DNA of 64,000 nt from Alphaproteobacteria bacterium (GCA_965221125.1 CBDCRW010000007.1:320001-384000), one strand, 5' to 3'. Shown: positions 1 to 64,000, counted from the first letter of the stretch. Numbers and translations are program-made. The notes: a model not told the origin generated them from the sequence alone.

Positions 1-51
1 CGGACGCGCTCCAGGATACTCGGCCAGCGGTAAGGGACCGGGCGAGGCAGC

Positions 52-876
52 CTACTTCTTCATCTTGGCGAGGATGCTCTCGACGCGCTCCAGCGCGGCG
101 CGGGCGCTCGCCGCCTCCTCGCGCACGGACCTGAGGGTCGCCTCGTCCTCGTCTTCTTCGCCCTTCACCGGAGTCACCTCCAGGCGCGCGTCGTGCAGGT
201 TGTTGATCACGACCGCGATCACGAGGTTGATCATGATGACGGCCGCCAGCATCACGAAGCTGACGAAGAAGAGCCACGCCATGGGATGAAGCTCCATGGC
301 GACGTACATGATGTCCGTCCAGTCCTCCAGCGTCATCACGCGGAAGAGCGAGAGCAGCGCGATGCCGAGGTTGCGCCAATGGATCGGGTCGTGGTCGCGG
401 AAGAGGTGCACGCCCGCGATCGCATAGACGTAGAAGACGGCGGACAGCAACAGCATCACGTGGCCCAGCCCCGGGAGCGAGCGGACCAGGGTGGAGATGA
501 TGACCCGGAGCTGCGGCACCACCGTCACCACGCGCAGCACCCGCAACAAGCGTGCAAGGCGCGCGATGAGGGCGAACTCCCCGGCTTCCGGCAGGAGGGC
601 GAGGACCAGGATGGCGAAGTCGAAGAGGTTCCATCCGTCCCTGAAGTAGCGCTCGAAGCGGGGCGCCACGGCGGTGAGCTTGATCGCAGCCTCGATCACG
701 AAGACGGCGAGCGCCACGTGGAAGGCCCAGCGGATGGCGTGGCCCCACTCCGCGTGCATCGTCTGGCTCGTTTCCACGCCGAGGCCCAAAGCGGTGATCA
801 GGATCATCGCGATGATCAGGCCGTTGAAGGCCGGCGCGTCCACGATGCGCGCGCACGTCCGTCTCAGTCCATTCAT
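52..876 (-). CDS. Bacterial voltage-gated cation channel (BacNav/Ion_trans family)
   Basis: 6 TM helices, S4 RLARLLRVLR, pore FRVMTLEDWTD, C-terminal coiled coil. Start placed at ATG 876 with GGAG RBS. Confidence 0.9.
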   Translation of the reverse strand: MNGLRRTCARIVDAPAFNGLIIAMILITALGLGVETSQTMHAEWGHAIRWAFHVALAVFVIEAAIKLTAVAPRFERYFRDGWNLFDFAILVLALLPEAGEFALIARLARLLRVLRVVTVVPQLRVIISTLVRSLPGLGHVMLLLSAVFYVYAIAGVHLFRDHDPIHWRNLGIALLSLFRVMTLEDWTDIMYVAMELHPMAWLFFVSFVMLAAVIMINLVIAVVINNLHDARLEVTPVKGEEDEDEATLRSVREEAASARAALERVESILAKMKK

Positions 877-1188
877 GTGGAACGCTCCCGTGATCGCTGC
901 CGGCATCGCCTGCCGGCCGCTGGCACAGCGCCGGGTGCGGAACGCCGCGCGCAAGTATTGTGCTGCCCGATCCCGCGTCAACGGGGGAGTGCGCGCGGGC
1001 GTTCCTCTCGCGCGGCACGGCCGCCCGCGCCGGTCAACCGGCGTGGCCGCGAAGGCGGGTTTGAACTATTGTTTTGGGGGATATGCATCAATGGCTTTAT
1101 GGGGTAAGCCAATCTCTTGCAGGGGACAGGTCCGTCGAGCAGGGAATCTTCGGATTGATGCGCCTGCCCGTCGCAGAAAGGGGACTCT

Positions 1189-3750
1189 GTGATGAAAACC
1201 GCGACACTACTCACCGCGACATCGAAGATTGTTTGTGCCGGCCTGCTCATGCTCGCCGGCGTTCTTTTCAGCGCCCACTACGCCTCGGCGCAGACGGACG
1301 AGACGTGTCCGCTTCCCGCCGGCGTGGCTCCCGTTGAACCCCCGGATGTGACGGCGGAGCAGGTGGAGAACGGCACCGGCAGCCTGATGGATTTCGCGCT
1401 CAGCGCGCGCGATCGTCTTCGGGAACAGGCCCAACAGGCCGTAACCGCAGGATCATCTCAATACTTCGCATGTCTCATCAGACAGGACGAGAGCGCCTGG
1501 CGTTCCGGTTCCACCTATCTCGTGACCCTGACGCCCGACGGCCGGGTGTACATCCACGCGAAGGACATGTCCTTGTCCGGCGCGAAGCTCCGGCCTGCGA
1601 TCTACACGACGATCCTTCAAGCGTTGGGAATCGACCCTGCCGTCCTGGGAGACCCCGTCGCGACCCGGGCTGCGTTCGCCGCAGCCGAAGCGAACAGCCG
1701 CTCGTTCGATATACCAGGTATCCCCGGCGCTTCGGGCTACGCGAGCACCTATACCTCGCTCAGATTCAGGAATCCCGCCATTCTGCTCGCAGGATTCGAT
1801 CTGAACGCAACACACCTGGCTGACGAACAGATCGATTACGGCGACCCGGCGGTTACTGCCGCGGATGTGGTGGACCGAGCGACCCTGAAGGCCTTCGTCA
1901 CGGAAGCGGGAAACTACTTCATGGGGCTTGTGAAGACCGGCAATCAAGCCACTGTCTCGCAGGCCAGGATCGCCATGCGCGATCCCGACGGGCCGTGGCG
2001 GCATGGTTCCGTGTACCTCTACATCTGGAATTTGACCAGCCAGCTGATCCTGTTTCACGCCGGGTTCCCGGAAAGGTACGAGTTGACGCCTCTGTATCCG
2101 CCGCGCGCCCATGACGCCGTGACCGGAGAGCCAATTCTGCCGCAGCTAGTCGAGGCGACGAAACGCGGCCCTGAGGGCGGCTTCGTGGAATACCATTTCG
2201 ACGATCCCAACGACGACAACGATAGCGCCGACATCCCCAAGGTGGGCTATGTCCGCACGTTCTCCGACCAAGTCCAGAGGGCGGATGGAAGCACTGCGCA
2301 GATCTCTTTCGTCGTCGGCTCGGGCTTCTACAGGACCGCATCCCAGGAGGTCGCGGCGGGCCGGAACACGGTCGTCCAGTCGGTGCTGCCCCAGGTCGTC
2401 CGCGCCATGACCGCCGGCACGGTCGATGCCGTTTCCAGCCGCATCCAGCGCGCATCATCCGGCGCCGCGCCCGATGCCAGCCTCAGCTTCGGCGGCGCCA
2501 CGACGCTCTCCGACGCCATCGTGGCCAACGGCCCGGCGCTGCAGAACGGCACGTTCGACCTCGCGCGCCTGCTCGAGGGCTCGTCCTTCACCGTGGCGCT
2601 GGGCGCCGCGGATGGCGGGAGCAGCGGCCCGTTCGGCGACCTGACCTTCTGGGGAAGCGGCGACTACCGCAGCCTCTCGGGCGGCAACGCGCAGTCCGTG
2701 AGCTACGACGGCACCGTGACGAGCGCCAACCTCGGGATCGATACCAGGCTGAGCGCGGACGTGCTGGCCGGCGTGTCGCTCACGTCGTCGCAAGGGGCGG
2801 TGGATTACACGGACCTCAACGCGCAGGAGGGCGAGTTCTCGGCCTCGCTCACGAGCGTCAACCCCTACATCGGCTGGGGGTCGCCCGGCGGCATGACTCT
2901 GTGGGCCATGGCCGGCTACGGCACGGGCGAGGTGGAGATCGACGACGCGGTGGGCACGGAGGCGAGCGACCTGACGCAACAGACGTTCGCGGCGGGCGCG
3001 AGCGGGTCGCTGCTCTCCAGCGACGAGTTTCTCGATGGCGGGACCACCAGCCTGCTGTTGAAGGCCGAGGCAGCCTTCACGAAGGCCGAGGTCGATGGCT
3101 CGGAGACGCTGGCGCGCACGACGGTCAACGTCAGCCGGCAGCGGCTCATGCTCGAAGGGGTGTACGACCGGAAGCTCGCCTCGGGCGCGACGCTCTCGCC
3201 CTCGCTTGAGCTCGGCATACGGAACGACGGCGGGGACGGCGAGACCGGCGGCGGTGTGGAGACCGGCGGCGGTCTGCGCTACTCCGACCCGGCGTCGGGG
3301 CTGACCATCGAAGGCCGGGCCCGGACGCTCCTGTCGCACGGTGGCGACCACGAGGAGTGGGGCGTGAGCGGACTGGTGCGGATCGATCCCGGCGCGTCGG
3401 GCCAGGGGCTCGCGTTCAGCCTGCGGCCGGCGTGGGGCGAGACGGCCGGCGGCGTGCGGCGGTTGTGGGGGAGCGACGTGACCGCCCTGGGGGCGGCAGC
3501 GGCCGAGCACGGGGCCGGGCGCCTGAGCGCGCGGCTCGCCTACGGCATCGGCGACACGTGGGGTGCCGAGGGCGTGCTCACGCCCTATACCGACGTGTCG
3601 CTCTCCGACGCGGGCTCGCGGCGTCTCGGCCTCGGCGGCCGTTACGACATAGGGCCCTGGGTCGGGATGAGCCTCGAAGGCGTGCACGGCCGGCCGGCGC
3701 AGGGTGCCGCCGATCACAGCGTGATGCTTCGCGCCGACCTGCGCTGGTAG
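1189..3750 (+). CDS. Autotransporter with tandem Cache-like passenger domains
   Basis: Signal peptide (…ASA-Q). Two Cache-like units (WRSGSTYLV…HAKD; WRHGSVYLY…FHA…GGFVEYHF…KVGYV…VGSGFY). C-terminal beta-barrel ending ADLRW. Confidence 0.75.
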   Translation: MMKTATLLTATSKIVCAGLLMLAGVLFSAHYASAQTDETCPLPAGVAPVEPPDVTAEQVENGTGSLMDFALSARDRLREQAQQAVTAGSSQYFACLIRQDESAWRSGSTYLVTLTPDGRVYIHAKDMSLSGAKLRPAIYTTILQALGIDPAVLGDPVATRAAFAAAEANSRSFDIPGIPGASGYASTYTSLRFRNPAILLAGFDLNATHLADEQIDYGDPAVTAADVVDRATLKAFVTEAGNYFMGLVKTGNQATVSQARIAMRDPDGPWRHGSVYLYIWNLTSQLILFHAGFPERYELTPLYPPRAHDAVTGEPILPQLVEATKRGPEGGFVEYHFDDPNDDNDSADIPKVGYVRTFSDQVQRADGSTAQISFVVGSGFYRTASQEVAAGRNTVVQSVLPQVVRAMTAGTVDAVSSRIQRASSGAAPDASLSFGGATTLSDAIVANGPALQNGTFDLARLLEGSSFTVALGAADGGSSGPFGDLTFWGSGDYRSLSGGNAQSVSYDGTVTSANLGIDTRLSADVLAGVSLTSSQGAVDYTDLNAQEGEFSASLTSVNPYIGWGSPGGMTLWAMAGYGTGEVEIDDAVGTEASDLTQQTFAAGASGSLLSSDEFLDGGTTSLLLKAEAAFTKAEVDGSETLARTTVNVSRQRLMLEGVYDRKLASGATLSPSLELGIRNDGGDGETGGGVETGGGLRYSDPASGLTIEGRARTLLSHGGDHEEWGVSGLVRIDPGASGQGLAFSLRPAWGETAGGVRRLWGSDVTALGAAAAEHGAGRLSARLAYGIGDTWGAEGVLTPYTDVSLSDAGSRRLGLGGRYDIGPWVGMSLEGVHGRPAQGAADHSVMLRADLRW

Positions 3751-3854
3751 CGCCGCAGGGCATCCGCCCGCGGCAACGAGCGGCCATTCCTTGTTGCGGG
3801 CCGGGGCGCTAGGGGCATAATCCGGGCGCTCCCGCCTCCGCACGAGGGATTCGC

Positions 3855-4331
3855 GTGCGCCACGCGCTCACTCTCTTCGCCGGTCTTTACGGGCTCTGGC
3901 TCGGACTGTCCGGTCACTACACGCCCTTCCTGCTCGCGATCGGCGCCGCCTGCACGGCGTTCGTGGTGGCGGTGGCGATGCGCATGGACGTGGTGGACCA
4001 CGAGGGGCACCCCATCCACCTCGGCTATCGCATTCCTCTCTACTGGAGCTGGCTGACGATCCAGATACTGCTCTCGGCGCTGACGGTCACCCGCATCGTG
4101 CTGTCGCCGCGGCTCCGCATCGACCCGGTGCTGGAGACCGTGCCGTCGAGCCAGAAGTCGGACCTCGGCCGGGTGATCTTCGCCAACTCCATCACGCTGA
4201 CGCCCGGCACGCTGTCCACAGCCGTGACCGCCGACGGCATCGAGGTCCACGCGCTCACCCGGCGCGGCATGGAGGAGCTGAAGGCGGGCGGAATGGACCG
4301 GCGCGTCACCGCGGTGGAGGGCGAGTCATGA
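3855..4331 (+). CDS. mnhE: Na+/H+ antiporter subunit E
   Basis: ANSITLTPGT motif; first gene of a coupled operon. Confidence 0.9.
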   Translation: MRHALTLFAGLYGLWLGLSGHYTPFLLAIGAACTAFVVAVAMRMDVVDHEGHPIHLGYRIPLYWSWLTIQILLSALTVTRIVLSPRLRIDPVLETVPSSQKSDLGRVIFANSITLTPGTLSTAVTADGIEVHALTRRGMEELKAGGMDRRVTAVEGES

Positions 4332-4630
4332 TGGCCCTCGCCGCCGTTGCCGCGCTCGTGGTGACCGTGCTCCTCGCGCTGATCCGCGCCTACCTGGGGC
4401 CGACGGTCTACGACCGCGTGGTCGCCGTGAACGCCATTGGGACCATGGCCGTGCTGCTGATCGCGGCTGTCGGTTTCCTCATGGGCCGCCCGGAATTCCT
4501 GGATATCGCGCTGGTCTACGCGCTCATCAACTTCATCGGCACCATCGCGGTGCTCCGCTACATCAAGCGCCGGCGCGCGCGGGAAGCGGAGGGCGCGGAA
4601 GGCGCGGAAGGCACGGAGGGCGCGCCGTGA
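4328..4630 (+). CDS. mnhF: Na+/H+ antiporter subunit F
   Basis: GPTVYDRVVA motif, 3 TM, ATGA overlap. Confidence 0.9.
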   Translation: MMALAAVAALVVTVLLALIRAYLGPTVYDRVVAVNAIGTMAVLLIAAVGFLMGRPEFLDIALVYALINFIGTIAVLRYIKRRRAREAEGAEGAEGTEGAP

Positions 4631-4944
4631 TCGTCGACATCCTGAGCTGGATCAGCATCGGCATCGGCGCCGCGTTCATCCTGGTGGGCGGGCTCGGGCT
4701 GGTCCGCATGCCGGACGTGTTCACCCGGCTCCATGCGTCGAGCGTGGCGGATACCGCCGGCGCGGGCTTCATCCTGCTCGGCTTCATGTTTCAGGCCGGG
4801 CTCTCGCTGACCGCGCTCAAGCTCGTGCTGATCTTCGTCTTCCTGGTGTTCACCGCGCCGACCGCAACGCACGCGCTGGCCCAGGCGGCGCTGCTCGACG
4901 GGGTCCGGCCGTGGACCCGCAAGCCGAAGGACCCCGCGCCATAG
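4627..4944 (+). CDS. mnhG: Na+/H+ antiporter subunit G
   Basis: GLVRMPDVFTRLHA motif. Confidence 0.9.
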   Translation: MIVDILSWISIGIGAAFILVGGLGLVRMPDVFTRLHASSVADTAGAGFILLGFMFQAGLSLTALKLVLIFVFLVFTAPTATHALAQAALLDGVRPWTRKPKDPAP

Positions 4945-5495
4945 ACATCTACGTCGATATCCTGCTCCTGGTCCTGCTGGTCGCGGCCGCGCTCGTCGTG
5001 GTCACGCTGCGGAACCTGCTGGCGGCCGCGCTGGTGCTCGGCATCTACAGCCTGATCATGGCGGTGCTCTGGGTCGTGCTCGATGCCGTCGACGTGGCCT
5101 TTACCGAGGCCGCCGTCGGCGCCGGCGTCACCACCGTCTTCATGCTGCTCGCCATCGCCGCCACCGGCCGGCACGAGAAGATCGCGCACCGCAGGCCCTG
5201 GCTCCCGATCCTGGCCTCGCTCGCCGTGGGCGGGCTGCTGGTCTACGGCACGCTCGACCTGCCGGCCTTCGGCGACCCGCAAGCGCCGGCGCAACAGCAC
5301 GTGGCACCGCATTACCTGGCGCAAGGCGAGGCGGAGACCGGCGTGCCCAACATCGTGACCGCGGTGCTGGCCTCCTACCGGGGCTTCGACACGCTCGGCG
5401 AGGTCACGGTGATCTTCACGGCGGGGATCGGCGTGCTGCTGATGCTGGGCATCGTCCGCCGCCGCCGCCGGGATGGCGCGGAGGACCGCGAATGA
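4941..5495 (+). CDS. MnhB-like N-terminal subunit (DUF4040)
   Basis: DVAFTEAAVGAG and NIVTAVLASYRGFDTLGE motifs. Start uncertain (GTG 4911 or ATA 4941). Confidence 0.8.
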   Translation: MDIYVDILLLVLLVAAALVVVTLRNLLAAALVLGIYSLIMAVLWVVLDAVDVAFTEAAVGAGVTTVFMLLAIAATGRHEKIAHRRPWLPILASLAVGGLLVYGTLDLPAFGDPQAPAQQHVAPHYLAQGEAETGVPNIVTAVLASYRGFDTLGEVTVIFTAGIGVLLMLGIVRRRRRDGAEDRE

Positions 5496-5905
5496 CCGAG
5501 CATCTGGTCCTGCGCGTGGTCTCGAAGCTGCTGATCCCGCCGATCCTGCTGTTCGCGCTCTACGTGCAGATGCACGGCGACTACGGGCCGGGCGGCGGCT
5601 TTCAGGCCGGCGTGATCTTCGCAGCGGGCCTCATTCTCTATGGCCTCGTGTTCGGGACCGAGGCGGTGCGCAGCGTCGCACCCCCGCGCCTGCTGGTCGT
5701 CATCGCCTGCCTCGGCGTGCTGCTCTACGCGGGCGTGGGCGTCGCCAACATGATCGCCGGCGGCGCATTCCTCGAATACGGCGCGCTCTCCGCCGACGCG
5801 ACCCACGGCAACCACATCGGCATCATCATCATCGAGATCGGCGTGGGCGTCGCGGTGGCCGCCGTCATGACCGTCATCTTCACCGCCCTTGCCGAGTGGC
5901 GCTGA
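5492..5905 (+). CDS. mnhB: Na+/H+ antiporter subunit B
   Basis: HGDYGPGGGFQAG motif. Confidence 0.9.
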   Translation: MTEHLVLRVVSKLLIPPILLFALYVQMHGDYGPGGGFQAGVIFAAGLILYGLVFGTEAVRSVAPPRLLVVIACLGVLLYAGVGVANMIAGGAFLEYGALSADATHGNHIGIIIIEIGVGVAVAAVMTVIFTALAEWR

Positions 5906-5906
5906 G

Positions 5907-6257
5907 GTGGACGCTCTCGCCCACGCCAACTACTGGGCCGCGATCGTGCTGGCGATGATCGGGCTTTACGCCATCATTGCGCCCTCCAACCTCATCAAGA
6001 AGCTGATCGGCCTGGGGATGTTCCAGACCGCGATCTTCCTGTTCTACATCACGTTCGGGAAGGTCGAGGGCGGCACCGCGCCGATCATCGACGCCGCCTA
6101 CTCGGTCTACTCCAACCCGCTGCCCCACGTGCTGATCCTGACGGCGATCGTCGTGGCCGTGTCTACGCTTGCGGTCGGGCTCGCGCTCACCGTCGCGATC
6201 AAGCGCGCCTACGGGACCGTCGAAGAGGACGAGATCGACGAGCAGGATCGGCGATGA
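5907..6257 (+). CDS. mnhC: Na+/H+ antiporter subunit C
   Basis: NPLPHVLILTAIVV motif; GTG start inferred. Confidence 0.9.
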   Translation: MDALAHANYWAAIVLAMIGLYAIIAPSNLIKKLIGLGMFQTAIFLFYITFGKVEGGTAPIIDAAYSVYSNPLPHVLILTAIVVAVSTLAVGLALTVAIKRAYGTVEEDEIDEQDRR

Positions 6258-7735
6258 TCGCGACTCATCTGCCGGTGCTCCAGGTGGCGGTGCCGCTGAT
6301 CGCGGCGCCGGTCTGCGTGCTGCTGCGGCGCGGCAACTACGCCTGGGCCTTCACCACCGTGGTCTGCTGGGGGCTGCTCGCCATCGCGGCGCTGCTGCTC
6401 GAGCAGGTGATGACCGGGGGCACGATCTCCTACCGCCTCGGCGGCTGGGCGCCCCCCATCGGCATCGAGTACCGGCTGGATGGCGTCAACGCCTTCGTCC
6501 TGCTGATCCTCGCCGGCACCGCCGCGCTGATGATGCCCTACGCCAAGCAGAGCGTGGAGCGGGAGGTGCGGCCCGAGCGCCGCCACCTCTTCTACGCGAT
6601 CTTCCTGCTGGCGCTGACCGGCCTGCTCGGCATCACCGCGACGGGCGATGCCTTCAACGTCTACGTCTTTCTCGAGATCTCCTCGCTCGCGAGCTACGTG
6701 CTGATCGCGCAGGGCAAGCGCAGGCGGGCGCTCACGGCCTCTTATCAATACCTCATCATCGGCACCATCGGCGCCTCGCTGATCCTGATCGGCGTGGGCT
6801 TCCTCTACGCCAAGACCGGCACGCTGAACATCGCGGACCTCGGTGCGCGTGTGCCGGCGCTGGGCGAGACGCCGGCGATCCTCACCGCGTTCGCCTTCAT
6901 CACCGTCGGCGTGCTGATCAAGCTCGCGCTCTTCCCCTTCCACGTCTGGCTGCCCAACGCCTACGCCTACGCGCCCTCCATGGTGAGCGCGTTCCTCGCG
7001 GCGACGGCGACCAAGGTCGGCGCCTACATGCTGCTCCGCTTCGTCTTCACGGTGTTCGGCGTGCACTTCGCCTTCGACACAATGCCGCTGACGGAGATCC
7101 TGCTCGCGCTCTCGCTCATCGCGGTGCTCGCGGGCTCGCTCGTCGCCGTCTTCCAGAGCGATCTGAAGCGCCTGCTGGCGTTCTCCAGCGTGGGCCAGAT
7201 CGGCTACCTCGGCGTCGGCATCGGCCTCGCGTCGGTGACCGGCGTGACCGGCGCGCTGGTCCACGTCTTCAACCACGCGCTGATGAAGGGCGGGCTCTTC
7301 CTCGCCGCCGGCGCCATCGCCTACCGCCTGGGCGCGACCGACTTGAGCGCGCTGCACGGCCTCGGCCGGCGCATGCCGTTCACCATGGCGGCGGTGGTGA
7401 TCGGCGGCCTCGGTCTGGTCGGCGTGCCCATCACGTCCGGCTTCGTGAGCAAGTGGTATCTGGTGCAGGCCGCGTTCGAGGAAGGGCTTTGGCCGGTGGC
7501 GCTTTTCGTGCTCGTGGGCTCGCTGATCGCTTTGGCTTACATGGGCCGCGTGATCGAGGCCGCCTACTTCCGCCCGGCCCCGCCGGACGCCGAGCCGGTG
7601 CAGGAGGCGCCCTGGGCGATGCAGCTCTCGACCTGGGCGATGATCGCGGGCTCGGTCTACTTCGGACTCCACACGGAGCTTACCGTCGGCATCGCCGAGC
7701 GCGCGGCGGCGGTGTTGCTGGGTGGCGTGCCATGA
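6254..7735 (+). CDS. mnhD: Na+/H+ antiporter subunit D family
   Basis: Proton_antipo_M motifs (FNVYVFLEI, KLALFPFHVWLP, HALMKG). Confidence 0.9.
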   Translation: MIATHLPVLQVAVPLIAAPVCVLLRRGNYAWAFTTVVCWGLLAIAALLLEQVMTGGTISYRLGGWAPPIGIEYRLDGVNAFVLLILAGTAALMMPYAKQSVEREVRPERRHLFYAIFLLALTGLLGITATGDAFNVYVFLEISSLASYVLIAQGKRRRALTASYQYLIIGTIGASLILIGVGFLYAKTGTLNIADLGARVPALGETPAILTAFAFITVGVLIKLALFPFHVWLPNAYAYAPSMVSAFLAATATKVGAYMLLRFVFTVFGVHFAFDTMPLTEILLALSLIAVLAGSLVAVFQSDLKRLLAFSSVGQIGYLGVGIGLASVTGVTGALVHVFNHALMKGGLFLAAGAIAYRLGATDLSALHGLGRRMPFTMAAVVIGGLGLVGVPITSGFVSKWYLVQAAFEEGLWPVALFVLVGSLIALAYMGRVIEAAYFRPAPPDAEPVQEAPWAMQLSTWAMIAGSVYFGLHTELTVGIAERAAAVLLGGVP

Positions 7736-9195
7736 GCCACGCGGCGCAGCTTCTCGCAGCTCCCGCGGTGCCGATCGCGGGCGCGCTCCTGATCTGGGCG
7801 ACGGCGCGCCGGCCCGTGCTGCAGGAGGCGGTCTCCGTCGTCACCGCGGTGGCGCTCTTCGGCCTCGTGCTCTCGCTGGCGCCTGCGGTGGCGGGGGGCG
7901 GCACGCCCCGCGTCGCGCTCTTCGACATCGTGCCGGGGCTGCCCATCGCGTTCGTGCTGGAGCCGCTCGGCATGCTGTTCGCGCTGATCGCCTCCTTCCT
8001 CTGGATCGTGACGACGGTCTATTCCATCGGCTACGTCCGCGCCAACGAGGAGGGCCACCGCACCCGCTACTACGTCTGCTTCGCGGCGGCGCTCGCGAGC
8101 GCCATCGGCGTCGCCTTCGCCGGCAACATGTTCACGCTGTTCCTGTTCTACGAGGCGCTGACGCTGTCGACCTATCCGCTGGTGACCCACAGCGGCACGG
8201 ACGAGGCGCGCCGCGCGGGCCGGACCTACCTCGGCATCCTGCTCTCGACCTCCATCCTGCTGCAGCTCTTCGCGATCCTCTGGACCTGGGTGGAAGCCGG
8301 GACGCTCGACTTCCGCATGGGCGGCATCCTCGCCGGCGCGGTGAGCGAGCGCACCGCCGCCGTGCTGCTGGTGCTCTACATGTTCGGCATCGGCAAGGCG
8401 GCGCTCATGCCGCTCCATGCCTGGCTGCCGGCGGCGATGGTGGCGCCGACGCCGGTAAGCGCCCTGCTGCACGCGGTCGCCGTGGTCAAGGCCGGCGTCT
8501 TCACGGTTCTCAAGGTGCTGGTCTACATCTTCGGCATCGACTTTCTCAGGGCGATGGCGGGGAGCGAGTGGCTGATCGCGGTCGCGGCCGCCACCATCGT
8601 GATCGCCTCGCTGATCGCGCTGCGCCAGGACGACCTGAAGCGCCGCCTCGCGTACTCGACCGTGAGCCAGCTTGCCTACGTGGTGCTGGGCGGCGCGCTC
8701 GCGACCAGTGCCGGCGTTGTCGGCGGGGCCATGCACATCGCCACGCACGCCTTCGGCAAGATCACGCTCTTCTTCTGCGCGGGCGCGATCTACACCGCCG
8801 CCCACAAGCGGCTGGTGAGCGAGCTCGACGGCATCGGCTACCGCATGCCGGTGACCATGGGCGCGTTCGCCGTGGGCGCGCTCGGGCTGATCGGGCTGCC
8901 GCCCTTCGCCGCGCTCTGGAGCAAGTGGTATCTCGTGACCGGCGCCGACGACGGCAGCCACATCGCGGTGATCGCGGTGCTGCTCGGCAGCTCGCTGCTG
9001 AACGCGCTCTACTTCGTGCCGATCCTCGCCCGCGCCTTCTTCCCGGCCACCGGCATGCCGGTGGCGGCAGGCCGCGCCGAGGCGCCCCTGCCGATCCTCG
9101 CGGCGACGCTCGTGGCCGCGCTCGGCACGGCCGCGCTCTTCTTCTATCCGCAGGCGCTGCTCACCCTCGTGCAGCCCCTCGCAGGAACGCCGTAA
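7732..9195 (+). CDS. Second MnhD-family antiporter subunit
   Basis: KAALMPLHAWLP, LKRRLAYSTVSQL. Start at ATG 7732 overlapping the upstream stop. Confidence 0.88.
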   Translation: MSHAAQLLAAPAVPIAGALLIWATARRPVLQEAVSVVTAVALFGLVLSLAPAVAGGGTPRVALFDIVPGLPIAFVLEPLGMLFALIASFLWIVTTVYSIGYVRANEEGHRTRYYVCFAAALASAIGVAFAGNMFTLFLFYEALTLSTYPLVTHSGTDEARRAGRTYLGILLSTSILLQLFAILWTWVEAGTLDFRMGGILAGAVSERTAAVLLVLYMFGIGKAALMPLHAWLPAAMVAPTPVSALLHAVAVVKAGVFTVLKVLVYIFGIDFLRAMAGSEWLIAVAAATIVIASLIALRQDDLKRRLAYSTVSQLAYVVLGGALATSAGVVGGAMHIATHAFGKITLFFCAGAIYTAAHKRLVSELDGIGYRMPVTMGAFAVGALGLIGLPPFAALWSKWYLVTGADDGSHIAVIAVLLGSSLLNALYFVPILARAFFPATGMPVAAGRAEAPLPILAATLVAALGTAALFFYPQALLTLVQPLAGTP

Positions 9196-9204
9196 GAGAC
9201 CGCC

Positions 9205-9447
9205 ATGAAGAAGAAATACTGGCTCGACGAACGCCGCAACGTGATGCGCCTCATCTGGTTCTTCGCGGCGCTCTGCCTCGGCGTGCTGGTGATCGACGCC
9301 GGCTTCAACCGGAAGGACGAGTTCTTCTGGGAGGGCTGGTTCGGCTTCTACGGCTTCTTCGGCTTCATCGCCTGCGTGGTGCTGGTGCTCGCGGCGAAGG
9401 AGCTGCGCCGGATGGTGATGCGGCGCGAGGACTACTATGACGAGTAG
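9205..9447 (+). CDS. Small 2-TM membrane protein of the Mrp operon
   Basis: 80 aa, two hydrophobic segments, C-terminal MRREDYYDE. Confidence 0.75.
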   Translation: MKKKYWLDERRNVMRLIWFFAALCLGVLVIDAGFNRKDEFFWEGWFGFYGFFGFIACVVLVLAAKELRRMVMRREDYYDE

Positions 9448-11131
9448 CATTCCGCCCGCCTTCGTCTTCCTCGTCGCGGCCGTTCTCGTCCTGCTGCTGC
9501 CGGGAGGGCTGCGCCGCCTGCTCGTCCCGGCCGTGCCGCTCTTGGGCGGGATCAACCTCTGGTTCGTGTGGAGCGGGGGCGGCGGGCTCGATGTCCCCCT
9601 GCTGGATGCGCGGCTGGAACTGCTCCGCGCCGACAAGCTGAGCCTGCTCTTCGGCCTCCTCTTCCATATCGCGGCGTTCCTCGGCGCGGTCTTCGCCTTC
9701 CACGTGCGGGACCGGCTGCAGCAGGCGGGCATGCTGCTCTACGCCGGCTCGGCGCTCGGCGCCGTGTTCGCGGGCGACCTCATCACCCTCGTCATCTTCT
9801 GGGAGGGCGCCACGCTCGGCTCGGTGCTGCTGATCCTCGCCCGCCGCGAACCCCGCGCGGTGCGGGCCGCCATGCGCTACCTGGTGTTCCAGCTCGTCTC
9901 CGGCCTGCTGCTGCTGGGCGGCGCGATCATCGTGATCGGCGACACCGGGTCTGCCGCCTTCGACCACATCGGCATCGGCAGCCTCGGCGGCGTGCTGATC
10001 TTCGTTGCCTTCGGCATCAAGTGCGGCTTCCCGCTGGTGCACACCTGGCTCACCGACGCCTACCCGGAAGCGACGCCGACCGGCATGGTCTTCCTGAGCG
10101 CGTTCACGACCAAGCTCGCGGTCTACGCGCTGGCGCGGGGCTATGCCGGCACCGAGGTGCTGATCCCCATCGGCACGGCGATGACGGCGTTTCCCATCTT
10201 CTACGCGGTGATCGAGAACGACCTCCGCCGTGTGCTCGCCTACAGCATGATCAACCAGATCGGCTTCATGGTGGTGGGCATCGGCATCGGCACGTCGCTC
10301 GCGCTGAACGGCGCCGTCTCCCACGCCTTCAACGACGTGATCTTCAAGGGCCTGCTGCTCATGTCCATGGGCGCGGTGCTGCACCAGACCGGCAAGATCA
10401 ACGGCTCGGAACTCGGCGGGCTCTACAAGTCGATGCCGCAGACCACCGGGCTCTGCATCGTGGGCGCGGCCTCGATCTCGGCCTTCCCGCTGTTCTCCGG
10501 CTTCGTCAGCAAGTCGATGGTGATGAGCGCGGCCGCGGCCGAGGGCTACTGGATCGTCTGGATCCTGCTGCTCTTTGCCTCCGCCGGCGTCTTCCACCAC
10601 GCCGGCATCAAGATCCCCTACTTCGCCTTCTTCGCCCACGACAGCGGCATCCGCACCCGCGAGCCGCCGCTCAACATGCGCATCGCCATGGCGATAGCGG
10701 CAATCCTCTGCATCGTCATCGGCTGCTACCCGGCGTGGCTCTACTCGCTGCTGCCGTGGGAGGTGGGCTACGTGCCCTACACCGGCAGCCACGTGCTGGT
10801 GCAGGTGCAGCTCCTGTTCTTCTCGGCCCTGGCCTTCGCCTTCCTCAACCTGGTGGGGCTCTATCCGCCGGAGCTGCGCTCGGCGAACATCGACAGTGAC
10901 TGGCTCTACCGGCGCCTCGTGCCGGGGGCAGCGCGGCGTATCGAAAGCGTGGCGGCCGCGCTGGCCGGGTTCGCCCGCGAACGGTCCACGCGCGGCCTCG
11001 ATCGCCTGTTCTACGCACTCGCCCAGCAGCACAGGCCGGGCGGCGTGCTGGCGCGCACCTGGCCCACCGGCGCCGCCGCGCTCTGGATCCTGGTGCTGCT
11101 TGGCGCCTGCCTGGTCATCTACTACGTTTAG
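9437..11131 (+). CDS. Third MnhD-family antiporter subunit
   Basis: HTWLTDAYPEATPTG, DLRRVLAYSMINQIG. Confidence 0.88.
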   Translation: MTSSIPPAFVFLVAAVLVLLLPGGLRRLLVPAVPLLGGINLWFVWSGGGGLDVPLLDARLELLRADKLSLLFGLLFHIAAFLGAVFAFHVRDRLQQAGMLLYAGSALGAVFAGDLITLVIFWEGATLGSVLLILARREPRAVRAAMRYLVFQLVSGLLLLGGAIIVIGDTGSAAFDHIGIGSLGGVLIFVAFGIKCGFPLVHTWLTDAYPEATPTGMVFLSAFTTKLAVYALARGYAGTEVLIPIGTAMTAFPIFYAVIENDLRRVLAYSMINQIGFMVVGIGIGTSLALNGAVSHAFNDVIFKGLLLMSMGAVLHQTGKINGSELGGLYKSMPQTTGLCIVGAASISAFPLFSGFVSKSMVMSAAAAEGYWIVWILLLFASAGVFHHAGIKIPYFAFFAHDSGIRTREPPLNMRIAMAIAAILCIVIGCYPAWLYSLLPWEVGYVPYTGSHVLVQVQLLFFSALAFAFLNLVGLYPPELRSANIDSDWLYRRLVPGAARRIESVAAALAGFARERSTRGLDRLFYALAQQHRPGGVLARTWPTGAAALWILVLLGACLVIYYV

Positions 11132-11170
11132 AGCGCGTCCGACGCCGGCGCGGCAGGGGGCACTGCGGCC

Positions 11171-11821
11171 ATGAAGATGAACGGCGAGTTCCGGGTCCCG
11201 ACCGATCGGGAGACGGTGTGGCGGGCGCTCAACGACCCCGAGGTCCTGAAGGAATGCCTGCCCGGCTGCCAGGAGATCGAGAAGACTTCGGACACCGAGA
11301 TGACCGCGACGCTCGCTCTGAAGGTGGGGCCGGTCAAGGCGACCTTCGCGGGCGGCGTCACCCTCTCCGACCTCGACCCGCCCAACGGCTACACCCTCTC
11401 CGGCCAGGGGCAGGGGGGGACCGCCGGCTTCGCCTCCGGCGAGGCCAAGGTGCGGCTGGTGGAAGAGGGTGGCGAGACGGTCGTGCACTACGACGTGGAT
11501 GCGAAGGTCGGCGGCAAGCTCGCGCAGATCGGCTCGCGCCTCATCGATTCCACGGCGAAGAAGCTCGCCAAGCAGTTCTTCGACAGCCTCGCCGAAAAAC
11601 TCGGCGGCGGCGACGCGGCGGAGCCCGAGCCCGCACCGCCAGCACCCGCCCAGCCGGAGGCGCCGGCTGCCGATGCCCCGGAGCAAGATCCCCCGGCCGC
11701 GGATGCCGGCCCGCCGCTCGCCCCGGCGGCAAAGCGCATGGGCCTCCCCACCGCGGCCTGGGCGGCGGCGGTGGTCGCGGTCGCCGTGGTCCTGATCCTC
11801 GTGTTCACCGGCGTGATCTGA
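11171..11821 (+). CDS. coxG: CoxG/SRPBCC protein with C-terminal membrane anchor
   Basis: LNDPEVLKECLPGC, VGGKLAQIGSRLI, Pro/Ala linker, terminal TM. Confidence 0.88.
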   Translation: MKMNGEFRVPTDRETVWRALNDPEVLKECLPGCQEIEKTSDTEMTATLALKVGPVKATFAGGVTLSDLDPPNGYTLSGQGQGGTAGFASGEAKVRLVEEGGETVVHYDVDAKVGGKLAQIGSRLIDSTAKKLAKQFFDSLAEKLGGGDAAEPEPAPPAPAQPEAPAADAPEQDPPAADAGPPLAPAAKRMGLPTAAWAAAVVAVAVVLILVFTGVI

Positions 11822-11828
11822 GCCGCGC

Positions 11829-12296
11829 GTGGTGGTGGTGGCGATTGCCGGGCCTGCGGGGGAGCGGGACGCGATGGCGACACGGCTGATCGAGACGCTG
11901 GCCGCCCGCGGCCGCCGCGTCGCCGTTATCGCCGCGAGCGAAGGGCCGCTCGGCATCGACACGCCCGGCAAGGACAGCCACGAGCACGCCGCCGCCGGCG
12001 CACGCGATGTCCTCGTGGTCTCCGGCCGGCGCTGGGCGCGCATCCATCGCAACGACCCGCCGGAGCCGCCCCGCTCGTCCGCCCTCGCCGCGCTGGCGGC
12101 GGATGCCGACGTGGTGCTGGCGCTGGGCTTCGACGACCATGCCCCGCCCCGGCTCACGCTGGAACGCGGGCCCGAAGGCGAGGCGGGCGCGGGGCTTCGG
12201 GTGCTGGCGGAGGACGGGCGCGGGCCGGGCTTTCACCTTGACAACCCGGAGGCGATCGCCGATCTGATCGAGCGTCTTTCCGAGGAACGCTCCTGA
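11829..12296 (+). CDS. Degenerate MobB-like protein
   Basis: DTPGKDSHEHAAAGA motif of MobB; the P-loop is degenerate (AGPAGERDA). Confidence 0.6.
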   Translation: MVVVAIAGPAGERDAMATRLIETLAARGRRVAVIAASEGPLGIDTPGKDSHEHAAAGARDVLVVSGRRWARIHRNDPPEPPRSSALAALAADADVVLALGFDDHAPPRLTLERGPEGEAGAGLRVLAEDGRGPGFHLDNPEAIADLIERLSEERS

Positions 12297-12297
12297 C

Positions 12298-13224
12298 ATG
12301 ACGGACGGCGTGGCGATCCCCGCAACCGTCGACGAGACGCTCGCGCTGCTCTCCGGCGGCGACTACGTGGCCGACCGCAACCTCGCGACCAGCCTCTTCG
12401 TCGCCTTCCGCCTCAACCGGCCCTTGTTCCTGGAGGGCGAGGCGGGCGTCGGCAAGACCGCGCTGGCCGGCGTGCTCGCCGAGCGTCTCGGCCGCTCGCT
12501 GCTGCGCCTCCAGTGCTACGAGGGGCTCGACGTCTCGTCCGCCGTCTACGAGTGGAACTACGCGCGGCAGATGATCGAGATTCGCCTCTCGGAGGCGATG
12601 GGCGACCGCGACCGCCAGACCCTCGCCGGCGACATTTTTTCGGAGCGCTTCCTCATCAGTCGGCCGCTGCTGGAGGCGCTGCGCCCGCACGACGCCGGGC
12701 CGCCGGTGCTGCTGATCGACGAGCTCGACCGCGCCGACGAGCCCTTCGAGGCCTTCCTGCTGGAGGTGCTCGCCGACTACCAGATCACGATCCCGGAGAT
12801 CGGCACCATCCGCGCCGCCGAGCCGCCCATCGTGATGATCACGTCCAACCGCACCCGCGAGATTCACGACGCGCTGAAGCGACGCTGCCTCTATCACTGG
12901 ATCGACTACCCGGACGCCCAGCGTGAGCGCGAGATCCTGCGCGTGCGCGTACCCGATGCCGACCCGCGGCTGACCTACGAGGTCGTGGCCTTCGTGCAGC
13001 AGCTCCGCGAGCTGGATTTCTTCAAGTCGCCGGGCGTGGCGGAGAGCATCGACTGGTTGCGCGCGCTCTCGACGCTCGGGCAGGAGAGCCTGGAGCCCGC
13101 AATCGTCGACCAGACCCTCGGCGTCCTGCTCAAGTACCAGGACGACATCGAGAAGGCGCGGGGCGGCGAGACGCGGCGTATCCTTGCGGATGTCGCGGCC
13201 GGGATGGCCGCCGTCGCGGAGTAG
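12298..13224 (+). CDS. coxD: MoxR-family AAA+ ATPase (CoxD-like)
   Basis: LEGEAGVGKT, LLIDELDRAD, TSNRTREIHDALKRRC. Confidence 0.9.
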   Translation: MTDGVAIPATVDETLALLSGGDYVADRNLATSLFVAFRLNRPLFLEGEAGVGKTALAGVLAERLGRSLLRLQCYEGLDVSSAVYEWNYARQMIEIRLSEAMGDRDRQTLAGDIFSERFLISRPLLEALRPHDAGPPVLLIDELDRADEPFEAFLLEVLADYQITIPEIGTIRAAEPPIVMITSNRTREIHDALKRRCLYHWIDYPDAQREREILRVRVPDADPRLTYEVVAFVQQLRELDFFKSPGVAESIDWLRALSTLGQESLEPAIVDQTLGVLLKYQDDIEKARGGETRRILADVAAGMAAVAE

Positions 13225-13264
13225 GGCGCGGGCGTCCGTCGCGCGCAACAGGGGAGGAAGCCCG

Positions 13265-13597
13265 ATGAGTGCGGAACACGCCGGGCAGGAAGACATTCTG
13301 GGCACCGCCGCGCGCTGGCGGGACGAGGGCAGGGAGGTTGCGCTCGCCACCGTCATCGCGACCTGGGGCTCCTCGCCCCGCCCCGTGGGCAGCCAGCTCG
13401 TCGCCGACGGCGACGGCCGCTTCGAGGGCTCGGTCTCCGGCGGCTGCATCGAGGGCGCGGTGATCGAGGAGGCGCGCAAGGTCATGGGCGCAGGCCGGCC
13501 GAGCGTGCTCGAGTTCGGCGTCTCCAACGAGCAGGCGTGGGAGGTGGGCCTCGCCTGCGGCGGCACCGTGCGCGTGCTCGTCGAGCGGGTCGAGTGA
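13265..13597 (+). CDS. XdhC/CoxI N-terminal domain protein
   Basis: TWGSSPRPVGS, GSVSGGCIEG, GLACGG. Confidence 0.88.
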   Translation: MSAEHAGQEDILGTAARWRDEGREVALATVIATWGSSPRPVGSQLVADGDGRFEGSVSGGCIEGAVIEEARKVMGAGRPSVLEFGVSNEQAWEVGLACGGTVRVLVERVE

Positions 13598-13607
13598 GCG
13601 GGCAGCG

Positions 13608-14312
13608 ATGCGCCGCGCGATCCTTGATCGGCTGAACGACGACCGCGCCGCGGACCGCGCAGTCGCCCTCGTCACCGCGCTGGAAGGCGGCGGGCAGGCG
13701 CTGGTCTATCCGGGAGGCGAGGTCGCGGGCGATGCCCTGCCCGAGGCCGTGACGCAGGCGGCGCAGGACGCGCTCCGCGCCGACCGCAGCCGGCAGGTGG
13801 AGGAGGGCGCGGAAACGTGGTTCGTCCACGTCCACAACCCGGCAGCGCGCATGGTCATCGTCGGCGCCGTCCACATCACCCAGGCGCTGGCGGGCATGGC
13901 CGAGGCCGCGGGCTACTCCGTGATCGTCTGCGACCCGCGCCGGGCCTTCGCCGATACCGCGCGCTTCCCCGCCATCGAGGTCTCGACCGAGTGGCCCGAC
14001 GACGCGCTCAACCGGCTCGTGCCCGATCACCGCACGGCGGTGGTCACGCTCACCCACGACCCCAAGATCGACGACCCGGCACTGGAGGTCGCGGTGCGGG
14101 CGCCGGTCTTCTACATCGGCGCGCTGGGCAGCCGGCGGACCCACGGCAAGCGGCTGGAGCGCCTGCGCGAAAAAGGGTTTTCGGACGACGAGCTTGGCCG
14201 CATCCACGCGCCCATCGGCCTTGCCATCGGCGCGCGCTCGCCCGCCGAGATCGCGGTCTCCATCATGGCGGAGGTGACGCAGGTGCGCCGCCAGCCGCCG
14301 GCCGGCTCGTGA
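13608..14312 (+). CDS. XdhC/CoxF C-terminal domain protein
   Basis: THDPKIDDPAL, YIGALGSRRT, PAEIAVSI. Confidence 0.88.
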   Translation: MRRAILDRLNDDRAADRAVALVTALEGGGQALVYPGGEVAGDALPEAVTQAAQDALRADRSRQVEEGAETWFVHVHNPAARMVIVGAVHITQALAGMAEAAGYSVIVCDPRRAFADTARFPAIEVSTEWPDDALNRLVPDHRTAVVTLTHDPKIDDPALEVAVRAPVFYIGALGSRRTHGKRLERLREKGFSDDELGRIHAPIGLAIGARSPAEIAVSIMAEVTQVRRQPPAGS

Positions 14313-14322
14313 GGGGCGGCCC

Positions 14323-15990
14323 ATGATCTTCGGCGACGTGCCGGTCGCGGAGGCCGAGGGGCTGATCCTCGCCCACGGCGTGCGCCTGCCGGGCGGCGCC
14401 TTCAAGAAGGGCCGCGTGCTCTCGGCCGACGACATCCGGGTGCTGCAGGGCGCGAAGATCGAGACCGTCTCCGGCGCGCGGCTGGAGCCAGATGACGTGG
14501 GCGAGGACGAGGCGGCGGAGACCGTGGCCCGCGCGGTCTGCGGGCCGGGGCTCACGCTCGGCGATGCCTTCACCGGGCGCTGCAACATCTTTGCGGAGGG
14601 CCACGGGCTCGCGGTGATCGACAGCGCCCGCGTCGATCGACTCAACCTGCTCGACGAGGCGATGACGCTCGGCACCGTGGCGCCCCACGCGCTCGTCGAG
14701 GCGGGCCAGATGGTGGCGACGGTCAAGGTGATCCCCTTCGCCGCTTCTCGTGCCGTCGTCGAGCGCTGCGTCGGGATCGCGGGCGACGGCGGGCCGATGC
14801 TGCGGTTGGCGCCGCTCGCGGCGCGCACGGTCGGCCTGATCCAGACCCGCCTGCCGGGGACGCGCGAGAGCGTGCTCGATTCCACCACGGGCGCGGTCGC
14901 GACGCGCCTCTCCCGGCTCGACGGCGCGCTCGCCGCCGAGGTGCGCTGCGCCCACGACCGCGCGGAGGTGGCGCAGGCGGTGGGCCAGCTTCACAGGCGG
15001 GGCTGCGACGTCATCCTCATCGCCGGCGCGTCCGCCATCGTCGACCGCCGCGACGTGGTACCGGCCGCCGTGGTGGAGGCAGGCGGCGCCATCGACCACT
15101 TCGGCATGCCGGTGGACCCCGGCAACCTGCTGCTTCTGGCCCGCCTCGGCGAGGCGCGGGTGCTCGGGCTCCCCGGCTGCGCACGCTCGCTCAAGCTCAA
15201 CGGCTTCGACTGGGTGCTGCAGCGCATCTTCGCGGGCGTCGACGTCACCGCGTCCGACATCATGCGCATGGGGGCGGGCGGGCTCCTGATGGAGATTCCG
15301 AGCCGGCCGCTACCGCGCAACCGCGCCTCGCCCCGGAGCGCCGCGCGCGTGGACGACGCGGTGGCGCCCGCCGGGCCGCCCCGCATCGCGGCGGTGGTGC
15401 TCGCGGCCGGGCAGTCGCGGCGCATGGGCGCGCTCAACAAGCTCCTGATCGCGGTGGACGGCGAGCCGATGGTGCGCCGCGTCGCGGCGGCAGCTCTGGC
15501 ATCGAAAGCTAAGCCGGTGGTGGTCGTGACCGGCCACGAGGCCGAGCGGGTCCGGGCGGCGCTCGCGGGCCTCGACGTGTCGTTCGCGCACAATCCCGAC
15601 TACGCAGAGGGCATGAGCAGCTCGCTGCAGCGCGGCGTCGAGGCGCTCGATCCGGGGCAGGCCGCCGGGCTTGACGGCGCCGTGGTCTGCCTCGGCGACA
15701 TGCCGCGCACGAGCGCCGACCTGATCGACCGGCTGATCGCCGGCTTCAACCCGTTCGAAGGCCGCGCCATCGGCGTGCCCACCTACCGCGGCAAGCGCGG
15801 CAACCCCGTGCTGTGGGCGCAGCGCTACTTCGGCGAGATCCGCAGCCTCTCGGGCGACGTGGGCGCGCGCCACCTGATCGGCGACCACGCGGACGCGGTG
15901 TACGAGGTCGAGAGCCCCGATCATTCCGTGACCATCGACGTGGATACGCCCGAAGCCCTCGATGCCCTCCGCCCCGCCGCCGCCCGCTGA
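14323..15990 (+). CDS. Molybdopterin-binding domain / MocA-type NTP transferase fusion
   Basis: GMPVDPGNLL in the N-terminal half; LAAGQSRRMG…NKLL and LGDMP in the C-terminal half. Confidence 0.85.
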   Translation: MIFGDVPVAEAEGLILAHGVRLPGGAFKKGRVLSADDIRVLQGAKIETVSGARLEPDDVGEDEAAETVARAVCGPGLTLGDAFTGRCNIFAEGHGLAVIDSARVDRLNLLDEAMTLGTVAPHALVEAGQMVATVKVIPFAASRAVVERCVGIAGDGGPMLRLAPLAARTVGLIQTRLPGTRESVLDSTTGAVATRLSRLDGALAAEVRCAHDRAEVAQAVGQLHRRGCDVILIAGASAIVDRRDVVPAAVVEAGGAIDHFGMPVDPGNLLLLARLGEARVLGLPGCARSLKLNGFDWVLQRIFAGVDVTASDIMRMGAGGLLMEIPSRPLPRNRASPRSAARVDDAVAPAGPPRIAAVVLAAGQSRRMGALNKLLIAVDGEPMVRRVAAAALASKAKPVVVVTGHEAERVRAALAGLDVSFAHNPDYAEGMSSSLQRGVEALDPGQAAGLDGAVVCLGDMPRTSADLIDRLIAGFNPFEGRAIGVPTYRGKRGNPVLWAQRYFGEIRSLSGDVGARHLIGDHADAVYEVESPDHSVTIDVDTPEALDALRPAAAR

Positions 15991-17131
15991 GGGCGAGGGG
16001 GCGGCGGACCAGGGCGCTGTCCTCCTCACGCCCGGCCCGCTCACCACCCGGCGCGAGACCCGCGCGGCGATGGACCGCGACTGGGGCTCGCGCGATCAGG
16101 CCTTCATCGAGTTGACCGCGCGCGTGCGCCGGCGCCTGCTCGCGCTCGCCAACGCTGGCGATGAGTTCACGTGCGTGCCGATGCAGGGGAGCGGCACCTT
16201 CGCGGTGGAAGCCCAGCTCGGCACGCTGGTTCCCCGCGACGGCCACCTGCTGATCCTGATCGGCGGCGCCTACGGCCGGCGCATGGCGGAGATCTGCCGC
16301 CGCGCGGGCCGCGCCCACAGCGTGCTGGAGACCGACGAGGCCGTGCCGCCGACGGCCGCGGCGGTGGCCGAGCGGCTCGCGGCGGAGCCCGCGATCACCG
16401 ATGTCGCGCTGGTTCACTGCGAGACCACGACCGGCATCCTCAACCCGCTGGCCGAGATCGCCGCCGCCGTGAGCCAAGCCGGCCGCCGCCTCCACGTGGA
16501 CGCCATGAGCTCCTTCGGCGGCATCCCCATCGACCTCGCGCGGCTGCCGCTCGCGAGCCTTGCCGCCTCCGCCAACAAGTGCCTCGAAGGCGCGCCCGGA
16601 GTGGGCTTCGTCATCGCGCGCACCGACCATCTCGCGGCCTGCGCCGACAACGCCCACGCCGTGAGCCTCGACCTGCACGCGCAGTGGGCGGGGCTGGAGG
16701 CCAACGGCCAGTGGCGCTTCACGCCGCCCACCCACATCCTCGCCGCGCTCGACCGCGCGCTGGATGCGCTCGACGCGGAAGGCGGCGTCGCCGGCCGCTT
16801 CGCCCGCTACTGGGAGACCTGCCGCACCCTGGTGGACGGCCTGCGCGCCCTCGGCTTCGAGACGCTGCTGGAGGACGCCGTGCAGGCGCCGATCATCGTG
16901 ACCTTCCGCGCGCCGGCCGATGCGGCCTGGGACTTCCAGAGCTTCTACGACCGGCTCGCGACGCGGGGCTTCGTGATCTACCCCGGCAAGCTCGCACAGG
17001 TGGAGAGCTTCCGCGTGGGCTGCATCGGCGCCTTCCGCGCCGACGTCATGGCCCGCTTCGTCGACGCGGCGGATGCCGTGCTGCGGGAGATGGGGATGAG
17101 CAGCGGCGCAGCACCGTCTTCCAAGGCGTAG
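15962..17131 (+). CDS. phnW: 2-aminoethylphosphonate-pyruvate transaminase
   Basis: LLTPGPLTT, DWGSRD, HCETTTG, SANKCLEG, QWRFTPPTH. Confidence 0.9.
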   Translation: MPSAPPPPAEGEGAADQGAVLLTPGPLTTRRETRAAMDRDWGSRDQAFIELTARVRRRLLALANAGDEFTCVPMQGSGTFAVEAQLGTLVPRDGHLLILIGGAYGRRMAEICRRAGRAHSVLETDEAVPPTAAAVAERLAAEPAITDVALVHCETTTGILNPLAEIAAAVSQAGRRLHVDAMSSFGGIPIDLARLPLASLAASANKCLEGAPGVGFVIARTDHLAACADNAHAVSLDLHAQWAGLEANGQWRFTPPTHILAALDRALDALDAEGGVAGRFARYWETCRTLVDGLRALGFETLLEDAVQAPIIVTFRAPADAAWDFQSFYDRLATRGFVIYPGKLAQVESFRVGCIGAFRADVMARFVDAADAVLREMGMSSGAAPSSKA

Positions 17132-17174
17132 GACATCCGTGTAGAACGCCCGCACCCGGCGTAAGGGCGGACCG

Positions 17175-20100
17175 ATGAGCGGCTTCGAGCGAATACTGGT
17201 GGCGAACCGGGGCGAGATCGCCATCCGGGTGCTGCGCGCGGCCTACGAGATGGGCAAGGCCACGGTCGCGGTCTACGCGGAGGAAGATCACCTCTCGCTG
17301 CATCGCTTCAAGGCCGACGAGTCCTACCGCATCGGCGAGGGGCGGGGCCCCGTCACCGCCTACCTCGCCGTGGACGACATCATCCGCGTCGCCAAGGACA
17401 CCGGGAGCGACGCCATCCATCCGGGCTACGGCTTCCTCTCCGAATCGCCCGAGTTCGCCGAGGCCTGCGCCGCCGCCGGCATCGCCTTCATCGGGCCGAG
17501 GCCGGAGACGCTGCGCAAGCTCGGCGACAAGGTCTCTGCGCGCGCCATCGCGGGCCGCGCCGGCGTGCCTATGGTGCCAGCGACGGAGGCTCTGCCGGCC
17601 GACCCGGCCGACGCGCTCGCCCTCGCCCGTGACGTGGGCTTCCCCGGCATGCTCAAGGCGAGCTGGGGCGGCGGCGGGCGCGGCATGCGCATGGTCGAGG
17701 GCGAGGACGCGTTCGAGGCGGCGCTGCTGGCGGCGCGGCGCGAGGCAGACGCCGCCTTCGGCAAGGACGACATCTACTTCGAGCGCTTCATCCGGCGCGC
17801 CCGCCACCTCGAGGTCCAGGTGCTGGCGGATTCTCAAGGGCGGATCGTCCACCTCTTCGAGCGCGACTGCTCGGTGCAGCGGCGCAACCAGAAGATCGTG
17901 GAGTGCGCGCCGGCCCCCGGCATCGGCCGGGAGGAACGCGACGCGCTCACCGGCTACGCGCTCGCCATCGCGCAGGCGGCCGACTATCTGAACGCGGGCA
18001 CGGTGGAGTTCCTGCACGACCTCGACACCGGCCGGTTTCACTTCATCGAGGTCAACCCGCGCATCCAGGTGGAGCACACGGTCACCGAGCAGGTCACCGG
18101 CGTCGACCTGGTGCGGGCGCAGATCCGCGTGGCCGAGGGCGGCGCCATCGGCGAGGGGCCGGACGACGCCTGCCCGCCGCAGGACGAGATATCGCTGCGG
18201 GGCCACGCCGTGCAGTGCCGCATCACGACCGAGGACCCGCTCGACCGCTTCATCCCGGACTACGGCCGCATCACCGCCTACCGCGCCGCCACCGGCTTCG
18301 GCATCCGCCTCGACGGCGGCACGGCGTACACCGGCGCGGTCATCACCCGGCACTACGATTCGCTGCTGGAGAAGGTGACCGCCTGGGCGTCCTCGCGCGA
18401 GGGCGCGATCGACCGCATGCGCCGCGCGCTGCAGGAGTTCCGCATTCGCGGCGTCGCCACCAACATCGACTTTCTCGAACGCCTCGTGGGCGACGAGGCG
18501 TTCCGCCAGGGCCAGGTGACGACCCGCTTCATCGACGACAACCCGGAGCTGCTGGCCTTCGCCCGCCCGCGCGATCGCGCGAGCCGGCTGCTGCGCTACA
18601 TCGCTGAGACGACCGTCAACGGGCACCCGGAGGTGAAGGGCCGGCCCAAGCCGCCGGCCTACGCCCGCAACCCCGCCCCGCCGCCGCTCCACGCGGACGA
18701 GCCTGCGCCGGGCGCGAAGGCGCTGCTCGACGCGCAAGGGCCGGAGGCGGTCGCCGCCTGGATGCTGGGGCGCACGCCCGTGCTCGTCACCGACACCACC
18801 ATGCGGGATGCGCACCAGTCGCTGCTCGCGACGCGGATGCGCACGCACGACCTCTGCCAGGTGGCGGACGCCTACGCCCACAACCTGCCGCAGCTCTTCT
18901 CGCTGGAATGCTGGGGCGGCGCCACCTTCGACGTGGCGCTGCGTTTCCTGGGCGAATGCCCGTGGGAACGTCTCCAGCGCTTGCGCACGCAGGTGCCCAA
19001 CATCCTGCTGCAGATGCTGCTCCGGGCCTCCAACGGGGTTGGCTACACCAACTACCCGGACAACGTGGTGCAGGGCTTCGTCGCCCAGGCCGCGGACTCA
19101 GGCGTCGACGTCTTCCGCATCTTCGATCCGCTCAACTCGGTGGAGAACATGCGCGTGGCGGTCGATGCCGTGCTGGAGACCGGGCGGCTCTGCGAGGCCG
19201 CCATCTGCTACACCGGCGACCTGCACGATGCGCGCCGCAGCCGCTACGACCTCGACTACTACGTGCGGATGGCGCGCGAACTGCGCGACGCGGGCACCCA
19301 CATCCTCGGCATCAAGGACATGGCCGGGCTGGTGAAGCCTGCCGCCGCCCGCGAGCTGGTCCGCGCGCTGAAGGCGGAGACCGGGCTCCCCGTCCACTTC
19401 CACACCCACGACACGTCGGGGATCGCGGCGGCCAGCGTGCTGGCGGCGGTGGATGCGGGCGTGGATGCGGTGGACCTCGCGATGGACAGCCTCTCGGGCT
19501 TCACCTCCCAGCCCTGCCTCGGCTCGGTGGTGGAGGCGCTGCGCGGCCAGCCCCGCGACACCGGGCTCGACCCGGCCCACGTGCGCGAGATCTCCGACTA
19601 CTGGGAGGTGGTGCGCGCGGCGTATGCGGCGTTCGAGACCGACATGCGGGCGCCGGCCTCGGAGGTCTACCTGCACGAGATGCCGGGCGGGCAGTTCACC
19701 AACCTGCGCGAGCAGGCGCGCGCGCTCGGCCTTGCGGAGCGCTGGCACGAGGTGGCGCAGGCCTATGCCGACGTCAACCGGATGTTCGGCGACATCGTGA
19801 AGGTGACGCCCACCTCCAAGGTGGTGGGCGACATGGCGCTGGTGATGGTCTCGGGCGGGCTCACGCGCGCCGATGTCGAGGACCTGGACCGCGAGATCGC
19901 TTTCCCGGAATCGGTGGTCGGCCTCTTTCGCGGCGAGCTCGGCCGGATGCCCGGCGGCTTCCCCGAGCCGCTCGCGAGCAAGATCCTGAAGGGCGAGCCG
20001 GCCATCGAAGGGCGGCCCGGCGCGGTGCTGCCTCCCGCCGACTTCGAGGCCGCGCGTGAACAGGCCGAGGCGGAGACCGGCTGGACGCTCTCGCCAGGCG

Positions 20101-20627
20101 ACGTCTATTCCTGGCTCTTCTATCCCAAGGTGTTCGCGGACTACGCGGCGCGGCACGACCTCTACGGCCCGGTCTCCGCGCTGCCCACCGACGTGTTCTT
20201 CTACGGCTTGGCCCCCAGGCGTGACATCTCGGTCGAGATCGAGCGCGGCCACACGCTGGTCATTCGCTGCCTCGCCGTGGGCGAGACCGACGAGGAGGGC
20301 GCGGTGCGCGTCTTCTTCGAGCTGAACGGCCAGCCCCGCACGGTCAAGGTCGAGAACCGCGAAGCGGCGGCGACGGTGGTGCGCCGGCCCAAGGCGGATG
20401 CTGCGAACCCCTGCCATGTCTCGGCCCCGATGCCGGGCGTCGTCGCCTCCATCGCGGTGGCCAGCGGGCGCGCGGTGGTCGCCGGCGATCTGCTGATGAC
20501 AATCGAGGCGATGAAGATGGAGACCGCGCTGCACGCCGAGCGCGACGGCACGGTCGCGGCGCTGCACGTGGCGGCCGGGCAGTCCGTCGAGGCCAAGGAC
20601 CTGCTGCTTGAATACGCCGGGGCTTGA
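17175..20627 (+). CDS. pyc: Pyruvate carboxylase
   Basis: BC, CT (RDAHQSLLATR) and BCCP (EAMKM) domains, 1150 aa. Confidence 0.97.
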   Translation: MSGFERILVANRGEIAIRVLRAAYEMGKATVAVYAEEDHLSLHRFKADESYRIGEGRGPVTAYLAVDDIIRVAKDTGSDAIHPGYGFLSESPEFAEACAAAGIAFIGPRPETLRKLGDKVSARAIAGRAGVPMVPATEALPADPADALALARDVGFPGMLKASWGGGGRGMRMVEGEDAFEAALLAARREADAAFGKDDIYFERFIRRARHLEVQVLADSQGRIVHLFERDCSVQRRNQKIVECAPAPGIGREERDALTGYALAIAQAADYLNAGTVEFLHDLDTGRFHFIEVNPRIQVEHTVTEQVTGVDLVRAQIRVAEGGAIGEGPDDACPPQDEISLRGHAVQCRITTEDPLDRFIPDYGRITAYRAATGFGIRLDGGTAYTGAVITRHYDSLLEKVTAWASSREGAIDRMRRALQEFRIRGVATNIDFLERLVGDEAFRQGQVTTRFIDDNPELLAFARPRDRASRLLRYIAETTVNGHPEVKGRPKPPAYARNPAPPPLHADEPAPGAKALLDAQGPEAVAAWMLGRTPVLVTDTTMRDAHQSLLATRMRTHDLCQVADAYAHNLPQLFSLECWGGATFDVALRFLGECPWERLQRLRTQVPNILLQMLLRASNGVGYTNYPDNVVQGFVAQAADSGVDVFRIFDPLNSVENMRVAVDAVLETGRLCEAAICYTGDLHDARRSRYDLDYYVRMARELRDAGTHILGIKDMAGLVKPAAARELVRALKAETGLPVHFHTHDTSGIAAASVLAAVDAGVDAVDLAMDSLSGFTSQPCLGSVVEALRGQPRDTGLDPAHVREISDYWEVVRAAYAAFETDMRAPASEVYLHEMPGGQFTNLREQARALGLAERWHEVAQAYADVNRMFGDIVKVTPTSKVVGDMALVMVSGGLTRADVEDLDREIAFPESVVGLFRGELGRMPGGFPEPLASKILKGEPAIEGRPGAVLPPADFEAAREQAEAETGWTLSPGDVYSWLFYPKVFADYAARHDLYGPVSALPTDVFFYGLAPRRDISVEIERGHTLVIRCLAVGETDEEGAVRVFFELNGQPRTVKVENREAAATVVRRPKADAANPCHVSAPMPGVVASIAVASGRAVVAGDLLMTIEAMKMETALHAERDGTVAALHVAAGQSVEAKDLLLEYAGA

Positions 20628-20727
20628 GCCTTGCCCGGCGCCGGAGTGGCGTAGACGGGCCGGCAACGCCGGGCGCTATTCTCTCCCTGGCGCTCATGAT
20701 AGCGTGATTGCGTGTTGGGCTTGAGCC

Positions 20728-22137
20728 ATGAGCGACCCTGAACTCTCCTACCTCTCGGCGACGGAGGCGGCCGCTCTCGTCCGAGACGGCTCGCTCTCGC
20801 CCGTGACGCTGGTGACGAACGCGCTGGAGCGCGTCGAAGAGGTCAACCCCACGCTCAACTGCTTCTGCTTCACGTACCCGGACGAGGCCATCGAGCAGGC
20901 GCGCGAGGCGGAGCGCGCGATCGCCGCAGGCGACGAGGTGGGCCCGCTGCACGGCGTGCCCATCGCCATCAAGGACCTCACGCCCACCGAGGGCAAGACG
21001 ACGACCTTCGGCTCCTACGCCTACAAGGACTGGGTGCCGGACTATGACGCGCTGGTGGTGCAGCGCCTGTGCGGCGCGGGCGGCATCATGGTGGGCAAGA
21101 CGACCACGCCGGAGTTCGCCTTCTCCAGCCTCACGGACAGCCCGCTTTGGGGCATTACCCGCAATCCGTGGAACCCGGAGCACACGCCGGGCGGATCGTC
21201 GGGCGGCTCCGCCGCCGCCGTGGTCGCCGGATGCGTGCCGCTCGCGGAAGGCTCGGACGCCGGCGGCTCGGTGCGCATTCCCGCCTCCCACAGCGGCTGC
21301 GTGGGGCTGAAGCCGAGCTCGGGCCGGATCCCCTTCGAGTTCCTGCCGACGCAGTACGACTACATGTGCTGCCACGGCCCCCTCGCGCGGACCGTGGCGG
21401 ATGCCGCGCTGTTCCTGGATATCTGCCAGGGGCCGGACGAGCGCGACCTGAACTCGCTCGCGCCGGCTCTCTCGGTCGACGTGCCCCCGCCGGCAGACGT
21501 TCGCGGCATGCGGCTCGCGCTCTCCATCGACCTTGGCTACTACAGGGTCGACGCGGATGTGGAGGCGAACACGCGCAATGCGGCCGAAGCCCTGGCGCAG
21601 GCCGGCGCGGAGATCGAGCATGTGGACGTGGGCTGGAGCAGAGAATTCAACGACGCGTGGTGGGCCTACTGGGGCGTGTTCGGCGCTGCGCACTTCGGCC
21701 AGCATCTGGAGCGCTGGCGGGACAAGATGCACCCCTCCGTCGTCGCGTCGATCGAGGAAGCGCAGGAGATGAGCGCGGTGGACCTCATGAAGACGGAGAC
21801 GATCTACACCGAGGCGTGGAACAGGCTGCGCCCCATCCTCGAGCGCTGCGACGCGCTGCTCTGCCCGACCGAAGCGATCCCGGCGCCGACGGTCGACTTC
21901 GACGAGCTCGGCTCGATGACCGACGACGCCGACGGCCGGCACCTCGGCATGGACATGACCATGCAGTTCAACGCGCTGAAGCTGCCGGCGCTTTCGATCC
22001 CCTCGGGCTTCTCCGCTGCGGGTCTGCCCACGGGCCTGCAGATCGTCGGCCGCCGCTTCGACGACCTGACCGTGCTCCGCATCGGCGCCGCGCTGGAAGC
22101 CGTGCGCCCCTGGCGCGGGCACCGGCCGCCGCTCTGA
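20728..22137 (+). CDS. Amidase-signature family enzyme
   Basis: GGSSGGS, GSDAGGSVRIPA. Confidence 0.92.
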   Translation: MSDPELSYLSATEAAALVRDGSLSPVTLVTNALERVEEVNPTLNCFCFTYPDEAIEQAREAERAIAAGDEVGPLHGVPIAIKDLTPTEGKTTTFGSYAYKDWVPDYDALVVQRLCGAGGIMVGKTTTPEFAFSSLTDSPLWGITRNPWNPEHTPGGSSGGSAAAVVAGCVPLAEGSDAGGSVRIPASHSGCVGLKPSSGRIPFEFLPTQYDYMCCHGPLARTVADAALFLDICQGPDERDLNSLAPALSVDVPPPADVRGMRLALSIDLGYYRVDADVEANTRNAAEALAQAGAEIEHVDVGWSREFNDAWWAYWGVFGAAHFGQHLERWRDKMHPSVVASIEEAQEMSAVDLMKTETIYTEAWNRLRPILERCDALLCPTEAIPAPTVDFDELGSMTDDADGRHLGMDMTMQFNALKLPALSIPSGFSAAGLPTGLQIVGRRFDDLTVLRIGAALEAVRPWRGHRPPL

Positions 22138-22182
22138 ACGGCGCGGGGCGTTCACGCCGGCTCCTGAGATCGTAACACCCTC

Positions 22183-22824
22183 TTAGCGTCGGGCGCGGGC
22201 GTCGAGGTCCTTAGGCGGCGACGAGTCGCGGCGGATGCGGGGCGTCGCCGCGCCCGGAAAATTCCACAGGGTGAGCCAGCGGGCGACGGTGGCGTTCAGC
22301 GCGTCGTCGAGCAGGCGGCAGTCGGCGGCGACGGTCTCGTCGCGCACGTCGCGCTGCACCTCGGCGGTGCCGCGCCAGGGCCCCATGTCGGTGGTGGCGG
22401 ACTGGCCCAGGATCGTGGTGGCGATGGCGCGGTCGAGGTAGGCGACGAAGGCCTGGAAGTCGCCGCCGGCGCGGCGCGCGCTCTCGACGATCTCGATCTC
22501 CTGCCCCTCGGGCAGGATGACGCCGAGGCTGGTGGCGAAGGACTGTACGAGGTCGAGCAGGTCGGCCTTCTGCTCGGCGCTGGCGTTGCGCGGATAGGTG
22601 CCCTTGACGCCGGGCGCGCCGAATTTTTCGAGCGCGACGGACCAGAACTTGAGCCCGTGGCGCTTGAGCCAGACCGGCCAGAAGCACCAGCGCGCGAGCC
22701 CCGGCCCGTGCGGCAGGTCGCCGTGCTCGCCGGGGCGGCGGAGGATCACGAACTTGCCCGCCGGCACGCGCGCGCGGGAGGGAGGCAGCAGCCGGCGGAG
22801 CCGCCCGGCGAGACCGGGCGCCAT
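22183..22824 (-). pseudogene. Mu gp29-like portal protein (DUF935), internal fragment
   Basis: GLARWCFWPVWLKR…LEKFGAP…GTY, ILGQSATTD, NFPGA. Only 213 aa, lacking both ends of a typical portal. Confidence 0.75.
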
Positions 22825-22910
22825 CAGGCGGGGCCTCGGGTCGAGGGCAGGGAAGCGGAGGATCGGGCGTTCATCATGGCCCGATCATCGCGGCCCTCGC
22901 GCGCCCTGTG

Positions 22911-22930
22911 CACCGCACCATGGTGCGGGG
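22911..22930 (-). promoter_or_regulatory. Phage late-promoter palindrome copy 2 (putative Mor/C-type activator site)
   Basis: CCCCGCACCATGGTGCGGTG, 33 nt before ATG 22877. Confidence 0.65.
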
Positions 22931-22954
22931 CGAGGGCGGCGCTGGGCGTAAGGG

Positions 22955-24304
22955 CTACATGCCGTCCGCCGCGGGTTCCGGCGGCTGGTAGAAGATGAAG
23001 TCCGTCTCGTCCAGGTCTTCGATATCGAAGTTCTCCAGCGCGATGGTCCTGCCGCCGTGCTCGTGCAGGTCGATGGTGACGAACGAGCCAAGCTGGACCA
23101 TGGTCAGGTCTGCAAAGCCCGAGATGGATTCGAGCGCGCTGAGGTCGATCTTGTCCTCGCCATCGGTGAAGTCGGTGATCGTGTCGCTGCCGTGGCCGGT
23201 GAAGTAGGCGAAGGTGTCGGCGCCGGACCCGCCCGTCAGCGTGTCCGTGCCGGTGCCGCCGCTGAGCCAGTCGTCGCCTTCGCCGCCATTGAGCGTGTCG
23301 CGCCCCTCGCCGCCCATCAGACGGTCGGCGCTGGCACCGCCCGCGAGCGTGTCGTTGCCTTCGCCGCCCAGGATCCAGTCTTCGCCGCCGCCCCCGTCGA
23401 GCGTGTCGTCGCCCTCACCGCCGAAGATGAAGTCGGCGCGTCCGTCTGCGACCAGGGTGTCGTCGCCAGGGCTGCCGACATAAGTGGCGGTGCCGGGAAC
23501 GTAGAAACCCACTTCTTCGAACTGTTCTCCCGCGGGGAATTCGGGGTACGGCAGCCAGAACATGTCTTCGCTGAGGTATGCCGCCTTGACGTTGCGAAGC
23601 GTGATCGTTCCGCCGCCCCAGGGGCTCAGGTCGATCACCGCATCCCGGCCGTTGTCAGCCGCGTCGATACGCGCGCTCAACTCCGCCCAGGTGATCGGTG
23701 TGCCCAATGCCCGGAGGTCCAGTATGTCCTCGTAGCCGCGAAAATCGAAGATCGTGTCGTTTCCGTTGAGGGCGTGGAAATGGAAGACGTCGCTGCCGTC
23801 GCCGCCCGACATGCGATCGTCGCCCGCTCCGCCGATGATCCAGTCGTTACCAGCGCCGCCGTACAGTCGGTCCTCGCCGTCGCCGCCGGCGACGAAATCG
23901 TTCCCGCCGGAGGCGTCGATGAAGTCGTTGCCGGCGTCGCCGGTCAGCCAGTCGTCCCCGACAGTGCCCAGGATGTCGTCGTTGCCGGTGCCGCCGCGGG
24001 CGACGGCCTGACGACCCGTGGCGTAGATCATGTCGTCGCCGCTGCCACCCATGAAGAAATCGTCGCCGTTCCCCGTCAGGTAGTCGTCGCCGCTTCCGCC
24101 GAGGAGGAAGGCGTTGTCGCCGCCTCGATAGGTCGCCCTGTCGTCTCCCCCGGCGAGGTCGAACACGGCGAAGACCTCGCTGCCGTCAAACGTCTCGCCG
24201 GTCTGGGCGCCGACGTAGAGCCCGAGCGGGTCGCCCCCTTGCGCTCTGCTGTCGTGCTGGCCAGTGCTTGCGTCGGCTTCGCTCTCGTCCGTCATGGCTC
24301 GCAT
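22955..24304 (-). CDS. RTX (hemolysin-type Ca-binding) repeat protein, probable type I secretion substrate
   Basis: Two arrays of GGxGxD nonapeptides, each followed by DTIxDF…D.IDL; no signal peptide. Confidence 0.88.
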   Translation of the reverse strand: MRAMTDESEADASTGQHDSRAQGGDPLGLYVGAQTGETFDGSEVFAVFDLAGGDDRATYRGGDNAFLLGGSGDDYLTGNGDDFFMGGSGDDMIYATGRQAVARGGTGNDDILGTVGDDWLTGDAGNDFIDASGGNDFVAGGDGEDRLYGGAGNDWIIGGAGDDRMSGGDGSDVFHFHALNGNDTIFDFRGYEDILDLRALGTPITWAELSARIDAADNGRDAVIDLSPWGGGTITLRNVKAAYLSEDMFWLPYPEFPAGEQFEEVGFYVPGTATYVGSPGDDTLVADGRADFIFGGEGDDTLDGGGGEDWILGGEGNDTLAGGASADRLMGGEGRDTLNGGEGDDWLSGGTGTDTLTGGSGADTFAYFTGHGSDTITDFTDGEDKIDLSALESISGFADLTMVQLGSFVTIDLHEHGGRTIALENFDIEDLDETDFIFYQPPEPAADGM

Positions 24305-24503
24305 CCTCTTCGCGTCGCGATCCTCGCTTTCGGGCTCTGCCGCGCGGCGCGTGGGGCGGATCGGTCAGAGCCGGCACCGCGCCGGGCGGGGCCTCATGAA
24401 AAGGATGTGTGAACGCCAAAATATTGGGTCAAATGACATTTTATGCAGTGATCTATTGGAATTTCTGATGTGCCGGCGCTCCTTCCGTGGGGATGGCCGG
24501 CGC

Positions 24504-25868
24504 TCAATAGAAGCCGGCGAGGGTGGCGGCGCGCGGGCCGGCGCTGGCGCCGCCCACGGCCGGGGCGCTCTCGCGGGCGGCTGTGCAGGCCAAGGCAATC
24601 GCCCAGAAGCGGTCGGCGTGGCCGTCCGTGCCCGAGCGCTCCGCCATGAGGCGCGGCGCTCCCGTCGGTCCCGCCTCGGCGCGGACGGAATGGAGGTCGC
24701 GGCGGAGCTCGGCATCGGGCGGCAGGCGTAGGCGCCGGTCCTCCACCGCTTCCCGCAGCGCCGTGGCGACGTCGAGCCGGCGCGGCCCGGTCATGAGCAC
24801 GCCGTCGACGACGGTGCGCCCGAGATCCTCCTGCAGCTGCTCCACCACGGCCTCGCCCATGCCGGTCTGGTCCACGGCGATGCGGGCGGGCCCGTAGTGC
24901 GCCGCGAGCGCGCCCACGATCGCCCGCTGCTGGCTGAACGGGATGCCGTGGCGCACCACCAGCTCGCGCAGCCAGAGCACGTCGCCCACGCGCTCCAGCA
25001 CCGCGGCGACCCAGAGATCGCGGCGCCGCGCCACGTCCACCCCGATCGCGGCAGCTCCGCCCGCGAAGGCGGCCGGGTCGCCTGCCCCGGACTCCTCGCA
25101 GGCGCGGATCGCCTCCCAGCCGAGCCAAGCGCCCGCGCCGGCGGCGGGGATGCAGTCCAGCTCCTCGCCTGCGTGCGTGCCGTATTCCGCCCGGAGCGCC
25201 GCCTCCCACGCTGCCTCGGCCTCGGCCGTGGGCGGCTGGCCCTGGGCCGCGGCGATAGGGCTGAAGAGGCCCTGCTCCAGCGCCTGCTTGAGCGTGATGC
25301 GATGCAGCGAGCCGGGCCTGGCGCCGTCGCGCAGATCGCGGCAGAGGGTGGCGAAGGGATTGGCCTCGCCGTTGTGGCTGCTGATCACGTGCGCGCGCCC
25401 GCCCCAGACGCGGAAGGCCATCGCCGCCTTCAGCACCTGGCCGAGATCGTCGACGAAGGCGGCCTCGTCGATGATGGCGAGGTCGCCGGGCCGGCCCCTT
25501 GAGCGGAAGGCGCGGGGCGCCGAGGTCATGGCGAGGATCTCGTGGCCCGAGGCGAAGGCGATGCGGAAGACGTAGACGCCCCGCCCGCCGTCGTCGATCA
25601 GGGTCTCGCCCAAGGTGTCCGCGCCCATCTGCAGCGCGTGCGCCCAGCCGGCGCAGTCCTCGATGAAGCCGCGCGTCATCTCCCGGTTGTAGGCCTGGTA
25701 GTAGACGTTGCCGCCGGCCGGCGCGCCCGCGTGCATCACCGCGTCGTAGGCTTCCGCCCAGGAGATGCCGACGCGCCTGGCCTTCTCGATCACCTTGAAG
25801 CCGGCGGCGTCCGCCACCCAGCGGGCCTGATAGGGGAGGAGGTTGGGGAGCGGACGCTTTCGATTCAC
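24504..25868 (-). CDS. terL: Mu gp28-like terminase large subunit
   Basis: LLPYQ, KARRVGISW, IIDEAAF, ISSHNG, IGVDVARRRD, HADRFWAIALA. GTG start 25868 inferred. Confidence 0.9.
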   Translation of the reverse strand: MNRKRPLPNLLPYQARWVADAAGFKVIEKARRVGISWAEAYDAVMHAGAPAGGNVYYQAYNREMTRGFIEDCAGWAHALQMGADTLGETLIDDGGRGVYVFRIAFASGHEILAMTSAPRAFRSRGRPGDLAIIDEAAFVDDLGQVLKAAMAFRVWGGRAHVISSHNGEANPFATLCRDLRDGARPGSLHRITLKQALEQGLFSPIAAAQGQPPTAEAEAAWEAALRAEYGTHAGEELDCIPAAGAGAWLGWEAIRACEESGAGDPAAFAGGAAAIGVDVARRRDLWVAAVLERVGDVLWLRELVVRHGIPFSQQRAIVGALAAHYGPARIAVDQTGMGEAVVEQLQEDLGRTVVDGVLMTGPRRLDVATALREAVEDRRLRLPPDAELRRDLHSVRAEAGPTGAPRLMAERSGTDGHADRFWAIALACTAARESAPAVGGASAGPRAATLAGFY

Positions 25869-25910
25869 GGTCTTTCGGTCGCCATGCGCTTGCCCCACTG
25901 CGATCGTTCC

Positions 25911-26025
25911 CCCCACCTCACCCCGGCCCTCTCCTCCCCGGCGGGGAGGAGAGGGAGAAAGGGCGGCGCCGACTTGCGTTCCCCCTCTGCCCCTTTGGGG
26001 CGGAGGGGGACAGGGGGAGGTGGGG
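25911..26025. repeat. Double-hairpin REP-like element (CCCCACCTC…GAGGTGGGG)
   Basis: Same structure at 32602-32716 and 63949-63991, and inside the three CTAG MITEs. Confidence 0.85.
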
Positions 26026-26103
26026 TCGCGCAGGCACGAAGCGGCGTGCGCGCTGAGAAGAGCCTGTCATGCCCGCAAGATGACTGCGTCCGGCGCCGGC
26101 GGC

Positions 26104-26123
26104 CATCGCACCAAGGTGCGGGG
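26104..26123 (-). promoter_or_regulatory. Phage late-promoter palindrome copy 3
   Basis: CCCCGCACCTTGGTGCGATG, 33 nt before ATG 26070, upstream of terL. Confidence 0.6.
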
Positions 26124-26231
26124 CGCGCAGCGCTCGGCCGGTGGCCGAGGCGCACCGCATATGTGTTGAACCCCTCACCGCTGATATGGAACACTGTCCG
26201 AATACACCGAAAAAAATTATGGAGACGACCG

Positions 26232-27401
26232 ATGTCCTACGATCCTAGAGCTGCAACCGGAATCCCCACCGAGCCCGTGGGCTCGCTGCCCAGGCCGTCC
26301 AAGCTGCAGGCCGCCTATGCGGCCTACGACGCGGGCGATATTTCCAAGGCCGACCTGGAGGCCGAGCAGGAAGAGGCCGTTCACGATTCGATCACGCGCA
26401 TGGAGGCGACCGGTTCGCCCATCGTCTCCGACGGCGAGCAGCGCTGGTCCAGCTTCGCCACCTATCCCATCACCGACACGCTGGCGGGCACCGGCCTTGC
26501 CGACCACCTCGCGGGCGGCGGCCAGTACTTCGCCATCTTCGCGGACGGCCACCACCGCCAGCTTCCCCGGCTCACCGGCGGCCCCTTCCGCTACAAGAGC
26601 TTTGCCTCAGATTCGCTCGAGCTTTCGATCAAGTCCGCGACCAAGCCGATGAAGCAGGCGGTGATCGCGCCCTCGATGCTGGCGCTGCTCTATCCCTTGG
26701 ACGAGGAGATCGAGGGCTACTCGCGCGAGGCCTTCGAGGCCGACCTGATCGACGAGTGCGAGAAGGACGTGCGCCAGGCCTTCGCGGCCGGCGCGGTGCG
26801 CGTCTCCATCGACTTCACCGAGGGCCGGCTCTCCTGCCGCAACGATTCGCGCAACCCGTGGACCGGGCGCCAGATGCTTCCCCACTTCATCGCTCTCATC
26901 AACGGCGTGCTCGACCGCTTCACGGCGGAGGAGCGGGTGAACATCGGCATTCACACCTGCCCCGGCGGCGACTGCGACTCCGTGCACAGCGCCGACGTGC
27001 CCTACAACGACCTGCTGCCGAGCATGTTCCAGCTCAACGCCGGCTACTTCATGATCCAGTTCAAGAGCGAGCGGAACCAGGAGCAGGTCTACAAGGACAT
27101 CGCGGCGAGCATCCGCACCGACGCCAACGGCGTCACGCAGATGGCCTACATCGGCGTCATCAACCCGCAGAACCCGCGGGTAGAATCGCCGGAGGAGGTG
27201 TGCGAGCAGCTCGTCGCCGCGGCCAACCACCTGCCGAAGGAGCAGATCGCGTCGACCGACGACTGCGGCTTCTCGCCCTTCAGCATCGACGTGAAGCCGA
27301 ACCACGGCTCGCCGGACTACGCCCGCGACGTGGCCTTCCAGAAGATCGAGTCCCGCATCAAGGGGACGCAGATGGCGGCCGAGAAGCTCGGCATCCACTG
27401 A
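26232..27401 (+). CDS. Cobalamin-independent methionine synthase II family (catalytic domain only)
   Basis: [16 protein letters not shown], Zn ligands HTC and DDCGF. Confidence 0.85.
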
Positions 27402-27480
27402 GCGACGCAGCGGCGTGCGGCCGGCTCATGGCGGGCCGGCCGCGCGTTTCTCTCAAGGCCGCCCTCCGGCGAGGGTTTCC

Positions 27481-27648
27481 GTGACGCGCTACCAGTGCCG
27501 CTGGTGCGGCTACGTCTACGACCCGGCCAGGGGCGAGGCGCAGCGGAACACGCCGCCGGGCACGGCCTTCGAGGACCTGCCGGACGACTGGTGCTGCCCC
27601 GACTGCCGCGCGCCCACCGCCGACTTCGATCCCGTGGAAGAGGGCTAG
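27481..27648 (+). CDS. Rubredoxin
   Basis: [10 protein letters not shown]…[13 protein letters not shown]. Confidence 0.93.
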
Positions 27649-27881
27649 GCGCCATCCGACCGGATGGAATCGTTCGCGGTTGCCGCAGGGTCACGCCCTC
27701 ACACGCCGCGCGGTCAGAAGAATCCCCCATCTCACCCCGACCCTCTCCGCCCCCAGGGGCGGAGAGGGGGGACTCCGCCATCGGGGTCAGCGTTCCCCCT
27801 CCGCCCTCCGGGGGGAGGGGGACAGGGGGAGGTGGGAACGCTCCGTCCGCGGTGATCTCGTAAGGTAGGAATTCGCTCTAG
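27645..27881 (-). mobile_element. CTAG-bounded MITE, copy A (237 bp)
   Basis: Homologous to 42536-42777 and 54189-54425; CTAG at both ends. Confidence 0.8.
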
Positions 27882-27931
27882 GTCATGGGCGGAACCGGCG
27901 TGGCTCCCGAAGAGGCGGGCCGGCGGGCCGC

Positions 27932-28741
27932 TTACTCCGCCTCGACCACCAGGCGCTGGGCGAAGGCGTCGCCGTTGTCGAAGCCGCCGAAGAGCGCGAT
28001 CTCGTCTTCCGGCGGCGGCTCGCAGGACCACATCCGGCTCGGCACCCAGCCGCACTGGCGCTTGAGGTTGGCGGCGTACTCGGCCCGCTTCATCGCCGCG
28101 ATGGAAGGGTCGATGACGGGTACGCCGACGGCCTTCTCGACCTCGCGGTAGAAGCCGATCTCCAGCGTGCAGCCGAGGATGAGGGCTTCGGCGTAGTCCT
28201 CGTCGACGGCCTTACGCCCGGCCGCGACCAGGCGGCGCTCGGTCTCCGCGTGGTCGGTCTGGAAGTCGTTCACGCCGAGCTCCACGTGGTAAAAGCCCGA
28301 GAGTCGTTCGCCGTAGCCGTGCTCGCGGGCGACCGCGTTCATCTGGTTCACCCACTTGCGCCGGCCGACGATGATGCCGAAGCGGTTGGCGAGGCTGGCC
28401 GCGATCTCGCACGAGGCGAGGCAGGGCGCGGTCACCACCATCTCGCCGGAAATCTCGCGCGCATCGTGCAGCCCCGTGTCGTAGAAGCAGCCGATGGCGA
28501 GTGCATCAAAACCCTCGCGCGCCGCCTGGCGGGTCGCCTGGATGATGCCGCGCGAGACGATGGTCTCGTAGGCGCGGTACTCGATGTGGGTGAAGCTCCC
28601 GCCGGGATCGGCAAGGCAGGTGATGTGCACCTCGGTGCCCGGCAGCTTGTAGCTGCGCGCCATCTCGGCGAAGACGGCATCGTAGGCGTCGGTGCCGACC
28701 GGGTTGAGGTACATGAGCTTGAGGGGGGCGTTGGCCTTCAT
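27932..28741 (-). CDS. Asp/Glu/hydantoin racemase family
   Basis: IGCFYDTG and ILGCT catalytic cysteines. Confidence 0.88.
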   Translation of the reverse strand: MKANAPLKLMYLNPVGTDAYDAVFAEMARSYKLPGTEVHITCLADPGGSFTHIEYRAYETIVSRGIIQATRQAAREGFDALAIGCFYDTGLHDAREISGEMVVTAPCLASCEIAASLANRFGIIVGRRKWVNQMNAVAREHGYGERLSGFYHVELGVNDFQTDHAETERRLVAAGRKAVDEDYAEALILGCTLEIGFYREVEKAVGVPVIDPSIAAMKRAEYAANLKRQCGWVPSRMWSCEPPPEDEIALFGGFDNGDAFAQRLVVEAE

Positions 28742-30426
28742 GCGGTCCTCCCGTCGTCAGAATCGATTGATACGCCATAGACCTCGCGCGCGCGCTCGGC
28801 GCTGATGAGGCCGTTGCTCACGTCGCGGCGCACGCGTTCGGGGTCGCGCTTCTTCGGATCGCCGAAGCCGCCGCCGTTGCCGGTGACGACGCGGATCACG
28901 TCGTCCCGCTGCGTCTTGAGGCCGGAGACGAAGGCGAAGCGCTGGCGCTCGCCCTCGCGCGGGATGAAGTCCACGTAGTTGGGCGAGCCTTCGTTGCCGC
29001 CGTCGAGCGCCCAGGCGGGGAACTTCGAGCGCGTGTAGCCCATGGTGAGGAAGCCGTCGTCGGCGCGCACGCGGTAGTCCATGACGATGCCGCGCCCGCC
29101 GGTGAACTCGCCCTCGCCGCCGGGCTCGACGTTGAGCGCCATCTGGTCGACGTAGAGCCCGTTGCGCGCCTCGTTGACCTCGGCCGGGCAGTTGAAGGTC
29201 TCGCCGTGGAAGCCGCAGAACATGGCGTTGTTCCCGTCCATCCCCTCGCGGCCGCCCCAGCCGCCGAGCTGCGGCTCGATGATGGTGTACTGGCGGCCGG
29301 TGTCGGGGTGGATGCCGCCGATGAAGGTGCCGCACACCGAGGCGAAGTGCCCGGCCGCGAGTTTCTCCGGCATGTGCTGGGCGAGGCAGCGCCACATGAT
29401 GTCGTACACGCGGAGGTCGATCTCGTAATAGAAGCCGATGGGCGCGGGTTCCTCGGCATGGAACACGGAGCCCTCACGCGTCAGCAGGCGGATCGGGCGG
29501 AAGGAGCCCGCGTTGCACGGCGAATAGGGGTCGGTCAGCGACTTGAAGATCATCTGCGCCGCGACCATCACGCCGTCCCGGCTGGTGTTGACCGGGTTGG
29601 TCGCCTGGTCCGGGTTGTCGCGCAGGTCGACGACGAACTCGTCGTCCGCGATGGTGATGGTGACGTTGAAGACCTGGCCGTCGTCCTGCTCCTCGGCGAG
29701 CGTGAAGGTGCCCTTCGGCAGCGTCTTCAGCGCCGAGCGCGAGACCCGCTCGCCGTAGTCCATGAACGAGGTCATCGCCTGCTCGAACGTGGCGGCGCCG
29801 TATTTTTCCGCGATCTCCACCAGCCGCGCGGTGCCGATGCGGACGGAGGCGATGGCGGCCCAGACGTCGCCTTCGAGCACGTCCGGCATGCGCGAGTTGA
29901 CCTTGATGATCTCCATGACCGGCTGGATCGGCGCGCCGCGCGAGATCATCTTGACGGCGGGGAGCCTCAGCCCCTCCTGAAAGATCTCCGTCGCCTCGCC
30001 GGTGAGCGAGCCCGGCGCCATGCCGCCCACGTCCGAGTTGTGCGCGATGTTCGCGGTCCAGGCGATGATGCGGCCCTCGGCGAAGACCGGCATGACGACG
30101 ACGATGTCGTTCAGGTGCGTGACGCCGCCGTAGTAGGGGTCGTTGGTGACGAAGACGTCGCCGGGCTCCACCGCGCCGGGCTCGTCGAACTTCTCGACGA
30201 TCACCGTCACCGCCTTGTCGAGCACGCCGACGAAGGCGGGGATGCCGGCGCCGGAACAGGCGATCTCGCCCTTGGCATCGGTGATCCCGGTGCCCATGTC
30301 GAGCACCTCGTAGATGATCGAGCTCATCGCCGTCTTCTTCATGGCGGCGAACATCTCGTCGGCCGCGCTCTGCAGCGAGTTCTGGATGATCTCCAGGGTG
30401 ATCGGGTCGTTGGTCAGTGTCGTCAT
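28738..30426 (-). CDS. Hydantoinase B/oxoprolinase subunit
   Basis: TNDPYYGGVTHLND, EIFQEGLRLP, TGNGGGFGDP. Confidence 0.92.
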   Translation of the reverse strand: MTTLTNDPITLEIIQNSLQSAADEMFAAMKKTAMSSIIYEVLDMGTGITDAKGEIACSGAGIPAFVGVLDKAVTVIVEKFDEPGAVEPGDVFVTNDPYYGGVTHLNDIVVVMPVFAEGRIIAWTANIAHNSDVGGMAPGSLTGEATEIFQEGLRLPAVKMISRGAPIQPVMEIIKVNSRMPDVLEGDVWAAIASVRIGTARLVEIAEKYGAATFEQAMTSFMDYGERVSRSALKTLPKGTFTLAEEQDDGQVFNVTITIADDEFVVDLRDNPDQATNPVNTSRDGVMVAAQMIFKSLTDPYSPCNAGSFRPIRLLTREGSVFHAEEPAPIGFYYEIDLRVYDIMWRCLAQHMPEKLAAGHFASVCGTFIGGIHPDTGRQYTIIEPQLGGWGGREGMDGNNAMFCGFHGETFNCPAEVNEARNGLYVDQMALNVEPGGEGEFTGGRGIVMDYRVRADDGFLTMGYTRSKFPAWALDGGNEGSPNYVDFIPREGERQRFAFVSGLKTQRDDVIRVVTGNGGGFGDPKKRDPERVRRDVSNGLISAERAREVYGVSIDSDDGRTA

Positions 30427-30445
30427 GGTGCTGCCGCCTGCTCGC

Positions 30446-32524
30446 TCAGTTGCGGATATGAATGCGGATATTTCCGAAGTCGTCCACCTCGGCGTGGCTG
30501 CCGGGGTGGACCACGACCGTGGTGCCGGGGTCTTCCACGATGGCCGGGCCGTCGAAGCCCATGCCGGGCTCCAGCCGCTCGCCGTCGTAGATCGCCGCCT
30601 CGTGCAGGCCTTCGAGCGCGTAGTCGACCGGGCGCGCGCCCTTCCGCGCGTCCGCCAGCGCGCGGCCCGTGGTCTCGCGGCGGGTCATGGTGAGCTTGCC
30701 GATGTCGACCGTGGCGACGACGTGGAGGCCCACCATCTCCACAGGCGCGTCCAGCCGATACGTGTACTCGCGCTCGTAGGTCTCGTGGAAGGCGGCCTCG
30801 ATGGCGGCGACGCCGTCGGCCGTGATCGGCCCTCCCTCCAGCGGCACCTCCGTGGTGTGCTCCTGGTTCTGGTAGCGGAACTTGCCGAGGCGCACCAGCT
30901 TGACCGCCGACGCCGCGATGCCCTCGGCCGCGAAGCGGCTCCGCGCGCGCTCCTCCGCCTCGCCGAACGCGCCCTCGATGGCGGACGCGTTCTCAGGCCT
31001 GAGATCGACGAGCAGCGTCACCACGTCGTCGCGCCGCAGGTCCGACATCATCATGCCCCAGGCGGAGAACACCGAGGCATCGGCCGGCACCACCACCTTG
31101 GTGACGCCCAGCTCCTGCGCGAGCGCCACCGCGTGCATCGCGCCGCCGCCGCCGAAGGCGATCAACGTGAAGTCGCGCGGGTCGAAGCCTCGGTTGACCG
31201 AGACCAGCTTGAGCGCGTTCACCATGTTGTTGTTGGCGATGCGGACGATGCCGCGGGCGGCCTCGTCGGCGTCGACGCCGAGCCGCGCGCCGACCGCCTC
31301 GATGGCCTTCGCCACCGCGTCCATGTCGGCGTCGACCGTGCCGCCGCAGAAATAGTCGCGGTTGATGCGGCCGAGCCAGAGGTTGGCGTCGGTCGTGGTG
31401 GCCTCGGTGCCGCCCCGCCCGTAGGCCGCAGGGCCCGGCGCGGCGCCGGCGGAGCGCGGCCCCACGCGCAGCTTGCCGAAGTCGTCGACCCAGGCGATGG
31501 AGCCGCCGCCGTTGCCGATCTCCACAAGGTCGACGACGGGGACCATGATGGGATAGCCGGCGGTGGCGCGGCTCCGCCCGATCCAGTAGTCGGTCTTGAT
31601 CCTGACGTCCGCGTCCTCGATCAGCGAGCACTTGGCGGTGGTGCCGCCGATATCCAGGGCCAGCACGTTGGGCTCGCCAATCAGCCGCCCCAGCTCGGCC
31701 GCGCCCCAGACGCCGGACGCCGGCCCCGATTCCACCATCGTGATCGGGATGCGCGAGACCGTGTCCACTGAATCGACGCCGCAGTTGGACTGCATGATGT
31801 AGAGGCCGCCGCCAAAACCCTGCTCGGCGAGGCCGGCGTCGAGGCGCTGCAGGTAGCGCTCCGCCACCGGCTGCACGTAGGCCGAGAGCACGGCGGTGCT
31901 GGTGCGCTCGTACTCGCGCCACTCGCGCGTGATCTGGTGCGAGGAGATGGCCGAGACCTCGGGCCAGAGGCGGGCCAGCTCCGCCAGCGCGCGCTCCTCG
32001 TGCGCGGGGTTCGCGTAGGAGTGGATGAAGCAGATCGCCACCGCCTCCACGCCCTCGGCGCGAAAGTCCGCGACGATCTCCGGCAGCGGCGAAAGGTCGA
32101 GCGGCTGCATCTCGTTGCCGTGGTAGTCGATGCGGCCGGGCAGCTCGCGACGCAGCCGGCGCGGCACGAAGGGCTCGGGCTTCCGGTAGTGCAGGTTGAA
32201 GAAGTCGGGCCGGTTGCCGCGCGCGATCTCCAGCGTGTCGCGAAAGCCCTGCGTCGTGATGAGCCCGACCCTGACGCCGGTGCGCTCGGTCAGCGCGTTG
32301 ATGACGACGGTCGTGCCGTGGGCGAGAAAGCCCACCGAGTCCGCCTCGACTGCGGCCTTTGCCATGACGTCGAACACGCCTTCCTCGTAGCCGCCGGGCG
32401 TGGTGTCGGACTTGGCGCTGCGGACGTGGGCCTCGCCTGTCTCCCCATCGGATTCGAAGACCAGCAGGTCGGTAAAGGTTCCGCCGACGTCGGTCGCGAC
32501 GCGGATGGATTTCGCAGCCATCAA
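30446..32524 (-). CDS. Hydantoinase A/oxoprolinase subunit
   Basis: DVGGTFTD, HGTT, ESGPASG, DIGGTT. Confidence 0.93.
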   Translation of the reverse strand: MMAAKSIRVATDVGGTFTDLLVFESDGETGEAHVRSAKSDTTPGGYEEGVFDVMAKAAVEADSVGFLAHGTTVVINALTERTGVRVGLITTQGFRDTLEIARGNRPDFFNLHYRKPEPFVPRRLRRELPGRIDYHGNEMQPLDLSPLPEIVADFRAEGVEAVAICFIHSYANPAHEERALAELARLWPEVSAISSHQITREWREYERTSTAVLSAYVQPVAERYLQRLDAGLAEQGFGGGLYIMQSNCGVDSVDTVSRIPITMVESGPASGVWGAAELGRLIGEPNVLALDIGGTTAKCSLIEDADVRIKTDYWIGRSRATAGYPIMVPVVDLVEIGNGGGSIAWVDDFGKLRVGPRSAGAAPGPAAYGRGGTEATTTDANLWLGRINRDYFCGGTVDADMDAVAKAIEAVGARLGVDADEAARGIVRIANNNMVNALKLVSVNRGFDPRDFTLIAFGGGGAMHAVALAQELGVTKVVVPADASVFSAWGMMMSDLRRDDVVTLLVDLRPENASAIEGAFGEAEERARSRFAAEGIAASAVKLVRLGKFRYQNQEHTTEVPLEGGPITADGVAAIEAAFHETYEREYTYRLDAPVEMVGLHVVATVDIGKLTMTRRETTGRALADARKGARPVDYALEGLHEAAIYDGERLEPGMGFDGPAIVEDPGTTVVVHPGSHAEVDDFGNIRIHIRN

Positions 32525-32601
32525 TGAACTCCCAAGCTGAAACGGATCGCGGGCGGCGGTCGGGATTCGGCTCTTGCGTCCGGAGCGGCCCGAACGGAAA
32601 A

Positions 32602-32716
32602 CCCACCTCCCCCTGTCCCCCTCCCCCCGGAGGGCGGAGGGGGGACGCTGTCGTGGACGGCGGCGCCTACTCCCTCTCCTCCCCTCGGGGGAGGAGAGGG
32701 CCGGGGTGAGGTGGGG
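32602..32716. repeat. Double-hairpin REP-like element inside the operon
   Basis: CCCACCTCCCCCTGTCCCCCT…GGGGTGAGGTGGGG. Confidence 0.85.
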
Positions 32717-32735
32717 GTGGTGGGCATCCGCGCGC

Positions 32736-33548
32736 TCACGGCCGGAACCCTCCTTCCGCGAGCGCGTCCCGCATCGCCTCCTCCTCGCGGGTGACGACCG
32801 GGACGGCGCTGATGAGGCGGCGCGTGTAGGGATGCTCGGGCGCGTCGAACAGCGCTTCGGTCACGCCGATCTCGATGAGGCGCCCCTTCTCGAACACGGC
32901 GACGCGGTCGGCGAAGTTGCGCACCACCGAGAGGTCGTGGGTGATGAAGAGGTAGGTGAGGCCGCGCCGCGGCCGAAGCTCCTCCAGCAGCCTGAGCACG
33001 CGCGCCTGCACCAGCACGTCGAGCGAGGACGTGGGCTCGTCGAGCACCACAAGCTCCGAGCGGCAGGCGAGCGCGCGGGCGACGGCCACGCGCTGGCGCT
33101 GCCCGCCGGAGAGCGCAGCCGGGTAGCGCCGCGCGAAGTCGGCGGGCAGGCCGACTTCCTCCAGCAGCGTCGCCACGATCTCCGGCCGCTCCTGCCGCTC
33201 GCCGATGCGGTGCACGTCGAGGGCGAGGCGGAGCGAGGCGCCGACGGTGCGTTTCGGGTTCAGCGTCGACAGCGGGTTCTGCTGCACGAGCTGGATGGCG
33301 CGCCGGTGCTCGCGGCGGCGCCGGGGCGGCAGCGGCGCGCCGTGCATAAAGATGTCGCCCGAGGACGGCGGATAGACGCCGAGGATGAGGTTGGCGACAG
33401 TGGTCTTGCCGGCGCCGGATTCGCCCACGATGGCGAGGCACTCGCCGGCCTGCACGTCGAACGACACCTCGAGCAGCGCGGGGACCTCGCGGTCCTCCAG
33501 CCGGAAGACCTTGGAGAGGTTGTGCACCTCCAGCAGCGGCGGGCTCAC
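32736..33548 (-). CDS. Dpp/Opp-type ABC ATPase (F)
   Basis: GESGAGKTT, LSGGQRQR, LDEPT. Confidence 0.92.
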   Translation of the reverse strand: MSPPLLEVHNLSKVFRLEDREVPALLEVSFDVQAGECLAIVGESGAGKTTVANLILGVYPPSSGDIFMHGAPLPPRRRREHRRAIQLVQQNPLSTLNPKRTVGASLRLALDVHRIGERQERPEIVATLLEEVGLPADFARRYPAALSGGQRQRVAVARALACRSELVVLDEPTSSLDVLVQARVLRLLEELRPRRGLTYLFITHDLSVVRNFADRVAVFEKGRLIEIGVTEALFDAPEHPYTRRLISAVPVVTREEEAMRDALAEGGFRP

Positions 33549-34426
33549 GGCGCGCCTCCGCCTGCCGCGTGGACGACGAGCGGCTCGGAGAAGTCGCGCG
33601 GCTCGTCGCCGATGTCCGGCAGGCCGCCGCCGGTTATGCGCGGCACCGCCGCCATGAGCGCCCGCGTGTAGGCATGGCCGGGGCGCTCGAAGACGGAGGC
33701 ACACGGCCCTTCCTCCACGATGCGGCCCTTGTAGATGACGTAGACGCGGTCCGCGAACTCGCGCACGACGCCGAGGTTGTGGGAGATGAACAGAACCGAC
33801 GTGTGGTGATGCTCCACCAGCTCCCGCATGAGCTTGAGCGTCTGCGCCTGCACGGTCACGTCGAGCGCGGTGCCCGGCTCGTCGGCGATGAGCAGCGCGG
33901 GCTCGTTGGCGAGCGCCATCGCGATCATCACCCGCTGGTTCATCCCGCCCGAGAGCTGGAAGGCGTAGGATTCGAAGGCCCGGTCGGGATCGTCGATGGA
34001 GACTTCCATGAGCATCTGCGCCGCGCGCTCGCGGGCGGCGGCCTCGCTGATGCGGGGCTCGGCCCGCTTCAGCACCTCGTGGAACTGGGTGCCGATGCGG
34101 TAGACCGGATTGAGCGACGAGGTCGGGTCCTGGAACACCATGGTCATGCGGGTGCCGCGCAGCCGGCTGCGCTCCCGCGCGCTCATGCGGTCGAGGTCGC
34201 GCCCCTCGAACACCACGCTGCCGGAGATGCGGGCCGAGCGCAGCAGCTGCAGCAGCCCCAGCACGATGCGGGCGGTCACCGACTTGCCGGAGCCGGACTC
34301 GCCCACCAGCGCCACCCGCTCCCCCGGCCGGATGGTGAGCGAGATGCCGTGCAGCACCTCGACGTAGGCCTCGTAGGTCCTGAAGCCCAGCCGGAGGTCC
34401 TGGATGTCGAGCGTCGGCACGGTCAT
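33545..34426 (-). CDS. Dpp/Opp-type ABC ATPase (D)
   Basis: GESGSGKS, LSGGMNQR. Confidence 0.92.
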   Translation of the reverse strand: MTVPTLDIQDLRLGFRTYEAYVEVLHGISLTIRPGERVALVGESGSGKSVTARIVLGLLQLLRSARISGSVVFEGRDLDRMSARERSRLRGTRMTMVFQDPTSSLNPVYRIGTQFHEVLKRAEPRISEAAARERAAQMLMEVSIDDPDRAFESYAFQLSGGMNQRVMIAMALANEPALLIADEPGTALDVTVQAQTLKLMRELVEHHHTSVLFISHNLGVVREFADRVYVIYKGRIVEEGPCASVFERPGHAYTRALMAAVPRITGGGLPDIGDEPRDFSEPLVVHAAGGGAP

Positions 34427-35256
34427 TGGTCGGCCCCGAAGAGCTCGCGCAGCGCATCGCCGATGAGGTTGAAGCCGAACACCGCGATGAGGATCGCGAG
34501 GCTCGGGAAGATGGTGAGCCACCAGGAATCCGGCAGGTACTTCGCGCCGTCCGCCACCATGGAGCCCAGGTCCGGCGTCGGCGGCTGCACGCCGAGCCCG
34601 AGGAACGAGAGCGACGAGGCGATCAGGATGATGAAGCCGAGGTCGAGCGTCATCTTGGTGATGATGGAGGGGAAGCAGTTGGGCAGGATTTCGCGGAAGA
34701 TCACGTGCAGCCTAGAGGCGCCGATCAGCTCGGCCGCGAGCACGTAGCCTTCCTCCTTCTCGCCCCGCGTCATGTTGTAGACGAGCCGCGCGTACCACGG
34801 CCACCACATCGCGGTCACCGCCAGCATCCCGTTGATGAGCGTCGGCTCCAGCACCCCCATGATCGACATGGCGAGCACCAGCGGCGGGATGGAGAGGAAC
34901 ACGTCCGTCACCCGCATCAGCACGAACTCGGTGTAGCGGCCGAAGTAGCCGGCGATCAGCCCGACCGTGACACCCACGGGAACCGCGATGCCGAGCACGA
35001 CCACGCCCAGGATCAGCGATATGCGGTAGGCGTAGATGACCCGGCTGAAGAGGTCGCGGCCGACGAGATCGGTCCCCATCAGGTGCGGCCACGTGGGCGG
35101 CTGGTTGAAGTTGGCGAAGTCCACGACCGCGCCGCGATGCTCGGGGAAGGGCGCGATGAAGTCCGCGAAGATCGCGCAGATCAGGATGATGCCGACCAGG
35201 ATCAGCCCCAGCAGCGAGAGCGGGTTCGAGACCAGGATCGCGGCGGCGCGCCTCAT
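34423..35256 (-). CDS. ABC permease (DppC-like)
   Basis: HLMGTDLVGRDLFSR, SLSFLGLGVQPP. Confidence 0.92.
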   Translation of the reverse strand: MRRAAAILVSNPLSLLGLILVGIILICAIFADFIAPFPEHRGAVVDFANFNQPPTWPHLMGTDLVGRDLFSRVIYAYRISLILGVVVLGIAVPVGVTVGLIAGYFGRYTEFVLMRVTDVFLSIPPLVLAMSIMGVLEPTLINGMLAVTAMWWPWYARLVYNMTRGEKEEGYVLAAELIGASRLHVIFREILPNCFPSIITKMTLDLGFIILIASSLSFLGLGVQPPTPDLGSMVADGAKYLPDSWWLTIFPSLAILIAVFGFNLIGDALRELFGADQ

Positions 35257-36278
35257 GTGCGCCCTCGCGCGTAGCGGATGCGCGGGTTGATGAAGGTGAC
35301 CAGCACGTCGACGATGAGGTTCATGATGAGGAAGGTCGCCGAGATGATGAGCACGGTGCCGACGATGGCATCCAAATCCTTGCGCAGGATGACCGAGACG
35401 CCGTAGCGGGAGAGGCCGGGCCAGGCGAACACCGCTTCCACGAGAAAGGCGTTGCCGAGCATGGCCGCGAAGTCGAGCCCGATGATGGTGAGCGCCGGGA
35501 TCAGCGACGGCTTGAAGGCGTAGCGCCGCGCGATGCGGCGATCGGGCACGCCGTAGGAGCGCGCCATCTCGATGAAGGGCTTGTCGTATGTCTCCACCAT
35601 GTTGGCGCGGGTGAGCCGCGCCGTCTGCCCGATACCGGAGAGTGCCAGCGCGAAGGCGGGCAGGACGATGTGCCAGGCGGCGTTGCCGAAGGCCGCGAGG
35701 TTGCCGGCGATCAGCGTGTCCAACAGCAGGAAGTTCGTGACCGGCTGAATCGCAAACGTGTCCGAGATACGGCCCGCGATGGGGAAGAGCGGCAGGAAGA
35801 ACGCGAACAGCAGCATCAGGATCACGGCCCAGACGAAGCTCGGCGCCGAGACGCCCAGCAGGGCCACCATGCGGATGGAATTGTCGATCCAGGTCCCTCG
35901 GTAGCGCGCGGAGGCGATGCCGAGCGGCAGCCCGATCGCGATCATCATCGCGCCGGCGACGAAGATCAGCTCCAGCGTGGCGGGCAGGAACTGCGCGATG
36001 TCCACCACCACGGGCCGGTTGGTGTAGAGCGAGATGCCGAGGTCGCCCTGCACCAGCTCGCTCAGGAAGTGGCCGTACTGGGTGGTGATCGGCTCGTCGA
36101 GGCGGAGTTCCGCGCGCAGCTTCTCGACCTGCTCTGCGGTGGCGCTCGGGCCCAGCGCGATGCGCGCGGGATCGCCCGGGATCACCCGGGCGATCGCGAA
36201 GATCAGCATCGAGACCCCCAGCAGGACGATGCAGGAGATCCCGACGCGCCTTGCAAAAATGAGGATCGTCGGCGTCAC
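35253..36278 (-). CDS. ABC permease (DppB-like)
   Basis: IPGDPAR, GDLGIS, EAVFAWPGL. Confidence 0.92.
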   Translation of the reverse strand: MTPTILIFARRVGISCIVLLGVSMLIFAIARVIPGDPARIALGPSATAEQVEKLRAELRLDEPITTQYGHFLSELVQGDLGISLYTNRPVVVDIAQFLPATLELIFVAGAMMIAIGLPLGIASARYRGTWIDNSIRMVALLGVSAPSFVWAVILMLLFAFFLPLFPIAGRISDTFAIQPVTNFLLLDTLIAGNLAAFGNAAWHIVLPAFALALSGIGQTARLTRANMVETYDKPFIEMARSYGVPDRRIARRYAFKPSLIPALTIIGLDFAAMLGNAFLVEAVFAWPGLSRYGVSVILRKDLDAIVGTVLIISATFLIMNLIVDVLVTFINPRIRYARGRT

Positions 36279-36338
36279 GACCCCACTCTAAACGACGGGG
36301 CGGGCAGGTCGACAGCATGCCCGCCCCGCCGTGGGACC

Positions 36339-37931
36339 CTACTCGGTCATTTCCATGAGGCGGAAGGTGAAGCCGAAGCCGTCGAGACCGAAGGCCATGG
36401 CCGGATCGCTGAGCGCCGGCACCTTGACCCGGTTGGACGCCGCGAACACCGACTGCGAATCATGGGCGAAGATGGTGGGCGAGACCGCCATCAGCCTGTC
36501 GTTGAGCGCCGAATAGGCCTCTTGCCGGGCCTCCGGCGTCGCCCCGGTGCGTCCGGCGTCGAGCAGGCGGTCCACCTCGGCGTCATTGAGGTGCTCGGGC
36601 GACTGCCACGTGCCCGCCGCGCTGGAGTGGTACATGCCGTAGAGCAGCGTGTCGGTATCGCCGGTCACTGCGGTGACGTAGACCTGCGAGACGTTGGGCG
36701 TGGTCTCGGGGTTCGACACCTGCTCGGCGAAAAGCGCCCACGGGATGCGGCGGATCTCGGAGTTGATGCCGATCTCCGCGAAGTTCGCCTGCATGAGCAG
36801 CGCGAAGCGCTCCTCCAGCGGCACCTCGCCGATCCAGGTGAGCTCGAGCACGAAGTCGTCGGTCGAGTACTTGCAATCGGCCAGATGCTGCCGCGCCGCG
36901 TCGAGATCGCGGGTCTGCGCCTTCTCGCGCGGGTTGGCGCCCAGCATCGCGGCCGGGATCGCGCCGGTCGACAGCGTGCCCTGCGAGACCTCGTCGGTGA
37001 CCGCGATGATCTTGACCCCGCCCTCGTAGTCGAAGGCCTTGGCCAGCGCGAGGCGGCAGTTCACGTCGTCGAGCGGCGGCTTGGTCGTGTTGAGCTTCAT
37101 GTAGAAGCCCGTCACGCCGCCCTCGGTGAGCAGCTGCGCGCCGCCCCCGGCCAGCGCGCCCAGCACCTCCGGCGGCACCCACTGCGAGGAGATGTCGTGC
37201 TCCCCTTGCGCGATGAGCGTGCGCACCGTGGCTGCCTCAAGCCCGTAGCGGAGGCGCACCGTGTCCGGCGCCGCGTCCGCGATGGGCAGGAAGTAGCCGG
37301 CGTTCTTCTCCATCACCGTCTCTTCCTGCGGGTTGTGGGAGACGACGCGGTAGGCGCCGGTGCCGGCTCCGTTCTGCGACAGGAAGGCCTGGCCCCAGTC
37401 GCCCATCTCGCCCTCGCCGTCGCCGAGATTGGCCATGACGAGCTGCTTGTCGACGATGGGGAGCCGCACCAGCGACGAGACGAAGGGCGCGTAGGGCTCG
37501 GAGAGGGTGAAGCGCACCGTCTGCGCGTCCACCGCCTCGGCGCCTTCCACGCTCACGAAGAGGTAGGAGAGCCCCTGGCCGATGGTCTGCATGCGGTCGA
37601 GCGAGAAGACCACGTCGTCGGCGGTGAGCGGGTTGCCGCTCTGGAACGTGACGTCGTCGCGGAGCGTGAAGGTGAAGCTCGTCCCTTCGCCGGACCAGCT
37701 CGCCGCCAGGTGCGGGTCGTGGCCGGGCGCGCCCTGCTGCGGGATGACGAGGGTGTCGTAGACGTTGAACATCAGGATGGAGTCGGCGTAGTCGGTCGCC
37801 TTGGCCGGGTCGAGCTCGCCGACCGCGACCTCGTCGAGGCGCAGCACGCCGCCGGCCTGGACGATCTGGGGGATCGCCCCCAGCGCCGCCACCAGCGAGG
37901 CCGCCGACAGCAGTTTCAGCAGTGTTCTCAT
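36339..37931 (-). CDS. ABC substrate-binding protein, family 5
   Basis: Signal peptide; LRDDVTFQSGNPLTADDVVFS. Confidence 0.9.
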   Translation of the reverse strand: MRTLLKLLSAASLVAALGAIPQIVQAGGVLRLDEVAVGELDPAKATDYADSILMFNVYDTLVIPQQGAPGHDPHLAASWSGEGTSFTFTLRDDVTFQSGNPLTADDVVFSLDRMQTIGQGLSYLFVSVEGAEAVDAQTVRFTLSEPYAPFVSSLVRLPIVDKQLVMANLGDGEGEMGDWGQAFLSQNGAGTGAYRVVSHNPQEETVMEKNAGYFLPIADAAPDTVRLRYGLEAATVRTLIAQGEHDISSQWVPPEVLGALAGGGAQLLTEGGVTGFYMKLNTTKPPLDDVNCRLALAKAFDYEGGVKIIAVTDEVSQGTLSTGAIPAAMLGANPREKAQTRDLDAARQHLADCKYSTDDFVLELTWIGEVPLEERFALLMQANFAEIGINSEIRRIPWALFAEQVSNPETTPNVSQVYVTAVTGDTDTLLYGMYHSSAAGTWQSPEHLNDAEVDRLLDAGRTGATPEARQEAYSALNDRLMAVSPTIFAHDSQSVFAASNRVKVPALSDPAMAFGLDGFGFTFRLMEMTE

Positions 37932-37932
37932 G

Positions 37933-38574
37933 TCATGGTTCTCCCTTGTCGCAATCTTCCGGCTCGGCCGCCGCCTGCGGCCGCCTGCCGTGGTCGCCGA
38001 ACAGGTCCGAGGTGCACACATGCAGGATCACGGCCGGCGACGTGCCGTGGTTCCAGCTCGAATGGCGACGCGAGGACTTGAAATGGATGGAGGAGCCGGC
38101 CTCGAGCACGGTGCTCTCGTCCTCGGTCTCGACCGTGATGGTCCCCTCCAGGATGTAGAACAGCTCCTCGCCCTCGTGGCTGATCCGCTCGGAGCGATGC
38201 CCCGGCGGCTTGTGGATGATGACGCCGTTCAGCACGCTGCCGGGGAAGGAGGCGGAGATGCGCTCGTAGCGGAGCGCGTGCCGCTCGATGGCGAAGCTGC
38301 TCCGCTCGCCGTGCAGGGTGAAGGGCGCATCCGGCCGGGGCTGACCCAGGAACTCGGTCACGTGGGTGCGGAGCACGCCGGAGATGGCGGCGAGCGAGGA
38401 GAGCGAGGGCGCGTTGAGCCCGCGCTCGATCTGGGAAATGAAGCTGACCGAGAGCCCGGCGCCTTCCGCCACCTGCTTGAGCGTCAGTCCGAGCTGTTGG
38501 CGGCGGTCGCGCAGCCGCTTGCCCAGGGGGGCGTCGTTCTCCGCCGGCCGTGCCGCTTCGGACGATTCTGCCAT
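37933..38574 (-). CDS. XRE-cupin transcriptional regulator
   Basis: HTH SVSFISQIERG; cupin HEGEE. Confidence 0.9.
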   Translation of the reverse strand: MAESSEAARPAENDAPLGKRLRDRRQQLGLTLKQVAEGAGLSVSFISQIERGLNAPSLSSLAAISGVLRTHVTEFLGQPRPDAPFTLHGERSSFAIERHALRYERISASFPGSVLNGVIIHKPPGHRSERISHEGEELFYILEGTITVETEDESTVLEAGSSIHFKSSRRHSSWNHGTSPAVILHVCTSDLFGDHGRRPQAAAEPEDCDKGEP

Positions 38575-38672
38575 TTCCCCCGGCGCCCCACGATTTCACT
38601 ATGGGTAAAATCCTGACGCATGGGGTGGCCCCAAGTCAACGGGTCTTTGGTGCCGGCGGCGCTTCCTCGCCG

Positions 38673-38763
38673 CGTCTTGACCGGGCTTGTCCCGGTCAAT
38701 CGCGCGACAGTTCACACCGCGTGGCCGGCCAAATGGATGCCCGCAACGAGCGCGGGCACGACG
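38673..38763. repeat. CGTC-type REP dimer
   Basis: CGTC…CCGGGCTTGTCCCGG…GGATGCCCGC…GCGGGCACGACG. Confidence 0.7.
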
Positions 38764-38889
38764 AAATTAGGTTTAGGCCCGCGCTGAGCGCCAGAAAACT
38801 GCCGGGTTGTTCATGTAAAACAATCCGTTATGAGAAATTGGCTTCGTTTTGCAATTTTGACCTTCGCCGTTGGCGCGCTCCCCCCACCA

Positions 38890-38981
38890 CGTCATGGCCG
38901 GGCTTGTCCCGGCCATCAACCGGCCCGGCTGGACGAGATGCCCGGATGGCCGGAGCGAGTCCGGCAGGTCCGGGCATGACG
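38890..38981. repeat. CGTC-type REP dimer
   Basis: CGTCATGGCCGGGCTTGTCCCGGCCATC…GGGCATGACG. Confidence 0.75.
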
Positions 38982-39023
38982 TCCTGAGGGCGGGGCTTGC
39001 GTCCCGCGCCTGAGCCCTGCGGC

Positions 39024-39518
39024 TCAGCGCTCCGACTGCGCGTGGGCCTCGACCAGCCAGAGGTTCTTGTCGATGTCGCGCGAGACCTCGACGAAGAGGT
39101 CTTCGGTGTCCGCGTCGCCCGCGTCGCCGGCCTCGGCGATGGCGGCGCGGATGCCCTTGCCGAAGGTGGCCAGCGCGACGCTCACCGCTTCGACGTGGTC
39201 GGCGCCCGACGCGATCTCCAGCGGATAGGGGGGGAGCGCCGAGTCCGCCGCCGCCACGGCCGCCGTGCCGCGCGCGGTGCCGCCCATCACGGTGATGCGC
39301 TCCGCCAGGTTGTCGACGTGGCCCTGGACGGCGACGTGGATCGCGTCGAAAAGCTCGTGCAGCGCGATGAAGGAGGGGCCCTTCACGTTCCAGTGGGCCT
39401 GCTTCATTTGGGTCGCAAGGTCCACGGCGTCGGCGAGGCGCGCGTTCAGCAGCTCCACCATCGCGGCCCGCGTGTTGTCGGCAATGTCGATCTTCGTGGG
39501 GTGCAGGGTCTGTGACAT
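39024..39518 (-). CDS. dps: DNA protection during starvation protein
   Basis: KQAHWNVKGPSFIALHELFD, AERI, LWLVEAH. Confidence 0.95.
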   Translation of the reverse strand: MSQTLHPTKIDIADNTRAAMVELLNARLADAVDLATQMKQAHWNVKGPSFIALHELFDAIHVAVQGHVDNLAERITVMGGTARGTAAVAAADSALPPYPLEIASGADHVEAVSVALATFGKGIRAAIAEAGDAGDADTEDLFVEVSRDIDKNLWLVEAHAQSER

Positions 39519-39662
39519 GACGATGTTCCTTTTCTGACCGGGCCGCGGTGGCTGCCGCGCCGCCACGAGTGATGTGGTTATTCTGCGACTAATGTGCAAC
39601 TGGGGACAGCCTGACTCCCAAGCATATCACTCATGCGCGGGGCGCTGGCCGCGCCGTCCCCG

Positions 39663-40196
39663 TCAGGGCGCCCCCCGCATGTAGCGCCGCGCGGCGCTGG
39701 GGGAGAGGGCGAGGCGGGCCGCGATCTCGGCGGCCGTCGCCCCGGCGGCGGCGAGGTGGAGCGCACAGGCGCGCCTGGCGCGTGGCAGGTAGACGCTGCA
39801 GCCGCCGAGATAGTCCGCGACCTTGAGCGCCGTGCCCTCCGCTTCCAGCAGGCGGGCCAAGGGGTGGTCCGGGTGGCGCGCGAGGTGAAGCGGCTTCGGG
39901 ATGTGCACCTCGCGCCCGCCCCAGGCCAATGCCATCGCGATCGCGGTGGGCCGGCCTGCGACGTCCTCGATCTCTTCCAGAATGCCGGGGAGCGTGCCTG
40001 CGTGGTCCCTAATCGATCGTCTCCGAGGTGTGCATGGCTGCCGCGCGGGCGAGGCCCGGTGCGGGCGGAGTCGCAGGATGCGCCGGGCGGCGGCCGAGCG
40101 CTTTCTCGCGCGGTGCGCCGGCCTTGCGGATGCACGCGCCGAGGTGGCGGATCGGCTCGGCACGTGCTGCGGGCCGGCGCGGCGTCCGTTCCTCAT
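39663..40196 (-). CDS. Mor/C-like phage transcription activator
   Basis: LPGILEEI…WGGREVHIP…GGCSVYLP plus C-terminal HTH (AAEIAARLALSPSAARRY). Start uncertain; ATGA-coupled start at 40196. Confidence 0.7.
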   Translation of the reverse strand: MRNGRRAGPQHVPSRSATSARASARPAHRARKRSAAARRILRLRPHRASPARQPCTPRRRSIRDHAGTLPGILEEIEDVAGRPTAIAMALAWGGREVHIPKPLHLARHPDHPLARLLEAEGTALKVADYLGGCSVYLPRARRACALHLAAAGATAAEIAARLALSPSAARRYMRGAP

Positions 40197-40735
40197 GCCG
40201 CCTCCGCCGGTGCTGCGTCGTCGAGCAGGGCGGCGACGACGCGGTCGAGATCGTTGCGCCCGGCGGCGATGGTGACCTCGTCCGTCGCCTTCTCGACGGT
40301 GACGCCGATCTGCGCCAGCTCGGCGGCCGGCAGCTTGCGCAGCGCGGCGCGGTCGAGCGTCTCCCGCACGCGGATCAGCGCGTCCGCTCGGTCGGGGAAG
40401 CGCTCGCGCAGCCGCCGGATCGCCTGCGCCTCGTCGCCCAGCGCCACGGCGCCCGGCTGCTTGCGGAGCCCGAACTTGACGCCGTCCACCGCGAGCGTTC
40501 GCGGGCTCACGAAGAGATCGGGGCGCGCCTGGATCGCGGCGCGCAGCGCGTCCTCCGACGCCGCCTGCTCGGCGATGCGGTTGCGGAGCGCGCGGAGGCG
40601 GCCGGCAAGCGCCTTCTGCTGCGACGCCTTGATGTCCTCGGCCAGCGCCTCCGTCGCTTGCCGTGCGGCGGCGAAGGTCCTGGCGAGGGCGACGATGTGG
40701 TCCATAGACGCCGGCGGTGCCGCAGGTCTGGTCAT
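40193..40735 (-). CDS. Mu Gam-like host-nuclease inhibitor / DNA end-binding protein
   Basis: Coiled coil, PDLFVSPRTL…GVKFGLRKQPG, IRVRETLDRAAL…IGV. Confidence 0.7.
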   Translation of the reverse strand: MTRPAAPPASMDHIVALARTFAAARQATEALAEDIKASQQKALAGRLRALRNRIAEQAASEDALRAAIQARPDLFVSPRTLAVDGVKFGLRKQPGAVALGDEAQAIRRLRERFPDRADALIRVRETLDRAALRKLPAAELAQIGVTVEKATDEVTIAAGRNDLDRVVAALLDDAAPAEAA

Positions 40736-40748
40736 CGGGGTCTCCCTT

Positions 40749-41006
40749 TCACTTTTCTTGAGAAATTTCGCTGGCAGGCGCCGGGCGGGGGATGCCGGCG
40801 GGCCAGTCGCGGCCGTCGGGCCATCGCTCGGACGCGCGGCGCAGGATGGTCTCGGCGCGCCGCGCGGTGATGCTGGCGCCGGCGGCGACGCGGTCCACCG
40901 TGTCGCCGCTGCCGGTGAGCAGGCGCGAGGCGTAGGAGACGGAGATGCCGCGCGCCGCCGCGAAGGATCGGATCAGGGTGATGAGCAGTTGATCGCCGTG
41001 CACCAT
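40749..41006 (-). CDS. Cro/Ner-like small DNA-binding protein
   Basis: Divergent from the S24 repressor; helical N-terminus, WPxxxxWPAGIPRP tail. Confidence 0.65.
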   Translation of the reverse strand: MVHGDQLLITLIRSFAAARGISVSYASRLLTGSGDTVDRVAAGASITARRAETILRRASERWPDGRDWPAGIPRPAPASEISQEK

Positions 41007-41015
41007 CGAACACAT

Positions 41016-41080
41016 ATGCACGAACACGCATGATCGAATCAAGCATTTTCATGCACGAACAGTTGTGCTATATTGTGCAC
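41016..41080. promoter_or_regulatory. Lysis/lysogeny switch: operator repeats and extended -10
   Basis: ATGCACGAACA at 41016 and 41051; TGcTATATT (41066-41074) 6 nt before ATG 41081. Confidence 0.6.
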
Positions 41081-41974
41081 ATGGCGAACGCGACTCGACC
41101 GAGCGAGCAGATCCGCCACGCCGTGCGCGAGGCCCTGGCGGCGGCCGGCGTGGGCGCGCGCCGCTTCGAGTCCGCCCACGGGCTCAGGCCCTGGGCGCTG
41201 CGCGGCATCCTCGATCCCACCCGCGAGCAGGCGCCCTCGGTGGACCGCGCGGCCGAGATCTGCGCGGCGCTCGGGCTGACGCTCTCCATCGAGCCGGCCG
41301 CCGCGTCGCGCGCGGGCGAGGGGGATGACGCGGCGCGCGCGGCGCTGTCGGAGCCGAAGGCCGCTGCCTGGGGCGGCGCCGCGCAGGTCTCGCCGCCAGC
41401 GGCGGTGCCTGTGGGCGGCCTCGAGGGGGCGGTGCAGGCGCTGGTGCGGCTGGTGGCGCGCGCCGGGGGCGATCCGATCCCGGACGAGCTGCGCGCGCCG
41501 CCGAGCGCGCGTCTCGCCAGCGCCGATGCGCGGCCGGTCGCGGCGGCCAACGACGACGGCGTGACCCCCGGCGCGCGCTCGGTGGGAACCCGCGAGGTCG
41601 AGGCCGCGGCGGGCGGCGGCGCGGTCAATCTCGACGAGGCGCCGGTCAAGGGGCCGGTCTGGTTCCGCCGCGACTGGCTCGACGGCCACGGCATCGACCC
41701 CACGCTCTCGGTGGTGATCTCGGTGCGGGGCGAGTCGATGGAGCCGACGCTGCCGGCCGGCTCCAAAATCCTGGTGGACCGCACGCGCACCCGGCGCCGG
41801 GCCGGGCGCATCTTCGTGGTCACCACGGAGGAGGGGCTGGTGGTGAAGCGGCTGGAGCGGCGCGGGCGGCAGTGGTTCCTCGCCAGCGATCACCCGTCGT
41901 GGGAGGCGGTGCCCTGGCCGCGCGAGGCTGAGGTGGTGGGCGAGGTGCGCTGGGCCTCGCGGACCTTCGCGTGA
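41081..41974 (+). CDS. CI-like phage repressor with S24 peptidase domain
   Basis: N-terminal HTH, AAAGGG cleavage region, VRGESMEP (Ser), VVKRL (Lys). Confidence 0.88.
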   Translation: MANATRPSEQIRHAVREALAAAGVGARRFESAHGLRPWALRGILDPTREQAPSVDRAAEICAALGLTLSIEPAAASRAGEGDDAARAALSEPKAAAWGGAAQVSPPAAVPVGGLEGAVQALVRLVARAGGDPIPDELRAPPSARLASADARPVAAANDDGVTPGARSVGTREVEAAAGGGAVNLDEAPVKGPVWFRRDWLDGHGIDPTLSVVISVRGESMEPTLPAGSKILVDRTRTRRRAGRIFVVTTEEGLVVKRLERRGRQWFLASDHPSWEAVPWPREAEVVGEVRWASRTFA

Positions 41975-42522
41975 TGGCCCGCGCGGCCCTGATCGTCGCC
42001 TTCGCCGCGGTCGTGCTGGCGGCGTGCAGCCCGGCCACGCACGTCGACGGGCACAAGATACGCGCCGGCGCGGCGTCGGCCGACGCCCTGCACGAGGGCG
42101 CGCCGGAGTGGTTCGCCGCGTGGTGGGGCGACTACCGGCGGCACGCAGGGAACGGCTACGCGGTGCTCGCCCTCGACCGCAACGGGCAGGGCGGCTGGTA
42201 CGTCTACTGCGGCACCGTCGGCTGCCACGTCCTCGACCACGTCTCGGTCGGGGCGATCAGGGACGTCCACTACAGGTATCCGGCGCTGGAGCACTGCCGC
42301 GAGGCGGTCGCGAAGGCCGGCTCCGCCACGGCACCGGACTGCGCCATCTACGCGATCCGAGGCACGATCGTCTGGCAGGGTCCGCTGCCGTGGGAGGGCG
42401 CCGGAGATTCCGCGATGCCCTCCGGGAAGCACGCAGCCACCGGCGCCACGGCCGATGTCGTGGGCCCGAGCATGGCGCTCGACATGCTCGCGTTCTGGCG
42501 CGTGAAGTGGTCGGCGGACTGA
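41971..42522 (+). CDS. Cys-containing lipoprotein, unknown function
   Basis: Lipobox LAAC; GTGA overlap with the repressor. Confidence 0.7.
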   Translation: MMARAALIVAFAAVVLAACSPATHVDGHKIRAGAASADALHEGAPEWFAAWWGDYRRHAGNGYAVLALDRNGQGGWYVYCGTVGCHVLDHVSVGAIRDVHYRYPALEHCREAVAKAGSATAPDCAIYAIRGTIVWQGPLPWEGAGDSAMPSGKHAATGATADVVGPSMALDMLAFWRVKWSAD

Positions 42523-42535
42523 AAGCGGTGCTGTC

Positions 42536-42777
42536 CTAGAGCGATTTCCGATCTTACTGGATCGTGGCGGCCCGAACCGCCGCCCCACCTCCCCCTGTCC
42601 CCCTCCCCCCGGAGGGCGGAGGGGGGACGCCAGTCGCGCCGGCAAGTTCTCCCTCTCCGCCCCTGGGGGCGGAGAGGGGCGGGGAGAGGTGGGGGATTCT
42701 TTTCTGGCCGCACGGCATGTGAGGGCGTCACCCTGCGGCAACCGCGATCGATTCCAACTGGTCGGATAGTGCCCTAG
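42536..42777 (+). mobile_element. CTAG-bounded MITE, copy B (242 bp)
   Basis: CTAGAGCGATTTCCGATC…GGTCGGATAGTGCCCTAG. Confidence 0.8.
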
Positions 42778-42833
42778 CTGGAGCGAGTCCGTCTTCTGCG
42801 GGCTCTCGACAGGCCGTGAGCGATAAAGAGAAA

Positions 42834-42853
42834 CACCGGACCATGGTGCGGTG
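42834..42853 (+). promoter_or_regulatory. Phage late-promoter palindrome copy 1
   Basis: CACCGGACCATGGTGCGGTG; -10 CATGAT at 42875; ATG 42887. Confidence 0.65.
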
Positions 42854-42886
42854 CACGGGCCGGGCGGGCGCGCCCATGATCGCCCC

Positions 42887-43375
42887 ATGCAACGGGCGAT
42901 CCTCGAGCGGCAGCACGAAAGCGACCAGGGCACGCTGGGGCTCCTGAGCGGCCCCGGCCTTGCGCCCGTCTTCGTCATGGAGCCGCCCTGGCGCGGCAAT
43001 GCGCGCAACCGCTCCTGCATCCCCGCCGGGCTCTACGAGGTGGTGCCGCACCTCTCGCCGCGCCACCGCCGCTGCCTGCTGGTGACGCAGGTGCCGGGCC
43101 GCAGCCACATCCTCTTCCATGCCGGCAACCTCGGCGGCGACACGGAGCGCGGCTGGAAGACCCACACGCAAGGCTGCCTGCTGCCGGGCCTCCGCCGCGG
43201 GCGCATGACCGTGGACGGGCGCCGCCAGGCGGCGGTGCTCGCCTCGCGCACGGCCTTCCGCCACCTCATGGACTGGAGCGCGGGGCGGCCCTTCGTATTG
43301 GAGATCAACCCGCCCTCAAGCAGCGAAGCGACAGGGCGAACTCCGCCCTCAAGCAGCGAAGCGATAGGGCGATAA
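42887..43375 (+). CDS. DUF5675-type phage protein (putative endolysin)
   Basis: TLG…EPPW…SCIPAGLY…VPGRSHILFHAGN…TQGCLLPG; precedes a holin-like gene. Confidence 0.75.
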   Translation: MQRAILERQHESDQGTLGLLSGPGLAPVFVMEPPWRGNARNRSCIPAGLYEVVPHLSPRHRRCLLVTQVPGRSHILFHAGNLGGDTERGWKTHTQGCLLPGLRRGRMTVDGRRQAAVLASRTAFRHLMDWSAGRPFVLEINPPSSSEATGRTPPSSSEAIGR

Positions 43376-43385
43376 GGAGTGAACC

Positions 43386-43913
43386 ATGCTTGAGACCCTC
43401 TTCAATCTCGGCGCCTCGGTGCTCACCGGCGGCGCGACCGGGCTGCTGGGCACGGCGCTTTCGGCGGTGGTGGACTTCTTCCAGTCGCGCCAGCGCCACG
43501 CCCAGGAGCTGGACCTGCGCCGGCTCGATATCGATCTGGCGCAGGCCGAGGCCGAGGGCGCCGCCGCGCACGCCGCCATCGAGGCCCGCGCCCAGCGCGA
43601 GCGGGCCGAGTGGGAGGCGCTCGAAGCCTCGTACCGGGAGGCCGGCCGGCGCTGGTCCCGCCCCGGCGAGGGCCGGCTCATGCAGTTCGTGGACGCCGTG
43701 CGGGGGCTTACGCGGCCGGCGCTCACCTGGAGCCTCTTCGCCCTGGTGGGCGCGATCTACTTCCTGCTGGGGGCTGCGGACATCACGACCGTGGGGCTCC
43801 GGCCCCGCATCGTCGAGACCGTGCTCTACCTCTTCACCGCCGCGATGCTCTGGTGGTTCGGCTCCCGTCAGATCGAGAAGCGGCGCGGCGCGCAAGGCGG
43901 GGCCGGCCGGTGA
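43386..43913 (+). CDS. Holin-like membrane protein
   Basis: AVRGLTRPALTW, two C-terminal TMs, WWFGSR. Confidence 0.7.
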   Translation: MLETLFNLGASVLTGGATGLLGTALSAVVDFFQSRQRHAQELDLRRLDIDLAQAEAEGAAAHAAIEARAQRERAEWEALEASYREAGRRWSRPGEGRLMQFVDAVRGLTRPALTWSLFALVGAIYFLLGAADITTVGLRPRIVETVLYLFTAAMLWWFGSRQIEKRRGAQGGAGR

Positions 43914-44296
43914 ACGACCTCGAGACCTGGATCGCGCGCGGCGTGGTGGGCGCCGTCGTCGGCGCCTGCGTCGGGCTCTTCGTCCGCGTGCGCCGGCTCG
44001 AGTCCGCCGGCGCGGTCGCCAGCAAGAGCCTGGGCGATCTCGAGAGGCGCGACACCGGCGTGGGCGCGCTCGGCGCGCGCATGGAGACGGTGGAGCGCGG
44101 CCTGGTCAAGCTCTCCGCCGCGCTCGAATCCCTGCCCGATGCGCGCGAGTTCGCCGCGCTCGGCCGCTCGGTCACGGCGGTGCAGGGGGAGATCGCGGCG
44201 CTCCGCGCGACGCTCGACGGCATGGACAGGATGATCGCCGGCCTCGACAAGCAGCTCGACCAGATCAACGCCCACCTGCTGGCGGGCAACCCATGA
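43910..44296 (+). CDS. DUF2730-like Mu-type late protein
   Basis: N-terminal TM, coiled coil with ESLPD, ending HLL; position after the lysis genes. Confidence 0.6.
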   Translation: MNDLETWIARGVVGAVVGACVGLFVRVRRLESAGAVASKSLGDLERRDTGVGALGARMETVERGLVKLSAALESLPDAREFAALGRSVTAVQGEIAALRATLDGMDRMIAGLDKQLDQINAHLLAGNP

Positions 44297-44612
44297 TCGG
44301 GGCCGGGGGGCGCGGGTAGGGGACAATTTCCGCAGGACGCGCACGGGAGTGGCGGGCGGACCCGCTCAGGGGACCAGCCCCGGCGCCGCGTGGCGGTCGA
44401 GAGCCCAGGAGGCAAACGGTGGCCGCCCGCGGCACCGGGGCTTTGTCCGCCGCCGGCCCGGGATCGGTCGCAACGCCGCGACTACGCTACGGCCGGCCCA
44501 GCGAGGACAGGGATACCGGCAGCGGACCGATTCATTATCCCGCAATTCAAGCATGTAGAACAGACAAAATGGCATGCCGGACATGATATGACGGCTCTGC
44601 CTGTTCGACAGA

Positions 44613-45008
44613 TCACGGCCGCCGCGCCAGCAGGTCGATCTCGACGCGGGCATCGAGGGCGAGTCCGGTGACGCCGACGCAGGTGCGTGCCGGGCGCCGC
44701 TCGGGCTCGAAATAGGTCTCGTAGACGGCGTTCATGGCCGCGTAGTCCTCCTTGAAGCGGGTGAGATAGACCCGCGCGACGACGACGTGTTCGAGCCCGA
44801 GGCCGAGGGAGGCGAGCACGGTCCTCAGGTTGGCCATGACGTTCCGCGTCTGGCCCTCGATGCCGGCGGGGAGCGGCGCGGCCTCGTCCTCCGGGTCATT
44901 GGGCATCTGGCCGGTGACGAACACCCAGCCGTCCGCCTCCACGGCGTGGCTGAAGGGCGCAACGGGCGTGGGCGCGCCGGCCGCCATGTGAAAGATCGGT
45001 GCTGTCAT
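44613..45008 (-). CDS. RidA/YjgF family protein
   Basis: PFSHAV, VTGQ, PARTCVGVTGL, VEIDL. Confidence 0.92.
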   Translation of the reverse strand: MTAPIFHMAAGAPTPVAPFSHAVEADGWVFVTGQMPNDPEDEAAPLPAGIEGQTRNVMANLRTVLASLGLGLEHVVVARVYLTRFKEDYAAMNAVYETYFEPERRPARTCVGVTGLALDARVEIDLLARRP

Positions 45009-45152
45009 GGGGATCCCCTTGTCTCGGTCGCGCCAGCGGGCGCGCGAAAGCACAGGACGGCCGACTGCCGTGAGCGAAAAATTCTAGATCGATTCCGTCC
45101 AGGACGGAAACGATCTAATCTTGCGCAAGGCAGGCAAGGAGAAGGGCTCCTC

Positions 45153-46055
45153 ATGCGCGTGACGCGCCGGGCGGTGCTGGTCGGGGCGGGTGCCGCGCTG
45201 GCTGCGCCCGTGCTCAAGGCCCCGGCCGCGCAAGCGCTCGCCAAGCGCATTCCGGCGACCGGCGAGCCGGTGCCCGCGGTCGGCATCGGCAGCTGGATCA
45301 CCTTCAACGTGGGCGACGATCCGCTGCTCCGCGCCGAGTGCCGCGCGGTGATGGCCGCCTTCTTCGAGGAAGGCGGGGGCATCGTCGATTCCTCGCCCAT
45401 GTACGGCTCCTCGCAGGCGGTGATCGGGCATGCGCTGGAGACGCTGGGCCAGGCGCCAGGTCTCTTCTCCGCCGACAAGGTGTGGACCGACGCCTCGGAC
45501 GGCCCGGCGCAGATTGCGGAGACGAGCCGGCGCTGGGGCGTCGGGCGCTTCGACCTGCTGCAGGTCCACAACCTGATCGACTGGGAGGCCAATCTCGACA
45601 CCCTCGACGCCATGAAGGCGGCCGGCCGGCTGCGCTACACCGGGGTCACCACCTCGCACGGGCGCCGGCACGCGGAGCTGGAAGAGGCGATGCGCCGCCG
45701 GCCGCCCGACTTCGTCCAGCTCACCTACAACGTCGTGGACCGGGAGGCGGAGCGCCGCCTGCTGCCGCTCGCGCTGGAGCGCGGCATCGCGGTCATCTGC
45801 AACCGGCCGTTTCAGCGGGGCCGCCTGCCGGACCGCCTTGCCGGCCGTCCGCTGCCCGGCTGGGCCGGCGAGATCGGGGTCGTCACCTGGCCGCAATTCC
45901 TGCTGAAGTTCATCATCTCGCACCCTGCGGTCACGGCCGCCATCCCGGCGACGCGGCAGGTGGACCACGTGCGCGAGAACAAGTCCGCCGAACGCGGCCC
46001 CATGCCGGACGCGGCCCTGCGCCGGCGCATGGCGGAGCATGTGGAGAGCCTGTAG
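45153..46055 (+). CDS. Aldo/keto reductase with Tat-like signal
   Basis: TRRAVL, DSSPMYG, DLLQVHN, AIPAT. Confidence 0.88.
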   Translation: MRVTRRAVLVGAGAALAAPVLKAPAAQALAKRIPATGEPVPAVGIGSWITFNVGDDPLLRAECRAVMAAFFEEGGGIVDSSPMYGSSQAVIGHALETLGQAPGLFSADKVWTDASDGPAQIAETSRRWGVGRFDLLQVHNLIDWEANLDTLDAMKAAGRLRYTGVTTSHGRRHAELEEAMRRRPPDFVQLTYNVVDREAERRLLPLALERGIAVICNRPFQRGRLPDRLAGRPLPGWAGEIGVVTWPQFLLKFIISHPAVTAAIPATRQVDHVRENKSAERGPMPDAALRRRMAEHVESL

Positions 46056-46113
46056 GGCCTTGGCGTTCGGGCGGGACGGTCCCCGGAAGACAACGACGGG
46101 CTAGAGAGCCGCG

Positions 46114-46779
46114 ATGGCGGGGCTGGAGGACCTGCTGCTGTTCGACGCGCGGGTCTATTGGCGGCTGTTCGCGCTGGAGAACGCGGCGGTCTGGCCGGCC
46201 CAGCCCGTGGTGTTGGCGGCCGCCGTGCTGCTCGTCCTCTGCCTGCTGTGGGGGCGGCGGCCGTCGGGCCGCTGGCTCGGGCCTGCGTTGGGGGCGGCCT
46301 GGCTCTGGAGCGGCTGGCACTTCGTGGCACTCCGCTACGGGTCGGTGAATTGGGCGGCGCCGACGTTCGCCTGGGGGTTCTACGCGGAGGCGGCTCTGTT
46401 TGCGGCGCTCGGCCTCTCGGGCCGGCTCGTCGTCCTGCGGCGGGGACCGGGCGCCTGGGCAGGCCTCGGCCTGCTGGCGTCGGCGGTGCTGCTCTGGCCC
46501 TTCTTCGCGGCGCTCGACGGGCGGCCTTGGGGCGAGGCGGAGGTCGTCGTCCTGGCGCCGGATCCCACGGCCGCCGCCACGCTCGGCCTGCTGGCGTGCG
46601 CCGAGCGCAGCCGGTGGACGGCACTCCTCTGCGTGGCCCCGGTGCTGTGGCTCGCGCTGTCGGCGCTCACCCTCGTCACCCTGGGCGCCTGGCAGGGCTG
46701 GGCGGTGCTTGCGGCCCTGCTCGCCGGCATCTGCGCCTGGGCCGTGCCACGGCGGATCACCGCAGGCGGCCCGCCGTAG
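46114..46779 (+). CDS. Multi-TM membrane protein (DUF6064-like)
   Basis: LLFDARVYWRLF, APDPTAAATLG. Confidence 0.65.
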   Translation: MAGLEDLLLFDARVYWRLFALENAAVWPAQPVVLAAAVLLVLCLLWGRRPSGRWLGPALGAAWLWSGWHFVALRYGSVNWAAPTFAWGFYAEAALFAALGLSGRLVVLRRGPGAWAGLGLLASAVLLWPFFAALDGRPWGEAEVVVLAPDPTAAATLGLLACAERSRWTALLCVAPVLWLALSALTLVTLGAWQGWAVLAALLAGICAWAVPRRITAGGPP

Positions 46780-46906
46780 CGCCCGCGCGCCCGCGCGTGA
46801 TCCCGAACTCGAGGGACTTCCGGTGAGTGTGGGGCGCATCATCAAGTCACCACGGGAGCAGCCAACATGCATTTGACACCATATGTAATGAAGGACATAA
46901 ACGGCG

Positions 46907-47272
46907 ATGAAGTGGGAAGTCGAATTCCACAGTGAATTCGTGCCGGAGTTTCGCAGTCTGCATAAGCGAGTCCAGGACGAGGCCTATGCCGTCGCTCACC
47001 TGCTGGAACAGTTGGGGCCTCAGCTTGGACGACCCTGGGTGGACACGCTGAACGGCTCTCGGCACACAAACATGAAGGAGATGCGGTTCAGCGCAGCGGG
47101 CGGAGAATGGTGCCTCGCCTTCGCCTTCGACCCCAGGCGCAGGGCCATGCTTCTCGTTGCCGGCGACAAGTCGGGCGGCAGCGCCAGGCGGTTCTATCGA
47201 ACACTCATCCGCAAGGCCGACGAGCGCTTCGATCGGCACCTCGCCAGGCTCGCAAAGGAAGGAGGATCGTGA
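46907..47272 (+). CDS. RelE/HigB (Gp49-like) toxin
   Basis: GPQLGRPWVDTLNGSRHTNMKEMR, FAFDPRR, GDKSG. Confidence 0.88.
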   Translation: MKWEVEFHSEFVPEFRSLHKRVQDEAYAVAHLLEQLGPQLGRPWVDTLNGSRHTNMKEMRFSAAGGEWCLAFAFDPRRRAMLLVAGDKSGGSARRFYRTLIRKADERFDRHLARLAKEGGS

Positions 47273-47598
47273 TGGATGTGAATGTGGACGACATGATCGC
47301 GAAGCTCGACCCCGAGAGGCGGCGGCGGATCGAGGAGCGGGCGGCCGAGCTCATCGCCGAAGAAATGACGCTGCGCGAGCTGCGCAAGGCGCGGCAGCTC
47401 ACCCAGGCGCGCGTCGCGGCCGAGCTCGGCATCAGCCAGGACGGCGTCTCCCGGCTGGAGCAGCGGAGCGACCTCCTGCTCTCGACGCTGCGCAAGACCG
47501 TGGAGGCCATGGGCGGCAGCCTCTCGCTCGTCGCCAAGTTCCCCGACCGGCCGCCCGTGGAGCTTTCGGGCATCGCCGAGAGCGCGCCCCGCGACTGA
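47272..47598 (+). CDS. HigA-like XRE antitoxin
   Basis: [12 protein letters not shown]…[15 protein letters not shown]. Confidence 0.88.
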
Positions 47599-47695
47599 CG
47601 ATCCGGGACGCCGGCGGAGCGCTCGCCTTGCCGTGGGCGGCCGGCAATGTTTGGTTAGGGCCCGAGCACAACACCCATTCCCGGAAGAAGGGCCC

Positions 47696-48988
<1,293 letters not shown>

Positions 48989-48995
48989 GGCGCCG

Positions 48996-49316
48996 TTATC
49001 GGGTTTGCGCGGCGGCGGCCGTGCGGGGTTCGACCTGAAGGGTGACTTGCAGACCGCCGTCGAGCGCCGCCACCATCCTCATCATCCGGTCGAGCGTGAA
49101 GCGCCCGAGACTGGCGTTGCAGATGCGCGAAAAATCCGCCGCGGCGAAGCCGGTCGAGGCGGCGGCCCCGCGCACCGTGAGCTCCCGCTCGTCCAGGATC
49201 GCGATGATGCGGGCGGCGAGGATTGCCTTGGCCTGCTTGATGTCGGCGTCCGGGTCGCCGAAGTCGCGGAAGACGTTGCCGCTTCCCTCCACCAGGTCCA
49301 TGTCGCTCTCGCTCAT
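48996..49316 (-). CDS. Orphan XRE (HTH_37-like) antitoxin-type regulator
   Basis: [22 protein letters not shown]. Confidence 0.8.
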
Positions 49317-50485
49317 TCCGTCTCCTCGAAGAGCTCGCGGCCGATGAGCATGCGGCGGATCTCGCTGGTGCCGGCGCCGATCTCGTAGAGCTTGGCGTCG
49401 CGCAAGAGCCGGCCGGTGGCGAACTCGTTGACGTAGCCGTTGCCGCCCAGCGCCTGGATCGCCTCAAGCGCCATCCAGGTCGCCTTCTCGGCGGCGAAGA
49501 GGATGGCGCCGGCGGCGTCCTTGCGGCTGGTCTCGCCGCGATCGCAGGCCTGCGCCACGGCGTAGACGTAGGCGCGGGCCGCGTTCATGGTCGTGTACAT
49601 GTCGGCGATCTTGCCCTGCATGAGCTGGAAGGTGCCGATGGGCCGGCCGAACTGCCGGCGCTGGTGGACGTAGGGGAGCACGATGTCCATGCAGGCGCGC
49701 ATGATGCCCAAGGGGCCGGCCGCGAGCACCGCACGCTCGTAGTCGAGGCCGCTCATCAGCACGGCCACGCCGCCGCCGACCTCGCCGATCACGTTCTCCG
49801 CCGGCACCGCGCAGTCCTCGAACACCAGCTCGCAGGTGTTGGACCCGCGCATGCCGAGCTTGTCGAGTTTTTGGGCGGTAGAGAAGCCGGGCATGCCCTT
49901 CTCGACGAGGAAGGCGGTGATGCCCCGGCTGCCGGCATCGGGGTCCGTCTTGGCGTAGACCACGAGGACCTCGGCGTCCGGCCCGTTGGTGATCCACATT
50001 TTCGACCCGTTCAGCACGTAGCGCTCGCCGCGGCGTTCCGCGCGCGTGCGCATGCCGACCACGTCCGAGCCCGCGCCCGGCTCGCTCATGGCGAGCGCGC
50101 CGACGTGTTCGCCCGAGATCAGCCCGGGCAGGTAGCGGGCGCGCTGGGCGGGGGTGCCGTTGAGCCGGATCTGGTTCACGCAGAGGTTGGAGTGCGCGCC
50201 GTAGCTGAGGCCGACGGAGGCGGACGCGCGGCTCACCTCCTCCATGGCGACGCAGTGCTCCAGGTAGCCGAGGCCGCTGCCGCCCTCCTCCTCCTCCACG
50301 GTGAGCCCGAGCAGCCCGAGGTCGCCGAGCCGGGGCCAGAGGTCGCGCGGGAACTCGTTGCTCGTGTCGATCTCTTCGGCGCGGGGCGCGATCTCGGCCT
50401 GCGCGAAGCTCTCGACCGACGAGCGGATCATGTCCGCCGTCTCGCCCAGCCCGAAGTCGAGGCCCGGCATTCGGTTGGAGGTCAT
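49313..50485 (-). CDS. ivd: Isovaleryl-CoA dehydrogenase
   Basis: [29 protein letters not shown]. Confidence 0.93.
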
Positions 50486-50653
50486 TGCTGCTCCGTTTGC
50501 GTCGGCAACGCCCAATTCAGCCCAAGCAGAGACCATTCAATACTATCGCCTACTTTGGACACTGGTGATGGTTCAAGCATATTTTTGTGCACTCGAAAAG
50601 GCTCAAACAACGCATGTATCATTTATTCGGTACGCTCCATCCACTCAATGCAC

Positions 50654-51598
50654 TTAACCATTGCTCCTTAGATATTTAGCGACTGTCGCGAAGTGCTGTC
50701 GATTTGCCTCTAGGTCGACTACTTTGTAGAGTTCTTCACCAATACCACTTAACACCACTCCGTGAACTTTGACCTTGAATTGCTTTCCCTCTCCATCGCT
50801 AGAGAATAATCTGACACCTTTGCCAGCACAAAGAATTTCGCCTTGTGTCTCTCCTAAAACTGTGAACTCAACCCATGAATTGTAGTCAGGTATTATAAGC
50901 CTATTTTCCTGAAGAATGTTCAGGTCAAAGAATGAGATTCCAAAGTTTTTCAACGCATTACCCTGGGAGTTATTGCTAGCTGTTATTGCTATGTGACTCA
51001 AGTTTGGAATAACAAAAACCATATTACAAAGTTTTCGGAACAGGGCAGCCGCGTCGGTATCCATCATTCCGAGAGTTCTAACGGTTCGGAGAGAATATGT
51101 TCCTGGGCTCTCAATTTCTCCGGCTAAAATTTTTCCGAACGCCAGTTTCATTTCTTCGGAAGACCGTTGTCCTGCCTCGCTTCTGAGCGCCGCCAACCAG
51201 TCATCGTTCGGAACGCCCTGAGGTTCAGTCGTTGCTTCAGATTTGGACAATTGCTCAATAGCGATTCCTAGAACGTCCTCTACGATGACTTGTTCCTTCA
51301 GTATCTTCGTGGCGTGTTGCGCGTATGCTCTGGCAGCCAATTCGGAATTGGTCTTGAATTCGGTCGCTATGGATCGTGCAGCCTCAAGGCGCAGATGCCT
51401 TCTCGCTTCCGTTGTTGAGCGGATACTATCTGCAAATCCCTCCAAGTAAGCGACAGGAATATCCGTAACTCCATATATCAAATGACTAATTGCCTTTACT
51501 ATTCCCGGCTGCAGAAATCCTAAAATCCCAAGCTCCGAGAATAATGCAGCAATGCTGGTGCCTAGTTCTGCAGGTGGCTGTTCAGGCGTGCTCGACAT
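50654..51598 (-). CDS. DUF2806-like protein, low GC
   Basis: DDWL…SSEEM…GKILAGEIESPGTYSLRT; markedly AT-rich. Confidence 0.7.
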   Translation of the reverse strand: MSSTPEQPPAELGTSIAALFSELGILGFLQPGIVKAISHLIYGVTDIPVAYLEGFADSIRSTTEARRHLRLEAARSIATEFKTNSELAARAYAQHATKILKEQVIVEDVLGIAIEQLSKSEATTEPQGVPNDDWLAALRSEAGQRSSEEMKLAFGKILAGEIESPGTYSLRTVRTLGMMDTDAAALFRKLCNMVFVIPNLSHIAITASNNSQGNALKNFGISFFDLNILQENRLIIPDYNSWVEFTVLGETQGEILCAGKGVRLFSSDGEGKQFKVKVHGVVLSGIGEELYKVVDLEANRQHFATVAKYLRSNG

Positions 51599-51695
51599 TT
51601 TTCCCTCGGATAAACAGGTCTCGAATCTTGTAGTCTCTTGCAAGGCGTGTCTGACAATCCATATAATACGCATAACGCAGGGTGGGGTGAAGAGC

Positions 51696-51971
51696 ATGCA
51701 GCGGATCACGTCACGGGAGTTCCAGCGGAACTTCGGGCGGTGCCAGGACGATGCGCTGAAGGCGCCGCTGGCGATCACCCGAAACGGGAGGGACCGGCTC
51801 GTGATCCTCTCGGTCGATGAGTATGAGCGCCTGAAGCGGCGGGACCGTCAAGCGCTTGCCGTCGAAGACCTCTCGGACGAAGAGATCGAGGCGATAGCCC
51901 GTGCCGAGCCTCCGGCCGAAGCCGCACAGTACGATCATGAGCTGACGGGCGGGCATGGCGCGGATTCCTGA
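51696..51971 (+). CDS. Phd/YefM antitoxin
   Basis: REFQRNFG…AITRNGRDRLVILS. Confidence 0.85.
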   Translation: MQRITSREFQRNFGRCQDDALKAPLAITRNGRDRLVILSVDEYERLKRRDRQALAVEDLSDEEIEAIARAEPPAEAAQYDHELTGGHGADS

Positions 51972-52389
51972 TCCGCAGCCCGGCCTCGTCATCAGCTACG
52001 CTTATCTCTGGCAACGCGAAGCGGCCAGGGGTCGCCACGAGGGCACCAAGTACCGCCCTGCCGTTGTCGTGATGGGGGTGGAACACGACGACGCTCGCGG
52101 CAAGACGGTTCTCGTGGCGCCGATCACGCATCGTCAGCCTGAGCATACTTCGGCCGCGGTGGAGATACCGCCTCAGACCAAGCGACGCCTCGGCCTCGAC
52201 CCGGAGCGATCATGGATCATCGTATCGGAGGTGAACAGGTTCGAGTGGCCGGGGCCGGACCTTCTGCCGATCGCACCGGGTGAATGGGCCTACGGCATTC
52301 TTCCGGCAGGCCTCTTTCGGGCTGTTCGCAACCGCATTGCCGACACGGCGCGTAGACGCAAGCTCGCCCAAGTCAGACGCGAGCCGTGA
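51955..52389 (+). CDS. PemK/MazF-like toxin
   Basis: YAYLW…EGTKYRPAVV…VAPITH…NRFEWPG. Confidence 0.8.
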   Translation: MARIPDPQPGLVISYAYLWQREAARGRHEGTKYRPAVVVMGVEHDDARGKTVLVAPITHRQPEHTSAAVEIPPQTKRRLGLDPERSWIIVSEVNRFEWPGPDLLPIAPGEWAYGILPAGLFRAVRNRIADTARRRKLAQVRREP

Positions 52390-52438
52390 TCGTGTTGTCG
52401 CCGTCCGCCGTCGCGCGCACGCGGCCGCAGGGAAGTTT

Positions 52439-52467
52439 GGATGCCCGGAACGCGTGCGGCCATGACG
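52439..52467. repeat. Single CGTC-type REP unit
   Basis: GGATGCCCGGAACGCGTGCGGCCATGACG. Confidence 0.5.
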
Positions 52468-52526
52468 AAAGGGGATCGTGCCTGCAGGATCGATCCGACG
52501 AGTTGCGAACTGCCGAGTTCAGGAAA

Positions 52527-53477
52527 CTACCCCTCCGTGCCGAACGCCTTGCGCAGCGCGGCGCAGGCGGTGGCGTGGGCCTCGGCGGCCACGTCGAACT
52601 GCCCGGTGGCGGTCCAGAAGCCGTGGATGTGGCCCTCGTAGTTGACGTACTCGGTGGGCACGCCTGCCGCCTTCAGCCTCTCGGCATACGCGCGGCCGTC
52701 GTCGAGCAGGGGATCGTGGCTCGCGGTCATCACCATCGCCGGCGGCAGCCCGCTCAGGTCCCGCGCCCTGATCGGCGCGGCCCGCAGGTCGGTGCGCTCC
52801 GACTCGTCGTTGAAGTAGCAGTCGAAGAACCAGGCCATGGACTCGGCGGTCAGCACGTAGCCGTCGGCGAAGGTCTTGTAGGACTCGCGGCCCTCGTCCG
52901 TGTCGGTGACGGGATAGACCATGAGCTGGAAGACCAGCGCGGGCCCGCCCTCGGCCTTCGCCCGCTGCGCGGTGACGGCGGTGATGCAGCCGCCGGCGGA
53001 ATCGCCGCCGATGGCGATGCGCGCCGGGTCTGCGCCGATCTCGGCCGCGTTCTCGGCGACCCAGCAGAGCGCCGCCCAGGAGTCGTCCGTCGGCTTGGGA
53101 AACCTGTTCTCCGGCGCCTTGCGGTAGTTGACGCCGACGACGATGCAGCCGGCGCCCTCGCAGAGCGCGCGGCAGACGCCGTCGTGGGTGTCGATGCTGA
53201 GCACCACGTAGCCGCTGCCGTGGTAGTTGACGTAGACCGGCAGCGGCGTGGCGGGGTCTGCGCCGGTGGGCCAGTAGAGGCGGATGCGGATCGGCCCGTG
53301 CGGCCCCGGAATGTCGCGGTCCTCCACGCGCCCCACCTCGGCGCCGGGGGCCTGCATGCCCATGACCAGATCGTGGAACGCCTCCCGCACCTCGGCGAGC
53401 GGGCGTTCCGCGATGGGCGGCACCTCGATCGCGTTGATCTCGTCGCAGAACGCCTGAACCTGCGGATGCAGAGCCAT
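52527..53477 (-). CDS. HSL-family alpha/beta hydrolase
   Basis: HGSG, GDSAGG, DPL, HGF. Confidence 0.92.
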   Translation of the reverse strand: MALHPQVQAFCDEINAIEVPPIAERPLAEVREAFHDLVMGMQAPGAEVGRVEDRDIPGPHGPIRIRLYWPTGADPATPLPVYVNYHGSGYVVLSIDTHDGVCRALCEGAGCIVVGVNYRKAPENRFPKPTDDSWAALCWVAENAAEIGADPARIAIGGDSAGGCITAVTAQRAKAEGGPALVFQLMVYPVTDTDEGRESYKTFADGYVLTAESMAWFFDCYFNDESERTDLRAAPIRARDLSGLPPAMVMTASHDPLLDDGRAYAERLKAAGVPTEYVNYEGHIHGFWTATGQFDVAAEAHATACAALRKAFGTEG

Positions 53478-53739
53478 GATCCCCCCTCGCGCGTGCTGGT
53501 CTGACCGTGCTTCATGTTAGCCCGGATGTCCCGGCCGGGTCATGGCCCGCGGCGTCGCGCGGAACGCGCGCGGAACACAGGACGCAGGCGCGCGGCATTC
53601 GCAGCGCGCCCGGAATCGCGCAAGGCACGCGTCTCGTGTACGATCCGGCGGTATCTGCCGGCGACGCACGCCGCCCGCGCGCTCACTTGTGCGCGCTCCA
53701 ACGCGTCGATGCGATGGGCGCACCGATGAGGTCGGTCAC

Positions 53740-54192
53740 ATGCAGATGACGAAGTACAGCGACTACTCGTTGCGGGCCCTCATCTATCTGGGCCTCAACC
53801 GCCACCGGCGCTGCACGATCCGGGAAATCTCCGACGCCTACGGCATTTCCGAGAACCACCTGATGAAGCTGGTCCATCAGCTCGGTCAGGAGGGATTCAT
53901 CAGGACGACCCGGGGCAAGAACGGCGGCCTCGAACTGGCGATGCCGGCGAGCGAGATCAATCTGGGCAAGGTCATCCGCGCGACCGAAGGCAACTTTCAG
54001 CTGGTCGAGTGCTTCGCCGGGCGCGAGGAGAACACCTGCCCCATCGCGGGGCCGTGCCGCCTCACCGGGGTCCTCGAAGAGGGCCTGCAGGCCTTCTTCG
54101 ACGTGCTCGACCAGTACACGCTGCAGGACATGCTGGTGCCGGCCCCGGCGTTCAGGCGCATCTTCGCAGCCAGGGAAGCAGCCCGGCTCTAG
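53740..54192 (+). CDS. nsrR: Rrf2 regulator, NsrR-like
   Basis: SDYSLRALIYL, SENHLMK, three C-terminal Cys; next to nirK. Confidence 0.8.
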   Translation: MQMTKYSDYSLRALIYLGLNRHRRCTIREISDAYGISENHLMKLVHQLGQEGFIRTTRGKNGGLELAMPASEINLGKVIRATEGNFQLVECFAGREENTCPIAGPCRLTGVLEEGLQAFFDVLDQYTLQDMLVPAPAFRRIFAAREAARL

Positions 54193-54425
54193 AGCGATTT
54201 CCGATCTTACGAGATCGCTGCGGCCCGACGAAACCCACCTCCCCCTGTCCCCCTCCTCCCAGGAGGAGGGGGAACGAAGGCGCCAGCAGCCTTTTCTCCC
54301 TCTCCTCCCCGCCGGGGAGGAGAGGGCCGGGGTGAGGTGGGGGTTTCTTTTCGGGCGACGCGATATGTGAGGGCGTGACCGTGCGGCAACCAGGTGCGAT
54401 CCTACTCGGCTGGATTGTGCTCTAG
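54189..54425 (+). mobile_element. CTAG-bounded MITE, copy C (237 bp)
   Basis: CTAGAGCGATTTCCGATC…GGATTGTGCTCTAG. Confidence 0.8.
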
Positions 54426-55139
54426 CCGCCCTCACATCGCTTCGGGGAAAGGCGGGCCGCCCCCGGCGTAGCGGGAGCAGCCCGGAAATCGCAAACGTTT
54501 TACGCCGTCATCATGGTCGGCGGCTGCACCTGCGTCATCAGGTCGTGGTTCCACTCGCCGTCGACGACGACGGTGGCCAGACAGCCAAGCTGGACCGCCT
54601 CGATCAGGTTGTGGGAGAGGTACACGTAGACCCCCGACTGCAGGAAGGTGTAGAGCGCCGCCCCGGCCGAGCCGCCGCGGATGAACCAGGTCTCCAGCCC
54701 TTCCGCCGGCGGGTCGACGAAGGAGCCCTGCTCCCACACATAGTCGCCGTGTCCGCCGATGAGATGCGGCCGGGAATCGCGGTTGGCCTGGGAGTGGATG
54801 AACAGCACCGATTCGCCGACGTTGGCCGTGAGCGTGTTGTCGCCGGTGAGCGCGCCGACCCGGCCGTTCAGCACGACGTGGGTGGGCGTGAGCGTCTGCA
54901 TGACGTCGAACATGTCCGCCATGCCCTCGCCGTGGTCGGCGTAGTCGATGAAGTCGCCGTCGGCATCGCGGGGTACGTAAAAGTCCTGCTCGCCGATGTA
55001 ATAGGCCCGGTCGTAGCCGAGCGCGTTGCCGTGGCGGTCCTTCAAGCCGTCGCGCGGCAGCACCATCACCGCCCCGTTCATGCCCGAGACGACGTGGAAG
55101 GGGATCATCGAGCCCCCCGGCGCGCAGTGGTAGATGTAG

Positions 55140-56752
55140 CCCGAATTATTCATGGCAGGTCTGGTTTTGGGGTGGCGGACGTAGCGTAAGTCGTTGCCAT
55201 CGGGTAGGAATTCGTTGCCGAGGCGTCTTCCTCTCCGAACAACGAAAATGCCACGCCCGCCATGACCGACGATAGTCTTCTTCCCTTCGATCTGCCAAGC
55301 GTCCAACGCAAGAAGGTGAGCGCCGCCTTCGACGGCGGCCTGATCTCGTCTGACGGCGGCCTCGTCCTGCTTCGTGAGGCGGAACGCAGCTTGCGCCTGG
55401 CCGAGACCCTGGCCGGCTGCATCCGCGACCGGCGCAAGCAGGCGCAGGTGATCCACTCGCTCTCGGCCATGCTGCGCTTCCGCATGTTCGCCATTGCGTG
55501 TGGCTACGAAGATGCCGACGACTGCGACGCGCTGCGCGCGGACCCTCTGTTCAAGCTGGCCTCAGGCAAGGCGCCGGAGAGCGGCCGCGCACTCTGCTCC
55601 CAGCCGACCATGAGCCGCCTGGAGAACGCGCCGTCTCGTATCGAGGTGGCGCGCATGACGGCGGCGCTGGTCGATCTCTTCTGCCGCAGCTTCCAAGCCC
55701 CTCCCGCCGCCATAACCCTTGACATCGACGACACCTGCGATGCGGTGCACGGCCACCAGCAGCTCTCGCTCTTCAACGCTCATTACGACACGCGCTGCTT
55801 CCTGCCCGTCCACGTCTACCATGTGGAAAGCGGCAAGCCGGTGGCGGTCCTCCTGCGCCCGGGCAAGACGCCGTCGGGCCCTGAGGTCCGCACCCTCATC
55901 AAGCATCTGGTCCGCCGCATCCGCCGCCACTGGCCGCACACCCGGATCGTCTTCCGCGGAGACAGCCACTACGGCCGCCCGGAAGCCATGGCCTGGTGCG
56001 AGGAGAACGGGGTCGACTACATCTTCGGCCTCGCGGGCAACCGCGCGCTGCACGCGCTCGCATACGAGATGGCCGACGATCTCAAGGTGCGCCGCGCCAA
56101 GGCCGGCGCAGACAGGATGCGCAGCTTCACCGCCTTCGACTACGCCGCCCGCTCCTGGAGCTGCGAACGCCGGGTCGTCGCCCGGCTCGAGGCGAGCACC
56201 CGCGGCTTCGATGCCCGCTATGTCGTCACCTCACTCAAGGGCGAGCCCCGCCATCTCTACGAAGACATCTACTGCGCCCGCGGCCAGGCCGAGAACCTGA
56301 TCAAGATGCACAAGGGCCAGCTCGCCTCGGACCGCACCTCCTGCCAGAGCCCGCTCGCCAATCAGCTCAGGCTGGTCCTCCACACCGCAGCCTACTGGCT
56401 CATGCTCGCGCTGCGCGACGCCATTCCCCGCGCCGCGCCGCTCGCCCGTGCAGAGTTTGCAACCCTCAGGCTGCGCCTCCTCAAGATCGGTGCCCGCGTC
56501 ATCGAGAAGGCCACCCGCATCCGCATCCACTTCGCCTCGGCCTGCCCCGACGCCGCCCTCTTCCGCCTGCTCGCAGGCCGCCTCGCCGCAGCAGGCCCAT
56601 GAGCGACGGGGCGGCGTGCCCCAATCACCCAGGCTCCATAAACCATCAACCCGATAACGACCATCCTCAGTTCCCGACGCCAAACCGCGTCAGGCCCCGA
56701 CGCGCCCAATCAACCGAGCATCAAGTGCAAGGCAGTCCATGAATAGGTCGGG
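55140..56752 (+). mobile_element. IS1380-family insertion sequence (1613 bp)
   Basis: 16-bp TIRs CCCGAATTATTCATGG / CCATGAATAGGTCGGG; 4-bp target duplication GTAG. Confidence 0.95.
55262..56602 (+). CDS. IS1380 DDE transposase
   Basis: [32 protein letters not shown]. Confidence 0.95.
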
Positions 56753-57343
56753 GTAGGTGCCGGGCTTGGTCGCCTTCCAGCGCAGCATGACCTGCTCGCC
56801 GGGCGAGACGAGCGTGAGCGCGCCGCCGCCGAGCGCGCCGGTCGACGCGTGGAAGTCGATGTTGTGCTCGAAGACGTTGCTCTCCGGGTTCTTCAGCGTG
56901 AGCTCGATGTAGTCGCCTTCGTGGCAGATCATCAGCGGGCCGGGGATCGAGCCGTTGAACGACAGCGTGTTGAGCATGGTGCCGTCGTCGTCGATCTCGC
57001 GCTTGTCCTCGGTGGCGGTGAGCTCGACCTCGATGATCTTGGGCCCGTCCATGGCGACCTGCTCATGGGCCGGCACGAAGGGCGGAGCGACGAGCTCCTG
57101 CTTCACCCTGGGAAGGCCGCTCAGGTCCACCTCGCTGGCCGAGGCCAGCTTGATCGGGACCGCGGCCGAGGCGGCGCCGAGGGCGCCCCCCATCTTCAGA
57201 ACGTCGCGCCTGTTCACGTGCAGCATGGCTGGTGTCTCCTCCTCGACGGTTGCCCCAACGCGTGTGCTCGACGCGCCCGAACGAGGATCGCCCCCAAGCC
57301 AGCCCATCGGACAGGTCACGGAGACGGCCCTTGAGCGCTTGAA

Positions 57344-57376
57344 GATGTATTTTGAATAAAGGTTCAGGGCCGTCAA
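57344..57376 (-). promoter_or_regulatory. Putative NsrR box and Fnr-like/-35 site of nirK
   Basis: GATGTAT-N5-ATAAAGG (57344-57362); TTGAC-N4-CTGAA (57376-57363). Confidence 0.5.
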
Positions 57377-57472
57377 GAGAAACCGCCCCTGCACGGGACG
57401 CCATTGCGAAGAGTGGGCGGCGGAACGACAATGCGCCGCAGCGAAGCCGCGATGCCGGGGAGGCGAAGGGCG

Positions 57473-59470
57473 ATGAACGAGAGCGCGAGCAGCAACATCA
57501 CCGTGGGGGCGGAGACGCTCCAGGAACTCTACGTCACCATGCGCCGCATCCGCGCCTTCGAGGAGAAGACCGCCGACCTCTTCCAGGAGGGCGTGGTCAA
57601 GGGCACGGCCCACAGCTACAAGGGCGAGGAGGCGATCGCGGCCGGAGTCTGCGCGGCGCTCCGCGACGAGGACATCATCGCCTCCTACCATCGCGGCCAC
57701 GGCCACTGCATCGCCAAGGGTGCCCGCATCGACCGCATGATGGCGGAGCTGATGGGCCGCCAGACCGGCTACTGCCAGGGCCTCGGCGGCTCCATGCACA
57801 TCGCCGACATGGAGCTCAACATCATGGGCGCCAACGGCATCGTCGGCGCGGCCATGCCGCTCGCCACCGGCGCGGGCCTCGCGGCGAAGCTGCAGGGGAC
57901 GGACAAGGTGGCGGTCGCCTTCTTCGGCGACGGCGCGTCGAATCAGGGCGTCTTCCACGAATCGCTCAACCTCGCGGCGGTGTGGAAGCTGCCGGTGATC
58001 TTCGTCTGCGAGAACAACCAGTACGCGCTGTCCACCTCCTACCGCAACACCACCGCCGTCTCCCAGGTCTCGAACCGGGCGGCGTCCTACGAGATCCCCG
58101 GCATCACGGTGGACGGCAACGACGGCGTCGAGGTCTACCTCGTGCTGCGCGAGGCGGTGGACCGCGCCCGCGCCGGCGAGGGGCCGACGCTGATCGAGGC
58201 GATGACGTACCGCCACGGCCAGCACTCGCTCCGCGTCAACCTGCGCGACCCCCGGCCCGAGGACGAGCTGGAATCCTGGCTCAACCGCGACCCCATCGAC
58301 CGCATGGAGGAGCGGCTCACCGCCGAGGGCGGCTTCTCGGCGGAGACATTCGACGAGACCACGCAGGCGGTGGAGGAGGAGCTGGAGACCGCCGTCACCT
58401 ACGGCCGCGAGAGCCCGGAACCGCCGCTCAACGTGATGCTGGAGTCCGTCTACGCCCCCCACGCGGCGCACACCGAGCCCGGCCCCGAAAAAACCGAGCG
58501 CATGCTCTCCTACCCCGAGGCGCTCAACGAGGCGCTGGACCAGGAGATGCTGCGCGACGACCGCGTCTTCCTCATGGGCGAGGACGTGGGCGCCACCGGC
58601 GGCATCTTCGGCGTCTCCAAGAACCTGATGGAGCGCTACGGGCCTGAGCGCGTGCGCGACACGCCGATCTCCGAGGCCACCTTCGTCGGCTGCGGCGTGG
58701 GCGCCGCCATCGCCGGCATGCGCCCTGTCGTGGAGATCCAGATCTTCGACTTCGTGGCGCTCACCATGGACATGCTGGTGAACCAGGCGGCCAAGTTCCG
58801 CTTCATGCTCGGCGGCAAGCCCTCGGTGCCGCTGGTGGTGCGCGGACCGCAAGGCGGCGGCATCCGCCTCGCGGCCCAGCACAGCCAGAGCCTAGAAGCG
58901 TGGTTCACCCACGTGCCGGGGCTGGTGGTCGCCGCGCCGTCCACGCCCTACGACGCGAAGGGCCTGCTGGTCGCCGCGATCCGCGACGAGAACCCGGTGG
59001 TCTTCCTGGAGCAAAAACTGCTCTACCTCGGCGGCAACGGCCCGGTGCCGGAGGAGCTGTACGCGATCCCGCTCGGCAAGGCCGACATCAAGCGCGCGGG
59101 CACGGACGTGACCGTGGTGGCGACGTCGGCCATGGTGCCGCGCGCGCTGAGCGCGGCCACGGTGCTGGAGCGCGACGGCATCAGCGTCGAGGTCGTCGAC
59201 CCCCGCACCCTGCAGCCGCTCGACGAGGAGACCATCCTCGCTAGCGTGCGCAAGACCAACCGGCTGCTCATCGTGCACGAGGCCTGGGTGCGCGGCGGCT
59301 TCGGGGCCGAGGTCGCCGCCATGGTGGTGGACAAGGCCTTCGACTATCTCGACGCCCCCGTCGCCCGCCTCGGCGCGCCGCACACGCCGATGCCCTACAA
59401 CGACCGCCTCGAGCTGGAGGTCATCCCCTCGCAGGAGCGCATCGTGGACGCCATAAGGGCGCTGCTGTAG
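57473..59470 (+). CDS. Fused E1 alpha/beta TPP-dependent 2-oxoacid/acetoin dehydrogenase
   Basis: GDGASNQG…ENN, MGEDVG, DTPISE, AAQHSQ. Confidence 0.9.
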
Positions 59471-59494
59471 CCCCGGCCCAGTCTCTCCCTACGT

Positions 59495-59585
59495 CGTCAC
59501 GCCCGCACGCGTTGCGGGCATCCACATTCTTGTTCGGGGCTGCACGAACAACCCGTGGATGTCCGGGACGAGCCCGGCCGTGACG
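59495..59585. repeat. CGTC-type REP dimer between convergent genes
   Basis: CGTCACGCCCGC…GCGGGCATCC…GGATGTCCGGG…GTGACG. Confidence 0.7.
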
Positions 59586-59601
59586 TGATAGGGCGGCGCC
59601 C

Positions 59602-60288
59602 TCAGTCCTGAAACAGGCCTGCCTCCCTGAGGGAGACGTGGCGGGAGCGGCCGATCACCAGGTGATCGTGGACGGTGACGCCGAGCGTGGCGCCGGCCTT
59701 CGCGACCTCCCTGGTGAGCTCGATGTCGGCGCGCGACGGGCTGGGATCGCCCGAGGGGTGGTTGTGCACCAGGATGACGGCGCTCGCTCCGTGCTGGAGC
59801 GCGCGCTTGATGACCTCGCGCGGGTACAGCACCACGTGGTCGACCGTGCCGTGCTGCTGCTCCTCGTCGGCGATCAGCGTGTTGTGGCTGTCGAGAAAGA
59901 GCACGCGAAAGTGCTCGGTCTTCTTGTGGCCCAGCTGGGCCGAGCAGTAATCCAGCACCGCCTGCCACGTGCCGATGACCGGCCGGCCTCTCACCGCCTC
60001 CCGCAGCGTGCGCACGCCCAGCGCCTCGACGAGCTTGAGCGTGTGGACCACCGCATCGCCCACGCCGTCGACCTCCTTCAGCGCCTCCTTCTCGGCGCCG
60101 AGCACGCCGCCGACGGTGCCGAAGCGGTCCATCAGACGCTTGGCGAGCGGCTTGGTGTCGCCTCGGGGTATCGCGCGGAACAGCAGCAGCTCAAGCAGCT
60201 CGTAGTCGGGCAGGCCGTCGGCGCCCGTCTTGTCGAAGCGCTCGCGCAGCCGCTCGCGGTGGCCGTGATAGTGGGGCTTCTTCGCCAC
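59602..60288 (-). CDS. radC: RadC/JAB domain protein
   Basis: GHRERLRERF, HNHPSGDPSPS, DH. Confidence 0.93.
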   Translation of the reverse strand: MAKKPHYHGHRERLRERFDKTGADGLPDYELLELLLFRAIPRGDTKPLAKRLMDRFGTVGGVLGAEKEALKEVDGVGDAVVHTLKLVEALGVRTLREAVRGRPVIGTWQAVLDYCSAQLGHKKTEHFRVLFLDSHNTLIADEEQQHGTVDHVVLYPREVIKRALQHGASAVILVHNHPSGDPSPSRADIELTREVAKAGATLGVTVHDHLVIGRSRHVSLREAGLFQD

Positions 60289-60290
60289 CG

Positions 60291-61136
60291 TCAGGAATCG
60301 TAGGGGGGCTTGGTGTGCCCCAGCGGTGAGAGGGTGAAGATCTCGTAGCCCTCCTCGGTGACGCCGATGGTGTGCTCGAACTGGGCGGAGAGCGAGCGGT
60401 CCTTGGTGACCGCGGTCCAGCCGTCGCGCAGCAGCTTCACCTGCCAGCCGCCGAGATTGATCATCGGCTCCACCGTGAAGAACATGCCGGGTGCGAGCGT
60501 GGGCCCCGTGCCGGGCTCGCCGTAGTGCAGCACGTTCGGCGCGTCGTGGAAGATGCGCCCGATGCCGTGGCCGCAAAAGTCCCGCACCACGGCGCAGCGC
60601 TTGCCCTCGGCATAGCTCTGGATGGCGTGGCCAATGTCGCCGAGCCGCGCGCCGGGCCTCACCGCGTCGATGCCGCGCATCATGGCCTCGTAGGTGACGT
60701 CGACGAGCCGGCGCGCCTTCACGCTCGGCTGGCCGACGTAAAACATGCGGCTCGTGTCCCCGTGCCAGCCGTCGAGGATCACGGTCACGTCGATGTTCAC
60801 GATGTCGCCCTTCTGCAGCCGCTTGTCGCCGGGGATGCCGTGGCAGACGACGTGGTTGACCGAGGTGCAGATGGATTTCGGGTAGCCCCGATAGCCGAGC
60901 GGGGCCGGCACCGCGCCGTGGTCGACGATGTAGTCGTGGCAGAACGTGTCGAGGGTCTCCGTCGCGACGCCGGGCTCGACCATCGGCGTCAGCGCATCGA
61001 GCACCTCCGCCGCGAGGTGGCCGGCGTCGCGCATCGCCGCGAACGCGTCCGCGCCGTGGGTCTTGATGCTCCGCTCGATGACTTGCGCGCCACTACCGGA
61101 AGACACGGCTGGCCTCGCTCGCTCGGTTCGGTCCAC
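60291..61136 (-). CDS. map: Type I methionine aminopeptidase
   Basis: VVCHGIP, NIDVT, GHGIG, SAQFEHT. Start uncertain. Confidence 0.93.
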   Translation of the reverse strand: MDRTERARPAVSSGSGAQVIERSIKTHGADAFAAMRDAGHLAAEVLDALTPMVEPGVATETLDTFCHDYIVDHGAVPAPLGYRGYPKSICTSVNHVVCHGIPGDKRLQKGDIVNIDVTVILDGWHGDTSRMFYVGQPSVKARRLVDVTYEAMMRGIDAVRPGARLGDIGHAIQSYAEGKRCAVVRDFCGHGIGRIFHDAPNVLHYGEPGTGPTLAPGMFFTVEPMINLGGWQVKLLRDGWTAVTKDRSLSAQFEHTIGVTEEGYEIFTLSPLGHTKPPYDS

Positions 61137-61217
61137 GGACGCGGCCCGCAGAAGGCCCACCCGCCGCGCACAATCTAGTCGGTATCGCGCTCCGTTCAAT
61201 AGGACCGGAGCGGCAAT

Positions 61218-61922
61218 CTAGCCCAAGTCCTCGATCGGAAGCGGCCGGTCCACCGCGATGCCCTCCGGGCATAGCCGGCAGGCGTGGGCGAGGGCCTCCA
61301 CGCCGCTCGCACGCGCCTCTGCGAAGGCAGCGGCATAGACCGGGTCGATGTCGGCGGCCAGCGCGAAGCTCTCGCAGTCCTCGCGCTGCACGATGTAGAG
61401 CATCACGGCGCGGGCGCCGCCCTCGGCCACGGCCGCCAGCTCGCGCAGGTGCTTCGTGCCGCGCGCGGTCACGCTGTCGGGGAACGCGGCGACCGGGCCC
61501 CGCTTCAGGTGGACGTTCTTGACCTCGACGTAGCAGGCCGGCCGGCCCGACGCTCCGAGCACGAAATCCACGCGCGAGCGCTCGCCATACGGGACCTCGC
61601 GGCGGATCGTGTCGTAGCCAGAAAGCGGCGGGATCGCGCCGGCCGCCATGGCTTCCTCGGCGAGCCCGTTGGGCCGGCCGGCATTGACGCCCACCAGGCC
61701 ATCGCCGATTCGCACCATCTCCCAGCTGAAGGGGAGCTTCCGCTTCGGGTTCGCGGCGGGCGAGAGCCAGGTCTCGAGCCCTACGTCCACGAGCCCCGTC
61801 ATGGCGCCGGGGTTGGCAACGTGGGCGGTGACGGTGCTGCCGTCGCCCAGGCGGTGATCGCTGAGGAAGCGCTTGTAGCGCCTGACGAGCGTCGCGCGGC
61901 GGAGGGGGAGGGGGAATTTCAT
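61218..61922 (-). CDS. sfsA: DNA/RNA nuclease SfsA
   Basis: RRYKRFL, SRVDF, EVKNV, FPDSVTARGTKHL. Confidence 0.93.
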   Translation of the reverse strand: MKFPLPLRRATLVRRYKRFLSDHRLGDGSTVTAHVANPGAMTGLVDVGLETWLSPAANPKRKLPFSWEMVRIGDGLVGVNAGRPNGLAEEAMAAGAIPPLSGYDTIRREVPYGERSRVDFVLGASGRPACYVEVKNVHLKRGPVAAFPDSVTARGTKHLRELAAVAEGGARAVMLYIVQREDCESFALAADIDPVYAAAFAEARASGVEALAHACRLCPEGIAVDRPLPIEDLG

Positions 61923-62055
61923 GGGCGTCTCATAGGCCACGCTCCGGTCTCGCCTCAAGGGCCCCGCGCCATCGCGCCATGGCCGCGCCGCGCGCGCCGC
62001 TCTATGCTCTGCGCCGCCCCGCGCCCAATCGCACGCCCAACCGAGCAGCACCGTC

Positions 62056-62832
62056 ATGTCGGAAGCCCCCGTCACCGCCGCCCTGGTCGTCATCGGCAAC
62101 GAGATCCTCTCGGGCCGGACCAAGGACGTGAACGTCGCCTATCTCGCCCGCCAGCTCACGGCCATGGGCATCCAGCTCGCCGAGGTCCGCATGGTGCGGG
62201 ACGAGGAGCGCGCGATCATCGCCGCCGTCAACACGCTGCGCGCGGCGCACGACTACGTCTTCACCACGGGCGGCATCGGCCCCACGCACGACGACATCAC
62301 CAGCGAGTCGGTGGCGCGGGCCTTCAACCTGCCCTACCGCATCCACCCAGAGGCGAGGCGCATCCTGGTGGATTTTTATCGCGACACCGGGCGCGAGCTG
62401 AACGAGGCGCGCATGCGCATGGCGCACACGCCGGAGGGCGCGACGCTGATCGAGAACCCGGTGAGCCGGGCGCCGGGTTTTCGGGTCGAGAACGTCCACG
62501 TGCTGGCGGGCATTCCGGCCGTGATGCGCGCGATGTTCGAGAGCGTGGCGCCGACGCTGAAGGGCGGGCGCACGGTCAAGTCGCGCGAGATCGCCGTGCT
62601 GCTGGGCGAGGGCGACGTGGCCGCCCGCCTCGAAGGGCTGCAGGAGCGGTTCCCGTCGCTCGAGATCGGCAGCTACCCCTTCGTCCGCGACGGCAGCTTC
62701 GGCACGACGCTGGTCTTACGCGGCACCGACGAGGGCGAGATCGCGCAAGCCGGCGACGAGCTCTGCACCATCCTGCGCGAGCTCGGCGGCGATCCGGAAT
62801 CGCCGCCCGCGCCGCCGGCACCGATCGGTTGA
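62056..62832 (+). CDS. CinA-like molybdopterin-binding domain protein
   Basis: IGNEILSGRTKD, TGGIGPTHDDIT. Confidence 0.88.
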   Translation: MSEAPVTAALVVIGNEILSGRTKDVNVAYLARQLTAMGIQLAEVRMVRDEERAIIAAVNTLRAAHDYVFTTGGIGPTHDDITSESVARAFNLPYRIHPEARRILVDFYRDTGRELNEARMRMAHTPEGATLIENPVSRAPGFRVENVHVLAGIPAVMRAMFESVAPTLKGGRTVKSREIAVLLGEGDVAARLEGLQERFPSLEIGSYPFVRDGSFGTTLVLRGTDEGEIAQAGDELCTILRELGGDPESPPAPPAPIG

Positions 62833-62916
62833 GGCAGGCGCGCGGCTTTCCGCCAGCCGGCGGTGCCGCCTGCCGGCGGTTGCTGGAGGCCGCCCAGCTT
62901 CCTATCGTGTCCCTCA

Positions 62917-63003
62917 GCCCGCGTGGCGGAATTGGTAGACGCATCGGACTTAAAATCCGTTGGCCTTCGGGCCGTCCCGGTTCGAGTCCGGGCGCGGGCA
63001 CCA
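62917..63003 (+). tRNA. tRNA-Leu (anticodon TAA)
   Basis: GCCCGCG acceptor stem, loop CTTAAAA, long variable arm, GGTTCGAGTCC, encoded CCA. Confidence 0.96.
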
Positions 63004-63026
63004 GCGCTCCGTAATCAGAATCCCGA

Positions 63027-63902
63027 ATGAGCGATCCGCCCGACAGCTACACGCAGCATGCGGCTCTCTTCACCAGGGTCTACGACCTGAACGATCCGAG
63101 CCCCTATTTCTCCACGCTGAGGCCGACCGGCTACCGGATGCCGGTGGCGCTGGCGGGCGCGCTGCGGGCGGTCCATGCGCCGCTCCGTGCCGCGCGCGGC
63201 GCGGAGGAGCGCCCGCGCGTGCTGGACTTCGCCTGCGGCTACGGCGTCATCGGCGCGCTGCTGCGCCACGACATCGCCATGCCGGAGATCTACGCCCGGT
63301 ACGGCGAGCGGCAGTGGCAGCCGGAGGACGGCCGGCGCTATTGGGAGGGGGATGCCGCGTTCTTCGGCGCCCGGCGGGCGGAGCGGGCTGCGTTCGAGAT
63401 CGGCGGTATCGACATTGCGGGGAACGCGCTCGACTACGCGTCCGCCTTGGGCTTCGTCGATCGGGCCTTTCACGAAGACCTCGTGGAGGACGCGCCGAGC
63501 GACGCCGTGCGGGACTTCCTTCGCGGCGTGGACCTGGTGGTCGAGAGCGGCGCGTTGGGCGTGATGCTGCCGGCCGCGTTCGCGCGGGTTCTCGATGGCG
63601 CCGGCGAGGCGCGGCCCTGGTTTCTCTACAGCCCCCGCCCCGACGTGAACTGGTCCGCGCTGAACGCGCTGTGGGCCGAGCGGGGCTACCGGGCGGAAAG
63701 CGTCTGCTCGCGGCCGGTGCGCTATCGCAGGCCGCTGGACGAGCAGGAGCGGGCGGACATGCTTCGCCGCTCGCGCGGGTTCGGCAAGGCGGACGAGACC
63801 ATCGTCCGCGACGGCTACTTCCTGGTCGACATGACCCTGGCGCGGCCCGAGGCCGATACCGGCAACCCGCCGATCGCCGCGCTGCGCCGGAGTTACGACT
63901 AA
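63027..63902 (+). CDS. Class I SAM-dependent methyltransferase-like protein
   Basis: VLDFACGYG, GIDIA. Confidence 0.7.
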   Translation: MSDPPDSYTQHAALFTRVYDLNDPSPYFSTLRPTGYRMPVALAGALRAVHAPLRAARGAEERPRVLDFACGYGVIGALLRHDIAMPEIYARYGERQWQPEDGRRYWEGDAAFFGARRAERAAFEIGGIDIAGNALDYASALGFVDRAFHEDLVEDAPSDAVRDFLRGVDLVVESGALGVMLPAAFARVLDGAGEARPWFLYSPRPDVNWSALNALWAERGYRAESVCSRPVRYRRPLDEQERADMLRRSRGFGKADETIVRDGYFLVDMTLARPEADTGNPPIAALRRSYD

Positions 63903-63918
63903 GGCGGCCCTGCCCACT

Positions 63919-63938
63919 CCCCGGACGATGGTGCGGTG
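63919..63938 (+). promoter_or_regulatory. Phage late-promoter palindrome copy 4
   Basis: CCCCGGACGATGGTGCGGTG followed by CAC, as in copies 1 and 2. Confidence 0.55.
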
Positions 63939-63948
63939 CACGGTGCTG

Positions 63949-63991
63949 CCCCACCTCCCCCTGTCCCCCTCCCCCCGGAGGGCGGAGGGGG
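63949..63991. repeat. Double-hairpin REP-like element, cut by the window end
   Basis: CCCCACCTCCCCCTGTCCCCCTCCCCCCGGAGGGCGGAGGGGG. Confidence 0.85.
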
Positions 63992-64000
63992 AACGCAAGT

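Follow-up and report, generated by a model that had tools for sequence, protein, structure and literature searches.

A probable Mor/C-type promoter dyad of Mu-like phage origin recurs across an alphaproteobacterial genus ahead of small-terminase-like genes and repeat arrays

The closest described counterparts of the element reported here are the Mor/C-dependent middle and late promoters of phage Mu (Pm, Plys, PI, PP and Pmom). For these, published work describes binding of a Mor dimer to an element of 16 bp whose centre lies at -43.5 (PMC4390567), and binding of C to a 16-bp dyad with the same centre, -43.5, the late promoters possessing a -10 while a typical -35 is absent (PMC2582627). The stretch of 64,000 nucleotides of alphaproteobacterial DNA analysed here, in the following referred to as the window, holds a palindrome of the same arrangement, i.e., a 16-bp dyad at -43.5 overlapping the -35 region, a -10 and no typical -35, and as in Mu a small activator, here a candidate with a predicted C-terminal HTH, is encoded nearby. 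The differences are that here about 39 copies are spread over the chromosome without a complete phage and with no Mu A/B transposase beside these genes, that the ATG is placed at +1, meaning that the transcripts would be leaderless, and that most copies are predicted to drive units of a small-terminase-like (TerS-like) gene and/or a repeat array instead of late operons.

Three further systems invite comparison. Gene transfer agents (GTAs) of the RcGTA type are built from phage-derived genes which are fixed in their lineage, reside at several loci, are under purifying selection and presumably obey one regulator, and the same applies here; GTAs differ, however, as the searches here recovered neither capsid nor protease nor tail genes, but only terL, a broken portal, TerS-like, lysis-like, Gam, repressor and activator genes. 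Phage satellites (SaPI/PICI, P4) bring their own TerS and answer to the late activator of a helper, which is mirrored by a promoter of the phage-late-activator type that is followed by a TerS-type gene with a candidate pac-like site next to it, but the units found here measure about 1 kb, lack integrase, replication or capsid-remodelling genes and occur as 3-15 gene-bearing plus dozens of ORF-less copies per genome, some of which are shared between species at orthologous positions. MITEs and other dispersed intergenic repeats can carry promoters, and the intergenic units of about 310-350 nt resemble them in their two orientations, their internal-deletion derivatives and their presence or absence between species, yet the units showed neither terminal inverted repeats nor a target duplication nor a transposase, and each unit combines an activator-type promoter at one end with a tandem 10-11-bp array at the other. 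Finally, pac sites, known from phages such as SPP1 and P22, can be built of short, phased repeats to which rings of the small terminase bind (cf. PMC4737164). Here, putative counterparts, arrays of 3-12 direct repeats with a period of 10-11 bp, lie at the 3' end of TerS-like genes, but dozens of them are located far from any terL, and their types vary between species.

Inspection of the window had led to the claim of four palindrome copies, and a degenerate 20-mer search recovered all four at the positions given below and with the sequences quoted, whereby 6 strand-matches at 4 loci compare with 0.04 expected and 0/100 shuffles reached 6; the four palindromes are real and non-random. All are intergenic as judged by the GC3-based gene calls made for the window. 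Three of the four belong to a complete promoter-like head, consisting of the 16-bp dyad centred at -43.5, a -10-like hexamer 21 nt after the 20-mer and an ATG, exactly 33 nt after it, at the predicted start. The first (42834-42889, plus strand; 20-mer 42834-42853) contains the dyad CCGGACCATGGTGCGG (42836-42851, plus strand), CATGAT at 42875-42880 and the ATG at 42887-42889, which is the start codon of a DUF5675 gene. On the minus strand, the terL head (26068-26123) possesses its dyad within 26104-26123, CATCTT at 26082-26077 and the ATG at 26070-26068, and the portal head (22875-22930; 20-mer 22911-22930) possesses GATGAT at 22889-22884 and the ATG at 22877-22875. The fourth copy (63919-63938, plus strand) is a dyad without -10 or ATG, cut by a GC-rich REP-like repeat which begins 9 nt downstream, and close to it, just beyond the window end, another complete head is located at C7:384112. 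The downstream genes assigned earlier were confirmed as the large terminase, a fragment of Portal_Mu and DUF5675, the last accompanied by a holin-like ORF, but the frames opened by the ATGs had to be corrected: next to the DUF5675 gene itself these are a uORF of 17 codons, the TGA of which overlaps the portal start codon (ATG) at 22824, and, ahead of terL, a 50-codon frame entering a REP-like repeat which separates head and terL in this genome. Stop/start overlap as seen at the portal is found also in the congener G031, where the orthologous head directly precedes terL with a 7-codon uORF, the stop of which overlaps the terL GTG.

The count of four holds for the window only, as a genome-wide motif scan counted about 39 complete heads here, and 15/18 congeners yielded 9-65 motif matches each; a regulon of four sites was thus an underestimate. 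With +1 being the inferred start, taken as the A of the conserved ATG 7 nt after the -10, the 39 heads share a dyad from -51 to -36 (centre -43.5) and a -10 hexamer CAnnAT from -12 to -7. A-11 and T-7 are each kept in 39/39 and G-14 in 38/39, and these bases played no part in choosing the 39 copies, whereas the ATG did; among oriented 14-mer matches, 37/60 have the ATG at exactly +33. Bases TGCAC are conserved beside the dyad, the -35 region reads TGCACG as part of that flank, and none of the 39 aligned heads shows a typical -35 hexamer. At the level of sequence, this geometry matches that published for Mor/C-dependent Mu promoters, as the sequence-only reading had proposed. The gene next to a head is encoded on the same strand in just 21/39 cases (opposite in 18/39) and usually lies at least 300 nt away, which argues against the heads being promoters of host genes.

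Across the genus, motif heads, mor-like gene, terL and gp27, the TerS-like gene, are present or absent together. The three complete congener genomes among the 18 scanned that lack the motif (G012, G016, G017) lack terL and gp27, too, and none of them contains a mor-like gene, which is found in 16/21 genomes of the genus and in 13/15 motif-bearing congeners, the exceptions (G001 and G007) being fragmented assemblies of 92% and 67% completeness. This co-occurrence is not phylogenetically independent, which was counted against the reading of a Mor-type regulon, and the three genomes without motif, mor, terL and gp27 may form one clade.

The candidate activator is encoded at 39663-40196 (minus strand; core 39666-40010, orthologues 115 aa) and is assigned to the Mor/C family of late activators by PHROG 836 ('late transcriptional activator', E 2.1e-13), in line with the earlier identification of a Mor-like gene. 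Its score for Pfam Mor (PF08765), 22.5 bits, stays below the cut-off of 24.9; precomputed PF08765 annotations exist on many of its 56 close relatives. Comparison of its AF2 model (pLDDT 90.8) with the PDB by Foldseek gave 0 matches at E <= 0.001 and likenesses in the HTH region only, without recovery of Mor itself, whereby the model is a monomer and a monomer model may fail to match an intertwined dimer. Purifying selection on mor (dN/dS 0.11-0.15) extends to its neighbours: a Mu Gam-like DNA-end-binding protein (40193-40735, minus strand; PF07352, E 3.3e-8; phrog_491; dN/dS 0.24-0.36), a repressor candidate with a C-terminal Peptidase_S24 domain of the self-cleaving LexA/CI type (41030-41974, plus strand; PF00717, E 2.3e-15; phrog_4 'transcriptional repressor'; dN/dS 0.27-0.34), which is syntenic in congeners, and orf183 (41971-42522, plus strand), a conserved ORF between repressor and head which is likewise syntenic at 56-72% identity (dN/dS 0.37-0.48) and has no match in Pfam or PHROG. 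Synteny is kept in 7/9 mor loci examined in congeners. Behind the head follows the DUF5675 protein (162 aa; 42887-43375, plus strand; PF18925, E 1.2e-24; phrog_1501; dN/dS 0.23-0.55), a candidate peptidoglycan peptidase or lysin; DUF5675 is described as C82-peptidase-like in a preprint. In 8/8 congener loci holding DUF5675, a head with its ATG at +33 stands directly before the gene. Next lies orf175 (43386-43913, plus strand; dN/dS 0.17-0.28), encoding a membrane or holin-like protein (phrog_6637, E 2.7e-20; weak holin match phrog_3427), which adjoins DUF5675 in congeners and in the prophage of G002.

Mu-like prophages of congeners point to the origin of the head. In those of G006 and G002, a dyad with the core GGACCATGGTCC directly follows mor and is itself followed, at the spacing of the heads, by a -10-like hexamer (CACAAT and TACCAT), and a G013 prophage likewise has a related dyad behind its mor. 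In the G002 prophage, mor is succeeded by DUF5675, orf175 and terL in this order, with a gp27 match (C1:208198-208713) just before terL; the prophage gp27 copies of G013 and G002 precede terL, unlike the copies in the present genome, and the prophage heads carry a leader and a ribosome-binding site. Considering these data, the palindrome is probably the activator-binding dyad of a Mor/C-type late promoter that the host lineage acquired from a Mu-like phage and has since fixed. Alternatively, it might be a structural repeat, acting as a terminator or a REP-like hairpin, or might be recognised by some unrelated regulator of the host, its proximity to phage genes being incidental. The palindrome can indeed fold as a perfect hairpin, several copies lie 6-27 nt past the stop codon of the upstream gene, and the palindrome often adjoins other repeat families (REP-like, R270 MITE). 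Such an explanation is nevertheless very unlikely given the fixed spacing to the A-11/T-7 hexamer and the ATG, the identical dyad and spacing after mor in two prophages and the confinement of the palindrome to genomes with a Mor-like gene (the two fragmented assemblies apart); no Rfam family matched, and no T-run follows the palindrome in the listed sequences as far as this was judged by eye, without a count.

Of the packaging genes in the window, terL (24504-25916, minus strand; Pfam Terminase_6C, E 1.1e-18; phrog_2; dN/dS 0.18-0.31) retains its nuclease and Walker motifs and has orthologues at 76-91% identity in 14 other genomes, plus partial or lower-identity matches, and is split in G008. 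The Portal_Mu fragment (213 aa; 22183-22824, minus strand) covers profile positions 114-314 of 336, whereas the congener ORF at the same site comprises 412-414 aa and covers the whole Pfam domain (profile 2-335); full-length portal genes are preceded by orthologous heads in G004, G009, G015 and G018. Contigs of the runs X1 and X2 span 22716-24988 in the portal-terL region without differences. As the portal is truncated, the terL head is cut off by the REP repeat and terL is split in G008, packaging genes are dispensable in at least some lineages. As had been noted at the outset, the phage genes are scattered among host operons (hydantoinase, dipeptide ABC transporter, ferritin), and the terL-portal arrangement shows synteny and host-gene flanks in 4/4 congener loci examined. 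The comparison with relatives that had been called for showed the layout to be kept and dN/dS to be well below 1, with 0.11-0.55 for the eight phage-derived genes (mor, gam, S24, orf183, DUF5675, orf175, terL, portal) versus 0.04-0.34 for 10 host genes. The phage genes are neither strain-specific nor in simple decay and occupy the same chromosomal places in most congeners.

The sequence-only reading had seen in this gene set one inducible regulon and possibly a GTA-, tailocin- or lysis-type system of several loci, derived from a transposable phage. That terL, portal, lysis-like genes, repressor and activator are under purifying selection across the genus would suit a particle system of this kind, as would the promoter type shared by them, but the proposal found no further support and is now regarded as highly improbable: the Mu-type major capsid PF10124 gave 0 matches here and was not found in 20/21 genomes, with matches in only 1, the portal family PF04860 gave no match in the whole-genome search (one ORF of the C6 island scores under the cut-off), and the sole HK97-capsid match (PF05065) is weak, 30.8 bits, and resides in an unrelated, IS-broken island without a head. 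Furthermore, no recognisable capsid or tail gene stands behind any of the 39 heads here or of the 30 examined in G004 (0/39 and 0/30, two 'other' G004 heads being unannotated), terL and portal are flanked by host genes and the portal of this genome is truncated.

Behind most heads, small units are found in which a repeat array accompanies TerS-like gp27 or a remnant of it, which had been missed in the earlier reading. At least 30 heads in this genome lead arrays of 10-11-bp direct repeats, and 30/35 arrays have a same-strand head within 600 nt upstream. Elsewhere in the genome, about 35 small head-led units comprise three of the order head - gp27 - array and about 30 ORF-less ones of head and array. 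The gp27 genes (PF11985, E 1.3e-15, 58.6 bits versus a cut-off of 28; phrog_426 'terminase small subunit', E 4.8e-19) number 3 here and 1-15 matches per genome across the genus; the three copies here are solo genes with host neighbours (CobW and DUF1826 to one side, a GATase1-like gene to the other), not beside terL, each followed by its own array type (A-type for the two A-type copies, T-type for the T-type copy). At 20 loci, the head ATG opens the long gp27 frame in 14/20 cases and a uORF of 12-37 codons, with a stop overlapping the gp27 ATG, in 5/20, and is uncoupled in 1/20. Arrays of 3-12 direct repeats lie beside or overlap the 3' end of the TerS-like gene, dozens of others are far from any terL, and their sequence types differ from species to species: T-type arrays give 30 matches in the present genome (G000), 8 in G032, 1 in G007 and none elsewhere in the 21 genomes, the nearest T-type gp27 outside G000 being that of G032 at 68% identity, and G004 has 47 motif matches, with 18 of the 30 heads examined leading C-type arrays and 4 leading gp27. 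The ORF-less units, about 310-350 nt in length, intergenic and in either orientation, keep the first ~17 gp27 codons and both ends, which characterises them, on alignment grounds, as non-autonomous deletion derivatives of the gene-bearing unit. Three units are informative as to their history: for 2/3, G004 and G014 carry a unit at the orthologous site that retains head and array, the array type being that species' own, and for one the orthologous site is empty in 5/5 relatives, which would agree equally with a function and with a selfish mobile repeat.

These units could be selfish dispersed repeats as a whole, head, gp27 and array forming a small mobile element with the ~310-nt ORF-less copies as MITE-like derivatives and the promoter as baggage devoid of host function, whereby the single-copy, conserved phage genes would have to be explained separately. 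The variable copy numbers (gp27 1-15, motif 9-65 per genome), the short copies retaining just gene start and ends, the gp27 copy-to-copy dN/dS of 0.55-1.30, the unit missing in five relatives and the apparently random orientation towards neighbour genes (21 same, 18 opposite strand) would all be expected from such an element. It is nonetheless held to be unlikely, as no transposase accompanies the unit, no terminal inverted repeats appear in an alignment of 18 A-type copies and no target-site duplication surrounds the one G000-specific insertion examined; moreover, -10 positions and ATG are kept in 39/39 (the ATG as selection criterion), two of the three informative units are orthologous with a switched array type, and heads, Mor-like gene, terL and gp27 come and go as a set. 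Some gp27 copies may be decaying, and since gp27 evolves fast and its HTH recognition region is similar among array types, specific binding of gp27 to its array can be regarded as putative.

The best reading of these sequence comparisons is a genus-wide Mor-type regulon which stems from a Mu-like phage and is dominated by the TerS/array units. According to this regulon model, the resident Mor-like protein (core 39666-40010) would bind the dyad as a dimer and recruit RNA polymerase, while the divergent S24-type repressor may hold off mor-like expression, as suggested by analogy with Mu and with CI/LexA-type repressors. In the window, the heads would drive three conserved phage-derived units, i.e., DUF5675 with the holin-like ORF, terL and portal, and the arrays are most likely putative pac-like binding sites of the cognate gp27 variants. 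A complex prediction for TerS and TerL was weakly supportive and reached 0.41 versus 0.00 for the best of 3 controls, computed with own alignments on a textbook pair, so that the pass may reflect likeness to solved complexes; its runs share at least 24% of contacts and the partner pLDDT is at least 53. The mark applied was reached by 58/80 solved complexes and 2/110 mismatched pairs, and at values up to 0.60 by 7 of the 80 solved complexes and both of the passing mismatched pairs.

A more far-reaching and unlikely proposal is that of a host-fixed, Mor-switched terminase system, in which dozens of TerS-binding arrays are placed round the chromosome behind promoters of the Mu-type activator, and TerS paralogues together with TerL (and portal) would begin to cut or package at about 40 sites once the activator is made. 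The activator would be supplied by the cell itself or by a Mu-like phage infecting it, and the system could divert the capsids of an incoming phage to host DNA, i.e., act as a decoy defence that boosts transduction, or else the chromosome could be fragmented and released in concert with the DUF5675/holin-like lysis pair. In a bolder variant, the units would have spread via TerS/TerL-made breaks and their repair, which would make them a terminase-based homing element.

The regulon model offers testable pairs, namely the Mor-like protein and its dyad, and each gp27 variant and its array type. Should the heads be live Mor-type promoters, an entire genus would have kept a late-gene switch of phage origin and raised it to about 40 sites per chromosome, the majority of them connected with small-terminase genes and with the arrays that the products of these genes are likely to bind. 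This would represent a new route for domesticating phage packaging parts without a capsid, and it would bear on the entry of host DNA into phage particles, on satellite-like phage interference and on the origin of promoter-bearing repeats.

The sequence-only reading had joined four palindromes of the window into one inducible phage regulon, and a degenerate 20-mer was indeed found at all four places with the quoted sequences confirmed, each copy lying between ORFs supported by GC3, as claimed. This 20-mer gave six strand-matches at four loci as compared to 0.04 expected, a count reached by 0 of 100 shuffles. For three copies, a -10-like hexamer 21 nt past the motif and an ATG exactly 33 nt past it were likewise confirmed; the fourth (63919-63938) possesses neither, and a GC-rich REP-like repeat cuts in 9 nt downstream. 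This repeat (CCCCACCTCCCCCTGTCCCCCTCC...GGGGGAACGCAAGT, with hairpins) occurs in dozens of copies per genome, and within the window it truncates the fourth copy (repeat at 63939-64000) and parts the terL copy from terL (25930-26030). The motif did not turn out to be limited to these four sites, as a scan of the whole source genome (4.58 Mb, 7 contigs, roughly 70% GC) for an oriented 18-mer with at most three mismatches plus an ATG at +33 yielded 41 sites, of which two were dropped, one being the reverse reading of an already counted palindrome and the other a 3-mismatch site inside a gene, hence leaving 39. A stricter 14-mer (at most one mismatch) gave 60 oriented matches, 37 of them with the ATG at +33. 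Within this genome, G000, the window corresponds to C7:320001-384000.

Within these 39 copies, referred to as heads, the dyad spans -51 to -36 and is centred at -43.5, taking the A of the ATG as +1. The A at -11 and the T at -7 are invariant (39/39 each) and a G at -14 is found in 38/39, none of these positions having been used for selecting the copies. The Mu Mor dimer is reported to bind two inverted repeats in a 16-bp element centred at -43.5 (PMC4390567), and Mu C is described as binding a 16-bp imperfect dyad of the same centre, -43.5, which overlaps the -35 region of late promoters that possess -10 hexamers, lack a typical -35 and depend on bases just downstream of the dyad (these points as given in PMC2582627). 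The heads agree with the Mu promoters in dyad size and centre, in the -10, in the absence of a -35 and in having conserved flanking bases (TGCACGG); the Mor-like protein encoded in the window would be the candidate to bind the dyad. The ATG of its head opens the DUF5675 ORF. In front of the portal gene, the head ATG starts a uORF of 17 codons, its TGA overlapping the portal ATG; in the related genome G031, the ATG of the terL head starts a uORF of 7 codons, which ends in a stop overlapping the GTG of terL. Among 20 loci of the Mu small-terminase-like (TerS-like) gene gp27, the long gp27 frame begins at the head ATG in 14; in 5 this ATG opens a 12-37-codon uORF with overlapping stop and start, and in 1 coupling is absent. 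Transcripts would begin at the ATG of the heads, a start codon which coincides with the predicted transcript start. In contrast, the prophage versions of the promoter possess a leader and a ribosome-binding site, for which reason the leaderless form appears, from sequence comparison, to be the derived one.

A 17-mer (at most one mismatch) occurs 9-65 times per genome in 15 of 18 congeners and was found in none of 12 genomes of other genera, the reversed 17-mer giving 0 matches in every genome scanned. Judged by record title, contigs matching the motif come only from uncultured Alphaproteobacteria or Rhodospirillales bins, next to scattered single chance hits. For only 21 of the 39 heads does the next gene share the strand, and the distance to it is usually at least 300 nt. 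Around two heads (C5:2908 and C7:85301, on different contigs) the flanking sequence is identical over several hundred bases or more; one head of the pair is located near a contig end. The pair reflects a duplication of recent date or else an assembly repeat.

Prophages of congeners, as judged from their sequences, directly support a phage origin of the heads. In the G006 and G002 prophages a dyad with the core GGACCATGGTCC resides directly past the mor stop codon and is followed, at the spacing found in heads, by CACAAT or TACCAT; a related dyad lies 3' of mor in the G013 prophage. In the G002 prophage the genes run mor - DUF5675 - orf175 - terL, with a gp27 match just ahead of terL, and therefore the DUF5675 pair of the window represents the post-mor (lysis-position) cassette of that phage type. 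In general, the Mu-like prophages or remnants of these congeners (L112 in G013:C6, L241 in G006:C24, L242 in G002:C1) are arranged as mor - lysis - gp27 - terL - portal - F.

Profile searches identified the phage-derived genes of the window as a Portal_Mu fragment (22183-22824, -; profile positions 114-314 of 336), the large terminase gene terL (24504-25916, -), a Mor/C-type activator candidate (39663-40196, -; phrog_836 E 2.1e-13, Pfam Mor below cut-off), Mu Gam (40193-40735, -), an S24-type repressor (41030-41974, +), DUF5675 (42887-43375, +) and the holin-like membrane ORF orf175 (43386-43913, +). They do lie among host operons, as had been noticed, since genes for hydantoinase A and B, a racemase, a dipeptide-type ABC transporter, an HTH-cupin regulator and ferritin separate terL from the mor cluster. 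Seven of 9 mor loci share in synteny, following ferritin, the block mor - gam, divergent from S24 - orf183 - head - DUF5675 - orf175; the other two are a rearranged block (G031) and a separate prophage (G013). The block head - terL - head - portal is syntenic between host genes in all four loci examined, whose portal ORFs (412-414 aa) cover the entire Pfam domain. That this layout might be an assembly artefact was considered; contigs of two sequencing runs, X1 and X2, from one sample, possibly the source, bridge 22716-24988 with zero differences, and therefore the local layout is not an artefact of MAG assembly alone. Between terL and the portal head resides a gene for an RTX-repeat protein (22955-24304, -; 449 aa, combining RTX calcium-binding repeats with a serralysin C-terminal-like domain, identified by profile search), whose matches in G014 and G005 gave dN/dS values of 0.37-0.40.

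Comparison of each gene with up to eight congeners yielded dN/dS values of 0.11-0.15 for mor, 0.12-0.26 for portal, 0.17-0.28 for orf175, 0.18-0.31 for terL, 0.24-0.36 for gam, 0.27-0.34 for the S24 repressor, 0.23-0.55 for DUF5675 and 0.37-0.48 for orf183, with 0.04-0.34 for ten host genes. Across the genus, matches were found in 16 of 21 genomes for the Mor-like protein, in 17 for terL and in 18 for the gp27 family, all three being absent from G012, G016 and G017, complete genomes which also lack the motif; this joint absence is no more than suggestive, the genomes being kin and hence not independent. Against essentiality stand the truncated portal of this genome, the split terL of G008 and the RTX gene, which in this genome and at least also in G004 lies between terL and the head of the portal. 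An ATPase-dead, nuclease-only TerL, suggested by a GKT to GIS exchange in the alignment with prophage TerL, was dropped, as K-A-R-R-(V/I)-G-(I/L)-S is found in all 14 orthologues covering the motif and in six more distant paralogues; the motif presumably resembles the deviant Walker A of the lambda gpA type with its upstream lysine. A Ner-like gene was considered for orf106 (40732-41052, -; between gam and repressor), which gave no family match and dN/dS values of 1.2-3.4 at very low dS; this frame is probably non-coding, and the divergent early region may here hold conserved regulatory DNA. PDB sequence searches with the Mor-like protein, DUF5675 and gp27 gave no meaningful match, and Foldseek found none at E <= 0.001 for the Mor-like structure model. 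DUF5675 is described as C82-peptidase-like in a 2026 preprint. Elsewhere in the window, 50001-52000 around a DUF2806 gene (50654-51778) has a GC content of 0.556 as compared to about 0.70 and is likely foreign DNA, and a tRNA gene (62917-63000, +) is the sole Rfam match at gathering score.

A GTA- or tailocin-like nature had been proposed for the system. Neither the Mu-type major capsid PF10124, which is present in 1 of 21 genomes of the genus (G006), nor the portal family PF04860 gave a match in this genome, and one weak HK97-capsid match, together with a sub-threshold portal-like ORF, locates to an unrelated island that is riddled with IS, contains prim-pol/VapE and lacks a head. These results therefore lend no support to a GTA or tailocin that forms particles. 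The island itself (L200, C6:772001-792000) is a decayed mobile one and also carries an IS with DDE transposase and a TniA-like (rve + Mu-transpos_C)/TniB-like pair whose domain matches are identical to those of a pair at C5:251467-253595.

All copies outside the window share one plan, in which the head is followed by a 140-310 nt spacer, an array of tandem 10-11-bp direct repeats and an A-rich tail; conversely, 30 of 35 arrays with at least three units have a same-strand head upstream, at a distance of at most 600 nt. In this genome the unit is either A-type (GCCACTTTGTG or TTGGGCCAC) or T-type (CTTGTCTCGG or CTTATCTCGG). One family comprises seventeen copies and measures about 310 nt from the dyad in an alignment of eighteen A-type copies. 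Three longer copies, solitary among host genes, encode an intact Mu gp27-family ORF (PF11985, 58.6 bits; phrog_426 'terminase small subunit'), two of which, 81% identical in a tblastn alignment and 77% in another comparison, are each followed by an A-type array, and the third, 62-66% identical to these, by a T-type array. As the short A-type copies retain the first ~17 codons of gp27, they are internal-deletion derivatives. Rfam returned only chance miRNA or speF matches (E 0.03 or more) for four A-type units.

With 1-15 gp27 matches per genome across the genus, a head is located 65-146 nt upstream in 28 of 29 loci examined. By eye, an array, often of a third, C-type (AATCCCACTT), follows gp27 in most loci with enough downstream sequence, and several loci possess no clear one; in the G002 prophage terL takes its place. 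T-type arrays were found only in G000, i.e., this genome (30 matches), G032 (8) and G007 (1) among 21 genomes, and the closest T-type gp27 also resides in G032 (68% identity). For the complete genome G004, 30 heads of 47 matches were examined, revealing C-type arrays behind 18, gp27 behind 4, an ATG before other sequence in 4 (including the DUF5675 and portal heads) and no ATG in 4. The gp27 copies evolve fast (dN/dS 0.55-1.30) and retain an HTH at the N-terminus as well as, at the C-terminus, a GLSPE..IR..VEG motif common to prophage TerS; gp27 variants may bind their own arrays. A complex prediction with own-made alignments for TerL and gp27, a textbook pair, gave a score of 0.41 as compared to 0.00 for the best control, weakly supporting such a complex.

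Comparison of orthologous sites of four loci with five relatives revealed two loci at which G004 and G014 likewise hold a head plus array flanked by the same pair of host genes, with C-type replacing T-type. At C5:595590 the unit is absent in 5/5 relatives, the flanks lying 0-73 nt apart as compared to 665 nt here, and no target-site duplication was recognisable at this G000-specific insertion; C6:695771 gave no information, as its flanks are not adjacent in the relatives. The units are therefore long-lived yet occasionally gained or lost, with array types changing by lineage. A repeat resembling a classical MITE, about 270 nt long and bounded by ~28-bp terminal inverted repeats (GCCCGCATTTCTCACCAAGG...; R270-type, L158:477-745, i.e., C5:595277-595545) often directly abuts heads, has 3-24 matches in each of five related genomes examined (72-97% identity) and, like the head region, gave no Rfam match. 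The main rival reading assumes the units to be a selfish repeat family, which would fit much of the data; it does not conflict with the promoter reading, and both may hold.

The sequences establish the motif with its architecture and spread, the anatomy of the units, the synteny and the selection figures; binding of the dyad by the Mor-like protein, transcript starts at the ATG, binding of gp27 variants to their arrays and any role of the system are inferred. Taken together, we read the system as a phage-derived, domesticated regulon under promoters of the Mor/C kind, whose dominant part is the promoter-TerS-array unit multiplied across the chromosome. No description of such a unit was found in the searchable literature.
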